Positions 1-64,000 of a stretch of DNA of 64,000 bases are shown here, piece by piece. The position numbers and the translations under genes are program-made. How positions within the stretch are numbered: the stretch's first letter is position 1; every line of letters starts with the position of its first letter. This stretch comes from an uncultured Candidatus Saccharibacteria bacterium (GTDB lineage: Bacteria; Patescibacteriota; 4484-211; JAGQKX01), in contig CAYMOT010000002.1 of assembly GCA_964392315.1 (NCBI GenBank), forward strand, positions 41,234 through 105,233. The letters are read 5' to 3'. Under the pieces are notes generated by a model. That model saw nothing but the letters and a program-made list of their open reading frames with translations, did not search any database and had not been told where the DNA came from.

Positions 1-46
1 TATTAATGAGCAATGCTACATATTTGGCCTCATTTTCTTCGAAAAT

Positions 47-934
47 TTATGATGAAGTGCCAGGATTACTATTGGCCGAATATCGAATGATTAGTTGTTC
101 TGTAGGGTGGTGTTTACTAGTAACTCCAAATAAACTTAATGCTGTATTATCTTTTGGGTTGAGACAACCAGATCCAAAAGCGCCAGTTCCAACTGATGTC
201 TCACCACAGTCCTCGTTCCAAACGTTGGCATAAAGAGGACGGACTATGTCAGATCCTTCTTCCATACTTATATTTAAAAGAAAATGCAGATTATAACCAC
301 CTTGTCTATGTATATTGGTAAAAACGGCGTCTATTTGATGGCTGGCAATTGTATTTGATGGAAAATAGTCAGGCGTTTTGAGTGTTACTGCTTGCTCTTC
401 TCCGTTCACGAGGGTTAAGGATATGCCTTGGATAGAGTCAGTATTGAAGATAATCTTTGCGTTATTTTGAATTGCTTCTAGGTAGCCCCAATCAGCAAGA
501 CACGTACCCTGACTAATCTCCGTACATGGGTTTGTGTTGAAGATAGTTATCTCCCATCCATTCTCAACAAGCCTTTGTTTATATTGGGTGGTAAGGTCAA
601 TATCGTTCTTATTAGAAGGGATGTCATCATACTCTAGGATGGTTAAATTTTGTCCATATTTATTAATTCCAATGTATTTACTCTTTGGCTCCATTCCATC
701 CAGGAGGGGGATTGAAGGATCAATAGTTATCTCGTCGTAGGTTTTATATTCATATTCCGAGATAATGATGGGCGGTGGAGTAGGTGAGGGTGAGAGAGGA
801 GTGATTTCTGTAGCAGTCTGACTATTTGCAGAGTAAAACCAAACTCCAACTACCACTACCAGTGCAATGACTGCGACCAGTGCTATTTCAATCATGCCGT
901 TCTGTATTTTAAATCGGGCAGACTTGTGCGGCAT
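47..934 (-). CDS. hypothetical membrane-anchored extracytoplasmic protein
   Basis: 295-aa ORF. N-terminal hydrophobic helix (IEIALVAVIALVVVVGVWFY), then a PSPTPPP linker and a Cys-containing domain. No recognisable family. An alternative ATG start lies at 895. Confidence 0.45.
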   Translation of the reverse strand: MPHKSARFKIQNGMIEIALVAVIALVVVVGVWFYSANSQTATEITPLSPSPTPPPIIISEYEYKTYDEITIDPSIPLLDGMEPKSKYIGINKYGQNLTILEYDDIPSNKNDIDLTTQYKQRLVENGWEITIFNTNPCTEISQGTCLADWGYLEAIQNNAKIIFNTDSIQGISLTLVNGEEQAVTLKTPDYFPSNTIASHQIDAVFTNIHRQGGYNLHFLLNISMEEGSDIVRPLYANVWNEDCGETSVGTGAFGSGCLNPKDNTALSLFGVTSKHHPTEQLIIRYSANSNPGTSS

Positions 935-967
935 ATATGTTTATATATATGAAAGGGGCAGGTTGTG

Positions 968-1270
968 TCAACGGGTGATTTGGGGCACCGGGGTTGGGGA
1001 AGTTCCAGTTTCCTCTAAGTCTAGTATTGGTTGGCAGGGATGCGGGGTAGGGGTTATGAGAATAAGGCGCCCATTCTCAATAATAGGTTGGGGGCCGTTA
1101 TAAAGAGTAGGGCATACTGTTGGGGTAGGCGATGCAAATAAAGACGAAGCTACGTTTGAAGAAGGTAGAGGTCGCAGCTGTTGAAAATTAAACATATAAG
1201 CAATTATGCCTATTATAAGAAGTAATACCACAATGCCTCCACGGGTGAAGATGTTTTTTCTCGTTGCCAT
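968..1270 (-). CDS. hypothetical small membrane-anchored protein
   Basis: ORF starting MATRKNIF with one TM helix (GIVVLLLIIGIIAYMF) and a Pro/Thr-rich tail. No family recognised. Confidence 0.35.
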   Translation of the reverse strand: MATRKNIFTRGGIVVLLLIIGIIAYMFNFQQLRPLPSSNVASSLFASPTPTVCPTLYNGPQPIIENGRLILITPTPHPCQPILDLEETGTSPTPVPQITR

Positions 1271-1327
1271 AACCACATTGTATCGCATAGCGTATGATAC
1301 TATAAATAAGAACGAGAGCTTACTGCT

Positions 1328-2356
1328 ATGAGAACTTCAAGGAAACAACCTACGCAGACAATGCAGGATTCATTTAAAAAAAAACAGAGAACTGCCAGTG
1401 TAAAACGATGGGGTATACGCATCTTTGGCTTTTGCGTATTGGCTATTGCACTCTATGCCGTTTTTAGTATTGCACAGGTTTTTCGCCATATTAGTGCGCC
1501 TATACGAGAGTTTCCTCACTTTGACCAACCCTTAGATACAAGAATAGATATGTCGCGTCAGGTATACATTGGAATCTGGTACGAGGCGGAATCATCACCA
1601 GTGAAGCAGAATGCAGTCGCTGTTTTATCTCCTGACAACGCAACGATAAGTGTGCATGTTTTGCCAAGTGACATCTCTACGCTGAATCCGACGGAACTCA
1701 TGCAGCAGACTTCTCTTCCCTTGGAGCGGTATGTGGTTATATCCCGGCATATGTCAAAAGGTCAGGATATTAAAGAATTTGTGTCTAACGCGGCAGATCA
1801 ATGGTATTCGACATTCGTGGGTATAGGCGGATACCGTGCACTGATGCATGGCATTTCTGAGGTGAAAAATGTGATGTATACGAACCTGTCTCCTCGCGAA
1901 CTATTCGATATTGCACAATTTACGAGGATTGTCTCACAGGAGGATATAACGGTCCATGGGTGGTCGCAGACGTCGGGAGACGCAGAGAAACAGCGGCTTG
2001 CGTATTTTGTAGATCCCACCATACATAAAGAAGGCAAACGAATTTGGGTGAGAAATAATACCCAAATTCCTGGTCTTGCTAATGCTGCGGCACTTCTTCT
2101 TAAAAATATCGGCTTTGAGATCGTTCGTATTGACACATTTGACTGCCCAGCACCCGGTACGAATTATTGTGACAGCACGCGAACGCATATACTAACCGGA
2201 GAAACACACGCAAATTCATATGCCATACGTCGTATGACTGAGGTTTTGGGTGGCGAGATGGAATTTTTACAAATCGAAGACTTAAGTCGTGCAGATAGTA
2301 TTGTCGTAGTAGGAGAAAATCTTGCCTATCTCGTAGAGGAAGTTGAAACTCCTTAG
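1328..2356 (+). CDS. membrane-anchored protein with C-terminal LytR_C-like (cell-envelope-related) domain
   Basis: 342-aa ORF with an N-terminal TM helix. The C-terminal segment GKRIWVRNNTQIPGLANAAALLLKNIGFEIVRIDTFD resembles the LytR C-terminal domain pattern. The central LCP motifs are not clear. Confidence 0.4.
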   Translation: MRTSRKQPTQTMQDSFKKKQRTASVKRWGIRIFGFCVLAIALYAVFSIAQVFRHISAPIREFPHFDQPLDTRIDMSRQVYIGIWYEAESSPVKQNAVAVLSPDNATISVHVLPSDISTLNPTELMQQTSLPLERYVVISRHMSKGQDIKEFVSNAADQWYSTFVGIGGYRALMHGISEVKNVMYTNLSPRELFDIAQFTRIVSQEDITVHGWSQTSGDAEKQRLAYFVDPTIHKEGKRIWVRNNTQIPGLANAAALLLKNIGFEIVRIDTFDCPAPGTNYCDSTRTHILTGETHANSYAIRRMTEVLGGEMEFLQIEDLSRADSIVVVGENLAYLVEEVETP

Positions 2357-2380
2357 ATTCAATGAAGATCTCCCACCTAA

Positions 2381-2410
2381 AGGAAATCCCCGCTTTCGCG
2401 GGGATTTCCT
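2381..2410. terminator. strong hairpin (perfect 13-bp inverted repeat AGGAAATCCCCGC-TTTC-GCGGGGATTTCCT) between convergent/consecutive genes
   Basis: Perfect inverted repeat seen directly. No long U-tract follows, so the terminator role is inferred. Confidence 0.55.
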
Positions 2411-2556
2411 TTAGGTGACCCCTTATATCTTTCGATACAGGGGAAACCATGTTTGTGGAGAGAGACAACTAAGGCAATTATAGACGATGGTTTCGCTATT
2501 TGTCAATGATCTGTCACCACGTTACAATATTTGTAGAAAGGCTGAATTCCTCACCT

Positions 2557-5109
2557 ATGTCGAGTATAACCCTAAACATTATTCTCATTATAAGCACAAT
2601 TGTCGTTATTTCTTTTGCGCTTGCACTCCGTGCCTTAAGAAGACGCCTGCAAGATACGCAAATATCACCGGGTATCAGCGATGGGATGCTCTTAGAAATT
2701 AAGGTGCCGAAGTTTAACGAACAGGGACCTGTTGCGGCAGGAATAATGTTCTCTGCACTCCACGGACTTATCGAAAAGGAAGATGAGCAGTCACATGTCT
2801 CTTTCGAAATCGCCGCGGACAAGACGGGCATTAAGTTTTATACGTATGTGCCTCGTTATTTTGAAAAATTCGTCAAATCTCAAATATATGCGCAGTATCC
2901 CGAGGCAGAGATTTTTGAAGTCGAAGACTATACCCGAACTATCGATGAGGCGAAAGGTGCCATCGCTGCAGCTAATCTTACGCTTTCTAAACCGTATTAC
3001 TTTCCTATAAAGACGTTTCCTGACTTTGAGGTTGACCCATTAGCGGCGATAACGTCGGCAGTTGATGAGCGAGCAGGGGATCAACGGGCATGGTTTCAGG
3101 TTCTGATAAACCCTATTGATGATACCTGGCAAAAGGTAGGGTATGAATACATTGCAGCTGTAAAAAATAGAGAAGATTTTGGCCCAGGAGAAAATGAAAT
3201 AGTAGTTGTCTTACGGGGGATATTTAAAGAGTTCTTTGAAGTATTTATGGACCTGGTGACAAACATTTTTACCGGATCAATAAACGGTGCAACTTCTGAT
3301 GAGAAGAAGAAAGAAGGGGAGAAGCAAAAAGCTCTAACCGCGGGTGAAGAGACTGCGATTGCCTATATAGAGAAAAAAATGTCTCGGCTTGGATTCAAAG
3401 CATCTCTGCGGGTAGTAGGGTATGGTGCGAATCCTGAGGAAGCCTCACGTCAAGTTGGTGCGCTCACTTCCGCGTTGAAGCAGTTTTCCGCAGCAAATCT
3501 CAACAGTTTTGTTACAAACATGCAAGAAGATCCGACTAAGTCTTTGCAAGATTTTAGAGAACGCATACTAGATCCAGGTAATGCAAGCAACCCGTTGATT
3601 TTTGATACCGAGGAGCTTGCCTCCATCTTCCATTTGCCGAATACATCGGTGGCGACCCCAAATATAGCATGGACAAAAGCAAAAAGAATTGAGTATCCAC
3701 TGGAATTACCGGTTGGGATAGAGCCGGTATTGGGGGTTACCTCTTTTAGAGCAGAGGAGATTGAGTTTGGAATAAAAAGAGACGATCGCCGCCGTCACAT
3801 GTACTTGGTAGGAAAAACCGGTACTGGTAAGTCTACGTTGCTCCAACGCATGGCCATTAGTGATATACAGAACGGAGAAGGCATTGCGTTTATTGACCCG
3901 CACGGTGACTCTATCGACCTCATTCTAAACTATATTCCTGATAATCGTGTGGATGACGTAATCCTTTTTGATCCAGCAGACATTTATCATCCCATTGCAA
4001 TGAACATGCTAGAACTTTTTGACCCTGAGCAAAAGAGTCTTGTTGCGAGCGCTTTAATAGAAGTATTCAAGCAGCGATTTGAGTTTAGTTGGGGTCCTCG
4101 TATGGAACACATTTTGCGAAATTGTATCCTGTCTCTTTTGGAAGTGCCTGGAAGTACGCTTCTTGGTATTTCACGCATATTAACTGATCGAACCTACAGA
4201 AGATATATCGTACATTTGTTAGAAGATCCAGTTATGATCGACTTTTGGAACAGTGAATTTCCTCAACTCGAGGAGTCTCGTCAGGGTGCTGAGGCAATCG
4301 CACCTATTCAGAACCGCCTTGGGCAATTCTTATCGAGCCCGACTGTTCGTAATATGGTGAGCAATGCACGTTCGACGGTTCGCCTTGATGAAGTAATGGA
4401 CCAAGGAAAGATTCTTCTAGCAAATCTCTCAAAAGGGAAAATAGGGGATGACAACTCGAATATTTTGGGTACGCTGCTCGTAACTCGACTGCAGTTTGCT
4501 GCGTTATCTCGAGTTAAGATTCCGGAGCAGGACCGAAAAGACTTCTTCCTTTATGTAGATGAGTTTCAAAACTTTGTCACATCATCATTTGCGACGATAT
4601 TGTCTGAGGCACGGAAATATCGGCTTGCACTGATTATCACTCATCAATACCTTGGCCAGCTTGAACAAGCAGGGCTTGCGAACCCGAAAGAAGTGCGGGA
4701 TGCTGTTTTTGGCAACGTAGGAACCATTGCTTCATATACGGTAGGGCAGGAAGATGGTGAAATCCTGTCGAAAGAATTCTCAGAAGTTTTTGACGTGAGT
4801 GACTTTGTGTCTCTTGAGCGCTTCCACTATTACATTAAGCTGATGATTGATCTGACACAAAGCAGACCGTTTAGTGCGAAAGGGTTACCAATCAATACCA
4901 ACTTAAAAACTGATAATGTGCAAAAAGTGATAGAATCATCACGAAAACAGTTTAGCGTGCCACGTGAACTTGTCGAAAAGCGTATTGATATGTGGAATAA
5001 GAAAGTATTTGCGCCGGGAATGGATGACGATAAGGTACACAAGATTAGGGAAGAGATGCGGCTTCGTGCTGATTTGTCACGGGTGCAAAAACTTGAAGAA
5101 CATGTCTAA
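2557..5109 (+). CDS. TraG/TraD/VirD4-like type IV coupling protein (T4CP, DUF87-like AAA ATPase) with N-terminal TM anchor
   Basis: Walker A YLVGKTGTGKST, Walker B FFLYVDEFQNF, and the T4CP-typical downstream RKYRLALIITHQYLGQL. Hydrophobic N-terminus. The ORF begins at 2500; I chose the internal ATG at 2557, just before the TM segment. Confidence 0.6.
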   Translation: MSSITLNIILIISTIVVISFALALRALRRRLQDTQISPGISDGMLLEIKVPKFNEQGPVAAGIMFSALHGLIEKEDEQSHVSFEIAADKTGIKFYTYVPRYFEKFVKSQIYAQYPEAEIFEVEDYTRTIDEAKGAIAAANLTLSKPYYFPIKTFPDFEVDPLAAITSAVDERAGDQRAWFQVLINPIDDTWQKVGYEYIAAVKNREDFGPGENEIVVVLRGIFKEFFEVFMDLVTNIFTGSINGATSDEKKKEGEKQKALTAGEETAIAYIEKKMSRLGFKASLRVVGYGANPEEASRQVGALTSALKQFSAANLNSFVTNMQEDPTKSLQDFRERILDPGNASNPLIFDTEELASIFHLPNTSVATPNIAWTKAKRIEYPLELPVGIEPVLGVTSFRAEEIEFGIKRDDRRRHMYLVGKTGTGKSTLLQRMAISDIQNGEGIAFIDPHGDSIDLILNYIPDNRVDDVILFDPADIYHPIAMNMLELFDPEQKSLVASALIEVFKQRFEFSWGPRMEHILRNCILSLLEVPGSTLLGISRILTDRTYRRYIVHLLEDPVMIDFWNSEFPQLEESRQGAEAIAPIQNRLGQFLSSPTVRNMVSNARSTVRLDEVMDQGKILLANLSKGKIGDDNSNILGTLLVTRLQFAALSRVKIPEQDRKDFFLYVDEFQNFVTSSFATILSEARKYRLALIITHQYLGQLEQAGLANPKEVRDAVFGNVGTIASYTVGQEDGEILSKEFSEVFDVSDFVSLERFHYYIKLMIDLTQSRPFSAKGLPINTNLKTDNVQKVIESSRKQFSVPRELVEKRIDMWNKKVFAPGMDDDKVHKIREEMRLRADLSRVQKLEEHV

Positions 5110-6007
5110 CGAAGAACTACAAAAACTCCAACAAACTTTGTCGCGTTTGCAAGATGAGGTAACACAGGCGCAACAACAGTTGAATACGCTTCTTGCTGTC
5201 GGTGATGACACCCAGCAACCAGCCGAGCCTGCAGAAACTGCCGTAGAGGCCCAGCCTGCTCCGGTTATCGAAGTACTTCCCGAAGAGGAGCGCATACCAA
5301 TCGTAGGTAGAACAGGTATGTTTGATGGGGTGTTTATGATCACGGATGATCAAAAAAAGTTTCAAGTTTCGCCAAACTATATTAGTAAGTCACAACTTGT
5401 AGTGGGGGATAGACTTGAAATTATTGACGTTGATGAAACAGGTTCCAAATATTCATTCAAACAAACAAAAAAGATACAACGTAAAGAGCTGCAGGGGATC
5501 TTGACGAAGAAAGATAATCAGTGGGCTGTGCATACAGACGCGGGAGTGTTCTTTGTGGTAGCGGCTGCGGTGCGTTTTAATAAAGCTGATGTAGGGGATA
5601 CCATAGCGATCGATATTCCAGCAGAGGATGTCGGGGTGCCGGTCGAATGGGCAGCGTTCAAGAAGATACAAAAACAAGGATTACGCGAAACCTATGAACC
5701 AAAGCCGAAGCCATATATGCAGCAAAAAGAGCAAAACGATCAAGCTCCCGGTGAAGAGCAGGAAGTCCCACACGAACAAAAAGATACTGCCGCTGGAACA
5801 GAAATAGTTAAGTCGCGTTTAACCCAACCACAAATCCCAGCTCCAGAGGTTCAACAGCCAGTACCGTCTCAAGACGACACCTTGCCGCAAAAGAAAAGTA
5901 CTGATATGGAGGCTTTGGCAGGTGAGGTCACCGTTGATACCGATAATAGTAAGCAACAGTCAGGGGAGATATCATTACAAGAAGAAGACTTGTGGGAATT
6001 AAGATAA
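5102..6007 (+). CDS. hypothetical coiled-coil protein with Q/E/P-rich acidic C-terminus
   Basis: Start MSNEELQKLQQTLSRLQDEV overlaps the upstream stop (ATGTCTAA), suggesting translational coupling to the T4CP gene. No family recognised. Confidence 0.5.
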   Translation: MSNEELQKLQQTLSRLQDEVTQAQQQLNTLLAVGDDTQQPAEPAETAVEAQPAPVIEVLPEEERIPIVGRTGMFDGVFMITDDQKKFQVSPNYISKSQLVVGDRLEIIDVDETGSKYSFKQTKKIQRKELQGILTKKDNQWAVHTDAGVFFVVAAAVRFNKADVGDTIAIDIPAEDVGVPVEWAAFKKIQKQGLRETYEPKPKPYMQQKEQNDQAPGEEQEVPHEQKDTAAGTEIVKSRLTQPQIPAPEVQQPVPSQDDTLPQKKSTDMEALAGEVTVDTDNSKQQSGEISLQEEDLWELR

Positions 6008-6029
6008 AGGTAGATCTGTATTAAATCAG

Positions 6030-6842
6030 ATGTCACGTCGTAGTCAATTCTTCCTCAGTTCTATTTTGATCATCTTGTGTTTTCCCGTAATAGGGCAGGT
6101 AGTTGGACGTCTTGGGGATATGCCTGTTGCGCTCAGTATTGGTATCTGGGCAGTAGCGAGTCTTGTATTATTTCTATATGTACTCGAGAAAAAGTATACA
6201 TTTCCTGAGCAACTCATTTTTGCCATTATTCCGTTTTTATGCGTCATGCTGGTTGCTACGCTTGGGCTCCAATTTAACATGTTCGCGGTATATCCCATTT
6301 CAGCACTGTGGGTTCTGTATTATGCAATAAGTGTAATCAGTATGTATTTTTTGTTTCTCGCACTCAATATTGTCAATGCTGCGACTGTGCGGACTGTTCC
6401 ATTGTTAAAGGCAGCCCAGACATCAATCTTGGCTATCAGTCTTCTTCTTGCGGTCGCATGGGCATTGTATGTGCAGTATGTGTTGCGTTCGCCAATCATC
6501 GCTGCATGGAGCTGGTTTATTTTTTCATACCTTCTTAGCTTAGCAGTCATTTATTTGGGACAAATTGAGGTAGTACGTGAGTTTACCGCAGTGGTAAAAG
6601 TCCCTCTGATAGAGTCGGGGATAATAGCACTTCTACAAGCATATACCGTTTTTATTACCGCAAGTTGGCAAATGAGCGTATCGATTCGTGTCATATATTG
6701 GGTGTCGTCCCTCGCCACATTCACGATGATTGTACGGGCAAGAAGGCAACGAAGTTTAACACGTAAGTTTGTGCGGGATTTTATGTTGCTACAATGGATT
6801 ATTTTTGCCGCGGTGCTTATTATTGGCCTGCGTGCCATATAA
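6030..6842 (+). CDS. hypothetical polytopic membrane protein (about 8 TM helices)
   Basis: 270-aa ORF that is almost entirely hydrophobic helices. It sits immediately downstream of the T4CP/coiled-coil pair. Confidence 0.5.
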   Translation: MSRRSQFFLSSILIILCFPVIGQVVGRLGDMPVALSIGIWAVASLVLFLYVLEKKYTFPEQLIFAIIPFLCVMLVATLGLQFNMFAVYPISALWVLYYAISVISMYFLFLALNIVNAATVRTVPLLKAAQTSILAISLLLAVAWALYVQYVLRSPIIAAWSWFIFSYLLSLAVIYLGQIEVVREFTAVVKVPLIESGIIALLQAYTVFITASWQMSVSIRVIYWVSSLATFTMIVRARRQRSLTRKFVRDFMLLQWIIFAAVLIIGLRAI

Positions 6843-7457
6843 AGAGCAGGGAAGAGGGGAGAAGGACCCTATAAAACTCGGATAGTGTATAGCGGTGTAT
6901 ATTGAAAAGTAAGCATAAGTTATAAAACTATAGGTTATTAATAATTATAGGGTAATTGTCGTCATGTGGATAACTCAACTGCTAATAGGGGGTTAGTGGA
7001 GACGTTCTGAGAGGGGGTCCTTCCCTCGGTCCGAGAGGGGCTTTTTAGGCCGTTTTATACCAATAAAATGGAGCACTACACGAAATATTACAAAAAATAA
7101 AAACCTATTATTCCCGACTTGTGGGTGCCTGGCAAAAATTCATTGAAAAGCGGGAAATCGACATATAACGTCGCTAATCATACAATTCACGACGTTGTGA
7201 ACATTGCTTTTCTTCTACTCCCCCTCGCACGTGTCAACGAATAAATATGTATATATCCAAATAAACTAATAAGCTTATTAGTTTTTATTCCTCATTTGTG
7301 TATTGGTTTATTATAAATTTGAAATTTGTCATTTTTCCCCTCTCCCCCTCCCCTACCTCAAATAATAAACAAATCCGCCAGCTGGCGGAACAAATAAACT
7401 AATAAGCAAATTTATAAGAACATTTGCTTATTTGTAGTATTTGCTTATTATCTATAT

Positions 7458-8453
7458 ATGGCTCAAGGTCTGTCAGAGGCGTTCATTGACTTCATCGAAT
7501 ATTGTGAACTTGAGAGAGGTTTATCCCATCGTACCGCGGAAAAGTACCACTATCGTTTAATGCGGTTTTTGGATTGGCTTATGCAGGTGAATGGGATACA
7601 AACCCCGTCAATAAAGGATATTACGGAAGAAACAATTAAGGAATTCCGGCTGTATTTACATAGATTCGAAAGCGAACAAACCAAAAAGCAGTTAGCAGCA
7701 TCTACACAGCAACATTATCTGGTAGCACTTCGGGCATTTCTTAAATATCTCAAACGCAAGAAAGGCTTTGACCGTTTGTCTGCTGAGGATATTTTGCTGC
7801 CCAAGGCGCAGGGCAAGACGGTCACGTTTCTCAATGTTGAGCACCTTCAAAGCTTGTTTGCACAACCTGATACGCATGAATTGGCAGGAATGCGAGATCG
7901 CGCGATGCTTGAATTATTATTCAGCACCGGGTTGCGTGTCCAAGAATTGATTAATTTAAATAAAGAAGATATTCCTGAAAAAAGCTCCCAATTCACGGTT
8001 TTAGGCAAAGGTAACCGTTACCGTGTGGTATTTTTGAGTGACGTTGCACGCGATTGGGTGCAATTATACCTTTCACGCCGTATAGATGCATGGCTGCCTC
8101 TTTTTGTTAATACTCATGGTCTAAACCCGACGCGTTCTAAGGGGTCTAAAACCGACGAAAATAAATCAGACGTCCTAGATGACCCGGATGGTGAGAGATT
8201 TCGACTTACGGTTCGTTCTGTACAACGCATTATAAAAAAATATGCAAAAATGGCAGGGTTGAGTCAGGAAGTGACGCCGCATGTAATGCGTCATAGTTTT
8301 GCTACCGATTTGTTAACGCGTGGTGCGGATCTTCGATCTGTGCAGGAGCTTCTGGGGCATAAAAATGTCGCGACCACCCAAATCTACACGCATGTTACCA
8401 ATACACGGCTGCAGGAGGTACACAAAAAGTTTCATAGTACAATAGAGGAATAA
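7458..8453 (+). CDS. xerC: tyrosine site-specific recombinase, XerC/XerD family
   Basis: N-terminal SAM-like domain plus a catalytic domain with RVQEL, HVMRHSFATDLL and GHKNVATTQIYTHV (catalytic Tyr). Contains an atypical ~45-aa insertion (NTHGLNPTRSKGSKTDENKSDVLDDPDGERFRL). Confidence 0.8.
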   Translation: MAQGLSEAFIDFIEYCELERGLSHRTAEKYHYRLMRFLDWLMQVNGIQTPSIKDITEETIKEFRLYLHRFESEQTKKQLAASTQQHYLVALRAFLKYLKRKKGFDRLSAEDILLPKAQGKTVTFLNVEHLQSLFAQPDTHELAGMRDRAMLELLFSTGLRVQELINLNKEDIPEKSSQFTVLGKGNRYRVVFLSDVARDWVQLYLSRRIDAWLPLFVNTHGLNPTRSKGSKTDENKSDVLDDPDGERFRLTVRSVQRIIKKYAKMAGLSQEVTPHVMRHSFATDLLTRGADLRSVQELLGHKNVATTQIYTHVTNTRLQEVHKKFHSTIEE

Positions 8454-8467
8454 TAAATCAGTAACTT

Positions 8468-10795
8468 ATGAACTTTGTAACGAAGCTCGTACGCTATCCC
8501 ATTTGGTTTTATAAAGATGGGTTCCAGTTTTGGATCCGATTTTTTCCCAGGACAATAACGCTGATTGCGGACATGATGGGTATAAAACCTATTTTTAAGC
8601 ATTTTCTGTCGCCTTTCCGCAAAGATACATCACCCGTTGGGTATGGCATTGGAATTTTTATACGGCTTGTGTACGGTGGAGCGGGTATTATTGCCGTTGT
8701 TGTGGCCTTTTTTGGACTTATTGGTGCAATGTTGTTTTATTTCTCCATTCCACTCTTTGGGTTTTTGTTGATCATATCGATATCTGATTACACCTGGCCG
8801 AATATCTTAGGGGTGGTGATTTTGATAGCACCACTCGTGTTCTATATCTTTTTTGTAGCGTTAAGAAATCCCAGACTTACCAAAGACGGTTATCGAGTAG
8901 ACTGGGAGCGGGATGTGATGAAGCGGCTGCAGCTCAATCCTGAGGGTGCAATTGCCGCAAAAGAGCATGGTGATTTTGAGCAATTTTTAAAAGAGCGCGG
9001 ATTAACATTAGTTGATTATGAAATTGTTCGGCAGTGGGTTGCACATCAACGCTGGCTTCGTGAAAACTGGAAATACTGGCAGGATGGGCATTATAAGCGG
9101 TTTGTGGGTACAAACCTTGGGTGGGTTTCTGGGTTTATGCGTGAAGCGAAGTATTTTACAAAAAATTTGACGCAGGATCTTCCCCGCCGAAAAGTATACG
9201 AATGGCAAGGTTTGGATCAAATAATCGAGCGCATTTTGGCTGTTCTGGTGCGGGATACGCACAACAACGTGCTTCTGGTTGGTGATTCTGGGGTAGGGAA
9301 GACCTCGGTGGTATACCAAATCGCAAAAGTCATGAATGAGCGTGGTGGTTATCAAGTGATTGACCTAAATATCGCAGGTATGCTTGCGGGCAGTGGGCAT
9401 GAGGGTGAGTTTGAACGACGATTTATAAAAGCGATGCAGGAATTTCGCAATGCCGAGATTATTTTAGTAATTGAAGACATAGAAAGGCTGGTTTCTGGTG
9501 GAGTTGCACAATATTTTTACCCAGTTTTGGACGAGGCGGACTTCCCTATTATTGCTACAACAACTCCTAAAAGTTTGCGGGACGTGCTTGACCGTGAAAC
9601 GAAATTTTTAAATGCGTTTGAGAAAATTCCTGTAGAGGAACCAGATATTCCTGATGTCCTTTTTATATTGCAGGAGAAAGTCAAGGAATTTGAACGACGG
9701 TACGGTGTCTTTATCACGCATCAAGCACTCAAAGCGACCGTAGAAATCGCGGACAGATATATTGTTGATAAAGCATTCCCTTCTAAAGCCATTGATTTGC
9801 TCGATGAGGCGTGTGCATCAGTGGCAAACGGCAGATTTGAATCAGATAAGCAAAAAACAATTCAGGCAACACACATTGAACAAATGGTGAGCGAGATGAC
9901 CGGTGTCTCATTGGGTGAGGTGACCGAAAATGAGCAAGATAAGCTATTACAACTTGAGCAACTGTTGCATGGATTTATTATTGGCCAGGATGATGCAGTA
10001 CAGGAAATTGCTGCCGCGATGCGGCGTGCGCGTTCTGGACTCAAGTCCGACGAGCGCCCGATCGGGTCTTTCTTGTTTGTCGGTCCGACTGGTGTAGGTA
10101 AGACGCTTACTGCAAAGGTATTTGCTCAGGTATATTTTGGAGATCGCGAGAAAATGGTGCGGTTTGATATGAGTGAGTACTCAGAATTTGGGATGACGGA
10201 ACGATTTTTAGATCGAATTAGCGATCAAGTGCGTTCTACTCCTTTTACGGTACTACTTCTTGATGAGTTTGAAAAAGCGGACCAAAAGATTCATAACCTC
10301 TTTTTGCAGATATTGGAAGATGGCCGTGCTACTGACACACAAGGCAATGTCGTTGATTTCAAAAACACCGTTATTATCGCAACAAGCAATGCTCAAAATG
10401 TTGAGCAAGCTTTTAGTCCAGAATTGCGCAATCGCTTCGATGGGATCGTGACATATAAGCCGCTTAATCCCGATCAGATACTTGAGGTTGTCCGGCTTGA
10501 ATTAGGAGAATTGGGTAATAAGCTGTACGAGAAGGAAATTTCGGTTACCTTCTCCCCTACCCTCATTCAGGCGGTAGCGCAACTTGGATACGACCCCAAA
10601 ATGGGCGGACGACCTATACGCAGAGCTATTCAAGATAATATAGAGAATCCTCTTGCAGATGCACTGATCAAAGAAGACATTCACGCAGGTGATTCAATTT
10701 ATCTGGATTGGGAAAATGACCACCTGGTGATAAAAAATGAGGTTCCCGTCTCCCCTGCCCCTGACCAGCCAGCGGAGGGTGAGGTGCAGGTATAA
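8468..10795 (+). CDS. Clp/Hsp100-family double AAA+ ATPase (ClpB/ClpC-like) with an N-terminal multi-TM domain in place of the Clp N domain
   Basis: D1 Walker A LLVGDSGVGKTS. The D2 signature GQDDAVQEIAAAMRRARSGLKSDERPIGSFLFVGPTGVGKT...LLLDEFEKA...VIIATSN matches ClpB/ClpC D2. The first ~130 aa form 3-4 hydrophobic helices. Confidence 0.75.
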   Translation: MNFVTKLVRYPIWFYKDGFQFWIRFFPRTITLIADMMGIKPIFKHFLSPFRKDTSPVGYGIGIFIRLVYGGAGIIAVVVAFFGLIGAMLFYFSIPLFGFLLIISISDYTWPNILGVVILIAPLVFYIFFVALRNPRLTKDGYRVDWERDVMKRLQLNPEGAIAAKEHGDFEQFLKERGLTLVDYEIVRQWVAHQRWLRENWKYWQDGHYKRFVGTNLGWVSGFMREAKYFTKNLTQDLPRRKVYEWQGLDQIIERILAVLVRDTHNNVLLVGDSGVGKTSVVYQIAKVMNERGGYQVIDLNIAGMLAGSGHEGEFERRFIKAMQEFRNAEIILVIEDIERLVSGGVAQYFYPVLDEADFPIIATTTPKSLRDVLDRETKFLNAFEKIPVEEPDIPDVLFILQEKVKEFERRYGVFITHQALKATVEIADRYIVDKAFPSKAIDLLDEACASVANGRFESDKQKTIQATHIEQMVSEMTGVSLGEVTENEQDKLLQLEQLLHGFIIGQDDAVQEIAAAMRRARSGLKSDERPIGSFLFVGPTGVGKTLTAKVFAQVYFGDREKMVRFDMSEYSEFGMTERFLDRISDQVRSTPFTVLLLDEFEKADQKIHNLFLQILEDGRATDTQGNVVDFKNTVIIATSNAQNVEQAFSPELRNRFDGIVTYKPLNPDQILEVVRLELGELGNKLYEKEISVTFSPTLIQAVAQLGYDPKMGGRPIRRAIQDNIENPLADALIKEDIHAGDSIYLDWENDHLVIKNEVPVSPAPDQPAEGEVQV

Positions 10796-11027
10796 ACATA
10801 TGAATGAAAAAGGAGGGTATCCATTTCCAACAGACATTAAGGATAAGCAAGATGTAACTGAAGGAGCTTTTGCAATTGTTAAAGAGTTTTCTCATCATCC
10901 TGAATGGATTGTTGGTGGAGAAATGGCAAGTTTGAAGAAATGCCGCAGCTGTAGAGTATTATCTCGATGGGAGACTGAATCTTATTTTTGATAGTAGTTG
11001 AGATAAGAGTGAAAAATGGAAGTGAAA

Positions 11028-11190
11028 AGAAAAAGGCCGAAGGGTTCGACCTTCCGGCCTTGCGCGCGTATAGAAGTGGCAGCCAAATGGTGCGCCTGGG
11101 GCGAATGGGCTGGTCTCGCTGACCGCCTTGCGTCTGGCCCCGGCAGCTGTTGCCGCCACTCCTGGGGGTGTGAATCCCCCGTTACAGTTT
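11028..11190. ncRNA. candidate structured RNA (unclassified; SRP RNA, tmRNA fragment or other)
   Basis: A ~160-nt island of ~60% GC in an AT-rich genome. It has several hairpins (GGCCGAAGGGTTCGACCTTCCGGCC; GGGGGTGTGAATCCCCC, which looks like a T-arm). The six-frame ORFs across it are low-complexity Ala/Arg artefacts. Confidence 0.3.
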
Positions 11191-11402
11191 GTCAAATTTT
11201 TTCTTCACAGTCCTCCATGAAGAGGGTAAACATACTAGGTTTGAAATTTGATCTCCACTTGTGGCCAGCAAGTTTCAATTGATCTAGTACCCCTAATAAA
11301 CAACTGCACATACTATAAGACATTAGGTGTCAATGGTAATTTTCTGGAGTGTTTTTGTATGTTGACTAAACAGCTAACGGTGGTTTGTGTCAGTAAATTG
11401 TG

Positions 11403-14018
11403 TTATTCAGAGGTCTCTTCCTTCTCAATCGCAGCGGCTGAGGCGACGGTGTCATCTTTATCAAGCTTAATGATATGCACGCCCTGTGTATGGCGCCCAA
11501 GTACTGGTACCGTATTAAACGGCAAGCGGATAATTTGGCCTTGTGAAGAGACAATGAGAACGTCCTCTACACGCTCGGGGTGCAGTACGGAGGCAATTTG
11601 GAGCTTGCCTGTCTTTTCGGTAACCTTTGCGGTGAAAACTCCCTGGCCTCCCCTACCCTGTTGTTGGTATTCTGTCAGTGGTGTCGTCTTGCCATACCCT
11701 TTTTCACTTAATGTGAAGAGTACGTGTGTATGTGTGGGATGATTTCTTAGAACAGACATCTGGATAGTTTCATCACCTGCTTTTGTTCTAATTCCGATAA
11801 CACCTCGGGTAGCGCGGCCTGTTTCGCGGACATCCTCCTCTGAGAACCTAATGCATTTACCGTTTTGAGTTATGATGATGAGATCATCATTGCCTGTTGT
11901 GGGTTGTACTGAGAGGAGTTCGTCATCATCTGATAGAACAATTGCGATGAGCCCTGATTTTCTAATATTTTGATACTCTGGCAGTGCGGTGCGTTTAATA
12001 AACCCGTGTTTAGTGCCAAAGGCCAAATACTTATACTCATCCTTCGTATGATCGAGTCGTACAATACTGGTGACTTTTTCATTGCTCTCAAGTTGCAGAA
12101 GGTTAACTATTGCAGTTCCCCGTGCGGTGCGACTAGCCTCCGGGATTTCATACACTCGCGTCGTAAACACCCTACCCGTATTTGTAAAATACATCATAGT
12201 ATCAAGCGTTGAGGCAGTGATCATTTCTTGAACTACGTCCTCTTCCTTGAGATTTGACATTTTTACGCCTTTCCCTCCCCTACCCTGTGTTCTAAAACTC
12301 AATGGACTGACGCGCTTGATATAGCCGCTCTTCGAAAGCATCACGATGGTATCTTCGTTTTTGACTAGGTCATCATCGGTGAGTTCGCCAGGTGCGCGTT
12401 TAAAAATTTTGGTACGGCGCTCGTCCGCGTAGTTGTCACGCAATGCTATAAGCTCATCCTTGACAGTATTTAATATGTTCTGAGGAGAGGTAAGAGTTTG
12501 TTCAATTTTGCTGATAATGGCCATTATTTCAGCGAGTTCGTCAAGTATTTTTTGCCGTTCAAGGGCAGAGAGCTTTTTAAGTTGCATGTCCAAAATTGCG
12601 TTCGCCTGGATCTCACTAAGTCCAAATCGTTCCATCAACTGCGTGCGTGCCTCAGCGGTATCTTTACTTTTCCGGATTAACTCAATTATCTCGTCGAGAT
12701 TATCCAATGCGATCTTTAAGCCCTCTAAGATGTGTCCGCGATATTTGGCCTCGAGTAATTCGTTGGTTAGACGCCGTATCGTTACTATTTGACGGTGCTT
12801 GAGATATTCTATGAGCAGTGATTTCAATGGTAATGTTTTTGGTTCATCGTCTACGAGCGCGACCATGTTTGCATTAAATGCTCGTTGCATGCCTGAGTAT
12901 TTATACAGTTGATTGAGGGTTTTTTGAGGATTTGCTGATGATTTCAGATCTATCACAATCCGCATACCATCGCGGTCAGATTCATCACGTAAGTCAGAAA
13001 CATCGTCGATTTTGCCGTCTTTGTGAAGTTGTGCAATCTGCGCAACAAGCAATGCCTTGTTTTGCTGGAATGGGATTTCCGTAATGATAATGTGAAACTT
13101 ACCGTTTTTACCTTCTTCAATTTCTGCCTTCGCGCGCATCAGGATGCGACCGCGGCCTGTCGCATATGCCTGGATAATATCTTTTTGGTTATAAATGCTT
13201 CCACCGGTAGGAAAGTCTGGGCCAGGAATATGAGTTATAAGATCTTCAACGGTGAGTGGTGAGGAAATATCAAATTCATGAATCAATACCTTCGCCTGTT
13301 CCAGATTGAAGACGGGGTTATCTTGCAATAGAGCGGCAAATGCCGGAGTGAGGTATGGGACGTGGGTTGCTTCATCAGCATCTTTCGGCAAGATTTCCAT
13401 ACTATCTATCATCGCGACGAGTGCATTAACCGTTTCACCAAGGTTGTGTGGAGGAATTTTTGTGGCCATTCCAACCGCGATACCGTCCGTTCCGTTTACC
13501 ACAAGATTTGGTAGCGCAGCAGGTAAATACGTTGGTTCTTGTCGCGTTGCATCGAAGTTGTCGATGTAGTGGACGGTTGCTTTGTTTAGGTCTCGAAGCA
13601 TCTCCTCTGCAAACTTAGTAAGCCGCGCTTCGGTATATCGCATCGCTGCAGGTGGGTCTCCGTCAATGCTTCCAAAATTCCCTTGCCCGTCTACCAGCGT
13701 GTATCGCATGCCCCAGTCTTGCGCCATATTGACCAGTGTTGGGTAGACGATACTTTCTCCGTGTGGGTGATAATTGCCTGAGGTATCACCGGCGATTTTT
13801 GCACATTTTCTATATCCGCCGGTCGATGACAGGTTGAGGTCGTTCATTGCAACGAGTATGCGTCTTTGTGATGGTTTGAGCCCATCGCGCACGTCAGGTA
13901 ATGCACGGCCGACAATAACGCTCATCGCGTAGTCTTGGTAGTTGTCTTTCATTTCGGCGGTGATGGGTCGGTTCATCACCATTCCGTAGTCAGTTTTTAG
14001 AATTGTTTCATCGTTCAT
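11403..14018 (-). CDS. gyrA: DNA gyrase subunit A
   Basis: AMSVIVGRALPDVRDGLKPSQRRIL and YHPHGESIVY motifs. 871 aa with C-terminal beta-pinwheel repeats. Lies directly downstream of gyrB. Confidence 0.95.
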   Translation of the reverse strand: MNDETILKTDYGMVMNRPITAEMKDNYQDYAMSVIVGRALPDVRDGLKPSQRRILVAMNDLNLSSTGGYRKCAKIAGDTSGNYHPHGESIVYPTLVNMAQDWGMRYTLVDGQGNFGSIDGDPPAAMRYTEARLTKFAEEMLRDLNKATVHYIDNFDATRQEPTYLPAALPNLVVNGTDGIAVGMATKIPPHNLGETVNALVAMIDSMEILPKDADEATHVPYLTPAFAALLQDNPVFNLEQAKVLIHEFDISSPLTVEDLITHIPGPDFPTGGSIYNQKDIIQAYATGRGRILMRAKAEIEEGKNGKFHIIITEIPFQQNKALLVAQIAQLHKDGKIDDVSDLRDESDRDGMRIVIDLKSSANPQKTLNQLYKYSGMQRAFNANMVALVDDEPKTLPLKSLLIEYLKHRQIVTIRRLTNELLEAKYRGHILEGLKIALDNLDEIIELIRKSKDTAEARTQLMERFGLSEIQANAILDMQLKKLSALERQKILDELAEIMAIISKIEQTLTSPQNILNTVKDELIALRDNYADERRTKIFKRAPGELTDDDLVKNEDTIVMLSKSGYIKRVSPLSFRTQGRGGKGVKMSNLKEEDVVQEMITASTLDTMMYFTNTGRVFTTRVYEIPEASRTARGTAIVNLLQLESNEKVTSIVRLDHTKDEYKYLAFGTKHGFIKRTALPEYQNIRKSGLIAIVLSDDDELLSVQPTTGNDDLIIITQNGKCIRFSEEDVRETGRATRGVIGIRTKAGDETIQMSVLRNHPTHTHVLFTLSEKGYGKTTPLTEYQQQGRGGQGVFTAKVTEKTGKLQIASVLHPERVEDVLIVSSQGQIIRLPFNTVPVLGRHTQGVHIIKLDKDDTVASAAAIEKEETSE

Positions 14019-14120
14019 AAATGTGTCATGTCGCGCTTTTCCCCTCCGCGCGTCACCTATTCATCCACTCTAGGTATCCTTCAACATTTTTGCATAATAT
14101 TCACCTAAACTTTTAATCCT

Positions 14121-16070
14121 TTACACATCTAAATCTGCCTTTTTGGCATTTGCTTGAATAAAACGTTTCCTTGGTGCAACTTCTTCACCCATAAGCATAC
14201 TAAATATTTGGTCGGCCTCGCTTGCGTCATCAACGGTGATTTTTTTCAGGATACGGCGCTCAGGGTCCATAGTGGTCTCCCATAGTTGGTCTGCATTCAT
14301 TTCTCCAAGTCCTTTGAAACGGGTAATAATGAAATTCCGTCCTTGACCAGTAAGTTCTGCAATTTTTTCATCACGTTCTTCAATGGAATACACATAGGTA
14401 ATATCTTTACCCGATTTTATCTTAAATAGTGGTGGTTGAGCCACATACACATATCCGTTCTCAAGCAATGGGCGCATAAAACGAAACAAAAAAGTTAAGA
14501 CCAAAGCAGTGATGTGCTTGCCATCTACATCAGCATCATTCATGAGAATGAGGCGATGATAGCGAAGTTTATCCAAATTAAGATCCTCCCCTACCCCTGC
14601 CCCAAGGGCTATCAAGAGGTTTCGGAAGTTTTCATGATCAAGGATTTTCTCGAGACGCGACTTCTCTGCATTTAATGACTTTCCACGAAGCGGAAGTATG
14701 GCTTGGAATTTGCGGTCCCTCCCCTGTTTTGCTGGTCCGCCTGCAGAGTCTCCCTCAACAACAAATATTTCAGCTTGTGCAGGGTCCCTGCTTTGACAAT
14801 CAGCTAGTTTACCGGGCAAGGACGAGCTTTCTAGGGCGCTTTTACGTTGTACGGTTTCTTTTGCTTTCTGTGCAGCAAGGCGTGCCTCTTGCGCTATAAG
14901 GTTTTTTTGGATTATCGCGCTTGCTTCTGCTGGGTGTTCTTCAAGGTAGGTAGCAAGTGCATTACCGACAACGGTTTCGACTATCGGTCGAACCTCTTGA
15001 TTTCCTAGTTTTGTTTTTGTTTGTCCTTCGAATTGTAACCGTTCAGAGGACATCTTGATTGATACGATCGCTGTAAGTCCTTCCCGAATATCTTCACCGG
15101 ACAGCGTCGCGTCACCTTTGAGTAGTTCGTTCTTCTTGGCGTAATCATTGAGCACGCGTGTCAGGGCCGCCTTGAAGCCTGTCTCGTGAAACCCACCTTC
15201 TTTGGTCTCAATGTTATTGGTGAAAGAGAGGATATCGGTGTGATAGTCGTTGTGATATTGTAAGGCAACCTCAACAAAAACATCGTCTTTTTCCCCTTCC
15301 ACGCTAAATGGTGGTTGATGGAGAGGTGCGTGTGACTTGTTTAGGTACGTGACAAAAGATCGTATTCCTCCTTCAAAGTGAAATCCATATTTTTCAGGAA
15401 GTGGTTGAGTTCGATCGTCGGTAATAAGAAAGGTTAGACCTGGTGTGAGAAAAGCATAATTTCTGAGTAACTTCTTTATCCGGTCACTATCAAAAGTCAT
15501 ATCTTTGAAAATTTCGGTATCAGGCTTAAAAGTGAACGCAGTCCCACTATTGAACTCGGATAGTATCGCGGCAACCCCGTCTTTTGTCAGGTCTGTTTTA
15601 GAGAGTTCTTGTAAAGAAGTTGTTACTGTACCGCGTGAATATGATTGGCGATAGAATTTGCCTTCTTTTTTAACGGTCACCGTTGTGTCTTCAGAAAGTG
15701 CGTTAACAATGGATATACCGACTCCATGCAACCCTCCGGACACTTTGTAAGCCTTACCTTCAAACTTTCCTCCCGAATGAAGGGTAGTCATCATCACTTC
15801 AAGTGCGCTTTTTTTGTATTTCGGCATCTCGTCAACCGGAATGCCACGTCCATTGTCTATGACAGTCACAGCGCCATTGGGGTGAAATGTAACGAGTGTA
15901 GTGTTCGCATACCCAGCAAGTGCCTCATCAACGGCATTATTGATAATTTCTCTGAGCAAGTGGTGAAACCCATACTCCCCGGTATCGCCAATGTACATCC
16001 CCGGGCGCTTTCTGACGGGGTCCAAACCTTCTAAAACTTGTATTGAGCTTGCATCGTATCGATCAGGCAT
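14121..16070 (-). CDS. gyrB: DNA gyrase subunit B
   Basis: GHKL ATPase motifs (LHHLLREIINNAVDEALAGY; GLHGVGISIVNALS), TOPRIM EGDSAGG, 649 aa. Confidence 0.95.
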   Translation of the reverse strand: MPDRYDASSIQVLEGLDPVRKRPGMYIGDTGEYGFHHLLREIINNAVDEALAGYANTTLVTFHPNGAVTVIDNGRGIPVDEMPKYKKSALEVMMTTLHSGGKFEGKAYKVSGGLHGVGISIVNALSEDTTVTVKKEGKFYRQSYSRGTVTTSLQELSKTDLTKDGVAAILSEFNSGTAFTFKPDTEIFKDMTFDSDRIKKLLRNYAFLTPGLTFLITDDRTQPLPEKYGFHFEGGIRSFVTYLNKSHAPLHQPPFSVEGEKDDVFVEVALQYHNDYHTDILSFTNNIETKEGGFHETGFKAALTRVLNDYAKKNELLKGDATLSGEDIREGLTAIVSIKMSSERLQFEGQTKTKLGNQEVRPIVETVVGNALATYLEEHPAEASAIIQKNLIAQEARLAAQKAKETVQRKSALESSSLPGKLADCQSRDPAQAEIFVVEGDSAGGPAKQGRDRKFQAILPLRGKSLNAEKSRLEKILDHENFRNLLIALGAGVGEDLNLDKLRYHRLILMNDADVDGKHITALVLTFLFRFMRPLLENGYVYVAQPPLFKIKSGKDITYVYSIEERDEKIAELTGQGRNFIITRFKGLGEMNADQLWETTMDPERRILKKITVDDASEADQIFSMLMGEEVAPRKRFIQANAKKADLDV

Positions 16071-16232
16071 ACAGAAAAAATAAGCAAATAACCAAATAAA
16101 ACAGAAGTCATTTGCATATCTGCATATTGGATTATTTGCTTATTTTACAAACAAAATGACAACATTGCCATTGTACATTCGAAGACCATTGTAACACTTG
16201 GGTATGATCCGGGCAAAGAGAGCAGTGTTCCG

Positions 16233-16886
16233 CTAGGTAACGGTCAGTAATGCATTATCTAGTGCCATTCGTATATTTACATTTTGCATAAGAAGCTCCT
16301 TTGTCGAAAGGAGTAGTGAAAGGATTTGCGCTTTGCGTTTTGACTTAAGGCTTGAATCCTCATGAATCCGCACTATAAGTGCGTCTATTCGGTTAAGTAC
16401 CTCTGTGCGTTCGAGTTTTGATATGCGTTCTGTACCTGTAAACAGCTCTTTAAAGCTTGGGTTACTCGTAAAAAGGGTATATAGATCATCATCTTGGTGG
16501 GAGGATTCCGAGGAAGAATCGGACCACTGTATGAAGGGTTCGTTTCCCTGAATTTCGTCAATATGATGAATGATTTCGCACCTACTGACAATGGTTTGCA
16601 ATACATTTTGTGGATCGTTGACATGGATCAAAAAGTGCGTTGCGGTCGGTGGCTCTTCTAAGAGTTTGAGTATAGCGTTCTGTGCTTCGTGGGTAGCGGT
16701 GTGGAAATTCGCCAGGAGCGCGTATTTCGACTGCTTATTAAATGGTTTGAGGTATGCCCAATCTTTCAATTGACGGATTTCTGTAATACCGATAGATCCT
16801 TGATTGCTCGGGTTCAGTACATAGTGATCAGGGTGGCTTGGTAAGCTAGGGACTTTGTTGCGTGAAATGAGGAGCTTAGTGGACAT
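16233..16886 (-). CDS. holB: DNA polymerase III delta-prime-like clamp-loader subunit (no Walker A P-loop visible)
   Basis: Sensor motifs AQNAILKLLEEPP and TIVSRC are typical of delta-prime/tau. The ORF is only ~217 aa and lacks a GxxGxGK P-loop. Confidence 0.6.
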   Translation of the reverse strand: MSTKLLISRNKVPSLPSHPDHYVLNPSNQGSIGITEIRQLKDWAYLKPFNKQSKYALLANFHTATHEAQNAILKLLEEPPTATHFLIHVNDPQNVLQTIVSRCEIIHHIDEIQGNEPFIQWSDSSSESSHQDDDLYTLFTSNPSFKELFTGTERISKLERTEVLNRIDALIVRIHEDSSLKSKRKAQILSLLLSTKELLMQNVNIRMALDNALLTVT

Positions 16887-17090
16887 GATAGGAAATAAAC
16901 AAATACAACAGATGCACATTAGTATTATTTGCGTATTGGTTGTTTACGTTACATTGACTCTCCTACGCCGAAAGTATAGCATGATTAAATAGACGAATAT
17001 GCAAATACTACCAATAAACAAATAAGCAAAATAAGTAGTACTTTGCATATTTATCATTTGCTTATTGGCTTATTTGTATATTAATTCCCA

Positions 17091-18809
17091 ATGGCTGAAC
17101 GAACTGATCTTGTAGATATACTGCTCCAAAATAACGTTATAAGTGAAGACCAGGCGTCGCAGGTACGGCTTGAACATATCAATACCGGCAAGACGCTCAA
17201 AGAAATTGTCCTCGAACGTAAACTTGCTGATACAAAGCAAATCGTGCAAGCCGAGGCACGAATTCTTAATGTCGAATATATTGACCTCGCCCAGAACGCG
17301 ATTTCTCCTGAAATTCTTACCAAAATTCCCGAGTCTGTAGCGCGCCACTATACGCTTATACCGGTTGAGATGCGCGATGGAAAGCTCGCAGTCGCGATGA
17401 AAGACCCGATGGATCTACAGATTATAGAATTCTTGGAGACAAAGACTGGGGATGAAATTCATCCCATGATGGCGGATGAAGATAGCATCAATAATGCCAT
17501 CTCAGAAATGTACTCGGTGGGTATTGAGCGGGAAGTGCGGGCTGCCCTAAAAGAAAGCGAAAAGGATGCAGCACGTGTCACCCAAAATATTGAGACGGTT
17601 GACGATCTGCGAAAAGCGGTAGAAAGCGCTCCAGTCGCGCGGATTGTCTCCACAATTTTTGAATATGCAATCAAGGTCGGTGCATCGGACGTACATATTG
17701 AACCGGGACCAAGCCACACCCGTATCAGGTATCGAATAGATGGCATTCTGCGTGAGCGGTTGGCACTCCCCCGCCGAGTACACGATTCGGTTGTTTCCCG
17801 TATTAAGATACTCTCGAGTATGAAAATAGATGAGCGCCGGATTCCGCTAGATGGACGGTTCACTTATTCGTTAGAAGATCAGGTTGTGGATATGCGTGTG
17901 TCTACCCTTCCGACTATGCACGGCGAAAAAGTGGTCGCACGACTACTCCGAAAATCAACGAAAGTTCCTACATTAGAAGAACTTGGGCTTCGCGGTCTCG
18001 CGCTCAAACAGTTCAAAGAGGTCATACGTAAGCCAAATGGTATCGTATTAGTCACTGGTCCTACCGGGAGTGGAAAAACTACCACACTTCGTACTGCTGT
18101 AAGTATGGTTAATTCTACCGACGTCAATATTGTGACTTTAGAAGACCCGGTTGAGTATGAAATTCCAGGAATAAATCAAGTACAAACAAATGAGCAAGCT
18201 GGTCTCACTTTTGCTTCTGGACTTCGAAGTTTCTTGCGACAGGACCCAGATATTATTTTGGTCGGTGAAATACGTGATAGCGAAACGATGCAGCTTGCGA
18301 TTCAGGCGTCCCTTACGGGGCATTTAGTCTTCTCTACCCTACACACCAATTCGGCTTCAGGGACGTTGCCTCGATTGATGGATATGGGAGCTGAACCATT
18401 TCTTCTCGCGTCTACGATGGAGCTTGTTCTTGCACAACGTCTTGTGCGTATTCTCTGCCCGGATTGTAGAAAAGAACATAAAGCAACCCCCGAAGAATTA
18501 GAGAAAATTCGGGAGATGCTCTCTGATTTAGCAGATAAATACGCTCCTGCGGAAAAGGAAATTTCCATATATCAGGCACAAGGATGTTCTAAATGTAACG
18601 ATACCGGATACATTGGTCGAATGGGCGTCTTTGAAGTATTGGTGGTCTCAGAGAAGATTGGAAGATTAATTTTAGAGCGCGAAACTGCGGATACTATTGA
18701 AAAGGCGGCTATAGAATCTGGTATGATAAGAATGTTGCAAGATGGTATATTAAAAGTGTTGGACGGGACCACTACGTTAGCTGAGATATTGAGAGTAGCG
18801 AAAGAGTAA
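17091..18809 (+). CDS. pilB: type IV pilus assembly ATPase PilB (GspE family)
   Basis: N-terminal GSPII domain, Walker A LVTGPTGSGKTTT, the tetracysteine motif CPDC...CSKC, 572 aa. Confidence 0.9.
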   Translation: MAERTDLVDILLQNNVISEDQASQVRLEHINTGKTLKEIVLERKLADTKQIVQAEARILNVEYIDLAQNAISPEILTKIPESVARHYTLIPVEMRDGKLAVAMKDPMDLQIIEFLETKTGDEIHPMMADEDSINNAISEMYSVGIEREVRAALKESEKDAARVTQNIETVDDLRKAVESAPVARIVSTIFEYAIKVGASDVHIEPGPSHTRIRYRIDGILRERLALPRRVHDSVVSRIKILSSMKIDERRIPLDGRFTYSLEDQVVDMRVSTLPTMHGEKVVARLLRKSTKVPTLEELGLRGLALKQFKEVIRKPNGIVLVTGPTGSGKTTTLRTAVSMVNSTDVNIVTLEDPVEYEIPGINQVQTNEQAGLTFASGLRSFLRQDPDIILVGEIRDSETMQLAIQASLTGHLVFSTLHTNSASGTLPRLMDMGAEPFLLASTMELVLAQRLVRILCPDCRKEHKATPEELEKIREMLSDLADKYAPAEKEISIYQAQGCSKCNDTGYIGRMGVFEVLVVSEKIGRLILERETADTIEKAAIESGMIRMLQDGILKVLDGTTTLAEILRVAKE

Positions 18810-18829
18810 CTGTTTTCGCTGTACTGCCC

Positions 18830-19885
18830 ATGACTATACAAACACTTCTTGAAGAGGTTGTAAAAAGAGACGCATCAGATTTGCACTTAAGTGTTGGTGC
18901 ATTGCCGACACTTCGAATTGATGGCACGCTCGTGTTCATAGAAGGTACGCACCCCCTTGCAAAAGAGGAGGTCGAAGAATTGGTTCTCACCGTGCTTACC
19001 GACGAACAGCGTGAATTGCTTTTTGCAAACAAAGAAGTTGACCTCTCGTTTGCGCTTGGTGAAATTGCCCGATTTCGTGTAAATGTCTATCACCAGAAAG
19101 GATATCTTGGTGCAGCGTTCCGTCATATTCCCCAAAAAATACGTTCAGTAGAAGAGCTAAATTTACCCGGTATTATTTCCAATTTCACCAAACTGCCACA
19201 AGGGTTTGTCTTGGTAACAGGACCAACAGGCCATGGAAAGTCAACGAGCCTTGCCGCGCTTATCGACAAGATCAACCAAGAACAATCAAAACATATCGTG
19301 ACTATAGAAGATCCAATAGAGTATGTATTTCCCCATAGGCAAAGCTTGATCACCCAACGTGAAATGCACACAGATACCCATTCATGGAAGGTTGCACTGC
19401 GTAGTGTATTGCGTGAAGACCCTGATGTGGTGATGGTTGGAGAAATGCGTGACTACGAAACAACCGAAGCCGCATTACTTGTGGCCGAAACTGGGCACTT
19501 AGTCTTCTCTACCCTACACACAAATTCTGCCGCACAAACTATTAACCGTATTATTGACCAATTTCCTGAGCATCAGCAACAACAAGTTCGTACTCAATTA
19601 TCTTCTGTGCTCGTTGCCGTAATATCGCAACGTCTTATCCCGGCAATTGGTGGTGGACGCTACCCGGCCACAGAAATTCTTGTAGCGACACCTGCGATTA
19701 AAAACATGATTCGTGAGAACAAAGTACATCAGATTGATAACCTTATTCTAACCAGCGAAGAAGCAGGAATGATCAGCTTAGAAGCGTCGCTTGCGAGCCT
19801 CGTACGAGCGGGTAAGATTAATATGGAGCAAGCACGTGAGCATACTTTACGGCCGGAAGTACTCAAGAGGATGCTTAATAAGTAA
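18830..19885 (+). CDS. pilT: type IV pilus retraction ATPase PilT
   Basis: LVTGPTGHGKSTSLAALID Walker A, GEMRD and AETGHLVFSTLHT motifs, 351 aa. Confidence 0.9.
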   Translation: MTIQTLLEEVVKRDASDLHLSVGALPTLRIDGTLVFIEGTHPLAKEEVEELVLTVLTDEQRELLFANKEVDLSFALGEIARFRVNVYHQKGYLGAAFRHIPQKIRSVEELNLPGIISNFTKLPQGFVLVTGPTGHGKSTSLAALIDKINQEQSKHIVTIEDPIEYVFPHRQSLITQREMHTDTHSWKVALRSVLREDPDVVMVGEMRDYETTEAALLVAETGHLVFSTLHTNSAAQTINRIIDQFPEHQQQQVRTQLSSVLVAVISQRLIPAIGGGRYPATEILVATPAIKNMIRENKVHQIDNLILTSEEAGMISLEASLASLVRAGKINMEQAREHTLRPEVLKRMLNK

Positions 19886-19974
19886 TTAATAAACAAATAT
19901 GCATATAAACAAATATGCAAATAGGATGACATCTGCTTATTTGTAGAATTTGACTATTTGTTTATTTTCCCTTC

Positions 19975-21180
19975 ATGCAAACATACGTTTACACCGCAGT
20001 TACAAAAGAAGGCGACCGACGAAAAGGTGAACTTGAGGGTATTGACGAACGGCAAGTTGCCGAAATTCTCAGAGATCAAGATCTCATTGTTACGGGTATT
20101 GAACCGAAGCCAGAATATGATTTGCTCAAGCGTCTCAAAAGTGCACGTGGCGTGCCTGGTACGGATTTGGCAATTTTTACCCAGCAACTTGCTACCATGA
20201 TCAATTCGGGGCTTCCGATTACCCAAGGCCTTTCGATTCTGGAAAAACAAACTTCGAATGCAGTACTCAAAGAAGCAATTACCAAAATTTCCCAAGGACT
20301 CGATGCTGGGCAGAACATGCACCATATGTTGGGAGAATACCCGAACATATTCAATCGACTCTATATTTCACTCGTCCGTGCAGGAGAAGCATCCGGTAAG
20401 TTAGGAGAGATTTTGGAGGAAATGGGAGATGTGCTTGAGCGTGAGAATGAGTTTCGGGCACGGGTGAAAGGCGCGATGATTTACCCAATCATTGTGTTGA
20501 TCGTAATGCTTATTGTGATGCTGGTAATGATGATCTTTGTGATCCCCCAGTTGACCGAGCTCTATGAGGATCTCGATGTAGAGTTGCCACTTCCCACGAA
20601 GATATTTATTAGTATGAGTGATTTCTTTGTTGCAAATTGGTATTTGATCCCCATTGTTACGATAGGCGGCATATTAGGATATCGATGGTATTCCAGTACC
20701 TTGCAAGGCAGGTACCTCATTGATGAAATAAAGATGAAGATGCCAGTATTTGGGAAACTGCTTCTTCACGCACAATTGACGTCTTTTGCACGGACACTTT
20801 CTCTTTTGTTAACTGCGGGTATTCCTATGTTAGAAGCGATTGATATTTCAGGGGAGACGCTTACGAATATTCACCTGCGTGAAGCTGCTGCCCAATCAGG
20901 CAAAATGATCGAAAAGGGACGTTCTCTCTCCGAAACGTTTCGATCAAGTGAAAAGTTTCCTCCGTTGGTGGCGGAGATGGTCGCAGTCGGTGAACAAACG
21001 GGTAAGGTAGATGAGGTCTTGGTAAAGATTGCGGGCTATTTTGAAAACCTGGCAACGAAAGCTACAGAGAATCTTTCTGCCGCACTCGAGCCAATTATTA
21101 TTGTTATTCTTGCAATTGGTGTTGGTACGCTAGTCATCAGTTTTATTTTGCCTATCTACTCGTTGACAAGCTCATTTTAG
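19975..21180 (+). CDS. pilC: type IV pilus platform protein PilC (GspF family)
   Basis: Two GspF repeats with 3 TM segments, 401 aa. Adjacent to pilB and pilT. Confidence 0.88.
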   Translation: MQTYVYTAVTKEGDRRKGELEGIDERQVAEILRDQDLIVTGIEPKPEYDLLKRLKSARGVPGTDLAIFTQQLATMINSGLPITQGLSILEKQTSNAVLKEAITKISQGLDAGQNMHHMLGEYPNIFNRLYISLVRAGEASGKLGEILEEMGDVLERENEFRARVKGAMIYPIIVLIVMLIVMLVMMIFVIPQLTELYEDLDVELPLPTKIFISMSDFFVANWYLIPIVTIGGILGYRWYSSTLQGRYLIDEIKMKMPVFGKLLLHAQLTSFARTLSLLLTAGIPMLEAIDISGETLTNIHLREAAAQSGKMIEKGRSLSETFRSSEKFPPLVAEMVAVGEQTGKVDEVLVKIAGYFENLATKATENLSAALEPIIIVILAIGVGTLVISFILPIYSLTSSF

Positions 21181-21225
21181 CGATGTTACGGTTAGATATA
21201 GTAGAAGGGGGGTGAATTCGAGCAT

Positions 21226-21687
21226 ATGAAAAAAGCATTTAACAGAGGTTTTACGCTTATCGAGCTTTTGGTTGTTATCGCAGTATTGGGAATTTTGGCA
21301 GCCGTTGTATTGGTAGCGATTAACCCTCAAGCTCGTATTCAGGACGCCCGGAATTCCGGCGTAAGAGCCGACATTGGACAGATTGCGACTGCACTCGAAG
21401 CTTCCTTTACTGATAATGAAGGTGTATATCCAGCAGCTCTCACCGACCTACAAACTGAAGATCAACTGAAAAACATACCAGTTCCTCCAACAGGACGTAC
21501 CGGTTGTGATGAAACAGCAGCTTACGGATATCTAACCGCAGGAGGAGAAGCTGCAGTATGGGCTGATCTTGAGCCGTGCGATTCCGCAACAGAAACTAAC
21601 TACGTGTACTGGACAATTTGTGGTAAAGCAATGGAATCAAACGTACAGCCAGTAGCAAGTGAAATTACGGATACAAGTAACTGTTAG
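21226..21687 (+). CDS. pilA: type IV major pilin (prepilin with class III signal peptide)
   Basis: MKKAFNRG|FTLIELLVVIAVLGILAAVVLVAI: the canonical G/FTLIE prepilin cleavage and methylation motif. 153 aa with C-terminal cysteines. Confidence 0.85.
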   Translation: MKKAFNRGFTLIELLVVIAVLGILAAVVLVAINPQARIQDARNSGVRADIGQIATALEASFTDNEGVYPAALTDLQTEDQLKNIPVPPTGRTGCDETAAYGYLTAGGEAAVWADLEPCDSATETNYVYWTICGKAMESNVQPVASEITDTSNC

Positions 21688-21730
21688 TCGTTCGCTTTAG
21701 CTGTACAGTACTAGTACTGTAGTTATACAT

Positions 21731-21770
21731 AACAAGCGCGTGGAAACACGCGCTTTGTTATATTTCTACG
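21731..21770 (+). terminator. rho-independent terminator after the pilin gene
   Basis: AACAAGCGCGTG-GAAA-CACGCGCTTTGTT hairpin with a GAAA tetraloop, followed by TATATTTCT. It is preceded by a second perfect palindrome, TACAGTACTAGTACTGTA (21705-21722). Confidence 0.65.
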
Positions 21771-21808
21771 AAATATTCAGAAAGTTGTGGCTTGTTATAA
21801 TGTATGTC

Positions 21809-23821
21809 ATGAATCGTATCGCGGTTTTAATCCGATCGAACTTGCTCGAGTTACTCGTATTCTCGTTATCTCTCCTTCTTTATACTTATACTGCTCCACC
21901 GCACATTTTTTCAGGCGATAGTGCTGAACTCACAACGGCTGCAGCAACAGGAGGGTATGCCCACCCTCCAGGATATCCACTCTATTCACTTCTGGGGTCG
22001 ATCTGGATTAAGGTCTTTGCATTAGGGACGATTGGGTGGCGGATGAATATGTTTTCGGTGATCTGGGCTGCTTTATGTGTGGTGGTTATTTTTAAGCTTG
22101 TGTTTGCACTAACCAAGCATCGTATTGCTGCGGTGATAAGTGCGTGTACCGTGGTTGTAGCGAATTCATATTGGCTCTATGGGATCGTAGCCGAAGTGTT
22201 TTCGTTGCATGCTTTTTTGAATATGCTTCTATTGTATGCGGTTGTGCAGTTTTATTTGACAAAAAAATTGTACTACACCTACGTAGCAGCGATTGCTTTT
22301 TCATTGGAGATCGCACATCAACACCTTGTTATTTTGTCTGTTCCTGGAATCCTCGTGGTACTTCTAACAATGCGCTTTTGGAAGCACATATCAGCTAAGC
22401 ATCTTGTGGCACTTTTTGTTATTAGTGTATCTGGATTACTGTGGTATTTGTATCTTCCCCTATCAAAAGCACTCAGCGGCATATACTACTGGGGTTCCCC
22501 AGATACACTTTCTGGGGTTATCGACCTATTTTTACGCAGACAGTATGGCACATTTGATATTACCCACGGTGGGTCATCTTTAACTTTATTGCAAAGGCTC
22601 GAATATGTTAAAGCATTTCTCATGTTGTATGCTTTTAATTATGGAATACCGGGTTTATTGCTGACTTGTATAGGGATTGTGTACTTTTTGAAAAAGCGGA
22701 CTACCCTTGCAATTTCTTTTTTCCTTATCTTTATCGTGACGAGTATCATATTCCTTGTATATGCAGGTCTTGAGACAGTAAACATATTTCGATTGGGCAT
22801 GGTTGAAAAGTTTAGTGTTTTTCCTATCGCCGTTGGGGGAATTTTTATTGGCTATGGAGTATTGTGGGTGTCCCAGAACAAGTTTATACAGAGATATTCT
22901 GCTCTTTTAAAAAATAGGTCAATACCTTTTGTGATAGCGGGTCTTATGTTTGTATTACCCTTATATTTATTGGTGAATCATTGGGATACACTCAATCTTC
23001 GTAATTATTGGGAAGGGTGGTATTTGGGTGTTGATACCTTGATGTATGTCCCTGACTATTCTTTTGTAGGTGTCTCAGGGGATACGATGTCATTTAATAC
23101 GCGTTACATCAATGAAGTAGAGCGTCCACGTCGAAATATTATAATTACTAACTCCCCTCGTGAACCGGTCATTATACAAACTCGACGGTTGCTTGGTGAC
23201 TTGCAACTAGAACCGTCCGTGCCCATTGAAAATGAGCAATTTATCAATGAAATGATCAAGAAGTATCCTAAGGAGTTATCGTATTTCGTTCGCAGTCAGG
23301 TAACCGTTCCAAGTGGGTATGAGCTTGTTCCGGTTGGAGCATTGAACCAGGTGTTGCTTACAGATACCCTGCCCCCTAGAGAAGAGACGCTTGGGCAGCT
23401 GCGACATTTTCTGAATAATTCGTTTATGTTAAATCAATCGGGACTTGATACTTCTCTTCCTCCTCTAGCAGATAGCATTCGTGATGACTACGGTTTGATT
23501 TTGAACAATATTGGATGGTACTTGATACATGAACGAGAATATGAGGTTGCACGGGAAGTCTTCAAAAAAGGTAGTAGTATTGATCCGGGAAGACTCGAGC
23601 ATACACTTGGGTTTTATGCAATAGAGCGAGAAAAAGGTAATTGTCAAGCTGCTGGTGCTATCCTTGATGCATACGACGCAGACAGTGCTATCAAGCGCTT
23701 CACGATACTTCGTGAAAAAGCGGTTCTTTATCGGGTGTGCTACAAAGATGAGGAGAAGGTAACTGAATTGTTAAAAGAACTGGAATCAATACAATTACCT
23801 AGTGGCGCCTCTGGGACATAG
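21809..23821 (+). CDS. GT-C fold membrane glycosyltransferase (DUF2723 / PMT-like) with C-terminal TPR-like repeats
   Basis: FSGDSAELTTAAATGGYAHPPGYPLYSLLG matches the N-terminal catalytic-loop signature of DUF2723/PMT_2 (ArnT/PMT-like). More than 10 TM helices, then a soluble C-terminal repeat region. The ORF begins at 21740 inside the terminator, so I chose the ATG at 21809. Confidence 0.55.
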   Translation: MNRIAVLIRSNLLELLVFSLSLLLYTYTAPPHIFSGDSAELTTAAATGGYAHPPGYPLYSLLGSIWIKVFALGTIGWRMNMFSVIWAALCVVVIFKLVFALTKHRIAAVISACTVVVANSYWLYGIVAEVFSLHAFLNMLLLYAVVQFYLTKKLYYTYVAAIAFSLEIAHQHLVILSVPGILVVLLTMRFWKHISAKHLVALFVISVSGLLWYLYLPLSKALSGIYYWGSPDTLSGVIDLFLRRQYGTFDITHGGSSLTLLQRLEYVKAFLMLYAFNYGIPGLLLTCIGIVYFLKKRTTLAISFFLIFIVTSIIFLVYAGLETVNIFRLGMVEKFSVFPIAVGGIFIGYGVLWVSQNKFIQRYSALLKNRSIPFVIAGLMFVLPLYLLVNHWDTLNLRNYWEGWYLGVDTLMYVPDYSFVGVSGDTMSFNTRYINEVERPRRNIIITNSPREPVIIQTRRLLGDLQLEPSVPIENEQFINEMIKKYPKELSYFVRSQVTVPSGYELVPVGALNQVLLTDTLPPREETLGQLRHFLNNSFMLNQSGLDTSLPPLADSIRDDYGLILNNIGWYLIHEREYEVAREVFKKGSSIDPGRLEHTLGFYAIEREKGNCQAAGAILDAYDADSAIKRFTILREKAVLYRVCYKDEEKVTELLKELESIQLPSGASGT

Positions 23822-24023
23822 TGCGGTACTTTATAAAAAGGTACTAGAAGCTATTTCAAAACCCAACGATACGCTCGTAGAGATAGCAAAAAATGTTCGT
23901 CATCAAGGCGCACCAACAGATCATGATACGTTTCGGACATCGACGTTGATGCCAGCACATTTTTTGTATCTCACTTGCGTTGGTTGGTCAGGTTTTGGAA
24001 TAGCTTCTAGTATCGAAAACGCT

Positions 24024-24824
24024 ATGTTTATTATTTATTTAACTCTTATTGCACTCCTTGTTGGCTCATTTCTCAACATGCTCATAGATCGGTTACATAC
24101 CAAAGAGCAAATAATTGGCCTGTCACGCTCTCATTGTGATACGTGCGGACATATATTGGGAGTACGTGACCTTGTTCCGATAGTTTCGTGGCTTATGTTA
24201 AGAGGCAAATGTCGGTATTGTGGAGCACCTATTCCGGCACGAAATGCGTTAGTCGAGCTAGTCACTGCTGCCTTGGTTGTGTTGACCTATGTGGAATTAT
24301 TTGAGAGCAACTTATTGAGTATTGAGGAGATACCAGTCTTTGTTTTGGTTACCATCATTCTTTGTGCGCTTCTTGTGTTGCTGGTTTTTGACGTGTATCA
24401 CCAAATTCTCCCAGACAGTGTTATGGTTGTGGCATTACTTGCGACGATAGGGCTCCATGGTTTCTTTTTTGTGGAAAACGGCATCCTATTCGGAAATATC
24501 AGTTTCATGAATAGTATGCTTAGTGCGTTTGGGTCTGCACTCCCCTACTTCATACTTATTCTCATGACCAAAGGTGCCGGAATGGGTGGTGGGGATCTAA
24601 AATTAGCGTTTGTAATGGGGCTGTTGTTAGGGTATCCAAAGATATTTGTCGCACAGTACATTGCCTTTATTTTGGGAGGGATTGTCGCGATTGTCTTACT
24701 TATGGGGGGCAAAAAACGTTTCGGTCAGACAATGGCATTTGGTCCGTTTATGATCATAGGAACATGTTCTGTGTTGTTTTGGGGCGACGAAATTATTAAG
24801 AGATTCGCATATTGGATTCCTTAA
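24024..24824 (+). CDS. pilD: prepilin peptidase PilD (A24 family)
   Basis: LLVGSFLNMLIDRL, then the zinc-binding CDTCGH...CRYCG, GGGDLKL and polytopic TM helices. The ORF extends upstream to 23802; the start may instead be at 23949. Confidence 0.8.
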   Translation: MFIIYLTLIALLVGSFLNMLIDRLHTKEQIIGLSRSHCDTCGHILGVRDLVPIVSWLMLRGKCRYCGAPIPARNALVELVTAALVVLTYVELFESNLLSIEEIPVFVLVTIILCALLVLLVFDVYHQILPDSVMVVALLATIGLHGFFFVENGILFGNISFMNSMLSAFGSALPYFILILMTKGAGMGGGDLKLAFVMGLLLGYPKIFVAQYIAFILGGIVAIVLLMGGKKRFGQTMAFGPFMIIGTCSVLFWGDEIIKRFAYWIP

Positions 24825-24902
24825 CGAAAGGTATTGGTGGGCTTTAAGATGCCAGTAGAACGCTGCTTTTAACACGTCTTGCGTTATGATACGCTGTATC
24901 TA

Positions 24903-25433
24903 ATGAAAATATTTGGCTTGAATGATAAAGGTGTCACGATTATCGAACTCATTATTGTGACAGTTTTGATTGCTATCCTTGCAGCGTTTGCATTGCCGCA
25001 GTTTCAAAAGGTTGCTCTCCGGCAAGAATTTATTTCACAAGTGGATGCGGTAATGGATGATCTTCGGGTAGCACAAAGTTCGGCACGTAATTCTATTGAG
25101 GATAAGCAGGTAGATCCACTATTACCTCCTGTTCCGGTCGTCGCATATCAGTTTATCCCAATATTAGATGGTGAAGGGTATGAAATCAGGCAATTACTTG
25201 AAAATGGAAATACCCCGGTGATTGCAACAAACAACCTCGCCTTAAAAAGAATAGCTATAACAATGCCCGCTGAGGCATCAGGTGGATTCCAATTTAATGT
25301 GCCAAGCGGCAGAACGGCAGACCTCACTGGGGACCCATATTTAAATGTAAAATTTGACCTACAATTTCTGCATGCTGGACTTCAAGAAACGATTAGTGTT
25401 AGTATAGATCCAAGCGGAACTATATCTCGATGA
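24903..25433 (+). CDS. minor pilin / pseudopilin (prepilin-type N-terminus)
   Basis: MKIFGLNDKG|VTIIELIIVTVLIAILAAFALP: class III signal peptide with E at +5. Confidence 0.7.
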   Translation: MKIFGLNDKGVTIIELIIVTVLIAILAAFALPQFQKVALRQEFISQVDAVMDDLRVAQSSARNSIEDKQVDPLLPPVPVVAYQFIPILDGEGYEIRQLLENGNTPVIATNNLALKRIAITMPAEASGGFQFNVPSGRTADLTGDPYLNVKFDLQFLHAGLQETISVSIDPSGTISR

Positions 25434-25900
25434 AAAACCGTATTGCATCACTGCCACAACTTTTTAAGTCACAAGACGGACTCTCCCTAATTGAAATCCT
25501 CGTTTCTATTGTCTTGGTTGTCATTATTGGTACGGTTGCGGTAACCGTTGGTAGTGGTACGTTGCTTGATGCCCAAGCAAATCAAGACCGCGCTCGTGCG
25601 CTCTCTTACACCCTAGAAGCACTCGAGCAGGTTCGTTCGATTCGTGATACCGATCCTGACTCCTTGTTTGCTCTCCCAGATGGAACGTATGTATTGACAG
25701 AAACAGCCCTTAATCCCGTATCTGCATTTAACGAAGCTTCTCCCGAACCACATCTTATTCCAGATACCACTCGATATTACCGAGTTGTTGAGATATCGGG
25801 GGATTCGGAACGTAAAGAAGTGCATGTGGTGACCTATTTTAAAGAAAAGTCGGTATTCCGTTCTGTAGAAACCACGGCCTATCTCACTGATTGGCAATAA
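25430..25900 (+). CDS. minor pilin / pseudopilin
   Basis: G|LSLIEILVSIVLVVIIGTVAV N-terminal methylation motif. Overlaps the previous gene by 4 nt. Confidence 0.7.
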   Translation: MKNRIASLPQLFKSQDGLSLIEILVSIVLVVIIGTVAVTVGSGTLLDAQANQDRARALSYTLEALEQVRSIRDTDPDSLFALPDGTYVLTETALNPVSAFNEASPEPHLIPDTTRYYRVVEISGDSERKEVHVVTYFKEKSVFRSVETTAYLTDWQ

Positions 25901-25903
25901 GGT

Positions 25904-26518
25904 ATGCATTATGACACCCAAAAGTTTTTTAAAACAATTAGATCGCAGCAAGGGCTTACACTTGTTGAAATATTAGTAAGTACGGTCATTGTTTCGGCAG
26001 TGACTGTTGCACTTGTCACAATTTACCTAACTGCGTACAAAGGATACGATCGAAGCAACGCCATAAACCTCATGCAAGAAGAAGGTAATAGAATTATTTC
26101 CGTCATGACGCGAAGTATCCATGCAAGCACACTCGCAGAAAATACTGGCGCTAACTTGGTATTGACGCTTGATCCAGATAGTATTGAGTACAAGGAAAAT
26201 GGAGAATGTAAGACGGTGACATTCGTATTTGTACCTGGAGATGCAGTGAGCGATGGAACTATTAGGCAAGTATTTACCGGGTGCGCGGATCCAACACTGC
26301 TGGGAGGTTACGAAAATACATTGAGTAACCAAGGTAATACCACAGGTATTCATGTGGTGAATTTTTCTACATCAGTACGCGGAGGGGCACTTGATCGGAC
26401 ACAATTAGTAAGTATAGATTTTGTTCTTGCGCAGTCACGGAGCAGAAACGATCGAGGGAATTACGATGTTGAAGTTCCGTTTCAGACAAAAATCAGTACG
26501 AGAGGGTATGCAAGCTAA
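25904..26518 (+). CDS. minor pilin / pseudopilin (PilV/PilW-like)
   Basis: QQG|LTLVEILVSTVIVSAVTVALV prepilin motif. Confidence 0.7.
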   Translation: MHYDTQKFFKTIRSQQGLTLVEILVSTVIVSAVTVALVTIYLTAYKGYDRSNAINLMQEEGNRIISVMTRSIHASTLAENTGANLVLTLDPDSIEYKENGECKTVTFVFVPGDAVSDGTIRQVFTGCADPTLLGGYENTLSNQGNTTGIHVVNFSTSVRGGALDRTQLVSIDFVLAQSRSRNDRGNYDVEVPFQTKISTRGYAS

Positions 26519-26536
26519 AGGGCAGATCAAACTCTT

Positions 26537-27961
26537 GTGGTAATGTTAAAAAGTTCATACTATACGATAAGTAATATGTATAAAAATAAAAACATCTTTC
26601 TAAATCAGCAAGGTCAGGTACTTCTTCTTACCATACTTATTTCAGTCATTGTCATGACAATTGCTATTGCAGCCTCACGGAGAACAACGGTGGATGTAAA
26701 GCAACTCAATGCATCTACGGAATCTAATAGAGCACTATCAGCGGCAGAGGCAGGTGTGGAAGAGGCGCTACTTGCGTTAAAAAATGGTGTTACGCTTGCG
26801 AATTGTCATGATGAAGCAAGTTGTGGCATTGACTTGGGCACCGGTAAGGTCAAATCAATTGAAGTAGTAGAACAATCAATGCTATCGATGGCAAATGTTC
26901 CAACTGAGCAAACAATTCAAGTGCTCCTTCACGATTCAGCTGTTGACTTTAACGGTGTTGTTACGCTTCGGTGGGATGCGGGTACTTCGGTTGTCGTGAG
27001 TGTACTCTTACGAGATAGCAGTAACCCGCCTCGGTATGCGTTATATCGTGAAGCATACAATTGTGGGAACGGTACAGTGAATAATGGTTTTCAGGACATT
27101 TCTCCAACAAACGGCCAGTGTGAAATATCAGTAGACATCAATGACATTGAAACAAACCTGTATCCTGGCTATACTGCAATACTGATGCGTATCAGGATGA
27201 TGTACGATAGCTCAAGTATTTTTGTACAAGGCAATGTAGATTTACCAACACAAGCATTTAGTATCGATTCTACGGGAGATTCGGGCGACGCAGAACGAAC
27301 TATCCAGGCAACACGCACAAATGCTTCTTTGCCGAGTATCTTTGACTTTGCGCTCTTTAACGGCTCTTCAAACACGTTGCAAAATATACCAGGCGGAACG
27401 TCATGGTTTCAGTTTATGAATGGTGACGTTCACTCGTCAGGTAACGGTGGTATTAATGTTGACATTCCGGGTGGTTCTGTACTTTGTACGGGAGACATGG
27501 GATGTGTTGTTACTTCTGAGGATGGGATTGATACCGGTGGTGGTTCGATAAGTGATGAAAACTGGTTTGATAATGATTATGACGAGGACTTCAATATTGA
27601 GCGGTTTTCATATGATGCATTATTAACTCGACTATCGCCGGATATTCCCAACACCCATATAGGTAATAACTTAGCGAATGTGCAAGGGGTTTTACATCAG
27701 CCTTCGATAGTTCGTATCAAAGGTACGGGTGGAGTAGTGTCGCTCAATCAAGGAGAATTTGATAAATTGACCGATGAGCCCACCGTAGTGTTTGTGGGGA
27801 ATGAAGCAGGACAGGCCGATGTAAATTTGGAAATTACGGTGCCTGAATTTATCAATAAAAATGTTGTATTTATTGTCAGTGGTGACGTTGTGGTGTCGCC
27901 AGTAGTAAAGAAGCTAGAGGCTGCAGTTATCTTTGATGGGCTTATGACGGTTAAGAACTAG
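26537..27961 (+). CDS. large PilX-N-like minor pilin / putative pilus-associated adhesin
   Basis: N-terminal GQVLLLTILISVIVMTIAIAASRRT resembles the PilX N domain (no Glu at +5). It is followed by a 420-aa Gly/Asp/Thr/Asn-rich, likely beta-rich extracellular domain. Confidence 0.45.
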   Translation: MVMLKSSYYTISNMYKNKNIFLNQQGQVLLLTILISVIVMTIAIAASRRTTVDVKQLNASTESNRALSAAEAGVEEALLALKNGVTLANCHDEASCGIDLGTGKVKSIEVVEQSMLSMANVPTEQTIQVLLHDSAVDFNGVVTLRWDAGTSVVVSVLLRDSSNPPRYALYREAYNCGNGTVNNGFQDISPTNGQCEISVDINDIETNLYPGYTAILMRIRMMYDSSSIFVQGNVDLPTQAFSIDSTGDSGDAERTIQATRTNASLPSIFDFALFNGSSNTLQNIPGGTSWFQFMNGDVHSSGNGGINVDIPGGSVLCTGDMGCVVTSEDGIDTGGGSISDENWFDNDYDEDFNIERFSYDALLTRLSPDIPNTHIGNNLANVQGVLHQPSIVRIKGTGGVVSLNQGEFDKLTDEPTVVFVGNEAGQADVNLEITVPEFINKNVVFIVSGDVVVSPVVKKLEAAVIFDGLMTVKN

Positions 27962-27987
27962 GCAAAAAAACGTTCTTTTCTCCTGTC

Positions 27988-28016
27988 TTGACACCCCTAG
28001 CGCTATCCCCCATACT
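27988..28016 (+). promoter_or_regulatory. sigma70-like promoter for pilM (TTGACA-N17-CATACT) placed for a leaderless transcript
   Basis: TTGACA at 27988-27993, a 17-nt spacer, CATACT at 28011-28016. The pilM ATG at 28023 is 7 nt downstream with no SD. Confidence 0.45.
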
Positions 28017-28022
28017 GTATAT

Positions 28023-29075
28023 ATGGTTGAATTTTTTGGCTTAGATATAGGCACATATTCACTAAAACTCGTCGAGCTTGACGCTACTAATAATGGTAAA
28101 CGGTTATCCGCTATTGGATTAGTTACACCACCTCCAAATCTCATTTTTTCTGACTCAGAAGTAGATAAACAGACACTTGCTGATCATATTAAAAAGTTGG
28201 TAAAGGAGTCTGGAGCACATACCCGCAATGTTGTTGCGGCATTTCCCGAAAGCATGACCTTTACCCGAGTCATTGAGATGCCAAAAATTTCCGATCAAGA
28301 ACTCGCGAGTGCGATTGAATGGAGCGCTGAACAGTATATTCCAATGCCTTTGTCCGAAGTAAAGCTGTCATGGATGGTATTGGGTACAGAAGATGACAAA
28401 TCAAAACCAGGAGCAAAAATTGCCCGGATTCTCTTAGTAGCTGCACCGACATCCCTTATTGAACGGTATATGAGTATATTAGAGGCGGCCGATCTTGAAC
28501 CATACGCGTTCGAAACGGAGGTTATTGCAATATCACGTGCACTCATGACAACCGATCAATCAGGTCCGACAACTTTGAATGTATCTATTGGTGCCTCTAC
28601 AACCGACCTCTCAATAGTAGACGCACAAAATATCCAATTTACTCGCAGTATTGGTACCGGAGGCAATGCGTTAACACGGGCGATTAGTCAAGAACTTGGG
28701 TTTGAGCAAGGTCAATCAGAGGAATACAAACGCTCATACGGATTATTAGAAGATCAGCTTGAAGGGAAAATTATGAATATTCTCAAGCCGGTAGTTGATG
28801 TCATAATCAGCGAAGTTGAGCGTGCGGTACTCTCCTACCAGACCAAACACCCAGTAAACCCGGTTAAACGCGTTGTGATAACTGGAGGTTCAGCGCAATT
28901 GCCGGGACTTGTGGTGTATATGGCGAGTAGTTTGGGTATAGAAGTGCAAATCGGTAATCCTTGGCAGAATATCGAAATTCCTGAAAAGCTCAAATTCTCC
29001 ACGGAGGATACGCAGAACCAAGTGAGCTACACGGTAGCGCTCGGGTTGGCAAAACGAGATGTCGAAAACAATTAA
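28023..29075 (+). CDS. pilM: type IV pilus assembly protein PilM (actin-like ATPase fold)
   Basis: MVEFFGLDIGTYSLKLVELD N-terminus and the ITGGSAQLPGL C-terminal actin-like motif, 350 aa. Confidence 0.85.
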   Translation: MVEFFGLDIGTYSLKLVELDATNNGKRLSAIGLVTPPPNLIFSDSEVDKQTLADHIKKLVKESGAHTRNVVAAFPESMTFTRVIEMPKISDQELASAIEWSAEQYIPMPLSEVKLSWMVLGTEDDKSKPGAKIARILLVAAPTSLIERYMSILEAADLEPYAFETEVIAISRALMTTDQSGPTTLNVSIGASTTDLSIVDAQNIQFTRSIGTGGNALTRAISQELGFEQGQSEEYKRSYGLLEDQLEGKIMNILKPVVDVIISEVERAVLSYQTKHPVNPVKRVVITGGSAQLPGLVVYMASSLGIEVQIGNPWQNIEIPEKLKFSTEDTQNQVSYTVALGLAKRDVENN

Positions 29076-29598
29076 CCTTCTGCCCGATCCAGTTATTGAA
29101 ACCCAACGGCAGGCAACTACCGTATATCAAGGGACTGTTGTCAGCATTATTGGGTTTATTATTTTTGTTCTTCTGAACCTCATCTTCCTTTTTTTCGTTG
29201 TACGGACAAATGGCCAGTATGATCAAGTAGTTAAAGAAGCAGAACGCATAGAGCAGGAAATCAGGACATATGCGGATATCAGTACTGATTTGCGTTCTTT
29301 GCGTGGTTTGATACAACGGCATGTCCGTATGCAACGAGGACACATGAGGGTTGGCGAAGTTATTGAGTCAGTCACGACCGATGGTGATTCACTGGTTGTA
29401 TTTAACGAAATTGAATTGAAAGACGGTGAGCTTGTTCTGACAAATAGCACAAGCTCCTTAGAAGACGCGGTGACGTTTTTGCGAAGCGTGCGTACCAACA
29501 GTCTCTTTTCTGACATAGTAGTGAATGACATTGGATATAAAGGACTTACTCAGGATATTATCTTTAAAACCACGGTAACGCTCGCAAACGTCTTATGA
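29059..29598 (+). CDS. pilN: PilN-like pilus assembly protein
   Basis: INLLP motif at residues 5-9 and a single TM helix, 179 aa. Overlaps pilM by 17 nt. Confidence 0.65.
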   Translation: MSKTINLLPDPVIETQRQATTVYQGTVVSIIGFIIFVLLNLIFLFFVVRTNGQYDQVVKEAERIEQEIRTYADISTDLRSLRGLIQRHVRMQRGHMRVGEVIESVTTDGDSLVVFNEIELKDGELVLTNSTSSLEDAVTFLRSVRTNSLFSDIVVNDIGYKGLTQDIIFKTTVTLANVL

Positions 29599-30296
29599 AA
29601 CAACAGATAAACAGCATACTCATTCCACTAGCCACTTTGGGAATCATAATAGCGATAGGTGTGTTCTGGACTATCCCAACAGTGAAAAATTACTTGCGGG
29701 TCAAAAGCGATATCGTGCTTGAACAAAAAGAACTCAATGAGTCGCTTATCCCACAGCGGGATATTCTCGCAAATGCAGAATCTGGAGAAATAGAAGCCGG
29801 GCAAGAGGTTTTGGGCAAAGCAATTCTTGCAGAGCCTGATCCTGGTTTACTCCTTGCGATTGTAGAAGATATTGCCAATACAACCGGGGTGACAGTAACA
29901 AATCAACAGTATATTGGAAAAGAGATTAAACAGCAGACGATTCAATGCAGCTTTCGGGTCTTTGGGCCGGTGAGTCGGGTTCGAGACTTTTTGGTACAGT
30001 TAGAAGCGGTTAACCCCACCATATATGTACAGGAAATTGCTAGCGTGCTTGCGGGCGTTGGAGAAGATGATTCTATCTATCCTGGTCTTACCATTATGAA
30101 TACATTTGTAACTGCTGAGGCACCATATGGCACGCAACCGGCAGCAATTGAAGGTTATGCTGCGCTTGTAGTCTCTGAAGAAGATAAACAACTTATACAA
30201 GACATTGAACTGAGGCATAATTACCTTGATACTCCACTCTACTACCAAACACATGGACCATTCCCTGCAGGGAAGCAAGATCCATTTACCGAATGA
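29595..30296 (+). CDS. pilO: PilO-like pilus assembly protein
   Basis: Single N-terminal TM, then a coiled segment and a periplasmic-type domain. Sits in the canonical pilMNO order. 233 aa. Confidence 0.5.
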   Translation: MKQQINSILIPLATLGIIIAIGVFWTIPTVKNYLRVKSDIVLEQKELNESLIPQRDILANAESGEIEAGQEVLGKAILAEPDPGLLLAIVEDIANTTGVTVTNQQYIGKEIKQQTIQCSFRVFGPVSRVRDFLVQLEAVNPTIYVQEIASVLAGVGEDDSIYPGLTIMNTFVTAEAPYGTQPAAIEGYAALVVSEEDKQLIQDIELRHNYLDTPLYYQTHGPFPAGKQDPFTE

Positions 30297-30311
30297 GAAA
30301 GGCAGTTAACC

Positions 30312-30839
30312 ATGGCGTTACAAGATATAAACCTCTTACCCGAACAAGCGATTGAGGCATTGCAGCATGATAAGCTGCGCAAACAGAAACTCTATTACCT
30401 CATTGCTATTGTAGTTTCTCTTCTTGTAGTGACGATCCTTAGTGTTTTTGTGTATCACGCGTATGTACAAACGGTAGAAGCAGAGCAAGAATTACTTGCA
30501 GAACAAGAAGCACGTTTAGAGAACCTTAACCCGCTATGGAACGAAATCATACAACTCAATACAGGTGTACAAATGATACCTCCTGCGAGAGCACAAATTA
30601 CTCAATTACGAAAAACACTCGAAGTGGTGACAACCGGTCTTGAAGGCCTTACTCTTTTACAATTTAACTATCCAGGTGAGGGAATATATGAATTGGATAT
30701 ACAAGCGCTCAACAAAGAAGAATCTAAGAGATATGTACAATACCTGCAAGAATCACTGCCTACAGCGCGAGTGGCACAGGTTGAATCAATACGAGAGCTC
30801 AATGAAATAATATATTTCACAGTTCGTATCGAATATTAA
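30312..30839 (+). CDS. second PilN-like protein (INLLP motif)
   Basis: MALQDINLLPEQ, then a TM helix LYYLIAIVVSLLVVTILSVFVY, 175 aa. Confidence 0.5.
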   Translation: MALQDINLLPEQAIEALQHDKLRKQKLYYLIAIVVSLLVVTILSVFVYHAYVQTVEAEQELLAEQEARLENLNPLWNEIIQLNTGVQMIPPARAQITQLRKTLEVVTTGLEGLTLLQFNYPGEGIYELDIQALNKEESKRYVQYLQESLPTARVAQVESIRELNEIIYFTVRIEY

Positions 30840-30871
30840 GTCTGTATTACGATAGGCTTAGTTTTTACACT

Positions 30872-31744
30872 ATGAAAGAACAACAAAAAGAACAAATACA
30901 TTCACCAACTCTACGGCAAGAACCTCCTCCTTCGTTGCCACCGCAGGATCCACCACAGTCTATGCTTGATACGATCTCGGGACAAGCAGTGGTAGAACAA
31001 GAACAAGAAACCGTGCAGAAAAAGAAGCGATTTTCTTTGCCTCGAATAACCCCTGAAATGTTTTTTGAGCACAGTCGTTTGAAGCGAAAGGTCAAATTTG
31101 TCATAGCCGGATATATAGTCTTAGTGGTAGTGCCGCTTATATATGGTTTCTATACACAGTGGCAAAAAAATAATGACTTAGAGGCCCAACGGGAACTCAG
31201 GGAACAACAATTCATTTTTCCGCTTACTACCCTTGATAATGCTGAGTACATCGCCACTCGGCAATTGTTGTACACGACGATGCAGGTAGAGCGTGATCCG
31301 GTGTATGCATTATATGCACTTGAACAGCTTGCAAGCCGTGCAGAGGTGAGGCTTATCAATCCGACATACAACATAGATACTTCAAAAACAGACAAACCGA
31401 TTGGCGTTCATGTCACTACCATTGTCAAGGGAACACACAGTGCACTGCTTACGTATCTCAAAGAGCTCGAGCAATTTCGGTATGTAATCACTATTGACCA
31501 GTTTGTAGTACGGGTTACTGATACGGGAGAATCGGAAGCGGATCTGGTATTGGAGTATGTATTTGCACCAAAGATTACAGAAGAACAAACAGAAATGAGT
31601 CAGAAACTGGCACAAGGTCTGCGGGTAGACTATCCAATAGCGGGTGCCGACACACTGATCGAACAGCTACAATCCTTTACAGAAATAATTATGGATAAAC
31701 TAGGAACATACGTGGTTGGGAAGGGAGATTTGTTCGCGTCGTAA
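30872..31744 (+). CDS. PilO/PilP-like single-TM pilus assembly protein with low-complexity Pro/Gln-rich N-terminus
   Basis: 290 aa with a TM helix near residue 95. Its position after pilMNO suggests a PilP/PilO-type component. No diagnostic motif. Confidence 0.35.
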   Translation: MKEQQKEQIHSPTLRQEPPPSLPPQDPPQSMLDTISGQAVVEQEQETVQKKKRFSLPRITPEMFFEHSRLKRKVKFVIAGYIVLVVVPLIYGFYTQWQKNNDLEAQRELREQQFIFPLTTLDNAEYIATRQLLYTTMQVERDPVYALYALEQLASRAEVRLINPTYNIDTSKTDKPIGVHVTTIVKGTHSALLTYLKELEQFRYVITIDQFVVRVTDTGESEADLVLEYVFAPKITEEQTEMSQKLAQGLRVDYPIAGADTLIEQLQSFTEIIMDKLGTYVVGKGDLFAS

Positions 31745-31754
31745 AGAAGAATCA

Positions 31755-32042
31755 CTATGCTTCGTCTTCGGGTAATTCGGTTGCTAGGGCATCACCTGAC
31801 CGATCGGGTTTCTCATTGGTGAGATCTAAATAGACACGTTTGCCTTCCTTTATAGCTTGTATCTTGATTAAATTTCGTATTGCGTTGATTACCTTTCCCT
31901 CTTTTCCGATGACAAGACCAGCATCGTTCGGGTCTACTGTGATATGAAATCGTACTGCCCCTTCCTCTTCTTCTTGTGTTATTGAAACATTTTCAGGATT
32001 CTCTACTATCTTCTTTACAATATACTCAAGGAAATCGTGCAT
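31755..32042 (-). CDS. khpA: KH-domain RNA-binding protein (KhpA/YlqC family)
   Basis: VIGKEGKVINAIRNLI KH core, 95 aa. Conserved position downstream of rpsP. Confidence 0.8.
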   Translation of the reverse strand: MHDFLEYIVKKIVENPENVSITQEEEEGAVRFHITVDPNDAGLVIGKEGKVINAIRNLIKIQAIKEGKRVYLDLTNEKPDRSGDALATELPEDEA

Positions 32043-32045
32043 AAT

Positions 32046-32282
32046 TTATGAGGTGTACTTCTTTATCAGGTCACGCACCGTATCTGTTGGTTGTGCTCCT
32101 TGTAAAAGCCACTTGTCGTATTGTTCTTTATTTACTTCAAAAACTTTCGGATCTACGAGTGGATCATAGTAGCCGAGGTACGCTATAGCTTTGCCGCCGC
32201 GTTTGCTTTTGGCATTCATTGCCGCAATTCGGTAGGAGGGTCTATGTTTTCTTCCAGTTCTGATGAGTTTTATCTTAACCAT
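32046..32282 (-). CDS. rpsP: 30S ribosomal protein S16
   Basis: MVKIKLIRTGRKHRPSYRIAAMNAKSKRGGKAIAYLGYYDP: the canonical S16 N-terminus. Confidence 0.95.
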   Translation of the reverse strand: MVKIKLIRTGRKHRPSYRIAAMNAKSKRGGKAIAYLGYYDPLVDPKVFEVNKEQYDKWLLQGAQPTDTVRDLIKKYTS

Positions 32283-32300
32283 ATCGTCGAGATTGTAACA

Positions 32301-32987
32301 TTAAGTTTCCCAGTCCTCAAGCGCAGTTTGGGCGGCTTCTATCTCTGCCTTTTGCTTACTCGATCCCTCCCCTGCCCCAACCTGTTTTTTGCCCAAAAAG
32401 ACGCCAACTTTGAAAGTTTTTTGATGATCAGGTCCCCACTCTTCCAAGACTTCGTAATGCGGTGTTACATTTAACACTTCTTGCGAAAGCTCCTGCAATT
32501 TGCTTTTCGCATCTTTATAGAGCTTGTTTTGGATTATGTGCTCAAGTTTTATGGTTACGTAGTTATGTACGACCTCCGTTACCTTTTGATAGCCGAATTC
32601 TAGATATATTGCACCAAGGAGTGCTTCAAACGTGTTGGCAAGCAGATATTCAGAATTTCTGCCATTGCTTGCTGCCTCTCCCCTACTCAGTAATAAATAT
32701 GCTCCCAAATCAAGCTGTCTGGCGCAATCGGCAAGGGATTGAGTATTTACAATAGCCGACCGATAGTTTGTGAGATCTCCTTCGGGGTTCTCGGGATACG
32801 TACGAAATAAGTGTTCAGACACGGCAAGTTCAAGGCAAGCATCCCCTAAAAATTCCAAGCGTTCATTAGATTGCAAGTGAAACCGAGGATTCTCGTTAAG
32901 ATATGAACGATGAATGAATGCGTTTAGCAGCAGGTCTTTATTTTGAAAATTGATGCCTAATTTTTCTTCTAAACTTTCAAGAGACAT
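32301..32987 (-). CDS. rnc: ribonuclease III
   Basis: ERLEFLGDACLELAVSEHLF catalytic signature plus a C-terminal dsRBD, 228 aa. Confidence 0.93.
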   Translation of the reverse strand: MSLESLEEKLGINFQNKDLLLNAFIHRSYLNENPRFHLQSNERLEFLGDACLELAVSEHLFRTYPENPEGDLTNYRSAIVNTQSLADCARQLDLGAYLLLSRGEAASNGRNSEYLLANTFEALLGAIYLEFGYQKVTEVVHNYVTIKLEHIIQNKLYKDAKSKLQELSQEVLNVTPHYEVLEEWGPDHQKTFKVGVFLGKKQVGAGEGSSKQKAEIEAAQTALEDWET

Positions 32988-33046
32988 AGGTAGGAATAAT
33001 ATACAAATAAGAAAATATGCAAATAGAATTCTGAATTAAATAGTTA

Positions 33047-33508
33047 CTAGTTCCCTTGGTTACTATTTTCTACGTGTTCTTTTACGACGGTGCCGAGAAC
33101 GCCATTAACAAACTTGCTGCTCGCGTCGCTCCCAAATTCTTTCGCGAGTTCTACCGCCTCGTCTATTGTAACTTTTACTGGTGCCTCTTTGCGATACAGC
33201 AATTCATAAATTGCTATACGAAGGATATTTGCATCAATACGCGAGATCTGATCTACCGGCCATTCAGGCGCACACTTTCCAATAATACTGTCAATTGACT
33301 CCTTATTGCCGATAGCGCCCCGTATGAGATCTTCTGCCATGTCGTATTTAACATTTTTTTCGGCATATACCTCCTCCATGCTTTGAAATGTCTTTTGGAT
33401 GAGATCATCAATTGTAGGTTCGGAGTCATCTTTTCTGATGCTTAATTGGTATAGCGTTTGAAGTGCAACTTTGCGGGCGAGGTGTCGTGGGTCTTTATTG
33501 GTTTTCAT
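33047..33508 (-). CDS. nusB: transcription antitermination factor NusB
   Basis: [13 protein letters not shown]... NusB helical-fold signature, 153 aa. Confidence 0.85.
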
Positions 33509-33729
33509 TATTGCTTTTTTGCACTATCGACTTTAGTCACTTTTGTGTCTGTTTCTAAAACTTGGATGCCGTTGTACATGCCACAATTTTTACAGACACG
33601 GTGGGGCAATTTGAGTGAACCACACTCGGTACATGGTTGTAGTGCGGGTAAGGAAAATTTATTTTGCCAGGCTGTGTGACGATGTCTGCGTCTTGTTAAA
33701 CTTGGTTTCTTTTTTGGTACTGCTGCCAT
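33508..33729 (-). CDS. rpmF: 50S ribosomal protein L32
   Basis: [23 protein letters not shown]-terminus and the zinc-ribbon [18 protein letters not shown]. The ORF is longer; I chose the ATG at 33729. Confidence 0.9.
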
Positions 33730-33832
33730 GGATAAAAATAGACAAATATGCCTGCCTGCGCAGGCAGGCAAATAAGCAAATTTGCAAATAATATCGGTGT
33801 TATTATAGCGAAATTACATAAAAAATCCAGCA

Positions 33833-34405
33833 CTAAACAGATATTGTGTAAAAACAGACTCCAGTTGTGCCGTACTTTCGGGGCTCTGAACGAACCCATA
33901 TGTTTCCTCGAATATCTCTAATCTGTGGTTGAGGAGTGTAGTGAGCATCATGTAGAAACACTAATGTCCCTTGTGGTTTCAGTATCTGTACAATGTCAGC
34001 TAATGTAAGAGTATCTGCCAATTTGTATGGTGGGTCTAAAAAAATGACATCGTATAGAACTGGGAATTCGCGTTGGACAAATGTATTTGCATTTGCTTGG
34101 ACTATCCTCGATTTCGTGTCAAAGCCTGTTTTTTGTAAATTCTCAGCAAGAATTTGTATGTGTGCTTTGTCTTTTTCGACAAAATCGACGTGGTGCGCAC
34201 CACGAGAGAGTGCTTCAATGCCGAGCGCGCCAGTTCCTGCGAACAGGTCAGCAACAAGCATGTTTTGATAGCCGACCTCGGACAAGTAGTTGCTTTCGAG
34301 CATGCTAAAAATTGCCAGCCGTACTTGGTTCTGGCTTGGACGGAGTGAGCGCTCTGCAGGGGCTTTGAGTTTGAATCCGCGGACCGATCCGCCTGTCACT
34401 TGCAT
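33833..34405 (-). CDS. rsmD: 16S rRNA (guanine966-N2)-methyltransferase RsmD
   Basis: DLFAGTGALGIEALSRGA SAM motif and the VIFLDPPY motif, 190 aa. Confidence 0.88.
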   Translation of the reverse strand: MQVTGGSVRGFKLKAPAERSLRPSQNQVRLAIFSMLESNYLSEVGYQNMLVADLFAGTGALGIEALSRGAHHVDFVEKDKAHIQILAENLQKTGFDTKSRIVQANANTFVQREFPVLYDVIFLDPPYKLADTLTLADIVQILKPQGTLVFLHDAHYTPQPQIRDIRGNIWVRSEPRKYGTTGVCFYTISV

Positions 34406-34450
34406 ACTTTTACAATAGTACTATTATATATATAGTCACCACTGCTTTCT

Positions 34451-35566
34451 ATGCAACGCTTTTTTAGTACAAAGCCTCCGCGTATTGCCCGTATTTTAGC
34501 GGGTACATTACTCCTTCTTGCTGCAATAGGAGTATCCATAACCGCCAAAAGCATAGATCCAGACCATTTGCGTGCGACTACGGCGTCTTTGTTGAATGGA
34601 GGAATTATTATTTCTGATGATCCAGGTGTTGGCATTATTGGAGATAGTAACAGTGATGAGTATAGAGGCGATGAAAACTTAGGTGGTGCTTTTAAAAAAG
34701 ATACACTCAACTGGGTTGAGCAACTTGCACAGAGTCGCTTGGTCAATTTTGGAAGCTGGACTGATAGTGCACGACCTGAACCCCGAAGAAAAGGATTCGA
34801 ATTCAACTGGGCTCGGTATGGGGCGAGAACGGCGGACTTGATAAATCAAGGGCAGCACACAGCAATAGCGGAACAAATAAAACAGGGTAAAATAAAGTTG
34901 GTCATTGTTCATATTGGTGCTAATGATTACGCACCGTACTATCCGGATGGCTATAATCCCATTTACTCTGGAACTTTAAGCGATACACAGATTTCCCAAA
35001 AAGTTAACGCAATTATCACAAACTTAGACACTGCCCTACGCACTGTTTCTCAGGCAGGTAATGGCCAAATAGGAATTATCGTTACTAATATCATGGATTG
35101 GAATCTGCACCCGCTCGTAAAGAGCAATTACCCTGACCAAGTTGGACGAGCGAGAGTAACCAGAGCAATAAATGAAACCAACGCTCGGATGGAAGCACTC
35201 GCCGCGAATTATAACGCCGTGTATAACGATCTTAATGCATTTGCGCATACCATTGTATCTAGACTTGATAAAAAGGGGCGGTATGTTGTTGGGGGAGAGT
35301 ATATTCGTGTACTGGCCATTGGAGATGAGCCACATAGAGGGTTTCTTGGTGATCAGATACATGCGGGGACTGTGTTAGAAGGGCTTTTTGCGAATGAATA
35401 TATCAAGCTATTTAATACAACGTATGGTTCGATAATTGGTTACACCATTCCACCATTGACAGAATTAGAGATTTTACAAAACGCTGGAATAGTATATCAA
35501 CCGCTTGAGTGTTTAAGGAAAGTCCGTTATTCTGTTCGTCTAGCGTGCCTGAAGAATCAACTATAG
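34451..35566 (+). CDS. secreted SGNH/GDSL-family hydrolase
   Basis: Signal/TM N-terminus, GDSNSDEY block I (catalytic Ser), IVHIGANDY block III, and DQIH near the C-terminus (catalytic His). 371 aa. Confidence 0.7.
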   Translation: MQRFFSTKPPRIARILAGTLLLLAAIGVSITAKSIDPDHLRATTASLLNGGIIISDDPGVGIIGDSNSDEYRGDENLGGAFKKDTLNWVEQLAQSRLVNFGSWTDSARPEPRRKGFEFNWARYGARTADLINQGQHTAIAEQIKQGKIKLVIVHIGANDYAPYYPDGYNPIYSGTLSDTQISQKVNAIITNLDTALRTVSQAGNGQIGIIVTNIMDWNLHPLVKSNYPDQVGRARVTRAINETNARMEALAANYNAVYNDLNAFAHTIVSRLDKKGRYVVGGEYIRVLAIGDEPHRGFLGDQIHAGTVLEGLFANEYIKLFNTTYGSIIGYTIPPLTELEILQNAGIVYQPLECLRKVRYSVRLACLKNQL

Positions 35567-35588
35567 TTCATCTGCATATAGCTTGTTA

Positions 35589-37553
35589 TTACTTATAAGT
35601 TGCAATTTCCAGTGCCTTCCGTGTATCCTCGATTAATTTGATATTGGTGATTTCTGCAAACCGTAACTCCCCTACCCCGTGCTGCTTAGTTCCAAATAAT
35701 TGGCCGGGTCCACGTAATTTTAAGTCAATCTCTGCGAGTTCTAATCCATTATGGTGGGTTTCCATTGCTTTGAGCCGTGTAAGTGCCAAGTCGTCATCTG
35801 TAGCAGTGAAAAGAAAACAATACCCTTGTTGTCCGCGTCTTCCCACCCTACCCCGTAATTGGTGGAGGGTAGATAAGCCAAAGCGTTCGGCATTTTCAAT
35901 GACAATTATTGACGCACCAGGTGCATCAATACCGACTTCCACTACCGATGTCGTGACAAGGATATCAATGTTCCCACTGCGAAATTGATCGATGATCTGA
36001 TTTTTTTGCTTTGCCGGTAGTCGACCATGAATAAGCGCAAGTCTTAGACTTCCAAATTCCTTTTGTAACCTCTCAAATTCAGATGTCGCTGCCTTAACGT
36101 CGGTGAGGGTTTCATGTTCTGATTCGTTGATAAGTGGATAGACAATAATTGCTTGAGGTGATCCGTTCATGTGCGAGATTTGTTCATGGATCCAGTTGTA
36201 TGAATCCTGTCTCTTTATTTGTGGTACCACCCATGTTTTCACCGGGAGCCTCCCGGGTGGCAACTCGTCAATAACTGATAAATCTTGGTCTCCATACAAC
36301 GTAAGTGCAATACTTCTTGGGATAGGTGTTGCGGTCATTGCGAGGACATGTGGCGTTATTTTCTGCCCTGTGACAAGTTGTGCACGTTGTTCTACCCCAA
36401 ATTTGTGTTGTTCATCTACGATGAGGAGCCCTAATCGCTCAATGGTGTCTTTCTGATTAAACAATGCGTGGGTACCGACAATGATGTCTGCAGCATGAAA
36501 CTCGTCTGTTTTAGTGCTTCCCGTCACGATAGCTATTGTCAGCGCATGTTCTTTGAACAGTTCTTGGAGTGTTGAAGCGTGCTGTTGGGCCAACACTTCT
36601 GTAGGTGCGAGTATGACGGTTTTATATCCATGTAGATGTGCAATATATGCACCAATTGCTGCGATGACTGTCTTTCCCGATCCGACATCTCCTTGTAGTA
36701 GCCTATTCATAGGCTGATTTTTTGATAAGTCTGTAAGGAGGTGTTTTGCCACACGATGTTGTGCATCGGTTAAGGTGAAGGGCAATTTGGCAATAAAATT
36801 AATTATCCCGTCGTTATGCTTAGCCATGTCAACAAGAAACGGTGCAGGTTGTTTATTCCATTGCATGCGACGCTTTTGGGATTCCTTTTGAATACTGAAC
36901 ACCTCTTCAAAAGCGAGCCGGTAACGCGCTTGTTCTGTCTTCGTCAGGTCTGTGGGAAAGTGCAGGATTTCGAGTGTTTCCACCAGCGTTGGTAAATTGA
37001 AGTCTTGCAAAATGGATTCGTGGAGCGTTTCGACCAGGAGGTGTTTATTTTTTTGCCACGCGCTTTTTACAATTTTAGCGAGCCAGCTGCTTTGTACACC
37101 TTCTGTCTCGGGGTAAATGGGCAGTACGTCGCCTATTGCAGGTTCGCCTTCATCAATCTTCTTCCATACTGGGGCGATGATTGCTCTCTTGCGGTCCCAC
37201 CATGAAACTTTACCAGAAGCACGAATCCGGTCACCTGCATATAATACCTTTGTCAAAAATACCTGGTTGAACCAAACAAGCTGTATTGAGCCCGTTTCAT
37301 CCTGTACCGTCGCGGTAGTAATTTTTTTGTGGCGGCGGGTATATGTATTCTTGATTTCAGTAATTGTGCCGGTTATCGTATACGTTTCGTCGATTTGTAT
37401 ATTTTTTATTTGTGCAACTTTACTAAAATCGAGATAACGATGGGGTATATGAAAAATGAGGTCGTATACCGTGAATATTCCCAACTTCTCAAGTCTTTTT
37501 GCGTACTTCTCCCCTACCCCAGATAGTGTAGTAACGGGATTAGTTAGTGACAT
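35589..37553 (-). CDS. recG: ATP-dependent DNA helicase RecG
   Basis: N-terminal wedge/OB domain, helicase motifs LLQGDVGSGKT, DEQHKFG and TATP, 654 aa. Confidence 0.92.
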   Translation of the reverse strand: MSLTNPVTTLSGVGEKYAKRLEKLGIFTVYDLIFHIPHRYLDFSKVAQIKNIQIDETYTITGTITEIKNTYTRRHKKITTATVQDETGSIQLVWFNQVFLTKVLYAGDRIRASGKVSWWDRKRAIIAPVWKKIDEGEPAIGDVLPIYPETEGVQSSWLAKIVKSAWQKNKHLLVETLHESILQDFNLPTLVETLEILHFPTDLTKTEQARYRLAFEEVFSIQKESQKRRMQWNKQPAPFLVDMAKHNDGIINFIAKLPFTLTDAQHRVAKHLLTDLSKNQPMNRLLQGDVGSGKTVIAAIGAYIAHLHGYKTVILAPTEVLAQQHASTLQELFKEHALTIAIVTGSTKTDEFHAADIIVGTHALFNQKDTIERLGLLIVDEQHKFGVEQRAQLVTGQKITPHVLAMTATPIPRSIALTLYGDQDLSVIDELPPGRLPVKTWVVPQIKRQDSYNWIHEQISHMNGSPQAIIVYPLINESEHETLTDVKAATSEFERLQKEFGSLRLALIHGRLPAKQKNQIIDQFRSGNIDILVTTSVVEVGIDAPGASIIVIENAERFGLSTLHQLRGRVGRRGQQGYCFLFTATDDDLALTRLKAMETHHNGLELAEIDLKLRGPGQLFGTKQHGVGELRFAEITNIKLIEDTRKALEIATYK

Positions 37554-37807
37554 ATGTGAGATTGTACCAAGCAGGCTTGATACGCTGTGTAGGGATGTTA
37601 CGTCGTGTACTTAAATGTAGAGAAGTACAGATAAAATAGGCATGAGAACCATGCTAATTGAAATAATTATAGCGAGTACGAGGAATATTTTGTGATGTCT
37701 TCTGAAAAACTTGAGCATACTCAAATTGTAATCAACAAATAATCAAATAGGCAAATATACAAATGAACGAAAAAACCGGTCTGCCGACAAACAAGCAATA
37801 ACCTAAT

Positions 37808-38995
37808 TTACTCAGAAATTATCTTGAAAAACGTTCCTTTACCTATTTTAACTATCGATTCTGTAGGTTGCACCATGTATTGCATATCTTGTACCTTTTC
37901 ACCATCTATGCTGACTCCGCCCTGTTCTATCAATCTCCGCGCCTCTGATTTGCTCGTAATTTGTGCATGCATGACCAGAAAATCGACCAAATCGAGTTGT
38001 TGATTAAGAGAAATAGTCGCAATATCTGTAGGTACCTCGTCACTTTGTACAACGCGTGAGAATTTATTGCCCGCATCATTTGCTTGATTTTCATCATATA
38101 ACCACGCAACTATTTTAAATGCTAGGTCTTTCTTAGCCTGCAATGGGTTTGTTTGCACGAGATGGGTCAATTCTTCCGTTTGCTCAGCGAAAATCATGTC
38201 GTAATAATGTGAAATAAGATCATCGTGTATGGACATGACTTTACGATACATTTCAAATGGTTCGTCACGAAGGCTGATAAAATTGTTTTTGCTTTTACTC
38301 ATTTTTTTCCCATCAAGTCCCATCAAAAACGGACACGTTATGACAAACTTGTCTTTGTCCTTTAACTTCTTAAGCAAATCTCTTCCAGCCAACATATTAA
38401 ACGTTTGGTCAGTGCCACCAACTTCCACATCAACATTCATCATTACACTGTCGTATCCTTGCATAAGTGGATAGAAGAATTCATGCATATAAATAGGCTT
38501 GTTCTCTTTGATGCGTTCTTGGAACATATCTCTCTCAATCATTTGCTGAAGAGTAAAATGTGAGGAAAGCTCGATTAGGTCTGTGAATGTCAACGGTGCG
38601 AGCCACTGGCTATTAAACTTCATTTCCGCAGGATTGTTTGGATCATCAAACTGGAGCACTTTGGAGATTTGCTCTTTATACAATGCAGCGTTTTTTTGTA
38701 CCTGCTCCTCGGTCATTTTTACCCGTTCTGACAATTGATCAGTGGGGTCTCCGATTCGTGCCGTGAAATCGCCCAACAAGAATATGACCTTGTGTCCGAG
38801 TAGCCGGAACTGTTCGAGTTTCTTGTATACTACCGCGTGGCCCAAATGGACATCAGGTATTGTAGGATCGATGCCAAGGTAAAAGGTGAGCACTTCTCCG
38901 CTGGCGAGCCTTTTTGCAAGTGCCTCCTTAGATGGGTAAATTTCTGCTATATTATGAGTGAGAAGTGAGTTTATTTTTTCGAGATCGGTAGACAT
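37808..38995 (-). CDS. tyrS: tyrosyl-tRNA synthetase
   Basis: HLGH-type motif (DVHLGHAV), KMSKS, and a C-terminal S4 domain. The ORF starts at 39058; I chose the ATG at 38995 (MSTDLEKINSLL). Confidence 0.92.
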   Translation of the reverse strand: MSTDLEKINSLLTHNIAEIYPSKEALAKRLASGEVLTFYLGIDPTIPDVHLGHAVVYKKLEQFRLLGHKVIFLLGDFTARIGDPTDQLSERVKMTEEQVQKNAALYKEQISKVLQFDDPNNPAEMKFNSQWLAPLTFTDLIELSSHFTLQQMIERDMFQERIKENKPIYMHEFFYPLMQGYDSVMMNVDVEVGGTDQTFNMLAGRDLLKKLKDKDKFVITCPFLMGLDGKKMSKSKNNFISLRDEPFEMYRKVMSIHDDLISHYYDMIFAEQTEELTHLVQTNPLQAKKDLAFKIVAWLYDENQANDAGNKFSRVVQSDEVPTDIATISLNQQLDLVDFLVMHAQITSKSEARRLIEQGGVSIDGEKVQDMQYMVQPTESIVKIGKGTFFKIISE

Positions 38996-39127
38996 GCAGT
39001 TATTGTAACATGGGAGAAATAAACCAATATACCAATACGCAAATAAGCAAATATGCAAATATGCAAATGAAAAACGATTTGCTTATTTTCACATTTACTT
39101 GTTTTATTGGTAAAATTACACAATAGT

Positions 39128-41785
39128 ATGGCAGGTCCTTCATTTCCCCGAAAATCTAAGGGTCATAGTGACCAATCCTACTGGGCGTCCCGTGCGAAGC
39201 GCTCTATTCGTCGTGCAAAACATACACGAAAGATGCGCGTGATGTCTATTGCGGCAACCGTAGTGATAGCGGGAGTATTACTGGCAACTGCCACAGGGGT
39301 GGGGGCAGTGGTTTACTTTAGTAAGGATCTCCCCTCTCCTGACAGGTTGACAGAACGTGAAATTGCCCAAACAACCAAGATTTACAGTAGGCAAGGTGAT
39401 TTGCTCTATGAAATATTTGATGAAGAGAAGCGCACATTAATTACTCTTGATCAGATACCTGAACATCTCAAACAAGCTACACTCTCAGCAGAAGATGCCG
39501 ACTTTTATAAACACTCGGGTTTTGATGTCATGGGAATTTTGCGTTCCGCATATTACATGATCTCGTCAGGTCAGATTCAGGGAGGCGGTTCAACCATTAC
39601 ACAGCAATTGGTCAAGAACGTCTTTTTGTCACCTGAGCGTACATTCACCCGAAAACTCAAAGAAGTCATTTTGGCAATGCAGCTTGAAGCAAAGTTCAGT
39701 AAGGATGAAATACTTCAAATGTACTTTAATGAAGTAGGATACGGAGGTAACTACTATGGTGTAGGTGCAGCATCAGAAGGGTATTTCGGTAAAGCAGTTG
39801 CTGACTTAACGCTTGAGGAGGCAGCATTTCTGGCGGGATTACCACAATCCCCCAGTCTATATAGTCCTCGAAGCGGAGATCCGGAGTTAGCGCTAGCACG
39901 GTATGAGTTGGTGCTTGATTTGATGAATAGGTTTGGGTACTTGACTGAGGAGCAAGCTAATACTGCAAAAGGAGTAGATGTACTCGCTGCCGTAAAGCCA
40001 CTTGATGCAAATATCCGCGCACCGCATTTTGTGTTTTACGTTCGGCAGGAACTCATGAAGCAATTTGGAGAAAAAACTGTCGAACAAGGAGGCTTAAAGG
40101 TGACTACAACCTTAGATATGGGTAAGCAAATCATCGCGGAGGAAGAAGTTCGGTTTCAGCTCGATCGACTTGCACAGCGAAAAGCAAATGTGAACAATCA
40201 AGCTCTGGTTTCAGTAAACCCCAAAACAGGTGAGGTGTTATCGATGGTAGGCTCTGCCGACTATTTTAACGAAGAAATTGACGGAGAGGTAAATGTGACG
40301 TTGGCTAGGCGTCAACCAGGTTCAGCTATCAAACCGATTGTGTATATCAGAGGATTACAGATGGGATATACAGCGGCCTCGTTTTTGCCTGACATTTCTG
40401 CGTGTTTCGGAATTGGTGGAGATGGTAAAGAATACTGTCCAGGCAACTCTGACGGACGGTTTTGGGGGCCGTTATCCATGCGGGAAGCACTTGCTAACTC
40501 CAGGAACACGCCTGCAGTGCGTATGGGACAGTTAATCGGGGTACACAATATCATTGAACAAGCACAGGAACTAGGAATTACCACACTTGATCAACCGGAA
40601 CGCTATGGACTTTCACTATCTTTGGGATCAGGCGAAGTAAAACCAATAGAATTGGCAAATGCATATGCAGCGTTTGCAAATAGTGGGCAACAATACGATC
40701 TCATCTCGATTCTAAAAGTTGAGGACAGTAGTGGTAAGGTGATTTTTGAGAATAAGCTTGATGAGCGAAAAGCCAAACAAGTTGTCCCCGCAGAGCACGC
40801 ATATGTTCTTACACATATCTTGTCAGATAATGAAGCACGTAAACGGTTATTTGGTGCGAATAACATGCTGGAGATAGGCCGCCCTGCAGGTGTAAAAACC
40901 GGTACTACTAACGACAACAAAGACGCCTGGACCTGCGGGTATGTTCCTCAGCTTGCGACCTGTGTATGGACGGGAAACACGGACAATACCCCCATGGCAC
41001 AAAATATCCAGGGATCAACTGGTGCTACTCCAACATTTCACCATTACATGCGTCGAGCACTAGAAGGGGTACCAGTTGAGGATTTTGTACGCCCTGCGGG
41101 TATCGTAGAAGCTACCGTAGATCGGCTTTCTGGAAAGTTACCGAGAGAAGGTGCATCCTATCCAACTAAGGTTGATGTATTTGTGCGAGGTACAGTACCG
41201 ACCGAGATTGACGATTTCCACCAAACCGTTGAAATCTGTACAAGTAAAGGACTCCTTGCCACGGATTACCATCGCCTTATCGGTGACGTTGAAAAGAAAA
41301 CGTATACCTATATCATCGAACCAAATCCATCTTTACAGAAATATTCGGATGAATGGATGTCAAAAACAGAAGGATATGGCAAACCACCAACAGAGACCTG
41401 TCCGATTATAGACGATCAAGGCAATCGGCTTGAAGGACCGTATGTACAGATCATCGCTCCTGCAGATGATACAGAACTTTCGGATACAACATTTCAAGTA
41501 ACGGCAGAAGCTTACAGTGAGGAGCGTATCCTGAAACTTGAATTTTATTGGGATGACACACTCGTAAAAACAGTGACATCAGCGCCGTATACGGTTGAGT
41601 TTTCGGTATCGCAGGACACCTCTGGTTCTCATTCGGTCAAGGTAGTTGCATTTGACGGTGCTGGTGACCAATCGGAAGATAGTGTGACGGTCAATTTTCC
41701 GGACGAAGATGAGGTGACTCCTACTCCAACACCGGAAGATGATGACGGCGGCCCTGGTATTTTCCCCTCAGGAATTTTTCAGTAA
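39128..41785 (+). CDS. class A penicillin-binding protein (PBP1A-type bifunctional glycosyltransferase/transpeptidase) with C-terminal Ig-like extension
   Basis: GT51 motifs EDADFYKHSGFD and GGSTITQQLVKN. Transpeptidase motifs SAIKP, SRN and KTGTT. N-terminal TM. C-terminal ~120 aa beta-rich domain. The ORF begins at 39107; the start is uncertain between 39107 and 39128. Confidence 0.85.
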   Translation: MAGPSFPRKSKGHSDQSYWASRAKRSIRRAKHTRKMRVMSIAATVVIAGVLLATATGVGAVVYFSKDLPSPDRLTEREIAQTTKIYSRQGDLLYEIFDEEKRTLITLDQIPEHLKQATLSAEDADFYKHSGFDVMGILRSAYYMISSGQIQGGGSTITQQLVKNVFLSPERTFTRKLKEVILAMQLEAKFSKDEILQMYFNEVGYGGNYYGVGAASEGYFGKAVADLTLEEAAFLAGLPQSPSLYSPRSGDPELALARYELVLDLMNRFGYLTEEQANTAKGVDVLAAVKPLDANIRAPHFVFYVRQELMKQFGEKTVEQGGLKVTTTLDMGKQIIAEEEVRFQLDRLAQRKANVNNQALVSVNPKTGEVLSMVGSADYFNEEIDGEVNVTLARRQPGSAIKPIVYIRGLQMGYTAASFLPDISACFGIGGDGKEYCPGNSDGRFWGPLSMREALANSRNTPAVRMGQLIGVHNIIEQAQELGITTLDQPERYGLSLSLGSGEVKPIELANAYAAFANSGQQYDLISILKVEDSSGKVIFENKLDERKAKQVVPAEHAYVLTHILSDNEARKRLFGANNMLEIGRPAGVKTGTTNDNKDAWTCGYVPQLATCVWTGNTDNTPMAQNIQGSTGATPTFHHYMRRALEGVPVEDFVRPAGIVEATVDRLSGKLPREGASYPTKVDVFVRGTVPTEIDDFHQTVEICTSKGLLATDYHRLIGDVEKKTYTYIIEPNPSLQKYSDEWMSKTEGYGKPPTETCPIIDDQGNRLEGPYVQIIAPADDTELSDTTFQVTAEAYSEERILKLEFYWDDTLVKTVTSAPYTVEFSVSQDTSGSHSVKVVAFDGAGDQSEDSVTVNFPDEDEVTPTPTPEDDDGGPGIFPSGIFQ

Positions 41786-41828
41786 TTTCAGTCAGGTAAT
41801 GAGTTTCAGTGAGGAATTTAGAGATTTG

Positions 41829-44228
41829 CTATTGGACCCTGCAGTCAAACTTGTTTTGTAATTCCTGGATTATTGCTTGTACATTATCTGCTATCTCTAC
41901 TTTGCTCAGGGACCGATCTGGAGCCTGATACGTTAAACGCATCGTAATTGCCTTTTGCTCCGCACCGAATTTTTCTGGATATTTTTGCACATGGTATATA
42001 GCAGCGTCTTGTAAGAACTCGGAACCACTTTTCTTTGCTATCTCTAGCAATGAGTCGAGTGAAATATCTTCATGAACTATACATGAAATATCAATTGCAA
42101 TAGAGGGGTGAGGTGAAACTGGTTTGTATCGCATACCCGTATCCGTTAATTCAAAAACTACATCTGCATTAAGTTCTGCCACGCCTACCGTTTGTGAGAG
42201 TCCAAAAGCAATTTGCACTTCAGGGTGTATTTCACCGATGTAACCAAGCAATTCCTCCTCCGCAAACACAGCGGCGGCACGTTGTTCGTCAAGTAATTGT
42301 AGAAAGGGATCGTGTGTTTTGGGTTGTTCATATCGTACGCCAGGAATATGCAAAGTTGCCAACAGCTGGTCAACGATACCTTTGATATGTGTGTAGCCAC
42401 CTTCTTTTTGGTAGAGGGCCATTGCAAGCGTATCTTCTTCACGCGGTAAATCAAATCCGTCTCTTTTAATTCTCCGTTCCAACTCAAATAACCGCACGGA
42501 ATTAAATGTGTTTTTATTGTGTGCGATATTTTCTAAAAGCTGTGGTACAAGAGATGGCCGAATATATTCTGCCTCAGGTGCGACAGGATTTGCCAATTTT
42601 ATTTCTAATGACTCCCCTACCCGACACTTATCGTAGAGTGCCTTACCCACAAAGCTATAATTATATGTTTCAGTGAACCCAAGACGCACAGCGAGCTGCT
42701 TAATTCGACGTTGCCACAATATGTGCTTATTTGCTGTAGCAGGTGATATATCACGGTATGGCAGTGTCGGGGTAATATTGTCATAACCGATAATGCGTGC
42801 AATCTCTTCAACAATATCTTCTGGAATAGTGAGGTCAGGTCTAAAGGTGGGCGGTACAGCTCCAAGATGTTTACCATGTTCTACTACTTCTATACCCAAA
42901 TGCGTAAGGGTCTTTTTGATTTCACTTTCATGTATCAGTTTTGTTCCACCAATCTTTTGGTTAATGTAGTCTGCGGAAAAAGGTATGATCCTCTCTTCGC
43001 GGCCGACGTAGGTCTGATCAGAGGTAAAATCTGCATCAAGTGAAGAGGTAGTAACGTCTCCATACTCTTTCAGTAACTCAAGTGCTTTTAATAATGCTGG
43101 TTCGGTCGTAGAAGGATCCTGATTTTTGGAAAACCTGATAACTGCCTCAGTCTGGAGTCCGAGCTGCCGAGAGGTTTTGCGAATAGTGAAATGTTCAAAA
43201 TTTGCTGATTCGAGTATGATACTGTTAGTAGTATCGGTTACTTCAGTATCAATGCCCCCCATGATGCCCGCGAGTGCTATTGGTTTTTCCTCATCAGCAA
43301 TTACGAGCATCTCCTGGGTTAATTCTCGCGTTTGTCCATCGAGTGTGGTGATTTGCTCGTGTGGAGTTGCAGTACGCACAATGATCGTATCAGATGCGAG
43401 TGTATTCCGATCGAACGCATGCAGTGGCTGCCCCATGTCATACATAATGTAATTGGTGATGTCTACAATATTATTAACTGGCCGTGTGCCTATTCTTCTA
43501 AGGCGTTGCTGCAACCAAAGTGGTGAAGGCTTTATAGTCACGTTTGGTATGATGATGCCAGTGTACCGGCGGCAAAGTTGTGCGTTTTGAATAGCAAGAT
43601 CCAACTCAATGTCCATGTCAAGAGATAGCGGGATTTTATCCGGCAATTTTTCGCTGAAAGAAGACCCAAACATCGTTGCTAACTCCCGTGCGATACCACG
43701 ATGTGAAAATGTATCAGGCCGGTGCGTCAGCGCCTTATTTTCGATCTCAATAATCACGTCTTTTGTTTCAAAGAGTGAGTCGAATCGTTCCCCTACTTTG
43801 ATACCCGGTTCTGCATTGAGTAGCATAATACCCGAGTGATCATTTGAAATTCCAAGTTCGCGGGGTGAACAAAGCATGCCGTGTGACACTTCCCCGCGTA
43901 CCTCACGTGCTTCAATTCGCAGGTCAGTATTAGGGAGCGTATTACCGACCAAGATCACTGGTACATAATCTCCCACTGCGATGTTTGGTGCGCCGCAGAC
44001 AATAGAAAGGGTTTCTTTTCCAACATCTACTTTAGTAAGCTGCAGTTTGTCTGCATTGGGGTGTTTTGCGATATCTACAATCTTGCCAATTACTACGCCG
44101 TCAAACGTGTCCACTATCTCGTGGATATCCTCAACTTCTGCCAGCGAAGCAGAAATCCTATTAGCGAGAACCGCGGGAGTTTCGGTGACGTGGGTATATT
44201 CGTTTAACCAATTAAGAGAAAGTTTCAT
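41829..44228 (-). CDS. pheT: phenylalanyl-tRNA synthetase beta subunit
   Basis: MKLSLNWLNEYTHV canonical N-terminus with tRNA-binding, B3/B4, B5 and FDX-ACB domains in order, 799 aa. Confidence 0.95.
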   Translation of the reverse strand: MKLSLNWLNEYTHVTETPAVLANRISASLAEVEDIHEIVDTFDGVVIGKIVDIAKHPNADKLQLTKVDVGKETLSIVCGAPNIAVGDYVPVILVGNTLPNTDLRIEAREVRGEVSHGMLCSPRELGISNDHSGIMLLNAEPGIKVGERFDSLFETKDVIIEIENKALTHRPDTFSHRGIARELATMFGSSFSEKLPDKIPLSLDMDIELDLAIQNAQLCRRYTGIIIPNVTIKPSPLWLQQRLRRIGTRPVNNIVDITNYIMYDMGQPLHAFDRNTLASDTIIVRTATPHEQITTLDGQTRELTQEMLVIADEEKPIALAGIMGGIDTEVTDTTNSIILESANFEHFTIRKTSRQLGLQTEAVIRFSKNQDPSTTEPALLKALELLKEYGDVTTSSLDADFTSDQTYVGREERIIPFSADYINQKIGGTKLIHESEIKKTLTHLGIEVVEHGKHLGAVPPTFRPDLTIPEDIVEEIARIIGYDNITPTLPYRDISPATANKHILWQRRIKQLAVRLGFTETYNYSFVGKALYDKCRVGESLEIKLANPVAPEAEYIRPSLVPQLLENIAHNKNTFNSVRLFELERRIKRDGFDLPREEDTLAMALYQKEGGYTHIKGIVDQLLATLHIPGVRYEQPKTHDPFLQLLDEQRAAAVFAEEELLGYIGEIHPEVQIAFGLSQTVGVAELNADVVFELTDTGMRYKPVSPHPSIAIDISCIVHEDISLDSLLEIAKKSGSEFLQDAAIYHVQKYPEKFGAEQKAITMRLTYQAPDRSLSKVEIADNVQAIIQELQNKFDCRVQ

Positions 44229-44229
44229 G

Positions 44230-45267
44230 TTAGAATTGTTCCAAAAACCTCAGGTCTCCTGAGTGAAATAACCGGATATCCTCGATGCCGTATTTGATCA
44301 TAACAAGCCTATCAAGGCCCATGCCCCACGCAAATCCACTATATTCTTCGTGATCGAGTCCCGCCATCTCTAATACATTTGGATGTATTGGTCCGGCCGG
44401 TACGAGTTCGATCCAGCGTTTGTTGCGACATGTTGAACAAGGAATATTTTCTTGATGACAGATAACACAACCAATCATAATTTCAAGCCCTGGCTCAACA
44501 AAGGGAAAATAGCTTGGCTGGATTTTTAACACAACATCCTGCCCATAAAATGTAGACAAAAATGCTTTGAGTGTACCGATAAGGTCACCCAAGGTAATTC
44601 CTTTGTCTACGTAGACACCTTCGATTTGGTAAAAGGTGTGTCCGTGCGTCGCGTCGGTTGCCTCATGGCGAAAGCACCGTCCAGGAACGATAGCGCGGAT
44701 AGGTGGTTGTGTTTCTTTGATTATTCTATGCTGCATTGCAGAAGTATGAGTAATAGGGATGTGGCCGTCTTCCGTCCAAAATGTATCCCACATGTCTCGG
44801 GCGGGGTGTCCAGTAGGGATATTCAGTGCTTCAAACACATGGTAGTCGTTGTCTATGGTTCGTGGTTCAATTATTTCAAAACCCATTCTCATAAAGATAT
44901 CCTCAGCGTATTCCCGTAGTTGTGTGATCGGATGCAGGTGTCCAACTGAAATAGTCTCTCCGGGTGCTGATATGTCTATCCAGGATTTATCTTTAAGCTC
45001 ATGTATCTGCTGTTGGCGAAGTTCGGCTTCACGTTTTTGGTATTCACCAGCAAGTGCCGCTAAAACTCGATTAATCTCTTTTCCAAGTTCTTTTCGTTCA
45101 TTTGTATCGCTAATATTCGGTAATTGGTCTTTAATATCCTTTAGAGGTCCTTTCTTTGCCAAATAGTTAACTTTGGTGGATTCGAGGGAGTCGAGAGATT
45201 GAGAGGATGCTATTTCGTGAAGTATAGTTTGTTCAAGTTGTGTAAGCTCTGTGATAAGTTGAGACAT
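44230..45267 (-). CDS. pheS: phenylalanyl-tRNA synthetase alpha subunit
   Basis: Class II aaRS motifs FRHEATDATHGHTFYQIEG and FPFVEPGLEI, N-terminal coiled coil. I chose the ATG at 45267. Confidence 0.95.
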   Translation of the reverse strand: MSQLITELTQLEQTILHEIASSQSLDSLESTKVNYLAKKGPLKDIKDQLPNISDTNERKELGKEINRVLAALAGEYQKREAELRQQQIHELKDKSWIDISAPGETISVGHLHPITQLREYAEDIFMRMGFEIIEPRTIDNDYHVFEALNIPTGHPARDMWDTFWTEDGHIPITHTSAMQHRIIKETQPPIRAIVPGRCFRHEATDATHGHTFYQIEGVYVDKGITLGDLIGTLKAFLSTFYGQDVVLKIQPSYFPFVEPGLEIMIGCVICHQENIPCSTCRNKRWIELVPAGPIHPNVLEMAGLDHEEYSGFAWGMGLDRLVMIKYGIEDIRLFHSGDLRFLEQF

Positions 45268-45375
45268 AGATGATGATGATGGTAATGCAAATATATACAA
45301 ATATGCAAATGTAAATTTGCTTATATGCCTGCCTGCGCAGACAGGTAATGTTTGATCATTTGCTTATTCCGTTTT

Positions 45376-45582
45376 TTACGAAAACAACGCAGCCATTCCG
45401 CGTAGAATGAGATTGAGTATTGTGAAGATTACGGTAATGACAATTGAAGGTACGAGGTACTTGGGTTTAATCAATTCTCCGAGTGCGTAAAAAAAGTCTT
45501 TACGATATTGAAACGTAATAAATGCGAATAGAACCTGAAGAAGTCCAAAAACTAGTAGACCTTGTTTAAGAATGGAGCCCAT
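45376..45582 (-). CDS. hypothetical small two-TM membrane protein
   Basis: 68-aa ORF that is strongly hydrophobic. Lies between rplT and pheS. Confidence 0.4.
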   Translation of the reverse strand: MGSILKQGLLVFGLLQVLFAFITFQYRKDFFYALGELIKPKYLVPSIVITVIFTILNLILRGMAALFS

Positions 45583-45636
45583 ATGATGTAAAGGAATAAA
45601 GGCAAAACGTTAAGAGATTAATGCTCGGCACTTCTC

Positions 45637-45999
45637 TTACTTACCAGCACTGTTTTGTACCTTTTCAATTATCTTACCAAATGTCATTGGGTCTTGTACA
45701 GCAATCTCACTGAGTACATGTCGATCAACCTGTACCGAGGATTGTGTCAGGGCATTCATGAATTTGCTATATGACAAACCATGCTCGCGGAGTCCTGCAT
45801 TAATGCGGGTTATCCACAATTGGCGCATCGTACGTTTCTTGCGTTTTCTGTCAACATAGGAATGCTTTAAAGCTTTTATAAGACCTTCTCGTGCACCCCT
45901 AAACGTGCGTCCATGATGTCCACTGAACCCTCGTTTTGTCGCTTCTTTGCGTATTTTGTTGTGTTTTCTTCGGCGTACTACGCCAGTTCGTATTCGCAT
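45637..45999 (-). CDS. rplT: 50S ribosomal protein L20
   Basis: MRIRTGVVRRRKHNKIRKEATKRGFSG...RQLWITRINAGLRE canonical L20. Confidence 0.95.
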   Translation of the reverse strand: MRIRTGVVRRRKHNKIRKEATKRGFSGHHGRTFRGAREGLIKALKHSYVDRKRKKRTMRQLWITRINAGLREHGLSYSKFMNALTQSSVQVDRHVLSEIAVQDPMTFGKIIEKVQNSAGK

Positions 46000-46004
46000 A
46001 TCGT

Positions 46005-46217
46005 TTAATGCTTAACTCCGTACGGCAAAAAGTTCTTGATATGTTTGAGAAATCCCTTTGGGACATCCACCATCTTTGTCTTTGCCCGGATAGATTTTCT
46101 GCGTAAGCCGGTTCGGCCATGGCGTACACCGATTTGTAACCCCATAAGCTTACCGCTTCCTCCCTTGGTAGCATGAAATCTCTTTAAAACTGATTTGTTT
46201 GTTTTCATCTTTGGCAT
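46005..46217 (-). CDS. rpmI: 50S ribosomal protein L35
   Basis: MPKMKTNKSVLKRFHATKGGSGKL canonical L35, 70 aa. Confidence 0.93.
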   Translation of the reverse strand: MPKMKTNKSVLKRFHATKGGSGKLMGLQIGVRHGRTGLRRKSIRAKTKMVDVPKGFLKHIKNFLPYGVKH

Positions 46218-46340
46218 AAGCGTAAGAATATTAAAATTTATATAAATAATAGAAATACTATAAATGATGAAATTAGGTTAATTCTACAAACATTTATATT
46301 ATTGCTATCATTTTCTTATTTCTATTATTGCCCTTTCTTC

Positions 46341-46847
46341 CTACTTCGGTCGTACGATGAGCATCATATTTCGCCCTTCGACCCAGATGTCCTTCTCAAC
46401 GGTAATAGTTTCCCCGAGTTGTGCAATAATACGCTCGAGTTTTTGCCGGCCTACATCCTTATTAGCGATCATGCGGCCTTTGAATTGTACGATAAACTTG
46501 ACTTTATCGCCATCTTCCAAAAATTCCTGTGCTCGTCGGATCCGTACCTCCAGATCGTGATCTCCGATATTTGGTCCGAGTCGCAATTGCTTCAGATCTT
46601 GTCTGCTTTTTCGCTGTGCTCTTCGCTCTTCTTCTTGCTGTTGGCGAAGGAAATGCTTAAAGTCAAGTATTTTTGCGACGGGTGGCTTGGCTTGTGTGCT
46701 TACCACTACCAAATCTAGCCCTGCTTCTTGTGCGAGGGCAAATGCTGCTTCGGTTGTCATGACCCCACGATTTTCTCCGCCATTATCGATAACTCGTAGT
46801 TCAGGATCTTTTATTTTGTCGTTGATCGGATAATACTTTTTTACCAC
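46341..46847 (-). CDS. infC: translation initiation factor IF-3
   Basis: INDKIKDPELRVIDNGGENRGVMTTEAAFALAQEAGLDLVVVS N-domain and a C-domain signature. The ORF-track start is GTG; the true start may be the non-canonical AUU/AUA typical of infC. Confidence 0.9.
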   Translation of the reverse strand: MVKKYYPINDKIKDPELRVIDNGGENRGVMTTEAAFALAQEAGLDLVVVSTQAKPPVAKILDFKHFLRQQQEEERRAQRKSRQDLKQLRLGPNIGDHDLEVRIRRAQEFLEDGDKVKFIVQFKGRMIANKDVGRQKLERIIAQLGETITVEKDIWVEGRNMMLIVRPK

Positions 46848-46949
46848 AATACCTTTGCGTTATTTTACCAAATTAACACGTGGGATAATAGCATACCTAG
46901 ATGTATTTCGGAAGAAGTAATGGTTTCAGCTTATTAACCTTCAGATAAC

Positions 46950-48707
46950 TTATAAATCTAAATCTTTAGAAATGATTTTATGGTTAATCCTCTCAATGAC
47001 TTCATCGACTGGCAGTGCACCGAGATCTTCGCCGGTTCTTAGTCGTACACTCACGGTTCCGTCTTCCATTTCACGTTTGCCGACGATGAGCATATAGGGA
47101 ACTTTTTGTAATTGTGCATCCCGAATACGCGCGTTTAAGCTTTCGCTTCGTGCGTCTTCTGCTGCGCGTATTTCAGCCGCTAGGAGTTTTTGATGCACCT
47201 CATGTGCGTATTGATACTGGTCCATGCCAATCGGTAAAATCTTGGTTTGCACTGGATGTAACCACACCGGAAACGCACCAGCAAAGTGCTCAATGAGGAC
47301 AGATAGGAATCGTTCGATTGCGCCCATGATTGCCGCGTGAATCATGACAATTCTCTCTTTCTCCCCTTCTTCATTGATGCAGAATAGATCAAATCGTTCT
47401 GGCATATTTCGATCCACCTGAATAGTAGCAACCTGCCACTCTCTCCCGAGCGAGTCGTAGCTCATAAAGTCAATTTTGGGACCATAAAACGCCGCTTCGC
47501 CTTGAGCTTCATAGTAATTAGCATGTCTTTGCTTGAGTAATTCTCGTAGTTGATCTTCTGCATGTTCCCATACCTCCCGGGTACCCAAATATTTTTCAAA
47601 ATGCTCTGGATCATGCAGGGAAAGTCGAATTTTTAAATCACCAAAGCCTGTTCCTTTATAGAACGCTTCAATGATGTCCCAGATTGCGTATGCTTCTTCC
47701 TGCACTTGTGATTCCCGACAGAAAACATGGGCATCGTCCTGGGTTATGCTACGTACGCGTGACAGACCGGTCAACTCGCCTGACTGCTCGTCACGATAAA
47801 CCATCGTGGTATTCGCATATCGCTGAGGCATCTCGCGATAACTATGCGGCTTACGGTCGAATATCTGCGTATGGAATGGGCAATTCATCGGCTTCATTGC
47901 AAACATATGGCCTTCACGTGTTTCAATTTTGAAAAGCTCATCAGAGAACTTATCCCAGTGTCCGCTTGTTTCGAATAGGTCTTTTTTGGTGATATGAGGG
48001 ATCTCTACTTTTTCATAGCCTTTTTCTTTACGCAATTCCCATACAAATCCGTCCAAAAGATTTCGTAACAATGTGCCGTTGGGTGTCCAGAGTGGAAGCC
48101 CGCCCCCGACTTTTTCAGAAAAGGTGAATAAGTCTAATTCCCTACCGATGACTTTATGATCCCTCTTTTTTACCTCCTCCAAAAACGTGAGGTGGTTCTC
48201 TAGTTCCTGCGCCGTCTCAAAAGCGGTGCCATAGATACGAGTAAGCATCTTGTTGCGTTCATCACCGCGCCAGTATGCACCAGCAACTGATAAAAGTTTA
48301 AAATGTTTCAGCGCCTCAAATGGATTTTCTACATGTCCGCCGCGGCACAGGTCACGAAAGCTGCCTGATTGGTAAATAGAAAGGTCTTGGCCATCTTGGG
48401 CGAATTCATTAATAAGCTCTTTTTTGTACTCGTTGTCGCTAAATTCAGCTAGGGCGTCTTCTTTTGACGCCTCATGCCGTTCAAACATTTTCCAATCAGC
48501 AACTATCTCGTGCATTTTCTCTTCAATCTTAGTCAGATCGTCTTCCGACACTTTGATATCTCCAAAATCAAAGTCATAATAGAAACCATTCTCAATTGAA
48601 GGTCCTATTGTTCGTTTGGCGTGTGGCCATAAATCTGTAACCGCCGCAGCCAAAAGATGTGCCGCTGAATGCCGTAAATTGTGCAGTCTATCGTTTTTGT
48701 TCGACAT
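46950..48707 (-). CDS. thrS: threonyl-tRNA synthetase
   Basis: Editing-domain HRDL-type motifs, a class II core, and a C-terminal anticodon-binding domain. I chose the start MSNKNDRLHNLRHSAAHLL at 48707. Confidence 0.92.
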   Translation of the reverse strand: MSNKNDRLHNLRHSAAHLLAAAVTDLWPHAKRTIGPSIENGFYYDFDFGDIKVSEDDLTKIEEKMHEIVADWKMFERHEASKEDALAEFSDNEYKKELINEFAQDGQDLSIYQSGSFRDLCRGGHVENPFEALKHFKLLSVAGAYWRGDERNKMLTRIYGTAFETAQELENHLTFLEEVKKRDHKVIGRELDLFTFSEKVGGGLPLWTPNGTLLRNLLDGFVWELRKEKGYEKVEIPHITKKDLFETSGHWDKFSDELFKIETREGHMFAMKPMNCPFHTQIFDRKPHSYREMPQRYANTTMVYRDEQSGELTGLSRVRSITQDDAHVFCRESQVQEEAYAIWDIIEAFYKGTGFGDLKIRLSLHDPEHFEKYLGTREVWEHAEDQLRELLKQRHANYYEAQGEAAFYGPKIDFMSYDSLGREWQVATIQVDRNMPERFDLFCINEEGEKERIVMIHAAIMGAIERFLSVLIEHFAGAFPVWLHPVQTKILPIGMDQYQYAHEVHQKLLAAEIRAAEDARSESLNARIRDAQLQKVPYMLIVGKREMEDGTVSVRLRTGEDLGALPVDEVIERINHKIISKDLDL

Positions 48708-48860
48708 AAAAATAAAAACCACCTTTGTGTATCGGAGCCCTCGCGGTTCCATCCGATTAGGTGGCTTACTTGTCCCGTTTCGCACGGTGCGTGCAGCTTT
48801 GAGGTTGGTGAGGTCTCATGCAAATGCTGCAATTAACTTAGGCTAAGTATAGAGTAATTA
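48708..48860 (-). promoter_or_regulatory. structured 5' leader of thrS with T-box-like motif and intrinsic terminator/attenuator
   Basis: Minus-strand reading: AUCGGA-UGGAACCGCG-AGGGC-UCCGAU nested in CCACCU...AGGUGG, then UUUUUAUUUUU immediately before the AUG. UGGAACCGCG matches the T-box core (GGGUGGNACCGCG). Confidence 0.35.
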
Positions 48861-48988
48861 ACCAAATATGCAAATAAGCAAATAAATATTGTGTGATATG
48901 CTGTCTTTTGTAATTCAACAGTTATAACTTCAGAGATCGCATTTGCATTGATTGAAAACCGATCCCCTACCCTGTACAATTTCTGTAC

Positions 48989-50380
48989 ATGCTAAGTCCT
49001 CATATATTTCGTTCGTATGATATTCGTGGAGTAGTTGGAGAAGATTTCCCTCCGGGTAGCGTTTCCGATATTGGCCGCGCGTACGGGACGTTTTTGATCC
49101 GCAAGGGTACGTATGATGCGCTGGTTGGCCATGATACTCGAGAATCATCCCCAGAATTTGCAGAGTCTTTTATAAAAGGTCTTCTTTCAACGGGCGTGAG
49201 TGTTCATTATATTGGCCATTGCCTTACGCAGGGCTTGTATTATGCGCGGCATCATTATGACATTGATGGTGGAGCGATGATTACCGCATCACACAACCCC
49301 TCTCAGTATAACGGATTCAAGCTCTGCCATGGTCTCAAGGCATTATCGGAAGAAGAACTCAAGTCATTGCATACGCTTGTGGAAAACGGAGATTTTGAGC
49401 GTGGAGAAGGAAAATTCCATTTAACAAAAACAGCAATGGATGAATATATGCGGGCGGTGAAGCACCGTATAACGCTTAAGCGTCCTCTGAAAGTAGTAGT
49501 AGATTTAGGAAATGGCACCGGAGGACTTTTCGTACCGCGTTTACTACGTATGCTTGGATGCGAGGTGCATACATTGTTTGCAGACGTTGATCCCACCTTC
49601 CCTAATCACATTCCAGACCCGGTCAAGTTAGATAACCATACTGCTATTATTGATGAAGTCAAAAGGCTTAACGCAGATATTGGCATCATGATTGATGGCG
49701 ATGGCGATCGGGTCGGAACAGTCGATGACAAAGGCAATGTATGGCTCGGGGATATGGTGTTAATTGCGCTGATGCGGAAAATGCTGCCCGATAATCCCGG
49801 TCGCAAGGTAATCGTTGAAGTAAAAAATACCGAAGCAGTCATAGAAGAATGTGAACGGCTTGGTGGTGTTCCGGTATTCTGGAAAACAGGCCATGCGCTC
49901 ATTGACCCCAAAGTAGCAGAAGAAGATGCGATCTTGGCAGCTGAAATGAGCTGCCATTACTGGGTAACGCCCAATTGGTATGTATTTGACGATGGACTTT
50001 TTGCCATTTGCACTTTACTTCAATTATTATCAGAACAAGATAAGTCGTATTCACAAATAATGGCAGACATTCCACAATATCCGGTAACACCTGAATATCG
50101 GGTGTCATGCCCAGAAGATCGGAAAACCGCTATAGTAGAAAGCGCAAAAAAGTATTTTATGGAAAAATGCACCAAAGTTATCGATGTAGACGGTATACGG
50201 GGTTACTACGACGATGGATGGTTTCTTATTCGACAATCTAACACTCAACCGGTGATTGCTGTTCGCGTTGAGGCAAAAACTCCCGATGGTCTTGAGCGCG
50301 TGAAGTCATTTGTTCAGGAGCACCTCAACAGCTACCCTGAAATAAATCTAGACTGGGAGCGGCAGTACGACGCGGAGTAA
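48989..50380 (+). CDS. phosphohexomutase (phosphoglucomutase/phosphomannomutase or GlmM-like)
   Basis: Active-site loop ITASHNPSQYNGFK, the metal-binding MIDGDGDRVGTVD, and a sugar-binding GEMSCHY. 463 aa. Confidence 0.85.
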   Translation: MLSPHIFRSYDIRGVVGEDFPPGSVSDIGRAYGTFLIRKGTYDALVGHDTRESSPEFAESFIKGLLSTGVSVHYIGHCLTQGLYYARHHYDIDGGAMITASHNPSQYNGFKLCHGLKALSEEELKSLHTLVENGDFERGEGKFHLTKTAMDEYMRAVKHRITLKRPLKVVVDLGNGTGGLFVPRLLRMLGCEVHTLFADVDPTFPNHIPDPVKLDNHTAIIDEVKRLNADIGIMIDGDGDRVGTVDDKGNVWLGDMVLIALMRKMLPDNPGRKVIVEVKNTEAVIEECERLGGVPVFWKTGHALIDPKVAEEDAILAAEMSCHYWVTPNWYVFDDGLFAICTLLQLLSEQDKSYSQIMADIPQYPVTPEYRVSCPEDRKTAIVESAKKYFMEKCTKVIDVDGIRGYYDDGWFLIRQSNTQPVIAVRVEAKTPDGLERVKSFVQEHLNSYPEINLDWERQYDAE

Positions 50381-50469
50381 ATTATAAGCGAATAATCTAA
50401 TAAACAAATATTCGAATAGACTAATGTCATCAATTTGTTAATTCGTGTATTAAATTATTTGTATAGTTG

Positions 50470-50796
50470 TTATTTAATTATCTGCCACGCAATCAGAGCT
50501 TCCAAGATCCACGGAATGATACCAAGGAGCAGTAAAACCATTCCCAGAAACCGACGCTTGTCAGCTTCTTTATATTTTTTCTTCTGAAGTGGATCAAAGG
50601 CTGGATTGTATGGTCCGATTTCTTTGGCGTTAATTTTTGGAGGCTTGTGACGGAGGGTCAATATTATTGCTATGATAATCAGCACACTGCCAATGACCAA
50701 ATACGCAGGTCGTATCAGGATATATACCTCAGTAATAACTGCGAGTGTTCGGGTTATTGCCTGTGCTGCAGCATCAGCAGGAGCGTTGAGAAACAT
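50470..50796 (-). CDS. hypothetical small membrane protein (2 TM)
   Basis: 108 aa with two hydrophobic helices flanking a Lys-rich loop. No family recognised. Confidence 0.4.
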   Translation of the reverse strand: MFLNAPADAAAQAITRTLAVITEVYILIRPAYLVIGSVLIIIAIILTLRHKPPKINAKEIGPYNPAFDPLQKKKYKEADKRRFLGMVLLLLGIIPWILEALIAWQIIK

Positions 50797-50854
50797 ATCA
50801 TTATTATACCCTCATGAGATACAGACAGGAGTGTGATATAACCTGTGTATACGT

Positions 50855-51364
50855 ATGATTAATGAATCGCGTACTGGTATAACTCGGCTTCAAATTATTC
50901 TTGTAGTACTTCTCACGATTTTTTATTTTTGCTACATGCTTATTCCCAATCCGGACCAGATGACCGAGGTACGTGGTGTGTATTACGGGTCGTATGTTTG
51001 GCCTGTTGGAATTTTTTTGTTTCGATTGCTGGGTAGTTTCGGTTGGGTACTCTTTGGAACAGGTATGGCAATCTGGTTTTGGTATTCGCTGCCTATTTAT
51101 ATTTTGTTGCAAGAAATTCTTAATATACAAATTCCCTTCACCGCCTCCCCTACCCTCAATGGTGAATACCCTCTGGCTTGGTGGGGCTGGTTATTGATGG
51201 GCTTTTTAGTTGTTCTGTACAATTTTTTATTGACATTAGCGATACCACACCTCAAGTCTGTCTTTCGTTTTTTCTTTAAAAGTGCCGAACATATGAGCTT
51301 AAAACAGTCTGATGATGTGCTTGGTTCAAAAGATATGAAACAACGTGGATTTCAAGAGAGCTAA
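50855..51364 (+). CDS. hypothetical polytopic membrane protein (4 TM, Trp-rich)
   Basis: 169-aa ORF transcribed divergently from the previous gene. No family recognised. Confidence 0.45.
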   Translation: MINESRTGITRLQIILVVLLTIFYFCYMLIPNPDQMTEVRGVYYGSYVWPVGIFLFRLLGSFGWVLFGTGMAIWFWYSLPIYILLQEILNIQIPFTASPTLNGEYPLAWWGWLLMGFLVVLYNFLLTLAIPHLKSVFRFFFKSAEHMSLKQSDDVLGSKDMKQRGFQES

Positions 51365-51370
51365 TACGTT

Positions 51371-51775
51371 ATGGATATTCCGGTATACATTGATAATTCA
51401 GAAACATTACAGATTCGTGGTGTACACGCTTCTCGACGAATACACAAAGGTGAGCTTATAGAAAGTTGTCCGATTATTCCGTTGCGGGAAGAGGACACAG
51501 CTCATATCGACGAAACAGTACTAACGAAGTACTACTTTGGGTGGAAAGATGAAACAAATTGTATTGTCTTGGGGTATGGGAGTTTATACAACCATTCAGA
51601 TAATCCGAATGCAGAGTACCGGAGAAATTTCGCTGACCATGTTCTAGAATTTTATGCACTTCGTGATATCCGGGAGGAAGAGGAAATCACGATCAAGTAC
51701 AATCAGGGCGATAGAGAATTACTACCCAAAGATGACGAACATTTGGATTTTAATAGCGATATTAACGTAGATTAG
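51371..51775 (+). CDS. SET-domain protein (putative protein-lysine methyltransferase)
   Basis: GYGSLYNHSDNPNAEY (NHSxxPN motif) and EEITIKY (ELxFDY-like post-SET Tyr), in a 134-aa minimal SET fold. Confidence 0.65.
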   Translation: MDIPVYIDNSETLQIRGVHASRRIHKGELIESCPIIPLREEDTAHIDETVLTKYYFGWKDETNCIVLGYGSLYNHSDNPNAEYRRNFADHVLEFYALRDIREEEEITIKYNQGDRELLPKDDEHLDFNSDINVD

Positions 51776-53067
51776 GATTCTTGAATTTCGGCGCCCAACA
51801 TTCTTAAATTCCCCAGAAAATTCGGATGAGCCCTGTAGATGCTATCTATGTTCTTGAGTTTTGAAGTACCATTAGCTGCCATTGCGGCCATCATAAGAGC
51901 AACCGTTGCTCGTATGATGGGAGGACACTGAATAGTCGCTCCTTTTAGTTCGGTAGGGCCAAGAACAATGATTCTGTGTGGGTCGGCCATCTCAATTTTT
52001 GCATTCATTTTTACTAATTCGCTAATCCAAAAGAGTGCAGCCTCGTAGACTTTATTCCAAAACCGTATGGGACCGTTCGTTTTGAGTGAAAGAGCAACCA
52101 TAAGCGGCAAGATGTCTGCAGGAAAATATGGCCATGGAGCAGCCTCTATGCGTGGAATGTAGTTTGTCGTAAATGGTTTTTCTGGCTCGAAGCTCTGATT
52201 TTTACGAACAATCGCAGTGTCACCCTCATATTCAATATTGACGCCTAGTTTTTTAAATTCATGCACAATTAGCGGAAAATGATGAGGAATTGCATTGGTC
52301 ACTCGAATTTCTCCATGTGTCATTGCACCTAGTGCAAGAAATGTTGCAATCTCCTGATGGTCTGATGAAACAGTACCTTCTCCCCCAGTGAGCTTTTCAA
52401 CACCTTCAATGACGAGCTTAGAAGAACCAATTCCTTCGATCTTTGCACCAACTGAATTGAGAAACACACAGAGATCTTGCACATGGGGCTCAGCAGCTGC
52501 GTTCATTAAGGTGGTTGTTCCCTTTGCTAAAACAGCAGCCATAATAACATTTTCAGTACCCGTGACACTCGCATAGTTAGGCCATAAGTCAGTTCCACGC
52601 ATACCGTTAGTTGCATCAAATATGATTTTGCCGTCATCCTCCTGTATATCTGCAGCCATGCTGCGTAGCATCGGAACGTGTGGATCAAGTTCTCGTATTC
52701 CAAGCGCACATCCCCCGACATTATTATTGATAACCACTTTTCCAAATCGGTGCATCATTGGCGCAAATAACAAAATGCTTGCGCGCATATCGATAGGTAT
52801 ACCAGTCTTCTCAAAACTTTCGAGGCTGAGGTTTTTATTAGAGATAGAGAGTGTTTTTTGTTTTTTGCTCCACGATACGGAGCCACCCAATGACCGTATC
52901 AAGCTTACGATCTTTTTTACGTCTTCAATTTCGGGGACATTATTGATTTTGACTGGTTCGTCGATCATGATCGTTGAACACAGCATTGGTAAAATCGCGT
53001 TCTTATTGCCAGAGGGGGTTATAGTTCCGTTGAGTTGTGCACCACCAGTGATGAGAAGGTCAGACAT
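51772..53067 (-). CDS. murA: UDP-N-acetylglucosamine 1-carboxyvinyltransferase
   Basis: MSDLLITGGAQLNGTITPSGNKNAILPML N-terminus of the EPT family, 431 aa. Overlaps the SET gene by 4 nt, convergently. Confidence 0.92.
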   Translation of the reverse strand: MSDLLITGGAQLNGTITPSGNKNAILPMLCSTIMIDEPVKINNVPEIEDVKKIVSLIRSLGGSVSWSKKQKTLSISNKNLSLESFEKTGIPIDMRASILLFAPMMHRFGKVVINNNVGGCALGIRELDPHVPMLRSMAADIQEDDGKIIFDATNGMRGTDLWPNYASVTGTENVIMAAVLAKGTTTLMNAAAEPHVQDLCVFLNSVGAKIEGIGSSKLVIEGVEKLTGGEGTVSSDHQEIATFLALGAMTHGEIRVTNAIPHHFPLIVHEFKKLGVNIEYEGDTAIVRKNQSFEPEKPFTTNYIPRIEAAPWPYFPADILPLMVALSLKTNGPIRFWNKVYEAALFWISELVKMNAKIEMADPHRIIVLGPTELKGATIQCPPIIRATVALMMAAMAANGTSKLKNIDSIYRAHPNFLGNLRMLGAEIQES

Positions 53068-53150
53068 AAAGATTAATTAATAAATAATATAAATATTCAA
53101 ATAAACAAATATGCAAAGTGTTAGCTCTGATTGTAGTCCATATTTGGCTA

Positions 53151-53945
53151 TTAATTCAACTTGATGGGTTCGGCGATATTCCAAAGGAGTTCAAAAATCG
53201 ACTTTTGTGTTTTTACAAATTCCGCGTTATCAATCTCTACTCCCACAATTTCTCCCTTTTTCCAATACAAGACTGCGAACGTGTCATTATAAATTGCGGT
53301 ATCGCCCGACACATAAAGTTTACTCATGGGGAGTGTTCGGATATTAACATCAGTGATATGGTGCCATTTTGGCATGATATATTTTTCGATTGTTGCGAGT
53401 ATGTCTTTAGTAGGGTTGGTAATAACTCTATCAACTAACCCCAAATTTCGAAATTCTTCGGCATATCTCTTTTCAAACTGCATGCCGACGATTTCTACGC
53501 GTCCAAATACCGAATAACCTACGACGTCTTTTTCAGCCTTGAGTGAGTTCCACATCATTTGCTGCATACCTTCCTTGCTGCGATAGTAGCGGACTTCTGT
53601 GGCACCTACTACACCAGCAAACTTCGTAATATTTTTTTCGATCGTTTTGAATGATGACTCTAATAACTCCAGCTCACTCTTTTTTCGGTCAAGAATAAGC
53701 TTGAGCATTTCGATGGGGTACGCTTTTATTTTCTGGCTTTTAAAAGTAACTACTTTTTCTAATAATCCTTTTTCAATGAGTCGCTGCGCGTTGTCATAAA
53801 TTGACGTGCGGGGAATTGCCAATTGCCTCGAAAGATCGAGCATTGTTTGTGGTGGATTATTTAAAAGATGTAGGTAGATTTTTGTTTCGACTTCGTTAAG
53901 TCCGAATGCAGTGAGTTCTTTGGAAAGATCAAATGAGCCAGGCAT
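53151..53945 (-). CDS. TrmB-family transcriptional regulator (wHTH plus C-terminal TrmB-type domain)
   Basis: LNEVETKIYLHLLNNPPQTMLDLSRQLAIPRTSIYDNAQRLIEKGLLEKV winged-helix region. I chose the ATG at 53945. Confidence 0.6.
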   Translation of the reverse strand: MPGSFDLSKELTAFGLNEVETKIYLHLLNNPPQTMLDLSRQLAIPRTSIYDNAQRLIEKGLLEKVVTFKSQKIKAYPIEMLKLILDRKKSELELLESSFKTIEKNITKFAGVVGATEVRYYRSKEGMQQMMWNSLKAEKDVVGYSVFGRVEIVGMQFEKRYAEEFRNLGLVDRVITNPTKDILATIEKYIMPKWHHITDVNIRTLPMSKLYVSGDTAIYNDTFAVLYWKKGEIVGVEIDNAEFVKTQKSIFELLWNIAEPIKLN

Positions 53946-54030
53946 GATAGTAGTTATTTTACAATTCCTAGATGTCGGACACAACCGACGACAAGTATGC
54001 TACTATAGGTTACTTAGATAAAATGCATTT

Positions 54031-54930
54031 ATGTTCAGTACTCATACTATACGAAAAGGTGGGATATATCTCATTTTATCGGCGTTATGTTACAGCATAA
54101 TGCCGCTTCTTATTCGCACCCTTAATGATGCGGTTCCGCCATTTACGCAAGTTTTTCTTCGGTTAATGGTGGCTTTTTTCGTAGCATGTTTCTATCACAA
54201 AGCATTTTCGAAAAAGAAAATTAAAGCGAAAAAAAGCCTAAGAGAAGTGATCTCAGTGGGTCTCCTCGGAGTTATAGGATATGCGGGGTCAAGCATACTT
54301 TTTACGTATGCGGTGCTTAATGCATCGGTGAGTACCGTATTGTTCACGTTTTATACCTTTCCGTTCATTGTGCCGTTATTGGAATTTCTCGTGGCACGGT
54401 CACCAGTAAAAACAAGAGACATCTTTAGCCTTGCACTTGCCGGGGTCGGACTCTTGTGTATTTTATACCCGACGAGCGGTAATGGCTGGCAGTTAGGAAT
54501 AGTATTTGCGTTGGGTGCTGCGGTAACACAGGCATATTACCTTATTGGACGACGTGCGGTTCTTTCGTATACATCATCTGAACTCATGGTGGTTAACACT
54601 TTTTTGGGGTGGTTAAGTGCAGGCCTAGTGGCACTTATAACTGAACGCAATTTTTACCACGTACACGCACTTGCTCATCTTACCCTGCAGACGTATGTTG
54701 TAATAATTGTATTCGGCATCATTAACTTCCTGGGTTGGTTTCTTCTGAACAAAGGGTTCGAAAACATATCAGCGACACAAGGAGCGGTTATCTTGCTATC
54801 AGAACTAGTATTTGGTGTGATTATTGCACTGGTGTTTTTAAATGAAATTCCATCAGTACTTACTGTAGTAGGTGGTGTAAGTATTCTTTGCGCAAATGTA
54901 TATATTCTTCGGGATAAGACGGGCGGTTAG
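54031..54930 (+). CDS. EamA/DMT-superfamily transporter (10 TM)
   Basis: Two EamA-like 5-TM repeats, 299 aa. Confidence 0.65.
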   Translation: MFSTHTIRKGGIYLILSALCYSIMPLLIRTLNDAVPPFTQVFLRLMVAFFVACFYHKAFSKKKIKAKKSLREVISVGLLGVIGYAGSSILFTYAVLNASVSTVLFTFYTFPFIVPLLEFLVARSPVKTRDIFSLALAGVGLLCILYPTSGNGWQLGIVFALGAAVTQAYYLIGRRAVLSYTSSELMVVNTFLGWLSAGLVALITERNFYHVHALAHLTLQTYVVIIVFGIINFLGWFLLNKGFENISATQGAVILLSELVFGVIIALVFLNEIPSVLTVVGGVSILCANVYILRDKTGG

Positions 54931-55343
54931 TGTGCCGTTTTTCTTCGGAGATACTGCTCCAAGCTGGGTAATACATTGTAGTGGGCCAGTTCAGCGAGTG
55001 TGACCCATTTGTATTGGGTATGCTTTGGGTCCAGTTTGAGTGATGTTTCGGTTGTAGTTGCTTCATAGATGACGATTGTCTCACTGTGTCCGTCGGGTAA
55101 GGTGATAGTGAACTCGCCTGCGTTTTTCTCAATGTGCAGAGGTATCTTATATTGGGCCGAAATAACACCCTCTATCTCTTCAAATGTAGGTGTCCCCTCT
55201 CCTTCATCAGCAAGAGCCGTTGGTATTCCCCAGAAATGTGGAAAATACGCGTTGAGGTCTGAACGCTGTAAAATTAAAACTTGCCCATCATTCTGTAAGA
55301 GCACCTTGTGTAGTCGTTTTGGGGGTGTTATCTTTTGCTCCAT
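54927..55343 (-). CDS. Nudix-like hydrolase (degenerate Nudix box)
   Basis: VLLQNDGQVLILQRSD...WGIPTALADEGEGTPTFEEIEGV resembles the Nudix fold, but the REx2EE box is degenerate. 138 aa. Confidence 0.4.
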   Translation of the reverse strand: MEQKITPPKRLHKVLLQNDGQVLILQRSDLNAYFPHFWGIPTALADEGEGTPTFEEIEGVISAQYKIPLHIEKNAGEFTITLPDGHSETIVIYEATTTETSLKLDPKHTQYKWVTLAELAHYNVLPSLEQYLRRKTAH

Positions 55344-55490
55344 AGGCTTTATTATAGCACTAAACTTAGCACTGTTGGGTCATTTCTCGTGGTGGATTCG
55401 ACTATTTGTATAAAAAGCCATTCTTTCTTACGTAAAAACTGCATATAAATCTCGTTATGAATAAAAGAAATATAAGGACTTTCATATTTC

Positions 55491-55568
55491 TGGTGGGTGA
55501 TACAAGATTCGAACTTGTGACCTCCACCGTGTCGAGGTGGCGCTCTAACCAACTGAGCTAATCACCCA
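55491..55568 (-). tRNA. tRNA-Val (anticodon GAC) with encoded CCA
   Basis: The reverse complement folds as a cloverleaf: acceptor GGGTGAT/ATCACCC, D-arm GCTC-AGTTGGTTA-GAGC, anticodon arm CCACC-TCGACAC-GGTGG (GAC in the centre; position 33 is C, which is unusual), T-arm ACAAG-TTCGAAT-CTTGT, then ACCA. Confidence 0.8.
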
Positions 55569-55619
55569 GGAAGAATAAGCAAATACTACAAATAAACTTG
55601 CCTACCTACGCAGGCAGGT

Positions 55620-56732
55620 CTATTTGCTTATTTCATTCTTGGGCATGTTCCATTCTACCAATTGCCTGATTACCTTGTCACGGCGCATCAGGTATCGCAA
55701 GTGTTCTTTTCGGTCGGGGTCATTGAACAGCTGTTTTGCATTTGGTTCCTTGCTTGCATCAATTTCAGCTTTTACTTCTTCATCAGAAACGCTTATATTT
55801 TCAAGTTCTGCAATCTTTGCCGTTATAAACTCTATAGTATATTCGTGTTCCAGGTCATCTTTCCATTGCTTTTTTAATTCCTCCACTGTAGTTTGCTGTT
55901 TCTTTGAGTAACCTTCTAGGTCTAATCCCATTTTTTCTAGCTCTTCAGTCTTATGTTTCTCCTGGTGCTCTAAATCGTGTTGAATGAGCTTTTTTGGAAG
56001 TGATAAATTAGTCTTTTCTTTCAGTGCATTTAAAACTTCTTGGGTAAATTTATTACCGGATATATAAAAACGCTCGAGGGTTAAATTAGCTTGTAATCGT
56101 TGTGTAAGATCATCGAGATTTTCAGCCCCTAGTGTAATTGCCCATTCGTCATCTGGCTTGTCTTTAGTGTTTGCTAGAGGGGCTTGTTTTTTATGACTGG
56201 TGGCTTTGTCGTTTGCTTCTTCCAAAGTCGTTGCAGTCTCGATTTTCGTGCCTTCTTCCTTAGTGCGCTCTTTCCACGTAGCAAAAAGCTCATCTAATGC
56301 TTTTTGTGTATCTTCGGGCGTGATTGTGGGCTCTTCGTATGTAACGCCGAGGCTTTTATAATCAGGAAGTTCAGGCTCTGGTCGCACTGTTACCACAAAG
56401 ACGAATTCAGGATTTCCCTCCCCTTTCATGAGTGCTTCTTCATTATTAATTTTTATCTGAGGCTGTATAAGAGGAAATATTTTCTCGTCTTGCAATATCT
56501 TCCGGTATGCACCCTCCACTAATTGCTCCAAAGTCTCCTGAAATAATCGGTACTCCCCTACTCTTTTTCTGATTTCATTCACCGGTGCCTTGCCTGGCCG
56601 AAATCCGGGTATATTGATATCACGACCAAGGAGTTCTAACGCAAGGGTTTGAGCAATTTTCGTATCACTTGCGTCGGTCGTTACCGTGAATTCTATCTCG
56701 CAATCAGGTAAGTCTTTTCTGGTGATGTTCAT
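55620..56732 (-). CDS. tig: trigger factor (ribosome-binding and chaperone domains; short)
   Basis: N-terminal ribosome-binding domain with the GFRPGKAP signature loop. 370 aa, which is short, so the PPIase domain may be reduced. Confidence 0.85.
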   Translation of the reverse strand: MNITRKDLPDCEIEFTVTTDASDTKIAQTLALELLGRDINIPGFRPGKAPVNEIRKRVGEYRLFQETLEQLVEGAYRKILQDEKIFPLIQPQIKINNEEALMKGEGNPEFVFVVTVRPEPELPDYKSLGVTYEEPTITPEDTQKALDELFATWKERTKEEGTKIETATTLEEANDKATSHKKQAPLANTKDKPDDEWAITLGAENLDDLTQRLQANLTLERFYISGNKFTQEVLNALKEKTNLSLPKKLIQHDLEHQEKHKTEELEKMGLDLEGYSKKQQTTVEELKKQWKDDLEHEYTIEFITAKIAELENISVSDEEVKAEIDASKEPNAKQLFNDPDRKEHLRYLMRRDKVIRQLVEWNMPKNEISK

Positions 56733-57304
56733 ACAGGCCTCATTATAAGTGCATTTTGCAAATCCGCCAACTAGCGGAGCATATAAAGAAATATCTAAAA
56801 ATGCTATAGGTGTTGTGCAATTGTGATTAGTAAAAAATGACGTTATAATCCGTCAAAATAATGCTGCACATTAAAAGTGGAGGCAGTTTGGGACTTGAAG
56901 GGTGGGTATAAGAAGTCTCTTTTCGGACTTTTTGTATCCCCCCTTCGTTTTTTAACCCCAAATTCCTCCGAAAACTGTTCCCAACAGATCGACAAATCCT
57001 ACAAACTCACGCTGTCCCCCGAGTTTAATGGATACAAGTCCTTACCGTTTCCTCTTTGGTCAAATTCCAATCATTCCCCTTTTAAATACATTGTGCCATC
57101 ACACAATGTATTTCCTCGCTTTATTCCCCTCCCAGGCTTGAGGAAGCCTCCCCATGGTAAGGCATATATTCAAGCTCCTCCTCCCCGGAGGAGTGAAGCA
57201 CACAGCTGATGCGGCTGTGTGTACCTAGAATGTGCTCAAAAGACGAAAGCCCTAAGAGAGCATGTTCTGTTTATTGGCTAGGGCACTATGTAAGAAGGAG
57301 ATTG

Positions 57305-57814
57305 ATGATTCCCCTAGAGCAAAGGGTACGTAATCCCGTAAAGATCGATGTCCCCGGTCTTTGTGTACGCACGCTTGTGGATGAGGTGTTTTGCAGGCGT
57401 GGTGTTTTCGTAGTCCCCTTTCGACGAGGGGATTTCATTCCAGAGAGAGGGGATCTCGTTGCAGAGATTTTGATTATCAATGACCAGAGTGTTCCGATTC
57501 CTTTGGTCTGCCTTCGGGTAAAAAGAGAAGGCAATAGGTACTGGTTCGGGCGGATCTTTCGATTGGTCGATTTTTCCGAAAAGGTTCGTCGAGAAGATGA
57601 GCAAGTTCGGTTGGTCGATGAACAAGGTCGAGAGATTCCTAACACTCCAGAAGATCGGCTCGCTCACATTCTGCGAATGCGTGTCCTTCCTCGGAATGAC
57701 GCACAAAAGAAGCAGTGGGCGTATTGGGGTGATGAATATTGGGTAGCTGCTATCTTCAGCGAACTTCGTCGCCTTAAGGTGCAGGCTGTTCGTGCGGTAG
57801 CCTCGAGGAGGTAG
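57305..57814 (+). CDS. hypothetical protein (Arg-rich), GC-rich region
   Basis: RBS AAGGAG 4 nt before the ATG. 169 aa. No family recognised. Confidence 0.45.
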   Translation: MIPLEQRVRNPVKIDVPGLCVRTLVDEVFCRRGVFVVPFRRGDFIPERGDLVAEILIINDQSVPIPLVCLRVKREGNRYWFGRIFRLVDFSEKVRREDEQVRLVDEQGREIPNTPEDRLAHILRMRVLPRNDAQKKQWAYWGDEYWVAAIFSELRRLKVQAVRAVASRR

Positions 57815-57816
57815 CC

Positions 57817-57912
57817 ATGAGTGCGTTTGGCCGGCTTCTATTGGTCTACTTTGCCTTAATGTGCTTGCTTATGGCGGGGATATTTATGCTCGCCAACATC
57901 CTTGGAGGATGA
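57817..57912 (+). CDS. 31-aa hydrophobic micro-protein (MSAFGRLLLVYFALMCLLMAGIFMLANILGG)
   Basis: GGAGG RBS 5 nt upstream. Its stop overlaps the RBS of the next gene. Not in the ORF track because it is under 60 aa. Confidence 0.35.
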   Translation: MSAFGRLLLVYFALMCLLMAGIFMLANILGG

Positions 57913-57913
57913 C

Positions 57914-58453
57914 ATGACGCATCAAGTGGTGTACGCCCCGTATGGGGCGCGGATTGAGATGGAGTTGGATAGCATACCGTTTCGCGTAGAAATGGGCATG
58001 CACGTGCAGGCGGACACGAAGAGTCTGCTAGGACGGCAGGCGGTTCGCTCGTTGCAGGAATGCAAGTTGCAGCCGCAGCTCTTCGTGACCCTCGATTCTC
58101 GCGGGCTTCCCATCGAGCCAGTGCTGCTTTCGCAGCGGCACGAGGTCTACGGTGTCGAGCTTGCGCTCGCGTGGACCACGCAGGCGTCCAGCTTCGTCGG
58201 CTGGGGGCCGCTGATGGCTCCCTGGATCTACGATCCCAGCTTCGACTGGGAACTGCGCGTCAAAGCTTTGGCGCAAGCGATTGCGGTCAAGCTGTTTCCG
58301 ACGGCGAAGTGCGAGTCAGTGTTCACATTTGCGGGCGGCATCATGATCGCCTATGACACAGACTTGCTGCGTTTGACCAATCGTTCGGCGCAGTTTGAAA
58401 TCCAGATGCCTATGCCCGCAGTGGGTGCTTCGGCCGTCGCTGTGACGGCATAG
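57914..58453 (+). CDS. hypothetical protein
   Basis: GGAGGA RBS 4 nt upstream of the ATG (MTHQVVYAPYG...). 179 aa, Ala/Leu-rich, high-GC third positions. Followed by a terminator. Confidence 0.5.
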   Translation: MTHQVVYAPYGARIEMELDSIPFRVEMGMHVQADTKSLLGRQAVRSLQECKLQPQLFVTLDSRGLPIEPVLLSQRHEVYGVELALAWTTQASSFVGWGPLMAPWIYDPSFDWELRVKALAQAIAVKLFPTAKCESVFTFAGGIMIAYDTDLLRLTNRSAQFEIQMPMPAVGASAVAVTA

Positions 58454-58472
58454 AGAGATAGCTGAATGGCAA

Positions 58473-58508
58473 GGCCGACCCGTCTGACGGGCCGGCCTTT
58501 TGTTTTTT
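58473..58508 (+). terminator. rho-independent terminator
   Basis: GGCCGACCCG-TCTGA-CGGGCCGGCC hairpin followed by TTTTGTTTTTT. Confidence 0.75.
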
Positions 58509-58587
58509 ACTCACATTTTCTCAACAAATTCAGATAACCAGCCTGTAAAAGTATCAATGAGCTCTCATTACAAAAAGGCTTATAGTA

Positions 58588-58617
58588 TTGACATGAGGGT
58601 GTAATTTTTGCTATAAT
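58588..58617 (+). promoter_or_regulatory. near-consensus sigma70 promoter (TTGACA-N18-TATAAT)
   Basis: TTGACA at 58588-58593 and TATAAT at 58612-58617, in an AT-rich spacer upstream of the lipoprotein gene. Confidence 0.55.
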
Positions 58618-58687
58618 GCCGCCAGTTTTCGCACCTCCAGTCCCGAGCGGGTCTGGAAGAATTCACAAGCAGAAGATGGAGGTTTCG

Positions 58688-59362
58688 ATGAAAAAGTTCG
58701 GTTTGTTGTTTGTTTTGTTGCTGGCTCTGGCCCTGGCCGCGTGCGGCGGCAACCCGGCGGCCGATACGACCGGCGGCGCGGCCGCGCCGACGGTGGCCCC
58801 CACAGTCACCCCTGCGGAGACGCCGGAGGGGCAGGATCCCCTACTGGCGGCCCCGGTCGGCAACTCTGGGTACGACAACTGCCTCGATCCGTGGGATCTG
58901 GGGCGGGTGCGCGAGGCCTACAAGTCGAAGATAAGTCCGACAGGTTACGCAGGGACGGTCGTCCTGCTCACCTGGACTCGGGAGGCTGGGCCCCAGAACT
59001 TCGATGAGTGCTACACGAACCGGCATGGCCAATTCGTGTTTACCAAGCACGATGTACCCATCACTGAAGAGCTTTACGAGCGTCTGACCGGCGGCCGGAA
59101 CGACCTGACGGTCCTGGCGCCCGTCCACGCTACGCAGGTACCCTCGGGGTGGGAAGCTTCGATGTGGGTGCATGACTATGTTAATGGTTTCATGACCTAC
59201 GAAGAAGTCAACTCCTACACCCTCTGGGCCTTCCAGAACGACGCAGAAGGCTACCAGATGGTCGCCGGCATGGTGGCGGCCGGCCTCATCGGTGCCTTGC
59301 TCGTTCCCGCGTTGCTCGGGGGCCCGATGGTCCCTGACTGCGGCATGAACAGCTGCGGCTAG
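58688..59362 (+). CDS. lipoprotein (lipobox LAAC) with Ala/Pro/Thr linker and a hydrophobic Cys-rich C-terminus
   Basis: MKKFGLLFVLLLALALAAC|GG signal peptide with a GGAGG RBS. The C-terminal MVAGMVAAGLIGALLVPALLGG TM-like segment ends in DCGMNSCG. The ORF track starts at 58616. Confidence 0.6.
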   Translation: MKKFGLLFVLLLALALAACGGNPAADTTGGAAAPTVAPTVTPAETPEGQDPLLAAPVGNSGYDNCLDPWDLGRVREAYKSKISPTGYAGTVVLLTWTREAGPQNFDECYTNRHGQFVFTKHDVPITEELYERLTGGRNDLTVLAPVHATQVPSGWEASMWVHDYVNGFMTYEEVNSYTLWAFQNDAEGYQMVAGMVAAGLIGALLVPALLGGPMVPDCGMNSCG

Positions 59363-59389
59363 AACGGCCGCAAGGAGAGTAACAATATA

Positions 59390-59428
59390 AAAAGACCCCG
59401 CCCTACTGTAGGACGGGGTCTTTCACGT
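59390..59428. terminator. bidirectional terminator between convergent genes
   Basis: AAAGACCCCGCCCTAC-TG-TAGGACGGGGTCTTT, a near-perfect 15-bp palindrome flanked by A/T runs. Confidence 0.7.
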
Positions 59429-59449
59429 TTATGGGTGTAAATAAAAGCG

Positions 59450-59980
59450 TCAAATACTCACAGATAGTTTCTGATATCCAAGTCTTTCCAAATCTGAGGC
59501 AATGTCATTATAAGACTTCCCTGCTAATCTCCCACCTGCGATAAAGTCTTCTTGGGTGACGTCAGCCAAGCAAAAATCCGGTACCACAAAGTTCTCCTTT
59601 TCTTCTTCAGATGAGAACTCAAAATCTACAAGCACTAAGCCTTCCAAAGCATCCGCGAATACATCCACCTCAGCAGCATGCCCGTTGTAATCAAATGAAT
59701 ATCGAAATTTTCGCAATTTCCTAGCAGGAATATTTCTAAATGCAGCGAATTCGTGCTCTTCCAAATCAATAGTATGCTCTTCATGTTGCGATGCGTCTCC
59801 TCTTTCAATAGGAATCTTTTTGACAAAGGTGTATTTGTCGCCACTTTTTCGAATACGAATTCGAGGATGTGTGGCATCTATGGGTAGATACATATCAATA
59901 ATTTCTTTTTTTGTTGCGTGATGAATGTCGGCGGGGATATATTTTGCCAGAAATGTTAATTCAAGTTCTAATTCAGTCAT
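59450..59980 (-). CDS. CYTH-domain protein (CyaB/thiamine-triphosphatase-like triphosphate tunnel metalloenzyme)
   Basis: RIRIRKSGDKYTFVKK, RKFRYSFDYNGHAAEVDVFADALEGLVLVDFEFSSEEE and FVVPDF match CYTH core strands. AT-rich codon usage like the first part of the window. Confidence 0.6.
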   Translation of the reverse strand: MTELELELTFLAKYIPADIHHATKKEIIDMYLPIDATHPRIRIRKSGDKYTFVKKIPIERGDASQHEEHTIDLEEHEFAAFRNIPARKLRKFRYSFDYNGHAAEVDVFADALEGLVLVDFEFSSEEEKENFVVPDFCLADVTQEDFIAGGRLAGKSYNDIASDLERLGYQKLSVSI

Positions 59981-59994
59981 ACTGCCAAGTGTAG

Positions 59995-60024
59995 CACAAA
60001 AAAAGGGACACCCGGCGGGTGTCC
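59995..60024 (-). terminator. rho-independent terminator (minus strand)
   Basis: GGGACACCCGCCGGGTGTCCC hairpin followed by TTTTTTT on the minus strand, between gene 60061-60414 and the CYTH start. Confidence 0.7.
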
Positions 60025-60060
60025 CAGTGGAGCTACTGCTCCTTTGCGTTGTCTCTCAAA

Positions 60061-60414
60061 CTACTGCCGCCGGCGCGCTCCGTGACGGATCTCGTCTAAC
60101 GCATCAGCGCCATCAACGTCATCGGTGGCGATTTCGGTCTTTCCCGTGTGTTGCTCGAGGCCTTCAATGAAGAAGGCGAAGAGCACCAAGTTCGGTTCTG
60201 CGGTTACGATCTGCAGGCTGTAGCCTCCTTCGAAGAAGAAAGGATACACGCCGATATGGTCGAGGAATCGCTCAAGACTCTCAGGGGTGACGATCTTGTC
60301 GTCAGGCCTGAACACGTAGATGAGCCTGTCGCCGACCAGAATTCCCCAGTTATCCGTACCGAAGAAGTTCGTGAGGAGCCTCTGGACGACTTTCAGAATC
60401 TTCGTTTTGCTCAT
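60061..60414 (-). CDS. hypothetical protein
   Basis: 117-aa ORF with high-GC codon usage. No family recognised. Confidence 0.45.
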   Translation of the reverse strand: MSKTKILKVVQRLLTNFFGTDNWGILVGDRLIYVFRPDDKIVTPESLERFLDHIGVYPFFFEGGYSLQIVTAEPNLVLFAFFIEGLEQHTGKTEIATDDVDGADALDEIRHGARRRQ

Positions 60415-60424
60415 AGAACCCTCC

Positions 60425-60787
60425 TTACGGACGATTTATCCAGAATGTCGTGAGGGTGGCGAATAGTGTAAACACCAACCAAATGGTCTGCCACCTCATC
60501 GACTTTCGGTACATTGCGATGATCATCGCCACGTAGGGCACGATGATCAACAGCGCTATTGGCATACCGATCGAATCCACGCTCACGGCGATTATGCCCA
60601 TACTCAGGGCAGTGGCGACCGATACACGAGAATCAAAGTATGCCATACCGATTGCAGAGGACAGCACGAGAAATGCAGCAATGTATGCACCTTGTTCGCT
60701 TCCGGAGAATACATACCCCATCAGAAAAACGAAAAGTGCAAACTTGCAGATGTCTCGATACCCATTACTTTTGTATGTGTTGTCCAT
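60425..60787 (-). CDS. hypothetical membrane protein (3-4 TM)
   Basis: 120 aa with hydrophobic helices. Confidence 0.5.
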   Translation of the reverse strand: MDNTYKSNGYRDICKFALFVFLMGYVFSGSEQGAYIAAFLVLSSAIGMAYFDSRVSVATALSMGIIAVSVDSIGMPIALLIIVPYVAMIIAMYRKSMRWQTIWLVFTLFATLTTFWINRP

Positions 60788-60796
60788 GGGGCACCT

Positions 60797-61105
60797 CTAA
60801 GCAGCTTCCCTCTCTTCTTCGTCCGGGAAGACGAGGAAGGCAAAGATGGTGATTGTCAGCTCACCGATTGCCAGGACGACTGTCTTGCCTGTGGCGAAGG
60901 GAAGGCGTTCGAAGCCCCCATACTCCATAACCGACTCGATCTGCGCTTCGGTCATGGTCCCTTGGACAATGACCATACAGACGTTGCCATCGATGAAGAA
61001 GTGGAAGTCCACTTCATTTTCGATTGCAAAGTCAAAGGCGTAAGGAAGGGTGTCTCTGACGTACTCTTCCTTTTCGTATCTCGTTCCTACGTATCTCCTT
61101 GTCAT
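60797..61105 (-). CDS. hypothetical protein
   Basis: AAGGAG RBS 5 nt before the ATG (MTRRYVGTRYEKEEY...). 102 aa. Preceded on its strand by a hairpin plus T-tract at 61127-61160. Confidence 0.5.
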   Translation of the reverse strand: MTRRYVGTRYEKEEYVRDTLPYAFDFAIENEVDFHFFIDGNVCMVIVQGTMTEAQIESVMEYGGFERLPFATGKTVVLAIGELTITIFAFLVFPDEEEREAA

Positions 61106-61180
61106 TGTTCTCCTTCTTGCATGAAAAAAGGGTGCCGCCACCTGCGCGGCGCGCACCCTCTTGCTAGTTCAGTTGCGACT

Positions 61181-61354
61181 TCACTCGAGATCGTCGATGG
61201 TGAAGAGGTAGAAATCCTCTTCTCTCCACCAATCGCTGAAGTCTTCCACAGCCTGGCCATCAAATGGCAGGCCAAGGAAATCAGCGACTGCATCGATCAG
61301 GTCACGGATGTTCGGAATCCGTGCCTTCGTACCAGTAGTGCATAAACGCAACAT
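61181..61354 (-). CDS. hypothetical small acidic protein (57 aa)
   Basis: ATG preceded by GAGAGAGGAAATAA. Protein MLRLCTTGTKARIPNIRDLIDAVADFLGLPFDGQAVEDFSDWWREEDFYLFTIDDLE. Under the 60-aa ORF-track cut-off. Confidence 0.35.
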   Translation of the reverse strand: MLRLCTTGTKARIPNIRDLIDAVADFLGLPFDGQAVEDFSDWWREEDFYLFTIDDLE

Positions 61355-61450
61355 TTATTTCCTCTCTCAGTTGGTGAGCCCGCAAAGGCTCAGTTGTTTG
61401 AAATTGGTGCCGCCCATAGGCGGCGGCACCATACAGCTTACTTCAGACTG

Positions 61451-61687
61451 CTACTCGGGCATGCCATCGAAAGGCAAGTCCCAATCGCCACCCATCCAGA
61501 TATTCGGATAATCTGATGTGGGGCACTGGGCAGCCTTCACGGCGGTGGTACCAGCATTCTCGGTCCCGACGATCTCGATGGTAACGTTGTCAGGGGAAAC
61601 GCCCAGCAGCTGCGCAACTTGCTGCAACAGCCTGCCAGTATCGCCCCAGTACACTATCCTATCTGCCCGAATTACGATATCTGTCAC
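61451..61687 (-). CDS. hypothetical 78-aa protein (GTG start)
   Basis: GAGGAGG RBS 5 nt before the GTG. VTDIVIRADRIVYWGDTGRLLQQVAQLLGVSPDNVTIEIVG... The longer ATG-initiated ORF to 61810 has no RBS. Confidence 0.4.
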   Translation of the reverse strand: MTDIVIRADRIVYWGDTGRLLQQVAQLLGVSPDNVTIEIVGTENAGTTAVKAAQCPTSDYPNIWMGGDWDLPFDGMPE

Positions 61688-61755
61688 AGTGTCCTCCTCA
61701 AACTGGTGTGTCCTCCGTGCCCGGAGGACACGGAGGACATGCGCATGTTCGACGC

Positions 61756-62067
61756 CTACAGTGCCGCCGGGTTGGCGAGCATCGGGTAGTTGGCCCGATG
61801 CAGACCGCACCGCTGCGGGTGGAGCCCATGACGGCGAGTCGTCCTACTGCAGCCGGGGATGGTGCACAGCCGCCGCGGGGCGACGCTGTGGTCCCGGGTG
61901 GAGGCCACTTCATAGTGGCCGCTGCAGTTATCGCCACCCTGGTAATCGGGCGTCTGATGGGCAGCATTGATCCTGACGAGGTCATTCGGCGTCATGTTGA
62001 TGAGACGCCGCTTGCGACCGCAGGTCTTGCATTCGACCCTCGTAATAACGCTTTGCCTATTTTTCAA
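61756..62067 (-). CDS. hypothetical Cys-rich (zinc-ribbon-like) basic protein
   Basis: VECKTCGRKRRL...DNCSGH...LCTIPGC Cys pairs. AAGGAG RBS 5 nt before the TTG at 62067 (the ORF extends to an ATG at 62115). Third-position GC favours this strand over the antisense plus-strand ORF. Confidence 0.4.
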   Translation of the reverse strand: MKNRQSVITRVECKTCGRKRRLINMTPNDLVRINAAHQTPDYQGGDNCSGHYEVASTRDHSVAPRRLCTIPGCSRTTRRHGLHPQRCGLHRANYPMLANPAAL

Positions 62068-62120
62068 CTTTGCTCCTTTTTGGGTGTGACCTCGCCGGCT
62101 ATCCGGCGAGGCCACCTAGG

Positions 62121-62537
62121 TTAGTTCAGACTAATTGGAAAGGTCTGGCCGACGAAAGCCGGCATTTCCTGCCGGCCGACTGGAACGACGATCTGAACTC
62201 TCCCTTCGTAGTCGTCGATCCAAATGCCAGCAACTTTGAACCCATGCTTCTGCAGCTCATCCATAGTGTGAGTCAGGAGATCTTGAGGATCTCCATTCAC
62301 TACCTCACAGCTACGATGCGCCGCCAGAACGACCAGGTCAGCGTCGCGGTGCTCCACGAGAATTTGGTCAACCGCATTCTCAGAAGCACCTCCGCCGTCC
62401 ATCTGGAGGTATTCGATATAGGCAATTCCTTCGGTATCGTCAGTGGACATCACTTGCGTAATCGCCACAGGAAGGATATCGCTGAATATCGCAGCATCTG
62501 GGTTGCACGCCACGAACAAGACACGTGCCGTTCTCAT
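62121..62537 (-). CDS. hypothetical alpha/beta protein (138 aa)
   Basis: MRTARVLFVACNPDAAIFSD...DLVVLAAHRSCEVVNGD: alternating buried beta-strand-like segments suggest a Rossmann/flavodoxin-like fold. Its ATG overlaps the upstream stop (ATGA). Confidence 0.45.
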   Translation of the reverse strand: MRTARVLFVACNPDAAIFSDILPVAITQVMSTDDTEGIAYIEYLQMDGGGASENAVDQILVEHRDADLVVLAAHRSCEVVNGDPQDLLTHTMDELQKHGFKVAGIWIDDYEGRVQIVVPVGRQEMPAFVGQTFPISLN

Positions 62538-62683
62538 CGCCCGCGTTCCTCCCAGAGCCTGTCCTGACGCATCTTCCACAGAAGGATGATGGTCAGGATG
62601 ACCATGGATTGTGGCACGAAGATGGCGGTGATGGCCAGCTTGGCCAGGTCGAGTTTGGCCTGGAGGGTGAGTTTAGGCTTCAT
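62534..62683 (-). CDS. 49-aa single-TM micro-protein
   Basis: GGGAGGTGGTGAG RBS. MKPKLTLQAKLDLAKLAITAIFVPQSMVILTIILLWKMRQDRLWEERGR. One-nt gap to the upstream stop and ATGA overlap with the downstream start. Confidence 0.45.
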   Translation of the reverse strand: MKPKLTLQAKLDLAKLAITAIFVPQSMVILTIILLWKMRQDRLWEERGR

Positions 62684-62684
62684 C

Positions 62685-63119
62685 TCACCACCTCCCATAC
62701 TCGACATACACACGTTCGGCCTCGGGGTGCGGGTCCCCATCGAACCAGGCCTGCACTTCCTTCAGGACGTCCCCGGCGCATATCAATTCGCCATTGCCTT
62801 TGATGAAGTGAATGCCGTCGCCGTAGTTCGTGAGCCATCCCAAGCACGGGACTTCCACGAGCCACGAGCCGTCGATATTCGGTGGGACCATGACGTAGGT
62901 GAGACGGCGGGCCGGGGTTTTGCCCCAGAACAGGGGGAAGTACCCTCCCGCTATCACGCTGAAGATCGCGATGCCCGACAAGGCCGCGGCTGTACTGGAC
63001 ATGCCAACATACTGCGATGCCAGCAGTAGGCCCAGGAGCACGAATACCGACCCGAACAACATGGCGACCCAGATTCGGAACAATACCGGGTCGTACTCCT
63101 TCTTCGAATTACTCAACAT
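62685..63119 (-). CDS. membrane protein with two N-terminal TM helices and a C-terminal bacterial PH-like (bPH_2/DUF304-type) domain
   Basis: AAGGAGGT RBS 6 nt before the ATG (MLSNSKKEYDPVLFRIW...). Two TM helices plus a ~75-aa soluble domain matches the YdbS/YdbT architecture. The assignment is by architecture only. Confidence 0.45.
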   Translation of the reverse strand: MLSNSKKEYDPVLFRIWVAMLFGSVFVLLGLLLASQYVGMSSTAAALSGIAIFSVIAGGYFPLFWGKTPARRLTYVMVPPNIDGSWLVEVPCLGWLTNYGDGIHFIKGNGELICAGDVLKEVQAWFDGDPHPEAERVYVEYGRW

Positions 63120-63135
63120 GATCGACCTCCTTACC

Positions 63136-63399
63136 TTAGCCGTGACTAAACTCTGAGAGCACGACGCGCAGCCTATCAAGCGCGCGCACAACGCTCCAAC
63201 CCTTTTCCGTAAGGTGAATCTCGCAGCAGGTGTACTTTCCGGAGAGTTCCACCCAGCCGCGTTCTTCCATCTTCTTGATGATCTCGTCGACCTTCGCGAC
63301 CCCGAGCCGCTGAATTGGTTTGTACCATTCGCACGACATTACGGCGTCGAGGATTGAGATGTAGATCATCAGTTGCTGAGCATGCTTCTGAAATTCCAC
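63136..63399 (-). CDS. small winged-helix DNA-binding protein (putative transcriptional regulator)
   Basis: AAGGAGG 6 nt before the GTG. YKPIQRLGVAKVDEIIKKMEERGWVELSGK is a wHTH recognition helix-wing pattern. 87 aa. Confidence 0.5.
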   Translation of the reverse strand: MEFQKHAQQLMIYISILDAVMSCEWYKPIQRLGVAKVDEIIKKMEERGWVELSGKYTCCEIHLTEKGWSVVRALDRLRVVLSEFSHG

Positions 63400-63449
63400 G
63401 GCAAGCCTCCTTGGGGAGGGGCGTCGTCGGACGACACCCCTCAGTAGAT

Positions 63450-63761
63450 TTAGCCCGGACCCAAGGTCACGGGCAGGACCCAATCGGATAGGTCCTGGTT
63501 GCGGCGGCGTTGCCGTTTCTTGTTGGCGTAGCGGACCTTCTTCGCAGCCGGCCGCTCCTTGCCATCCTGAGACCGGTGCGACCCGATCTCAAAGGTGACC
63601 TTTGCCCCGAACTTCAACTTCTTCTCGTCTCCGTCCCGCGGGATGACCGCGCTGACGTGGACGAAAATCCGCTGATCGCGGCCAGCGTCATCGGTGTATT
63701 TGATCTCACCGTAACGCCGGCTGCTGTGAACCCGAATCATGTAGCCGGACAGACTGTTCAC
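63450..63761 (-). CDS. cold-shock-domain (CSD/OB-fold) nucleic-acid-binding protein with basic C-terminal tail
   Basis: YGEIKY (FGFI-like RNP1), IFVHVSAV (RNP2), GAKVTFEIG and RPAAKKV match the CspA-family pattern. C-terminal KKRQRRRNQ tail. GTG start with a GGGAGG RBS and GTGA overlap with the upstream gene. Confidence 0.55.
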   Translation of the reverse strand: MNSLSGYMIRVHSSRRYGEIKYTDDAGRDQRIFVHVSAVIPRDGDEKKLKFGAKVTFEIGSHRSQDGKERPAAKKVRYANKKRQRRRNQDLSDWVLPVTLGPG

Positions 63762-63982
63762 GATGTAAGTGCCTCCCTGAAGCCCTTGATGAGGGCATCG
63801 GTGTTCCCGCTGAACGGGCCGAGGATCGAAGCGAGCTTCGTGTCGTCGACGAATGTAAGCTCAATTGGCCGCACTTGATGCTCAAGGAGCACGTCGATCA
63901 GATAGGCGCCATTTCTTGCCATCATACCGTCGAACCCGCAAGCGGCCCAAAACCGTCGAGTCGCCTCGCGTACAGTTATCAC
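63758..63982 (-). CDS. hypothetical protein (may extend beyond the window end)
   Basis: GTG start with GAAGG 4 nt upstream. 74 aa. No upstream in-frame stop occurs before the window edge. Confidence 0.35.
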   Translation of the reverse strand: MITVREATRRFWAACGFDGMMARNGAYLIDVLLEHQVRPIELTFVDDTKLASILGPFSGNTDALIKGFREALTS

Positions 63983-64000
63983 TTCGCCTTCGACCCCAGT

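Follow-up and report, generated by a model that had tools for sequence, protein, structure and literature searches.

Our preferred reading of this locus (~45% probability) is that ORF A and ORF B encode a translationally coupled, vertically inherited system that spans the phylum Patescibacteria and consists of a membrane-tethered nucleic acid motor and an OB-fold adaptor. According to Pfam searches, the genes in the window, i.e., the whole 64-kb stretch of DNA that was analyzed, include gyrB and gyrA, those for tRNA synthetases, and a type IV pilus cluster; an Rfam search of the window gave no match. Three ORFs that an earlier note had placed here, for an ATPase, its partner, and a membrane protein, were recovered with a public gene caller: ORF A (2557..5109), ORF B (5102..6007), and ORF C (6030..6842), with products of 850, 301, and 270 aa, all on the + strand, as are the other features below.

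Upstream of these ORFs, gene U (1328..2356) encodes a 342-aa single-pass membrane protein with one transmembrane (TM) helix at aa 30 to 48 and a weak LytR_C match (21.4 bits, just under the cut-off). It is followed in the sequence by a perfect 15-bp hairpin (AAAGGAAATCCCCGC-TTTC-GCGGGGATTTCCTTT; 2380..2413), which is terminator-like and probably separates gene U from the ATPase operon. A consensus scan identified a promoter-like TTGTCA-17-TACAAT at 2500..2528, a consensus match alone (10 of 12 positions), that ends 29 nt 5′ of the ATPase ATG at 2557. The coupling overlap ATGTCTAA described in the earlier note is present: it reads gaacATGTCTAAc, with ORF B starting at the ATG at 5102, before the ATPase terminates at TAA (5107-5109). 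An 80%-identical relative retains the 8-nt ATGNNTAA overlap in the form ATGCCTAA. ORF C begins 22 nt after ORF B, and the A-B-C transcript likely ends at a terminator-like hairpin with a T-run (7022..7040). Farther downstream is an XerC/XerD-like tyrosine recombinase (7458..8453; Pfam Phage_integrase and SAM_1), covered over its full length by the NCBIfam XerC (244 bits) and XerD (242 bits) models.

ORF A is a VirD4/VirB4-branch P-loop ATPase of the FtsK-HerA superfamily with a TrwB-like motor domain, and it belongs to a DUF8128/T4CP-like family. Its single N-terminal TM helix (aa 6 to 24; 2572..2628; hydropathy, 2.69; AF2 helix, aa 3 to 32) is followed by RALRRR, which by the positive-inside rule places the remainder of the protein in the cytoplasm. 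The DUF8128 alpha/beta N-domain (~aa 40 to 360; 2674..3636), supported by precomputed PF26449 matches and invariant columns, precedes an ATPase domain (~aa 390 to 780; 3725..4896) with the Walker A motif GKTGTGKST (aa 419 to 427; 3811-3837), the Walker B motif FFLYVDE (aa 663 to 669; 4543-4563), and the motif THQYLGQLEQ (aa 695 to 704; 4639-4668). Key motif residues are invariant in 39 homologs. The Walker motifs, Q...QL box, and TM anchor claimed earlier all stand. An all-helical subdomain inserted within the ATPase domain (aa 490 to 615) represents the T4CP-type all-alpha insertion in the nucleotide-binding domain. PF26449 is precomputed on a 100%-identical protein (P0001), on 120 of 120 homologs listed, and on the gene called from this sequence in locus L086, and it is present in >5,000 homologs; the domain is rich in invariant residues, and its predicted model is confident except in loops.

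Profile and structure searches pointed to the T4CP side of the superfamily. TrwB_AAD_bind scored 35.3 bits on the window protein (cut-off, 20.5) and matched all 39 aligned homologs (best, 5.5e-14), whereas TraG-D_C fell below its cut-off on the window protein (18.8 versus 22); the latter matched 35 of the 39 homologs, and T4SS-DNA_transf matched 22. The sole meaningful matches in a PDB sequence search were TrwB and DotL. The highest NCBIfam TraD/VirD4 equivalog score was 34 bits, far short of the 366 required, with the alignment limited to the Walker A region, and the two-helix membrane domain that precedes the motor in T4CPs is replaced in ORF A by one TM helix and a cytoplasmic domain of ~350 aa. 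None of the 39 homologs matched a VirB4 profile (CagE_TrbE_VirB or related), and there were no VirB3, VirB6, or VirB8 neighbors. With Foldseek, ORF A aligned over its full length, including DUF8128, to VirB4/TrwK (E value, 7e-15; 924 columns), but with a TM score of 0.28 and a root mean square deviation of 18 Å. ORF A has neither the FtsK/SpoIIIE features (motor domain, gamma KOPS-binding domain, and 4-TM N terminus) nor those of HerA (DUF87 core, HAS-barrel, and NurA or Sir2/DUF partner). An FtsK identity was rejected because of how FtsK ranked in profile and fold comparisons and because S. epibionticum has a separate, essential FtsK.

The ATPase was found at 593 genome loci in Woyke-, Sacchari-, Berkel-, Dojka-, Gracili-, Peregrini-, Nomura-, and Moranbacteria, with identities of roughly 40 to 46%, and nearly all Patescibacteria genomes carry one to three copies. 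Its recurrent neighbors are NhaP/TrkA, gene U, YebC, RuvC, DUF5656, and Xer. In WWE3, Woykebacteria, Dojkabacteria, and some Saccharimonadia (L001 to L006, L009 to L021, and others), gene U is conserved directly upstream of the ATPase, and it matched the family at the −1 position in Dojkabacteria with an hhalign probability of 98.7%. In Saccharibacteria, that position is occupied instead by a sigma70_r4 plus HARE-HTH gene whose product is unrelated (hhalign probability, 0.1%), and gene U was accordingly rejected as a universal partner. A Pfam search of ~46 window ORFs found no VirB4, VirB6, VirB8, or relaxase gene, which confirms the earlier observation that the window shows no other T4SS components, and no relaxase or T4SS genes were found in the Pfam-labeled flanks of five loci (L001 to L005). 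When Quinonero-Coronel et al. 2025 (PMC12102498) counted orphan T4CP homologs in Patescibacteria, only 148 of 5,713 lay near virB4; the lack of nearby T4SS genes is the published norm for the phylum and no peculiarity of the window. A description of the DUF8128 domain, OB-fold partner, tandem paralogs, or conserved block was not found in PMC12102498 or PMC10633639, which counted or annotated genes, and a search for "DUF8128" as a literature term returned nothing.

The earlier description of ORF B as a coiled-coil protein holds only marginally: it fits a single N-terminal helix (aa 3 to 33; 5108-5200) but not the conserved, beta-rich core that follows a linker (aa 66 to 192; 5297-5677) and is modeled as a tandem OB (cold-shock-like) fold. 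The core is basic and is followed by a disordered acidic tail (5684-6004) ending in EEDLWELR. The family has no Pfam model and comprises ~1,000 clusters at 50% identity. ORF B did not match the SSB-type OB fold profile, a PDB profile search with it found nothing, and neither ORF B nor ORF C matched NCBIfam. The B core lies immediately downstream of, immediately upstream of, or one gene from the ATPase at 17 of 86 loci, and the same 17 loci were recovered with the full-length HMM and with a search rebuilt on a core-only HMM; matches located as far as 1.4 kb ahead of the ATPase are separate upstream ORFs. In a single case (L020), B is fused to the ATPase C terminus. Reciprocally, the ATPase adjoins B in 15 of 80 B-encoding loci (7 of 30 where flanks were good), and B is absent nearby at most Saccharibacteria ATPase loci, indicating that the A-B pairing is lineage restricted and weakening the case for ORF B as an obligate ATPase partner. 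Elsewhere, the most frequent neighbor of B is dnaX, often followed by dnaB, with B directly upstream; the order ATPase-B-dnaX occurs at five loci. Adjacency to dnaX ties B to DNA, and B also adjoins rplJ-rplL. OB folds bind proteins and RNA as well. From the fold and gene context together, ORF B may bind nucleic acid.

The polytopic nature of ORF C was upheld (pI 10; 8 to 9 TM segments, seen as hydropathy peaks). Iterated HMMs and hhalign matched it to Pfam-labeled DUF5656 genes (L004, L005, and relatives) with 97.3% probability over 237 columns, while a direct Pfam scan gave no DUF5656 (PF18900) score, the protein being too divergent; by these comparisons, ORF C appears to be a divergent DUF5656 member. 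It resembles DUF5656 proteins in size and polytopic topology, and an Xer gene adjoins both. The DUF5656 gene usually adjoins Xer, which is conserved downstream (L006 and L009 to L021), and in comparison with DUF5656 genes elsewhere, the WWE3 copy stands out in immediately following ORF B. Our initial view of ORF C as WWE3 specific was overturned in favor of a divergent DUF5656 protein with conserved, loose synteny. Nor is there support for the three genes as one dedicated module, as first proposed, since the A-B pair alone recurs and DUF5656 lies several genes from the ATPase in other lineages. ORF C is a loosely linked neighbor rather than an established channel. The tandem OB core of ORF B, its dnaX-dnaB association, its occasional adjacency and single fusion to the ATPase, and the probable DUF5656 identity of ORF C are apparently new here.

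In the system that we propose, ORF A would form a ring beneath the membrane, presumably a hexamer as in its relatives, and the OB folds of ORF B would hold single-stranded nucleic acid or a nucleoprotein. The N-terminal helix, the tail, or both might keep B on the motor, and ATP hydrolysis would move the substrate at the membrane. Because one TM helix per subunit cannot make a DNA channel, a conduit is still missing from the A-B model. The "minimal DNA-translocation apparatus" suggested earlier is possible. Genetic data from S. epibionticum (Wang et al. 2023; PMC10633639) bear on function: SEML1_0293 is nonessential, whereas T4SS genes are essential. Synteny and a crude neighbor-joining tree built without the S. 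epibionticum sequence suggest that the window gene is orthologous to SEML1_0293. The dispensability of this gene alongside an essential T4SS points to T4SS independence, and on balance, we favor the view that the window clade works apart from the essential T4SS, in DNA uptake or processing or in chromosome transactions.

The same data set also holds an argument for a competing explanation, that the ATPase is the genuine coupling protein of the Patescibacteria T4SS, encoded apart from it on the chromosome. It would dock on VirB4/VirB6 and recruit substrates, and ORF B would serve it in the way that adaptors or chaperones serve DotL and TraD. The second paralog, SEML1_0142, is essential together with its small upstream gene, as is the T4SS (PMC10633639), so a T4SS role may hold for the family as a whole. 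The T4CP signatures in sequence and fold, the lack of a recognizable coupling protein in Patescibacteria T4SS clusters, and the common distance of T4CP genes from virB4 (PMC12102498) fit this explanation. However, it is SEML1_0293, the dispensable paralog, that shares the synteny of the window clade; T4CP homologs are more widespread than VirB4 (2,918 of 3,035 genomes versus 2,417; PMC12102498); a single TM helix and a 350-aa DUF8128 domain stand in place of the T4CP membrane domain; and the genes that recur nearby function in replication and recombination and are never those of a T4SS. We consider a coupling role possible but doubtful for the window protein.

Two further explanations concern DNA uptake and chromosome maintenance. 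It is quite unlikely, in our estimate, that the ATPase is a DNA uptake motor that pulls ComEC-entered single-stranded DNA inward in place of ComFA while ORF B coats the strand. The conserved CPR com genes named by Wang et al. (PMC10633639) are ComEC, DprA, and ComFC only, with no motor given, and SEML1_0293 is dispensable, as is comEC. A type IV pilus cluster lies 12 kb from the locus, pilT adjoins B at several loci, and dprA lies 3 to 4 genes upstream of the ATPase in Saccharibacteria. The dprA linkage may be incidental, since dprA and topA have long been paired in other bacteria as well. The archaeal Ced system, in which a VirB4/HerA-like ATPase imports DNA, provides a precedent, with a weak NCBIfam CedD match in ORF A. 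On the other hand, comEC and comFC are not adjacent, and known T4CPs export rather than import. We take K02242 to denote ComFC in KEGG. The entry "ComFA (K02242)" in PMC12361377 was for that reason not counted as evidence of ComFA. An FtsK-like chromosome maintenance pump, aiding dimer resolution, segregation, or replication restart, would suit the neighbors Xer, RuvC, YebC, RuvX, TopA, and GyrA/B and the link of B to dnaX-dnaB, but adjacency is weak evidence in tiny genomes dense in housekeeping genes. The ATPase lacks a gamma or winged-helix domain, FtsK is a distant structural match, and the FtsK of S. epibionticum is canonical and essential and carries a gamma domain (PMC10633639), which make this pump very unlikely. 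Least credible of all is a decayed integrative conjugative element, also raised in the earlier note, or a related HerA/DptH-type defense ATPase: identity of 40 to 50% across the phylum, stable chromosomal synteny, G+C content equal to that of the flanks, and an XerC/D-like recombinase that travels with the DUF5656 gene contradict a remnant, and neither a relaxase gene nor genes for NurA, Sir2, or Dnd proteins were found near the ATPase in the loci examined.

Patescibacteria depend on other cells for their living and account for much of the diversity of bacteria. As an ordinary chromosomal copy of a known, uncharacterized family, the window itself is mostly clarifying; the handles for experiments are the recurrent OB-fold partner with its dnaX/dnaB tie and the two S. 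epibionticum paralogs, one dispensable and one essential. A bolder form of the motor-adaptor reading, which we regard as unlikely, is that the DUF8128 ATPase and OB protein constitute a Patescibacteria-specific, T4SS-independent DNA-handling machine, for example, a ComFA-like motor importing host or environmental DNA. If so, the motor would feed DNA to cells unable to make nucleotides, and ORF B would represent a new family of single-strand-binding proteins associated with the replisome or with uptake, which would account for its dnaX-dnaB linkage.

In comparison with known systems, ORF A differs from TrwB, VirD4, TraD, and DotL in having one TM helix rather than two, an extra 350-aa DUF8128 domain, and no linked relaxase or T4SS genes. 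Unlike VirB4/TrwK, it lacks a VirB4 profile match and overlays poorly at full length, and bona fide VirB4 is separate in Patescibacteria. ORF B has no detectable sequence kinship with the tandem cold-shock domains of RNase R/RNase II or the OB folds of S17, Rho, and IF1; compared with RNase R/RNase II, it lacks a nuclease domain, and its N-terminal helix and its acidic, disordered tail, which is SSB-like, are additional. ORF A most resembles the orphan T4CPs of Patescibacteria, with which it shares PF10412, PF12696, and PF01935 matches from about residue 400, a length of ~900 aa, and a position away from virB4, and the gene order at SEML1_0293—TopA, sigma/HARE-HTH, and ATPase—is shared by most of the Saccharibacteria loci recovered.

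The three genes proposed in an earlier note on this DNA were recovered at the same coordinates: ORF A (the ATPase, 2557 to 5109), ORF B (5102 to 6007), and ORF C (6030 to 6842), with products of 850, 301, and 270 aa in an independent public gene call. The translational coupling proposed for the first two holds up, as the end of ORF A and the beginning of ORF B share ATGTCTAA. This 8-nt overlap is retained in a relative with 80% identity, where its letters are altered to ATGCCTAA; an overlap of unchanged length but altered sequence in such a relative indicates that the coupling is conserved. ORF C begins 22 nt after the end of ORF B. A promoter-like site was found at 2500 to 2528, a perfect 15-bp hairpin at 2380 to 2413 between the upstream gene and the ATPase operon, and a terminator-like hairpin at 7022, downstream of ORF C. 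The ATPase has the expected single N-terminal transmembrane helix, followed by RALRRR, and ORF C is polytopic as described, with 8 to 9 hydropathy peaks. An AT-rich noncoding gap of 615 bp (6843 to 7457), with terminator-like hairpins on both strands, separates ORF C from an Xer-like gene (7458 to 8453); a gap of comparable size also occurs in two homologous genome loci (L001 and L002).

Sequence profiles of ORF A point to the coupling-protein (T4CP) branch. Pfam matches were TrwB_AAD_bind at 35.3 bits (cutoff, 20.5) and DUF87 at 25.9 bits, with TraG-D_C slightly under its cutoff. TrwB_AAD_bind matched 39/39 aligned homologues (best, 5.5e-14), among which TraG-D_C (35), T4SS-DNA_transf (22), and AAA_10 (21) were also found, and the FtsK_SpoIIIE match was confined to the P-loop. 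TrwB and DotL were the only meaningful matches in a PDB sequence search. The top Foldseek match of the predicted structure was full-length VirB4/TrwK (E = 7e-15; 924 columns), spanning the whole query, including the N-domain, at a TM score of only 0.28, a poor rigid-body overlay. By profile, PDB, and Foldseek matches, ORF A thus does not group with FtsK, in agreement with the T4CP-like assignment of the earlier note. The Pfam domain DUF8128 (PF26449) accounts for its N-terminal 350 residues, and dozens of residues are invariant across the family in both DUF8128 and the motor domains.

ORF A belongs, as an ordinary member, to a family that is catalogued but uncharacterized. Database relatives number >5,000 proteins, with PF26449 on every match listed; named matches come from WWE3, Woykebacteria, CPR3, Saccharimonadia, and other Patescibacteria, the nearest among the matches listed being candidate division WWE3. 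When one genome per species was scanned, at least 593 ATPase loci were found (MAG taxon labels as deposited; gene calls heuristic), the best 80 of which, at ~40 to 46% identity, belong to Woyke-, Sacchari-, Berkel-, Dojka-, Gracili-, Peregrini-, Nomura-, and Moranbacteria. A crude neighbor-joining tree without support values placed the window ATPase within the main clade. The ATPase is a slowly evolving core gene with vertical inheritance, the G+C content of its region is the same as that of the flanks, and the window recombinase is XerC/D-like along its full length; the suggestion of a conjugative-element remnant is therefore not borne out. Quinonero-Coronel et al. (PMC12102498) reported 5,713 T4CP homologues, distributed over 2,918 of the 3,035 Patescibacteria genomes, with only 148 near virB4. 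VirB4 occurred in 2,417 genomes, relaxases were nearly absent, and the authors noted that the T4CP gene "may have been exapted." Given these counts, a T4CP without a nearby T4SS, the central surprise of the finding, was already known.

A conserved block surrounds the ATPase in WWE3, Woykebacteria, Dojkabacteria, and some Saccharimonadia: Na+/H+ exchanger-TrkA, gene U (a single-pass membrane protein, at 1328 to 2356 in the window), ATPase, ORF B, TPR gene, YebC, RuvC, DUF5656, and Xer. ORF B is not present in every copy of this NhaP/TrkA-to-Xer block. The product of ORF C is a divergent member of DUF5656 (hhalign, 97.3%); in the other lineages with the block, the corresponding gene lies 3.5 to 6 kb downstream of the ATPase and immediately 5′ of the Xer-like gene. 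In WWE3, the genes between ORF B and the DUF5656 gene are absent, so that ORF C adjoins ORF B; the link to ORF C is therefore weaker than that between A and B, and the idea of a dedicated three-gene apparatus is not sustained. Upstream of the ATPase, most Saccharibacteria loci carry DprA, TopA, and a sigma70_r4 plus HARE-HTH protein. Several lineages carry a tandem, deeper-branching second paralogue (P1), in the order P1, B, sometimes the sigma/HARE gene, and main ATPase; such DUF8128 pairs occur in seven loci (L007, L008, L011, L017, L019, L025, and L040), with ORF B in between in 5/7. Proteins #83 and #85 of GCA_000505065.1 are likewise T4CP hits one gene apart (Table S3, PMC12102498). Five loci (L043, L053, L055, L056, and L077) have the ATPase split exactly at the DUF8128/motor boundary, into ~425 to 436 aa and then ~490 to 700 aa.

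ORF B had been described as a coiled-coil protein, which fits one helix (aa 3 to 33) but not its mainly beta core (aa 66 to 192). In the predicted model, the helix is followed by a disordered linker, the core (pLDDT >92; pI 8.1), and a disordered acidic tail (pI 4.4) ending in EEDLWELR. No sequence match was found in Pfam, NCBIfam, or PDB, and named homologues are all annotated "hypothetical protein"; an exhaustive profile search recovered 1,163 cluster representatives, with 725 below 1e-30. The low-complexity tails of many main-clade ATPases (L004 to L083) finish with [VIL]x[LIF][RKH], for example ELRLR, EIQLR, LLKIR, EIRFH, and GEVEIFRFP; this motif, picked post hoc, ends 20/76 distinct tails versus 3.3 expected in shuffles. 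The window ATPase has no such tail, and ORF B (tail, 5960 to 6004) terminates in ...SGEISLQEEDLWELR.

The B core was found near the ATPase in 17/86 ATPase loci: immediately 3′ in WWE3, Woykebacteria, and L005, immediately 5′ in L008 and L028, and one gene 5′ in L007, L011, L019, L025, and L037. In L020 (10001 to 13300), it is fused to the ATPase C terminus in a single 1,100-aa ORF, as ATPase, Q/P-rich linker, and OB core (aa 956 to 1091), with B's N-terminal helix absent; no A-B fusion was found among the 120 best ATPase homologues. Reciprocally, the ATPase adjoins B in only 15/80 metagenomic B loci, and in 7/30 of those with at least 2.6 kb on each side. The most frequent neighbor of B is dnaX, located up to 4 genes downstream in 28/73 loci and immediately downstream in 17, often with dnaB next and rplJ-rplL before; the order ATPase-B-dnaX occurs in 5 loci. 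B is thus an OB-fold protein found across Patescibacteria that recurs in two contexts related to DNA. A third recurrent context is ftsQ (POTRA), DUF1290, B, and pilT (L119, L126, L137, L147, L148, and L149).

Pfam scans of ~46 window ORFs identified genes such as gyrB/gyrA, holB, those of a type IV pilus cluster, tRNA synthetase genes, RecG, and PBP1; in line with the earlier note, they identified no VirB4, VirB6, VirB8, or relaxase. The pilus cluster (17091 to 31744), 12 kb from the module, looks complete, with PilB, a PilT-like ATPase, PilC, four pilin-like genes, prepilin peptidase, and PilM. The Xer gene is followed, here and in L001 and L002, by the gene for a ClpB/ClpA-like double AAA+ protein (8468 to 10795), which lacks Clp_N and whose N-terminal ~220 aa appear hydrophobic from the translation. 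At 57000 to 64000, G+C climbs from ~0.42 to 0.53 to 0.57, ORFs there had no Pfam match, and the segment had no Rfam match at an E value of ≤0.01; it may represent a chimeric assembly or a foreign island.

By synteny and clade, the window ATPase is a putative orthologue of SEML1_0293 of S. epibionticum, which has the gene order of most Saccharibacteria loci compared. This 921-aa protein, with T4CP domains from ~residue 402, is encoded after the sigma/HARE gene and TopA and was classed as nonessential (Wang et al. 2023, supplementary tables, PMC10633639). Its read values drop from 5817 to 1372 across three time points (column meaning inferred), whereas those of its neighbors do not (PMC10633639). 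For the window clade, independence from the T4SS is rated somewhat more probable than classical coupling, because the syntenic S. epibionticum gene is dispensable although the T4SS cluster is essential, the family occurs more widely than VirB4, and the neighbors are replication and recombination genes. The alternative, that the ATPase is the classical coupling protein of a T4SS, stays tenable for the whole family owing to the paralogue SEML1_0142, which is essential, as is the 139-aa gene preceding it (PMC10633639). The essential T4SS cluster has no recognizable coupling protein (main text, PMC10633639), and S. epibionticum also has a canonical, essential FtsK with a gamma domain (PMC10633639).

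What is established comprises family, fold class, predicted topology, A-B coupling, vertical inheritance, and absent T4SS linkage. In the proposed mechanism, ORF A would form a ring, presumably hexameric, tethered under the membrane; hexameric rings are established for TrwB, VirB4, and HerA. ORF B, held on the motor, would bind single-stranded nucleic acid or nucleoprotein, and ATP hydrolysis by ORF A would move the substrate. Since a single transmembrane helix in each subunit is insufficient for a channel, the conduit must come from a T4SS, ComEC, or another protein; ORF C is a weak candidate. The OB-fold partner, dnaX/dnaB linkage, VirB4-like layout, and conserved block appear undescribed in the literature searched and offer testable leads. 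Compared with known systems, ORF A is placed between T4CP and VirB4: its motor resembles that of T4CP by sequence, whereas its two-domain layout resembles that of VirB4.

Follow-up and report, generated by a model that had tools for sequence, protein, structure and literature searches.

Tandem TATTTGCW arrays upstream of gene starts in a WWE3 genome, probably an unusual promoter module

In the leaderless sigma-70 promoters of Actinobacteria and Deinococcus, the -10 box lies directly upstream of the ATG; promoters of leaderless genes were reportedly treated by Cortes in 2013 (cited in PMC12641261). Tandem operator lattices are exemplified by MetJ met-boxes (with an 8-bp period), omega-repressor sites (7-bp heptads) and Fur hexamer arrays. 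Correia repeat-enclosed elements of Neisseria are intergenic and dyad-symmetric, with outward-facing promoter-like ends. UP elements are A/T tracts with a period of ~10 bp, located upstream of the -35 box (PMC12641261). Finally, direct repeats of the TAACTGA heptamer are abundant in the intergenic DNA of Beggiatoaceae, Cyanobacteria and Bacteroidetes (MacGregor 2015, PMC4679880)—with a role at the level of translation or RNA proposed for the Beggiatoaceae repeats (PMC4679880).

The locus compared here with these systems is a window of 64,000 nucleotides, i.e., the whole stretch of DNA analyzed, and its host is an uncultivated CPR bacterium of candidate division WWE3. The window contains a tandem repeat with a strict 8-bp period and the unit TATTTGCW, present in 2-6 units per array, where each unit combines a conserved 5-bp core with a variable 3-bp linker. 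This tandem nature had been missed in the preliminary description of the motif; a weaker mirrored arm is frequent. The four most frequent 8-mers of the window are ATTTGCTT, TGCTTATT, TTGCTTAT and TTTGCTTA, and words of the ATTTGCnTATTTG type are ~100 times commoner in it than expected by chance. Likewise, CAAATAAGCAAAT (with at most one mismatch) gave 25 matches in the window against 0.21 expected, and ATATGCAAAT gave 8 against 0.38. When only the intergenic segments were shuffled, with dinucleotides preserved, the 68 ATTTG/CAAAT cores observed compared with 20 ± 4 in the shuffles, 16 pairs of cores at a distance of exactly 8 bp compared with 0.04, and 15 copies of ATTTGnnTATTTG compared with 0.016; the enrichment is not an artefact of AT-richness. 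Six arrays with at least three cores at a spacing of 7-9 bp were counted in the window, and zero in 1.30 Mb from 80 unrelated bacterial loci. Moreover, the arrays recur as near-identical cassettes in front of unrelated genes, with the 22-mer at 7428-7449 being 100% identical to the reverse complement of 55574-55595.

The motif claimed previously is real and almost confined to intergenic DNA: 24 of 25 13-mer matches are intergenic (the sole exception, at 42721, lies inside pheT), and 33 of the 35 matches to ATTTGCNTATTTG (at most one mismatch) fall in 5.6 kb of intergenic DNA, with two in 58 kb of coding DNA. All twelve intergenic intervals listed earlier hold copies. The statement that most intergenic regions do so was too strong, since between 7.4 and 56 kb, about half of the gaps that reach 80 bp or more (~11 of 21) carry arrays. 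Under the strict array definition, the figure is 10 of 32 gaps containing a gene 5' end and none of four convergent gaps. Arrays are absent at 1-7 kb and 58-64 kb of the window and from a further 10 kb to its left; 17 kb of DNA adjacent to the arrays in the same genome is array-free. The array-bearing genes belong to replication, translation and cell-wall functions, and accessory genes lack arrays. Junction by junction, the features are as follows.

7421-7451, plus strand: array upstream of xerC, with CATTTGCTTATTTGTAGTATTTGCT followed by a -10-like TATTAT (7446-7451) and the ATG at 7458; includes the 22-mer 7428-7449
7390-7411, minus strand: mirrored arm at the xerC junction, with the hairpin CCGCCAGCTGGCGG (7375-7388) before it
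16077-16101, minus strand: array upstream of gyrB, with TTTTATTTGGTTATTTGCT, TATTTT, 6 nt and the ATG at 16070
16109-16146, plus strand: mirrored arm facing the holB 3' end, pairing with the gyrB arm in a 17-bp stem
16954-16982, plus strand: canonical promoter TTGACT-N17-TAGCAT upstream of pilB, kept in five WWE3 genomes and separate from the repeat
16997-17031, minus strand: arm toward holB in the divergent holB/pilB gap
17041-17084, plus strand: array upstream of pilB, with a terminal TATTAA, 6 nt and the ATG at 17091
19892-19922, minus strand: mirrored arm facing the pilT 3' end
19930-19968, plus strand: array upstream of pilC, with a terminal TATTTT, 6 nt and the ATG at 19975
32996-33026, minus strand: array upstream of rnc, with a terminal TATTAT, 8 nt and the ATG at 32987
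33735-33791, minus strand: array upstream of rpmF (L32; ATG at 33729), split by a GC palindrome at 33751-33768; its proximal part reads CATATTTGTC, TATTTT, 5 nt, ATG
37725-37765, minus strand: four-unit array before a conserved 35-aa ORF (37718-37611) that itself lies upstream of recG; the array is followed by TACAAT, 6 nt and the ATG
39024-39069, minus strand: array upstream of tyrS; between it and the ATG at 38995 come the extended -10 TGTTACAAT and then 6 nt
39076-39090, plus strand: short arm toward the PBP1a gene
45285-45311, minus strand: array upstream of pheS (ATG at 45267), with the last slot, TATATT, ~24 nt before the ATG
45314-45370, plus strand: distal arm units flanking a GC palindrome (45328-45345), downstream of a 68-aa ORF
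48862-48885, minus strand: three-unit array upstream of thrS, 77 nt from its start
53084-53118, minus strand: array upstream of murA (ATG at 53067)
55572-55596, minus strand: array (22-mer copy) at tRNA-Val, then TATTCT, ending 4-6 nt before the 5' end at 55567
55601-55634, plus strand: GC hairpin (55601-55618) and mirrored arm overlapping the tig stop codon; resembles a tig terminator

The arrays have a direction: ahead of gene starts, ATTTG is on the sense strand, and in 10 of 12 cases the nearest unit is aimed at the start (p = 0.04), in line with the orientation toward the downstream gene noted before. In 8 of 12 junctions (xerC, gyrB, pilC, pilB, rnc, rpmF, the 35-aa ORF and tRNA-Val), the last core lies 12-17 nt from the ATG or the tRNA 5' end. 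Instead of a further repeat, the next slot often carries a -10-like TAnnnT at 5-8 nt from the ATG; the form TAnnn[T/A] occurs in 11 of 17 arms facing 5' ends versus 1 of 8 facing 3' ends. The 22-mer reported at xerC, pilC and tRNA-Val is present there, but at 8, 16 and 6 nt, respectively, and not at the 8-15 nt stated; the gyrB copy ends 8 nt, not 9 nt, before the ATG. Weaker mirrored arms, which often accompany the arrays, face gene 3' ends. The order on the sense strand is always CAAAT arm, centre and ATTTG arm, with the dyads directed outward in ~14 of 15 junctions.

Shine-Dalgarno motifs are nearly absent from the window, and the start codons are backed by full-length homologues. Without an array, pilM has TTGACA-N17-CATACT-N6-ATG and position 50796 has TATAAT-N6-ATG; the core promoter of recG reads TGGTACAAT-N7-ATG. 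The TGnTAnAAT and TTGACA-N17-TAnnnT promoters have the same leaderless geometry as the array junctions (pilM, tyrS, recG). Because the canonical TTGACA-N17-TAnnnT promoters of the window show this same geometry, the array-bearing genes are probably leaderless as well. Ordinary sigma-70 promoters thus coexist with the arrays, which therefore are not the basic promoter code of the lineage. The position of the array relative to the core promoter varies: it may overlap the -35 region, lie upstream of a canonical -35 (TTGACA in L168) or of the extended -10 (tyrS), or fall downstream of a conserved promoter (pilB) or of TTGACA-N17-TACTAT (L160).

Judged from sequence, the arrays are probably an unusual promoter module. 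Tentatively, and with confidence a little short of even, we take them to form the upstream half of promoters of the sigma-70 type that serve leaderless genes and one tRNA. The repeat unit would itself resemble a -10 box that ends in G; its alteration to TAnnnT in the promoter-proximal slot would provide, 5-8 nt ahead of the ATG, a hexamer usable as a -10. The repeat before it would set TTTG two bases upstream of this hexamer, and the third repeat upstream would set a -35-like TTGCWT 15-16 bp away. RNA polymerase, possibly with an accessory protein, may bind the stretch through such contacts and start transcription at or just before the start codon. Unit number would rise and fall through replication slippage. 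Array, weaker mirrored arm and central hairpin might together fill the whole stop-to-start gap as a compact module that closes one transcription unit and opens the next.

Comparison with relatives bears on this promoter reading. An 87%-identity relative (L083) retains arrays and TAnnnT-N5-ATG at the same four junctions, and Woesebacteria carry near-identical arrays; at the corresponding junctions of five sister genomes (L085, L087, L088, L210 and L211), arrays are absent. The motif is not strictly lineage-specific as proposed, being missing in WWE3 relatives at 68-75% protein identity but present in Woesebacteria. In the array-free relatives, pilT-pilC and holB-gyrB are tightly coupled, 3-17 nt apart, and the arrays therefore fill new gaps before essential genes; the enlarged gap upstream of the essential gyrB means that something there must start transcription. 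At the Woesebacteria loci, array/promoter stretches are the best-conserved windows (90-94%, with 70% identity across the whole alignment), one of them reading TTGCTT-N17-TAGTAT-N6-ATG, and mirrored arms toward gene 3' ends are strongly seen. Several observations go against the promoter reading: the -35-like TTG lies at 15-16 bp, not 17, a spacing inseparable from the 8-bp period; compared with a classical extended -10, one extra base separates the TG from the hexamer; the array sites were not called by a generic sigma-70 scan; and at tRNA-Val, only 4 nt lie between TAnnnT and the mature 5' end, a distance too short for normal initiation. The variable array position, the 3'-facing mirrored arms, and the absence from sister genomes and the adjacent 17 kb also count against it. 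The earlier label of a promoter-like element holds for polarity and fixed distance, but what resembles a promoter is an ordinary hexamer of the -10 type, with the repeats upstream at varying distance.

It is possible, though unlikely, that the arrays are operators to which a global regulator or a nucleoid protein binds sequence-specifically. With one subunit on each ATTTG core, the protein would polymerize from a nucleation point in the centre outward over the 8-bp lattice, and many housekeeping promoters could be repressed, activated or insulated. The strict period with a 5-bp core and variable 3-bp linker is a typical product of cooperative protein lattices, and the outward dyads, the varying position relative to the -10 and the functional classes of the array-bearing genes point the same way. 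Woesebacteria arms differ in linker (CAAATCTA versus ATTTGCTT) and therefore pair poorly as RNA, yet core and period are retained; the patchy spread over a WWE3 sub-lineage and Woesebacteria fits gain or loss of one protein gene. However, no candidate protein was found, the sole regulator in the window being a TrmB-like HTH protein; cores gather substitutions between strains at about the neutral rate; and the fixed 12-17 nt to the start, with the last unit turned into TAnnnT, is simpler under promoter function.

We consider it quite improbable that the dyads (A-rich arm, hairpin, T-rich arm) act mainly as bidirectional terminators or insulators, close to starts simply through very short gaps. 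The constant arm order agrees with this idea, as do folds significantly better than those of shuffles (-24.2 kcal/mol, z = -5.9, followed by U6, upstream of gyrB; -24.1 kcal/mol, z = -4.6, at the tig/tRNA junction), GC hairpins between the arms at three junctions and a stop codon embedded in the first A-arm unit. Yet there are no arrays in convergent gaps, where only terminators are needed; several arrays have a single arm (rnc, murA, thrS and 37725-37765); the central hairpin of the poorly pairing Woesebacteria arms has A-T pairs only; a terminator directly before gyrB would still require a promoter; and the periodic G/C in the "U-tract" is not accounted for.

Very doubtful, too, is a selfish or purely mutational minisatellite, i.e., 8-bp repeats made by slippage and tolerated where harmless, perhaps hitch-hiking with small mobile palindromes. 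In the strains L296 and L297, the tyrS array is shorter by exactly one 8-bp unit; over 7.2 kb, strains with 98.9% identity differ by no other indel. The neighboring GC palindrome is a presence/absence polymorphism, L119 has nested insertions of other small palindromes, an identical 28-mer occurs at non-orthologous sites in the window and L209, and the phylogenetic distribution is patchy. Against this stand the polarity and fixed distance to starts, a unit common to two distant CPR groups, array stretches better conserved than flanking coding DNA, the empty 1.3 Mb of other bacteria, and a search for target-site duplications and sharp element ends that found neither.

Transcribed U-rich 5' leaders acting on translation or RNA stability (e.g., an S1-type enhancer or post-transcriptional regulator site) would suit arrays standing in place of Shine-Dalgarno motifs, the pilB array, which would lie in the leader given the conserved promoter upstream, the L160 array located downstream of TTGACA-N17-TACTAT and the TAACTGA analogy (PMC4679880), but are highly improbable: with a copy lying 6 nt from a tRNA gene, a role in translation alone is excluded, as the preliminary description had argued, TAnnnT-N5-8-ATG matches array-free leaderless promoters of the same genome, and arms also face 3' ends.

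Returning to the promoter reading, the arrays share with leaderless sigma-70 promoters a TAnnnT 5-8 nt before the ATG without Shine-Dalgarno, matching the canonical promoters of the window; the upstream half, however, is a periodic repeat and not a TTGACA -35 or TGn extended -10. Like Correia elements, alongside which putative mobile promoters (PMC3488235) were compared, they combine dyad symmetry and hairpin potential upon transcription with the same cassette upstream of unrelated genes; in contrast, they are tandem 8-bp units in variable number, with no defined ends or target duplication found and no known transposase link. Tandem operator lattices resemble them in short units of fixed period, direct and inverted, overlapping promoters, whereas TATTTGCW has no known cognate protein, far more sites per genome and a polar, gene-oriented unit. 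With UP elements (alpha-CTD sites; PMC12641261) they have in common that AT-rich DNA precedes the core promoters of housekeeping and tRNA genes, but differ in the 8-bp period, the conserved G(C) and the frequent overlap with -35 and spacer. Finally, as in the TAACTGA repeats, a short unit occurs 2-6 times per set, the genome carries many such sets, and most of them take the position of a ribosome-binding site, a few nucleotides before start codons; the genes that follow (essential ones included) have no common function, and the distribution over distant lineages is patchy. The TATTTGCW unit, by contrast, is 8 bp long, of different sequence and hosted by CPR bacteria; its arrays run into a -10-like hexamer, are found before a tRNA as well, and come with mirrored arms and hairpins—and for them a transcriptional role is favored over a translational one.

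The tandem TATTTGCW repeats of the window—arrays of two to six units with an ATTTG core—are a real and strongly non-random feature. With at most one mismatch, CAAATAAGCAAAT was observed 25 times against 0.21 expected, ATATGCAAAT occurred 8 times against 0.38 expected, and the four most frequent 8-mers of the window are all phases of ATTTGCTTATT. Counts restricted to intergenic segments likewise lay far above those from dinucleotide-preserving shuffles of the same segments, showing that AT-richness is not the cause.

Intergenic counts, observed and after dinucleotide-preserving shuffling (intergenic segments only)
ATTTG/CAAAT cores: 68 observed, 20 ± 4 shuffled
Core pairs exactly 8 bp apart: 16 observed, 0.04 shuffled
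ATTTGnnTATTTG: 15 observed, 0.016 shuffled

Neighbouring cores are typically spaced by 8 bp: of the 28 adjacent pairs in intergenic DNA, 16 have exactly this distance, and no pair in coding DNA does. Arrays of three or more cores at 7–9-bp spacing are present six times in the 64-kb window versus none in 1.3 Mb from 80 unrelated bacterial loci. The preliminary description had placed copies of a recurring motif in twelve intergenic intervals, all of which do contain copies; its tandem-repeat nature had been overlooked. Coding DNA is not equally rich in the motif, with 33 of 35 matches to ATTTGCNTATTTG (at most one mismatch) falling within the 5.6 kb of intergenic DNA. The claim that most intergenic regions carry it was an overstatement: from 7.4 to 56 kb, roughly one in two of the longer gaps bears an array. 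No arrays were found at 1–7 kb, at 58–64 kb or in the 10 kb further left of the window.

The window carries a compact set of housekeeping genes, comprising an XerC-like recombinase, a ClpB-like protein, gyrA, gyrB, holB, pilB, pilT, pilC and the pilus cluster, rnc, nusB, rpmF, rsmD, recG, tyrS, PBP1a, pheST, thrS, murA, tig and tRNA-Val. The nearest named homologues of PilC (at most 74% identity) belong to candidate division WWE3, and TyrS homologues are found in Patescibacteria, which identifies the source as an uncultivated CPR bacterium. Metagenome runs ERR2586215-7 yield contigs identical to the window; a gyrB search of genome contigs gave matches across all phyla (best identity 55%) and no relatives. 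The G+C content is about 42% up to 57.5 kb and 54–57% thereafter. The following features of the window are referred to in the text.

1–7400: VirD4/TraG-like coupling protein (2500–5109) and several ORFs without family match; array-free
6843–7370: about 530 bp without an ORF, terminating in a pyrimidine-rich run (TTCCCCTCTCCCCCTCCCCTACC) and a hairpin
7370–7404 and 56759–56793: recurring hairpin CAAATCCGCCAGCTGGCGGA
7458: start of the XerC-like recombinase, grouped with the stretch at 1–7400
33751–33768, 45328–45345 and 55601–55618: GC-rich palindrome (T)GCCTGCCTGCGCAGGCAGG(CA), adjoining arrays
37611–37718, minus strand: unannotated 35-aa hydrophobic ORF (MLKFFRRHHKIFLVLAIIISISMVLMPILSVLLYI) between tyrS and recG
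58000–64000: ORFs without Pfam match, G+C 54–57%, array-free

The stretch at 1–7400 may be an integrated mobile element, and 58000–64000 represents foreign DNA or else a chimeric join in the assembly. Rfam searches returned no match for 6800–7460 and, for the window, none except tRNA-Val; the ORF-free 6843–7370 may represent a novel non-coding RNA or a gene remnant. A separate 10-mer, CTCCCCTACC (at most one mismatch), occurs 19 times against 1.8 expected (e.g., at 7348, 10552, 11648, 12275, 14586, 35667, 37509, 42612 and 51145), mostly within genes and with 16 of 19 sites on the plus strand regardless of gene orientation; it is a chromosome-polar word in the manner of KOPS, Chi or uptake sequences.

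Arrays show polarity with respect to gene starts. With arrays strictly defined, 10 of the 12 units lying closest to gene 5' ends aim at those ends; the other two are on the far sides of divergent gaps. The last core lies 12–17 nt from the start of xerC, gyrB, pilC, pilB, rnc, rpmF, the 35-aa ORF and tRNA-Val, and is more distant at pheS, murA, tyrS and thrS. Alignment of 19 promoters by the hexamer that follows the last repeat gave TTTG-nn-TAnnn(T/A) in 16; the hexamer fills the next repeat slot, where the repeat's final-position G is never present. This TAnnnT or TAnnnA element precedes the ATG by 5–8 nt at xerC, gyrB, pilC, pilB, rnc, rpmF and the 35-aa ORF, and the array-free promoters of the window have a matching geometry.

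Promoter elements sharing the geometry of array promoters
pilM, array-free: TTGACA-N17-CATACT-N6-ATG
50796, array-free: TATAAT-N6-ATG
tyrS: TGTTACAAT-N6-ATG
recG, array-free: TGGTACAAT-N7-ATG

Together with the near lack of Shine-Dalgarno motifs in the window and start codons supported by full-length homologues, this hexamer-to-ATG geometry suggests that many operon-first genes are leaderless, with the arrays spanning about −15 to −60 of the predicted promoters. The 35-aa ORF, kept in five related loci (L209, L210, L211, L295 and L296), is preceded by an array and TACAAT-N6-ATG. The arrays also have value for annotation, as gene callers run ORFs into them: mechanical calls at 39058 and 45300 (minus strand) stretch tyrS and pheS into arrays via TTG codons, the true starts being the ATGs at 38995 (tyrS) and 45267 (pheS).

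Many junctions also bear a weaker mirrored arm, that is, an opposite-oriented repeat run facing a gene 3' end. On the plus strand, the order is without exception CAAAT arm, centre, ATTTG arm, and the arms are thus directed outward. The dyad centre is a short loop or hairpin, the first A-arm unit often contains an embedded stop codon, and the dyads fold as RNA better than shuffles do, with the one upstream of gyrB reaching −24.2 kcal/mol (z = −5.9) before a U6 run. A G+C-rich hairpin and U-tract, both features of intrinsic terminators, occur at tig/tRNA-Val, rsmD/rpmF and holB/gyrB, while arrays are lacking in convergent gaps and many are one-armed; the dyads may have a terminator or insulator role alongside promoter function. 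The GC-rich palindrome (T)GCCTGCCTGCGCAGGCAGG(CA) recurs in loci L085 (near 9930) and L086, and its presence or absence between strains, along with a copy in another WWE3 species, points to a small mobile REP-like hairpin. The hairpin CAAATCCGCCAGCTGGCGGA is found again near position 1540 of L089, an unrelated array-bearing metagenome contig.

For a phase-variable promoter repeat (contingency locus), in which unit-number polymorphism between close strains alters promoter spacing, one candidate case was seen: strains with 98.9% identity over 7.2 kb differ by a sole indel, one exact 8-bp unit in the tyrS array, located upstream of the extended −10. In strain locus L295 (98.1% identical), a 19-bp GC-palindrome insertion sits beside another array (window 37797), directly after the tyrS stop; the window and L296, a strain without the tyrS-array unit, do not have it. 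Hypervariability between near-identical strains was rejected, as no array differences were found between the window and loci L081 and L082 or between L083 and L084.

Conservation of the motif among relatives proved partial, extending to four junctions in L083 and L084 and to none in several others.

Arrays in related loci
L083, L084 (87% PilC identity): degenerate arrays and TAnnnT-N5-ATG at the gyrB, pilB, pilC and rnc junctions
L085/L211, L087, L088, L210 (68–74% identity): no arrays
L209 (75% TyrS identity): CATTTGCTTATTTGTAGTATTTGCATATT upstream of rsmD

The 28-mer that the window carries at xerC, pilC and tRNA-Val reappears as the CATTTGCTTATTTGTAGTATTTGCATATT copy in L209, there at a non-orthologous junction. 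The pilT-pilC and holB-gyrB spacing in array-free genomes is 3–17 nt, which indicates that the arrays occupy newly widened gaps before essential genes. At the holB/pilB gap, a canonical TTGACA-N17-TAGCAT promoter is kept in all five genomes, and both the window and L083 have an array between this promoter and the ATG. The WWE3 locus L210 (71% identity), with no 8-bp arrays, carries recurrent intergenic TTTTGCAYT and AAAATGCAAA words—a motif that may be related and share the TTTGC core.

A metagenome scan with a three-unit array query returned a heterogeneous set of at least 120 contigs, with no orientation bias over the set as a whole; most of those listed represent unrelated cases, namely repeats that code for signal peptides, long minisatellites or strongly AT-rich genomes, and only L089, L094, L105, L107, L119 and L168 among them resemble the window. 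Four of these (L094, L119, L168 and L089) share the architecture stop, (CAAATCTn)n, A-T hairpin, (ATTTGCTT)n, TAnnnT, ATG. The proteins of L119 and L168 cluster with Candidatus Woesebacteria at 90% identity or more. L094 and L119 share 70% nucleotide identity overall, and conservation peaks at 90–94% in the stretches covering array and promoter; L168 has the same module of about 75 bp at another junction. Of the Woesebacteria junctions, one has the sequence TTGCTT-N17-TAGTAT-N6-ATG; in a second, the array is positioned before a canonical TTGACA-N17-TACCAT. Moreover, small palindromic inserts (GCGAAGCTTGGCCAAAT...ATTTGGT and TAGGCGAAGCCGCCTA) are nested in the L119 arrays at 960–990, 1840–1870, 1925–1940 and 7020–7050; they are missing from the orthologous L094 junctions, implying that junction modules are insertion hot spots.

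The arrays were compared with known classes of elements. Against a canonical −35 (TTGACA, 17 ± 1 bp from the −10), they offer TTGCWT or TTGTAG, with three of six matches, at a spacing of 15–16 bp set by the 8-bp period, and a generic sigma-70 promoter scan did not report the array sites. For an extended −10 (TGn next to the hexamer), 16 of the 19 aligned promoters have the array TG displaced by one bp away from the hexamer; true TGnTAnAAT is present at promoters of the window without arrays. UP elements consist of A/T tracts phased at about 10 bp between −40 and −60, whereas the arrays have an 8-bp period, usually reach −15 and lie upstream of the core promoter only in L168 and at tyrS. The Bacteroidota promoter (−33 TTTG / −7 TAnnTTTG) was rejected because TA directly adjoins TTTG in the unit and the host, a CPR/WWE3 bacterium, uses canonical TTGACA/TATAAT promoters. 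MITE-like traits are present in the inverted arms and the 75-bp module at non-orthologous Woesebacteria junctions, but sharp ends and target-site duplications are absent and unit number varies, unlike in a MITE or Correia-like element. A DNA uptake sequence is rejected because of the intergenic restriction; the matches are also tandem and polar relative to genes. Sigma-54 sites (TGGCAC-N5-TTGC) differ in spacing and DnaA boxes in sequence, and viral scans for phage promoters using the motif stayed near chance, with a single site per contig. A recurrent ATCATTTGCTTATT is one mismatch from the IHF consensus WATCARNNNNTTR.

The best-supported reading is that the arrays constitute a repeat-built putative promoter module for leaderless genes, set in a compact stop-to-start junction. 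Transcription initiation is indicated by the placement before a tRNA, the polarity and the fixed distance, as well as by the altered last unit, the lack of arrays in convergent gaps and the requirement for gyrB expression; the interpretation given in the preliminary description is partly right. Four features count against a mechanism involving RNA polymerase alone: the −35-like and TG elements are weak and wrongly spaced, the arrays vary in position with respect to clear core promoters, arms face gene 3' ends, and the phylogenetic distribution is patchy. The same features keep alive a model in which the arrays would serve as a protein lattice (operator); like tandem operator arrays, they are contiguous short units of fixed period that overlap promoters, and the sole candidate for a cognate DNA-binding protein in the window was a TrmB-like HTH protein. 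The polarity of the arrays and the identity of the unit across phyla make a purely neutral minisatellite an unlikely explanation. We tentatively envisage—as a rather doubtful synthesis—a previously undescribed CPR junction module of at least one WWE3 clade and Woesebacteria, in which polar outward lattices from a hairpin would be read by a protein or by RNA polymerase in an unusual mode, end the upstream transcript and launch a leaderless one, spread as cassettes that split operons, and be tuned by whole-unit slippage.

CPR bacteria account for a substantial part of bacterial diversity; their genomes are tiny, recognisable regulators are few and, to our knowledge, hardly any experiments have addressed how their genes are activated. 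The arrays are a recurring, easily spotted cis-element at the starts of replication, translation, cell-wall and pilus genes, and thereby a testable entry point into CPR transcription: they would help predict transcription units and leaderless starts in CPR genomes and serve as bait for the protein reading them. They also illustrate how regulatory DNA is copied from one junction to another and changes in length through slippage.

The literature searched on CPR promoters, leaderless genes and intergenic repeats contains no account of the motif. Closest among published systems are the TAACTGA heptamer repeats that precede start codons in Beggiatoaceae, Cyanobacteria and Bacteroidetes (PMC4679880). 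As in that system, the arrays consist of a short unit in two to six copies, form many sets immediately before start codons and are patchily distributed; the unit differs in sequence and in length, being 7 bp there and 8 bp here. Finally, putative mobile promoters, Correia elements, operator lattices of the MetJ and omega type, and UP elements each have some features in common with the arrays.

What the first reader, a model, noticed from the sequence alone, without database searches (positions are those of the whole stretch)
7405..28022. Likely widespread leaderless or SD-independent initiation in the AT-rich part, contrasted with strong SDs in the GC-rich part
The start codons of xerC, gyrB, pilB, pilT, pilC and pilM are preceded by AT-rich promoter-like sequence with no GGAGG-like element. 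For pilM, a sigma70-like -10 sits 7 nt before the ATG. In the GC-rich block nearly every gene has AAGGAGG spaced 4-6 nt from the start. These two translation-initiation signatures in one window support different evolutionary origins for the two parts.
Basis: seen in the sequence. Interest (0 to 1): 0.5.

Follow-up and report, generated by a model that had tools for sequence, protein, structure and literature searches.

The report
Two translation-start styles in one genome
In this uncultured WWE3 (candidate phyla radiation) bacterium, ordinary genes almost never carry a ribosome-binding (Shine-Dalgarno) motif and about half appear to be transcribed starting at the ATG itself, while an adjacent GC-rich gene block uses the motif at nearly every gene. 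The contrast is real, but both start styles are known kinds.

Summary
GyrB relatives place the window in candidate division WWE3 (CPR/Patescibacteria).

AT-rich part (1-57,000; GC 0.43):
- Only 3 of 51 genes have an SD-like duplex (dG <= -7 kcal/mol). That equals the coding-sequence background of 4.8%.
- 50 of 51 genes start with ATG.
- 19 of 36 transcription-unit-leading genes have a TANNNT -10 box 5-9 nt before the ATG (p = 3e-6).
- T precedes the ATG in 28 of 37 leading genes (rpmF added for this test). Both features fit leaderless mRNAs.

GC-rich block (57,100-64,000 and at least 10 kb beyond; GC3 0.67 against 0.39):
- 12 of 14 genes carry GGAGG-type SDs 3-10 nt upstream (background 6%, p = 2e-13).
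- The block is not an assembly chimera. Independent runs span the junction, and it contains a host-type leaderless gene and a host-type promoter.
- A related species has the same block beside tig, with 22 of 22 genes SD-led.

A conserved SD before the pilin gene suggests the anti-SD is retained.

"Different origins" is plausible but unproven. The block proteins are lineage-restricted orphans with no detectable donor. Leaderless starts are inferred from sequence only.

The parts
7446..7451 (+). -10 box TATTAT, 6 nt before the xerC-like ATG (7458). Two ATTTGCTTATT units lie at 7422-7449.
16077..16082 (-). -10 box TATTTT, 6 nt before the gyrB ATG (16070). ATTTG units lie at 16079-16097.
16892..16897 (-). 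TATTTC, 5 nt before the corrected holB-like start (16886, Met12 of the longest ORF), inside an ATTTGTTTATT unit.
17079..17084 (+). -10-like TATTAA, 6 nt before the pilB ATG (17091). TATATT lies at 8 nt.
18810..18829 (+). The 20-nt pilB-pilT gap. It has no SD and no -10 box, so pilT is an internal SD-independent gene, not a leaderless one.
19963..19968 (+). -10 box TATTTT, 6 nt before the pilC ATG (19975).
21204..21215 (+). GAAGGGGGGTGA, a strong SD 10 nt before the pilin ATG (21226). It is one of only 3 SDs in the AT part and is conserved in relatives L098 and L099.
21796..21801 (+). TATAAT, 7 nt before the ATG of the PMT_2-like gene (21809).
27988..28016 (+). pilM promoter: TTGACA (27988-27993), 17-nt spacer, CATACT (28011-28016), then 6 nt to the ATG at 28023.
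32996..33001 (-). TATTAT, 8 nt before the rnc ATG (32987).
33508..33740 (-). Uncalled rpmF (L32) gene at 33508-33729, with ATTTGTC-TATTTT (33735-33740) 5 nt before its ATG.
37561..37566 (-). TGGTACAAT extended -10, 7 nt before the recG ATG (37553).
39002..39068 (-). TACAAT (39002-39007), 6 nt before the tyrS ATG (38995), preceded by an array of 8-bp-period ATTTGCWT units (39034-39068).
48719..48725 (-). AAGGTGG, an SD 11 nt before the thrS ATG (48707). A host gene with a leader and an SD.
48975..48980 (+). TACAAT, 8 nt before the phosphoglucomutase ATG (48989).
50803..50808 (-). TATAAT, 6 nt before the ATG of the 108-aa gene (50796).
55351..55356 (-). TGCTATAAT, 7 nt before the NUDIX ATG (55343).
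56742..56747 (-). TATAAT, 9 nt before the trigger factor ATG (56732).
57100..64000 (.). GC-rich block (GC 0.50-0.67, GC3 0.67) holding 14 SD-led orphan genes. It continues at least 10 kb past the window end.
57295..57300 (+). SD AAGGAG, 4 nt before the ATG at 57305 (169 aa).
57904..57908 (+). SD GGAGG, 5 nt before the ATG at 57914 (179 aa).
58678..58682 (+). SD GGAGG, 5 nt before the ATG at 58688 (224-aa lipoprotein). This start is shared by all four homologues.
59450..59993 (-). Host-like gene inside the block (176 aa, GC 0.39, GC3 0.32) with no SD. TGCTACACT (-10 at 59988-59993) lies 7 nt before the ATG at 59980.
60420..60426 (-). SD AAGGAGG, 5 nt before the ATG at 60414.
60792..60797 (-). 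SD GAGGTG, 4 nt before the ATG at 60787.
61110..61115 (-). SD AAGGAG, 4 nt before the ATG at 61105.
61693..61698 (-). SD AGGAGG, 5 nt before the GTG at 61687.
63126..63132 (-). SD AAGGAGG, 6 nt before the ATG at 63119.
63406..63412 (-). SD AAGGAGG, 6 nt before the GTG at 63399.
63772..63776 (-). SD GGAGG, 10 nt before the GTG at 63761 (cold-shock-domain protein).

Best explanation
The window comes from a WWE3 (Katanobacteria, CPR/Patescibacteria) chromosome whose own genes start translation without Shine-Dalgarno pairing.

For about half of the genes that lead a transcription unit, the promoter abuts the coding sequence. The -10 box (TATAAT-like, or the lineage-specific ATTTGnnTATTwT module) ends 5-9 nt before the ATG, most often 6-7 nt. 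RNA polymerase should therefore start at or within a few nucleotides of the A of the ATG, and the mRNA would be leaderless and read from its 5'-terminal AUG. This step is inferred; no transcription start has been mapped.

The other leading genes have short AT-rich leaders without an SD. Internal genes sit close behind the upstream gene: 11 of 15 have an overlap or a gap of at most 20 nt, and the range is -17 to +33 nt. Their start regions are weakly structured and A-rich. That fits translational coupling or structure-dependent SD-independent initiation (inferred).

The SD mechanism is probably still available, because a few host genes use strong SDs. The pilin SD is conserved across relatives.

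The adjacent GC-rich block is a compositionally distinct, lineage-restricted gene block, present at the same locus in a related species. Its genes all rely on canonical SDs. It is most likely of separate, possibly mobile-element or virus-like origin, and it has kept its own composition and start signals. That origin is inferred.
For: Shown:
- SD frequency is 3/51 in the host part (equal to background) against 12/14 in the block.
- 8 of 8 further genes in the region that continues past the window end are SD-led.
- 22 of 22 block genes are SD-led in the syntenic block of the relative L102, while tig there is AT-rich with a -10 box 8 nt from its ATG.
- A TANNNT box lies 5-9 nt from the ATG in 19 of 36 leading genes. 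Other 5-nt spacer windows hold about 6.5 genes on average (p = 2.7e-6).
- The best-scoring -10 box falls at a 5-9 nt spacer in 12 of 32 genes (p = 8e-4).
- T occupies position -1 in 28 of 37 leading genes and G in none (p = 5e-7), against 2 of 14 block genes. This matches the pyrimidine(-1)/purine(+1) rule for transcription starts.
- 50 of 51 host genes start with ATG.
- Seven genes share ATTTGnnTATT at a fixed distance from the ATG.
- Relatives at 62-85% GyrB identity have an SD at only 3 of 46 genes.
- The pilin SD GAAGGGRGGTGAAT is conserved in three genomes while its flanks diverge.
- Start-region folding energy averages -4.1 kcal/mol for host internal genes and -9.2 for block genes.
- GC3 is 0.39 in host genes and 0.67 in block genes.
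- The junction is real. L083, from a different sequencing project, matches window 55319-57925 at 100%, and four other runs carry the host-like gene between GC-rich genes.

From the literature: Tsurumaki et al. 2022 (PMC9297842) report reduced detection of the anti-SD motif only for a Parcubacteria subgroup among the CPR lineages they compared.
Against: - No transcription start sites and no 16S rRNA of this organism were available, so both 'leaderless' and 'anti-SD retained' are inferences.
- A generic two-hexamer sigma-70 scan is not enriched in 7000-26999 (31 found, 40.6 expected). The promoter evidence therefore rests on the -10 box anchored to the ATG and on the lineage-specific motif.
- In the more distant relatives the -10 box at 5-9 nt is not enriched (7 of 37). 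gyrB there appears to have a leader of about 12 nt. High leaderless usage may be limited to this species-level clade.
- Gene starts came from a gene caller that rewards SDs. This could inflate the block count, although background is 6% and orthologous starts agree.
- On origin: the block is conserved in position, has no integrase or repeat boundary that I could find, and has no detectable donor.
Confidence: 0.7

Rival explanations
1. Assembly chimera. The AT-rich and GC-rich parts belong to two different organisms joined by misassembly, so the two start signatures simply reflect two genomes.
For: There is an abrupt GC shift near 57 kb. The start-signal usage differs completely.
Against: - A 113-kb contig from run ERR2586217 has the same join; whether that run also underlies the window's own assembly is unknown.
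- L083 from SRR7051044 spans tRNA-Val, tig and the first block gene at 100% identity.
- Four further runs carry the AT-rich, leaderless-type 176-aa gene embedded between GC-rich genes.
- A host-type ATTTG promoter cluster lies inside the GC-rich region.
- A related species has the same tig-block adjacency.
Confidence: 0.02
2. The SD contrast is a functional consequence of base composition, not a marker of origin. GC-rich mRNAs fold more strongly around the start and need an SD to recruit ribosomes, while AT-rich host mRNAs are open enough to start without one. On this view the block could be native.
For: - Start-region folding energy is -9.2 kcal/mol in the block against -4.1 for host internal genes (p = 2e-4).
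- The block is syntenic in a relative and is driven by a host-type promoter.
- No donor was found.
- The idea that lack of local structure permits SD-less initiation is established knowledge from work on Bacteroidetes, cyanobacteria and plastids (my own recollection, not checked here).
Against: - This does not explain why the block is GC-rich in the first place (GC3 0.67 against 0.39).
- It does not explain why all its proteins are orphans.
- The one AT-rich gene inside the block switches back to the host style, which fits a mosaic of two sources equally well.
Confidence: 0.2
3. Mis-annotated starts. Host genes really begin at other codons that do have SDs, and the promoter-like sequences are just AT-rich intergenic DNA.
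For: Several automatic starts were wrong (holB-like, prepilin peptidase, one pseudopilin). AT-rich DNA gives TANNNT often by chance, about 18% per 5-nt window.
Against: - The gene caller favours SD-linked starts and still found none.
- The N-termini of GyrB, PilB, PilC, PilM, L32 and L35 match the family-typical beginnings.
- The -10 position peak (p = 2.7e-6) and T at -1 (p = 5e-7) are anchored to these ATGs.
- Corrected starts gained the promoter motif rather than an SD.
Confidence: 0.03
4. The host ribosome has a changed or lost anti-SD, or uses a non-SD ribosome-binding motif as Bacteroidetes do. Host genes would then have a ribosome-binding site that the canonical scan cannot see.
For: Host leaders and internal start regions are A/T-rich (A 0.34, T 0.27). 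Loss of the anti-SD is reported for some Parcubacteria (PMC9297842).
Against: - Canonical GGAGGTGA-type SDs precede pilin (conserved in relatives), thrS and a 63-aa gene.
- The whole block, transcribed from a host-type promoter, uses canonical SDs in two species.
- Position-specific information upstream of the ATG is low apart from position -1, so no alternative motif is evident. With 15 internal genes the power of this test is low.
Confidence: 0.07

Closest known systems
Leaderless-mRNA-rich bacterial genomes (GeneMarkS-2 'group C': Actinobacteria such as Mycobacterium tuberculosis, and Deinococcus deserti)
   Same: - A Pribnow box lies 6-8 nt from the start codon of first genes in operons.
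- Those genes have no SD and strongly prefer AUG.
- An estimated 25-60% of operons are leaderless (PMC6028130, PMC4007540, PMC3898074).
   Different: - Here the genome is an AT-rich, reduced CPR genome.
- Internal genes also lack SDs. In Actinobacteria, leadered and internal genes usually have them.
- Many promoters use a repeated ATTTGCWT module that those groups are not known to have.
- The paper searches found no description of leaderless or SD-poor initiation in Patescibacteria.
SD-poor translation in Bacteroidetes (GeneMarkS-2 'group B')
   Same: SD use is close to background across the genome, the anti-SD is (apparently) retained, and SDs are kept at a few special genes. The Bacteroidetes details are from my own knowledge and were not tested here.
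   Different: - Bacteroidetes mRNAs are leadered, with an A-rich non-SD motif and -33 TTTG / -7 TAnnTTTG promoters.
- Here the -10 box abuts the ATG, and the repeated motif is ATTTGnnTATT, which does not fit TAnnTTTG.
Genomic islands recognised by atypical composition and start signals
   Same: A sharp GC and GC3 shift, orphan genes and a tRNA gene 1.2 kb away.
   Different: - No integrase or flanking repeats were found.
- tig lies between the tRNA and the block.
- The block is conserved at the same locus in a related species, and no donor can be detected.

Membership tests
Leaderless-rich bacterial genome (group C type) | -10 (Pribnow) box at about 6-10 nt from the start codon of unit-leading genes, more often than chance | tested here: met
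   19 of 36 genes have TANNNT at a 5-9 nt spacer, against about 6.5 of 36 in control windows (p = 2.7e-6). The best -10 box is at 5-9 nt in 12 of 32 genes (p = 8e-4).
Leaderless-rich bacterial genome (group C type) | No SD upstream of those genes | tested here: met
   3 of 51 host genes have dG <= -7 kcal/mol, equal to the 4.8% background.
Leaderless-rich bacterial genome (group C type) | AUG strongly preferred as start codon | tested here: met
   50 of 51 host genes start with ATG. The exception is infC (GTG/ATT).
Leaderless-rich bacterial genome (group C type) | Mapped transcription start coincides with the start codon | not testable with these tools
   No transcriptome data were available. 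The only indirect support is T at -1 and A at +1 in 28 of 37 genes.
Leaderless-rich bacterial genome (group C type) | Trait shared by the lineage | tested here: inconclusive
   Relatives are SD-poor (3 of 46 genes), but a -10 box at 5-9 nt occurs in only 7 of 37 leading genes. Close relative L098 keeps the module at gyrB, pilB and pilC, while L099 and L100 appear to have leaders of about 12 nt.
Canonical SD-led initiation (GC-rich block) | Purine-rich motif complementary to CCUCC, 4-12 nt upstream of the start, above background | tested here: met
   12 of 14 genes against a 6% background (p = 1.9e-13). 8 of 8 further genes beyond the window. 22 of 22 in L102.
Canonical SD-led initiation (GC-rich block) | 16S rRNA 3' tail carries the anti-SD CCUCC | not testable with these tools
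   No rRNA lies in the window or the fetched loci. Indirect support comes from the conserved pilin SD and the literature (PMC9297842).
Horizontally acquired genomic island | Atypical base composition and codon usage | tested here: met
   GC 0.56 against 0.43, and GC3 0.67 against 0.39.
Horizontally acquired genomic island | Integrase and/or direct repeats at a tRNA-linked boundary | tested here: inconclusive
   No integrase domain was hit among the 18 of the 22 listed block proteins scanned against Pfam. tRNA-Val is separated from the block by tig. The far boundary was not reached, and no repeat search was run.
Horizontally acquired genomic island | Patchy presence among relatives | tested here: not met
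   The one relative whose tig locus could be read (L102) has the same block in the same place. Only one comparison was possible.
Horizontally acquired genomic island | Homologues in an identifiable donor lineage or mobile element | tested here: not met
   - The 179-aa protein matches 1 cluster among 1.84 billion representatives.
- The lipoprotein has 3 homologues. The one whose genomic context was read (P0147) lies in the same kind of block next to tig.
- There were no PADLOC hits. Apart from one cold-shock domain (Pfam) and one family of unknown function (PHROG), there were no Pfam or PHROG hits either.
- There was no blastn match to phages or plasmids.
Bacteroidetes-type SD-independent initiation | TAnnTTTG -7 promoter element and leadered mRNAs with an A-rich non-SD motif | tested here: not met
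   The recurrent motif is ATTTGnnTATT, ending 5-8 nt from the ATG. No positional motif appears between -20 and -2.

The most novel reading that the evidence does not exclude
The GC-rich block is a self-contained genetic element specific to this WWE3 clade.

It would consist of one host-type promoter, a conserved structured RNA of about 650 nt, and a run of a dozen or more short SD-led orphan genes, all conserved next to tig in two species.

Its genes would be deliberately kept on a different start mechanism (30S binding through the SD) from the rest of the genome (leaderless or SD-independent). The cell, or the element itself, could then switch the whole block on or off by changing the state of the ribosome or the initiation factors.
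Probability: 0.1. Interest if true: 0.75.

Novelty: new member of a known kind. Interest (0 to 1): 0.45.

Why it matters
If transcript mapping confirms it, this would be a clear case of a CPR/Patescibacteria lineage whose own genes have essentially given up Shine-Dalgarno initiation and rely largely on leaderless mRNAs.

That has three practical consequences:
- Gene callers choose start codons partly from SD motifs. Several automatic starts here were wrong, and rpmF was missed.
- It informs the design of expression constructs for these hard-to-manipulate bacteria.
- It bears on how reduced ribosomes initiate translation.

The within-genome contrast also gives a simple marker, SD presence, for compositionally foreign or separately regulated gene blocks in such genomes.

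Tried and rejected
The protein is too conserved, so 80 loci came back from every phylum at 50-55% identity and none was a close relative. Taxonomy came instead from source names in the protein search.
2. A generic sigma-70 two-hexamer scan of 7000-26999 showed no enrichment (31 found, 40.6 expected). The E. coli -35/-10 consensus is a poor model here.
3. Position-by-position information content upstream of the ATG is weak, except at position -1, because the -10 box position shifts by about 2 nt between genes.
4. The block was searched against phages and plasmids by blastn with no match.
5. Pfam, PHROG and PADLOC scans of block proteins (10, 10 and 6 of the 14 window genes, plus 8 and 4 downstream ones for Pfam and PADLOC) gave only a cold-shock domain and one family of unknown function.
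6. The structured RNA was searched against Rfam with no hit. Exact-pattern scans of IMG/VR and the JGI metagenomes also found nothing.
7. A protein-pattern scan of the JGI metagenomes with the lipoprotein alignment found no relative.
8. I tried to walk further along the source contig through the UPF0182 protein. Only a 4-kb contig came back.
9. Searching papers for the run accessions found nothing.
10. Rfam scans of the long intergenic regions 6800-7460 and 10950-11420 found nothing.
11. The chimera and mis-annotated-start explanations were considered and rejected (see the rival explanations).

Full report
**What the window is**

The first 57 kb have GC of about 0.43. From about 57.1 kb to the end, GC is patchy at 0.50-0.67.

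The AT-rich part carries housekeeping genes:
- gyrB and gyrA
- pheS, pheT, thrS and tyrS
- rplT, rpmI, infC, murA, tig, recG, rnc and nusB
- a type IV pilus cluster: pilB, pilT, pilC, a pilin, pseudopilins, and pilM, pilN, pilO

The only Rfam family found is tRNA-Val at 55491-55567, on the minus strand.

The closest named GyrB relatives are from candidate division WWE3, at 77% and 61% identity. More distant ones are other Patescibacteria. I therefore treat the window as a WWE3 (Katanobacteria, CPR) chromosome.

**Checking the observation**

I used the gene calls that come with independent public assemblies of the same organism.

I corrected three starts where relatives or signal peptides showed the caller was wrong: the holB-like gene, the prepilin peptidase and one pseudopilin. 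I added the uncalled rpmI gene. I also found an uncalled rpmF gene, which enters only the 37-gene promoter analysis.

Each start was scored by the best duplex between positions -20..-2 and the canonical anti-SD.

| Measure | Host part | GC-rich block |
|---|---|---|
| Genes with dG <= -7 kcal/mol | 3 of 51 | 12 of 14 |
| Background in the same coding sequences | 4.8% | 6.0% |
| Binomial p against background | 0.74 | 1.9e-13 |

- Host against block: Mann-Whitney p = 1e-7.
- The SD cores in the block are AAGGAGG, AGGAGG, GGAGG, AAGGAG or GAGGTG at 3-10 nt.

**Is the AT part leaderless?**

- Of 36 host genes that lead a transcription unit (upstream gap of at least 40 nt, or a divergent neighbour), 19 have a TANNNT hexamer ending 5-9 nt before the ATG.
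- The peak is at 6-7 nt.
- Other 5-nt spacer windows in the same upstream regions hold 3-12 genes, about 6.5 on average (p = 2.7e-6).
- Taking only the best-scoring -10 box per gene, 12 of 32 fall at 5-9 nt and 19 of 32 at 5-12 nt.
- With rpmF added to the 36 leading genes (37 in all), the base just before the ATG is T in 28 and never G (background T 0.35; p = 5e-7). It is T in only 2 of 14 block genes.

A pyrimidine at -1 and a purine at +1 is the known preference at bacterial transcription starts. This fits the A of the ATG being the first transcribed base. Host start codons are ATG in 50 of 51 genes, as expected when the 5'-terminal AUG is the main start signal.

Two promoter flavours occur.
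- **Ordinary.** TTGACA, 17 nt, then a TAnAAT-like box. Examples are pilM, recG, the phosphoglucomutase gene, the NUDIX gene and tig.
- **Lineage-specific.** A repeated unit, ATTTGCWT. ATTTGNNTATT occurs 43 times against 1.4 expected, mostly in intergenic DNA, at spacings of 8, 16-17 or 24 nt.

In xerC, gyrB, holB, pilB, pilC, rnc and rpmF, the start-proximal unit places ATTTG at -18 to -21 and a TATTWT box 5-8 nt from the ATG.

These are sequence inferences; no transcript ends were available.

The fifteen internal genes have gaps of -17 to +33 nt and no SD, apart from one 63-aa gene. Their start regions are weakly structured and A-rich, with a mean folding energy of -4.1 kcal/mol. That fits coupling or structure-dependent SD-independent initiation. 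pilT belongs to this class, not to the leaderless class.

**Is the SD mechanism lost?**

Probably not.
- The pilin gene has GAAGGGGGGTGA 10 nt upstream.
- The same element (GAAGGGRGGTGAAT) is conserved in two relatives while the flanks diverge.
- thrS has AAGGTGG upstream.
- A published CPR ribosome survey reports reduced anti-SD detection only for a Parcubacteria subgroup (PMC9297842).

The organism's 16S rRNA itself could not be examined.

**Relatives**

Syntenic loci from genomes at 85%, 76% and 62% GyrB identity have SDs at 3 of 46 genes. SD-poverty is therefore lineage-wide.

The -10 box abutting the ATG and the ATTTG module are kept in the closest relative, L098. In the two more distant ones gyrB seems to have a leader of about 12 nt, and the 5-9 nt signal is not enriched (7 of 37). 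High leaderless use may be limited to this clade.

**The GC-rich block**

It is not a chimera.
- A 113-kb contig from run ERR2586217 shows the same join; whether that run also underlies the window's own assembly is unknown.
- A contig from an unrelated project covers window 55319-57925 at 100% identity.
- Four further runs carry block segments.

The block is a mosaic.
- A 176-aa gene (59450-59980; GC 0.39, GC3 0.32) has no SD and has TGCTACACT 7 nt before its ATG, which is the host style.
- A host-type ATTTG promoter cluster lies just past the window end.

The SD-led, GC-rich region continues for at least 10 kb more. All eight further genes there have SDs, including a very divergent UPF0182 protein.

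Block proteins are orphans.
- The only family matches are one cold-shock domain and one phage family of unknown function.
- There are no phage or plasmid DNA matches.
- The 179-aa protein has one related cluster among 1.84 billion representatives.

The lipoprotein has three homologues at 52-56% identity. One of them sits in a related genome in the same arrangement next to tig. There, 22 of 22 block genes are SD-led at GC 0.45-0.63, while tig is AT-rich and has a -10 box 8 nt from its ATG.

The block is therefore an old or repeatedly acquired, lineage-restricted element that keeps its own composition and start signals. Its ultimate origin is unresolved. An alternative is that SDs are needed because GC-rich start regions fold more strongly (-9.2 against -4.1 kcal/mol).

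**Comparison with what is known**

Leaderless-rich bacterial genomes are well described, for example Actinobacteria and Deinococcus (GeneMarkS-2 group C). SD-poor genomes that retain the anti-SD are also known, for example Bacteroidetes.

Full-text searches found no paper describing either trait in Patescibacteria.

I class the finding as a new member of a known kind. Its most interesting aspect is the sharp and evolutionarily persistent contrast between two start regimes within one genome.

**Verdict**

- Confidence in the SD dichotomy is very high. Confidence in leaderless starts for about half of the leading genes is about 0.7. Confidence in a separate origin for the block is about 0.5.
- Interest is moderate.

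Noticed in passing
Just outside the window: window minus strand about 64,265-64,960 (L090 8790-9500 +; L102 8957-9605 -): A GC-rich non-coding stretch of about 650 nt lies between a host-type ATTTG promoter cluster and the first gene of the block's minus-strand gene run.
- It folds far better than shuffles (z = -8.7).
- It is much better conserved between two species than the neighbouring proteins.
- The two-species consensus fold has 168 pairs, 17 with compensatory double changes and none broken.
- There is no Rfam match and no exact-pattern hit in IMG/VR or the JGI metagenomes.

It is a candidate new large structured RNA or structured leader.
   Followed up: partly
Most long intergenic regions of 1-57,000, e.g. 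7364-7449, 16079-16144, 16996-17082, 19888-19966, 37738-37764, 39034-39087, 48865-48883, 53092-53152: Arrays of an 8-bp-period unit, ATTTGCWT.
- ATTTGNNTATT occurs 43 times against 1.4 expected.
- The arrays are often paired in inverted orientation.
- Some units point away from any annotated gene.
- The arrays are present in the closest relative (L098) but not in the more distant ones.

They could be a promoter module or the binding array of an unknown factor.
   Followed up: partly
window 55568-55584 (-), upstream of tRNA-Val (55491-55567): The same ATTTGCT-TATTCT module ends only 4 nt before the mature 5' end of tRNA-Val. The tRNA may therefore be transcribed with almost no 5' leader.
   Followed up: no
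window 33508-33729 (-): An uncalled ribosomal protein L32 gene (rpmF, 73 aa, [18 protein letters not shown]...) has a leaderless-type promoter. The public gene calls list nothing here.
   Followed up: yes
window 33754-33773, 45328-45346, 55602-55620; also 7375-7388 and 56764-56777: Near-identical GC hairpins (GCCTGCCTGCGCAGGCAGGC and CCGCCAGCTGGCGG types) recur between genes and are flanked by ATTTG units. They could be terminators or a small dispersed repeat.
   Followed up: no
window 11025-11195 (-): A GC-rich stretch of 170 nt lies downstream of gyrA in the AT part. It forms a long hairpin followed by a terminator-like stem and a U run (z = -3.3 on the minus strand). There is no Rfam match even at E <= 1. 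It may be a small RNA.
   Followed up: partly
window 46848-46850 (-), infC start: An in-frame ATT codon sits directly before the called GTG start of infC. This recalls the unusual AUU start used for IF3 autoregulation in other bacteria.
   Followed up: no
window 61558-62608: In two other sequencing runs (L085, L086) this part of the block is only about 83% identical, while the flanking block DNA is over 99% identical. It is a locally hypervariable or exchanged segment.
   Followed up: no
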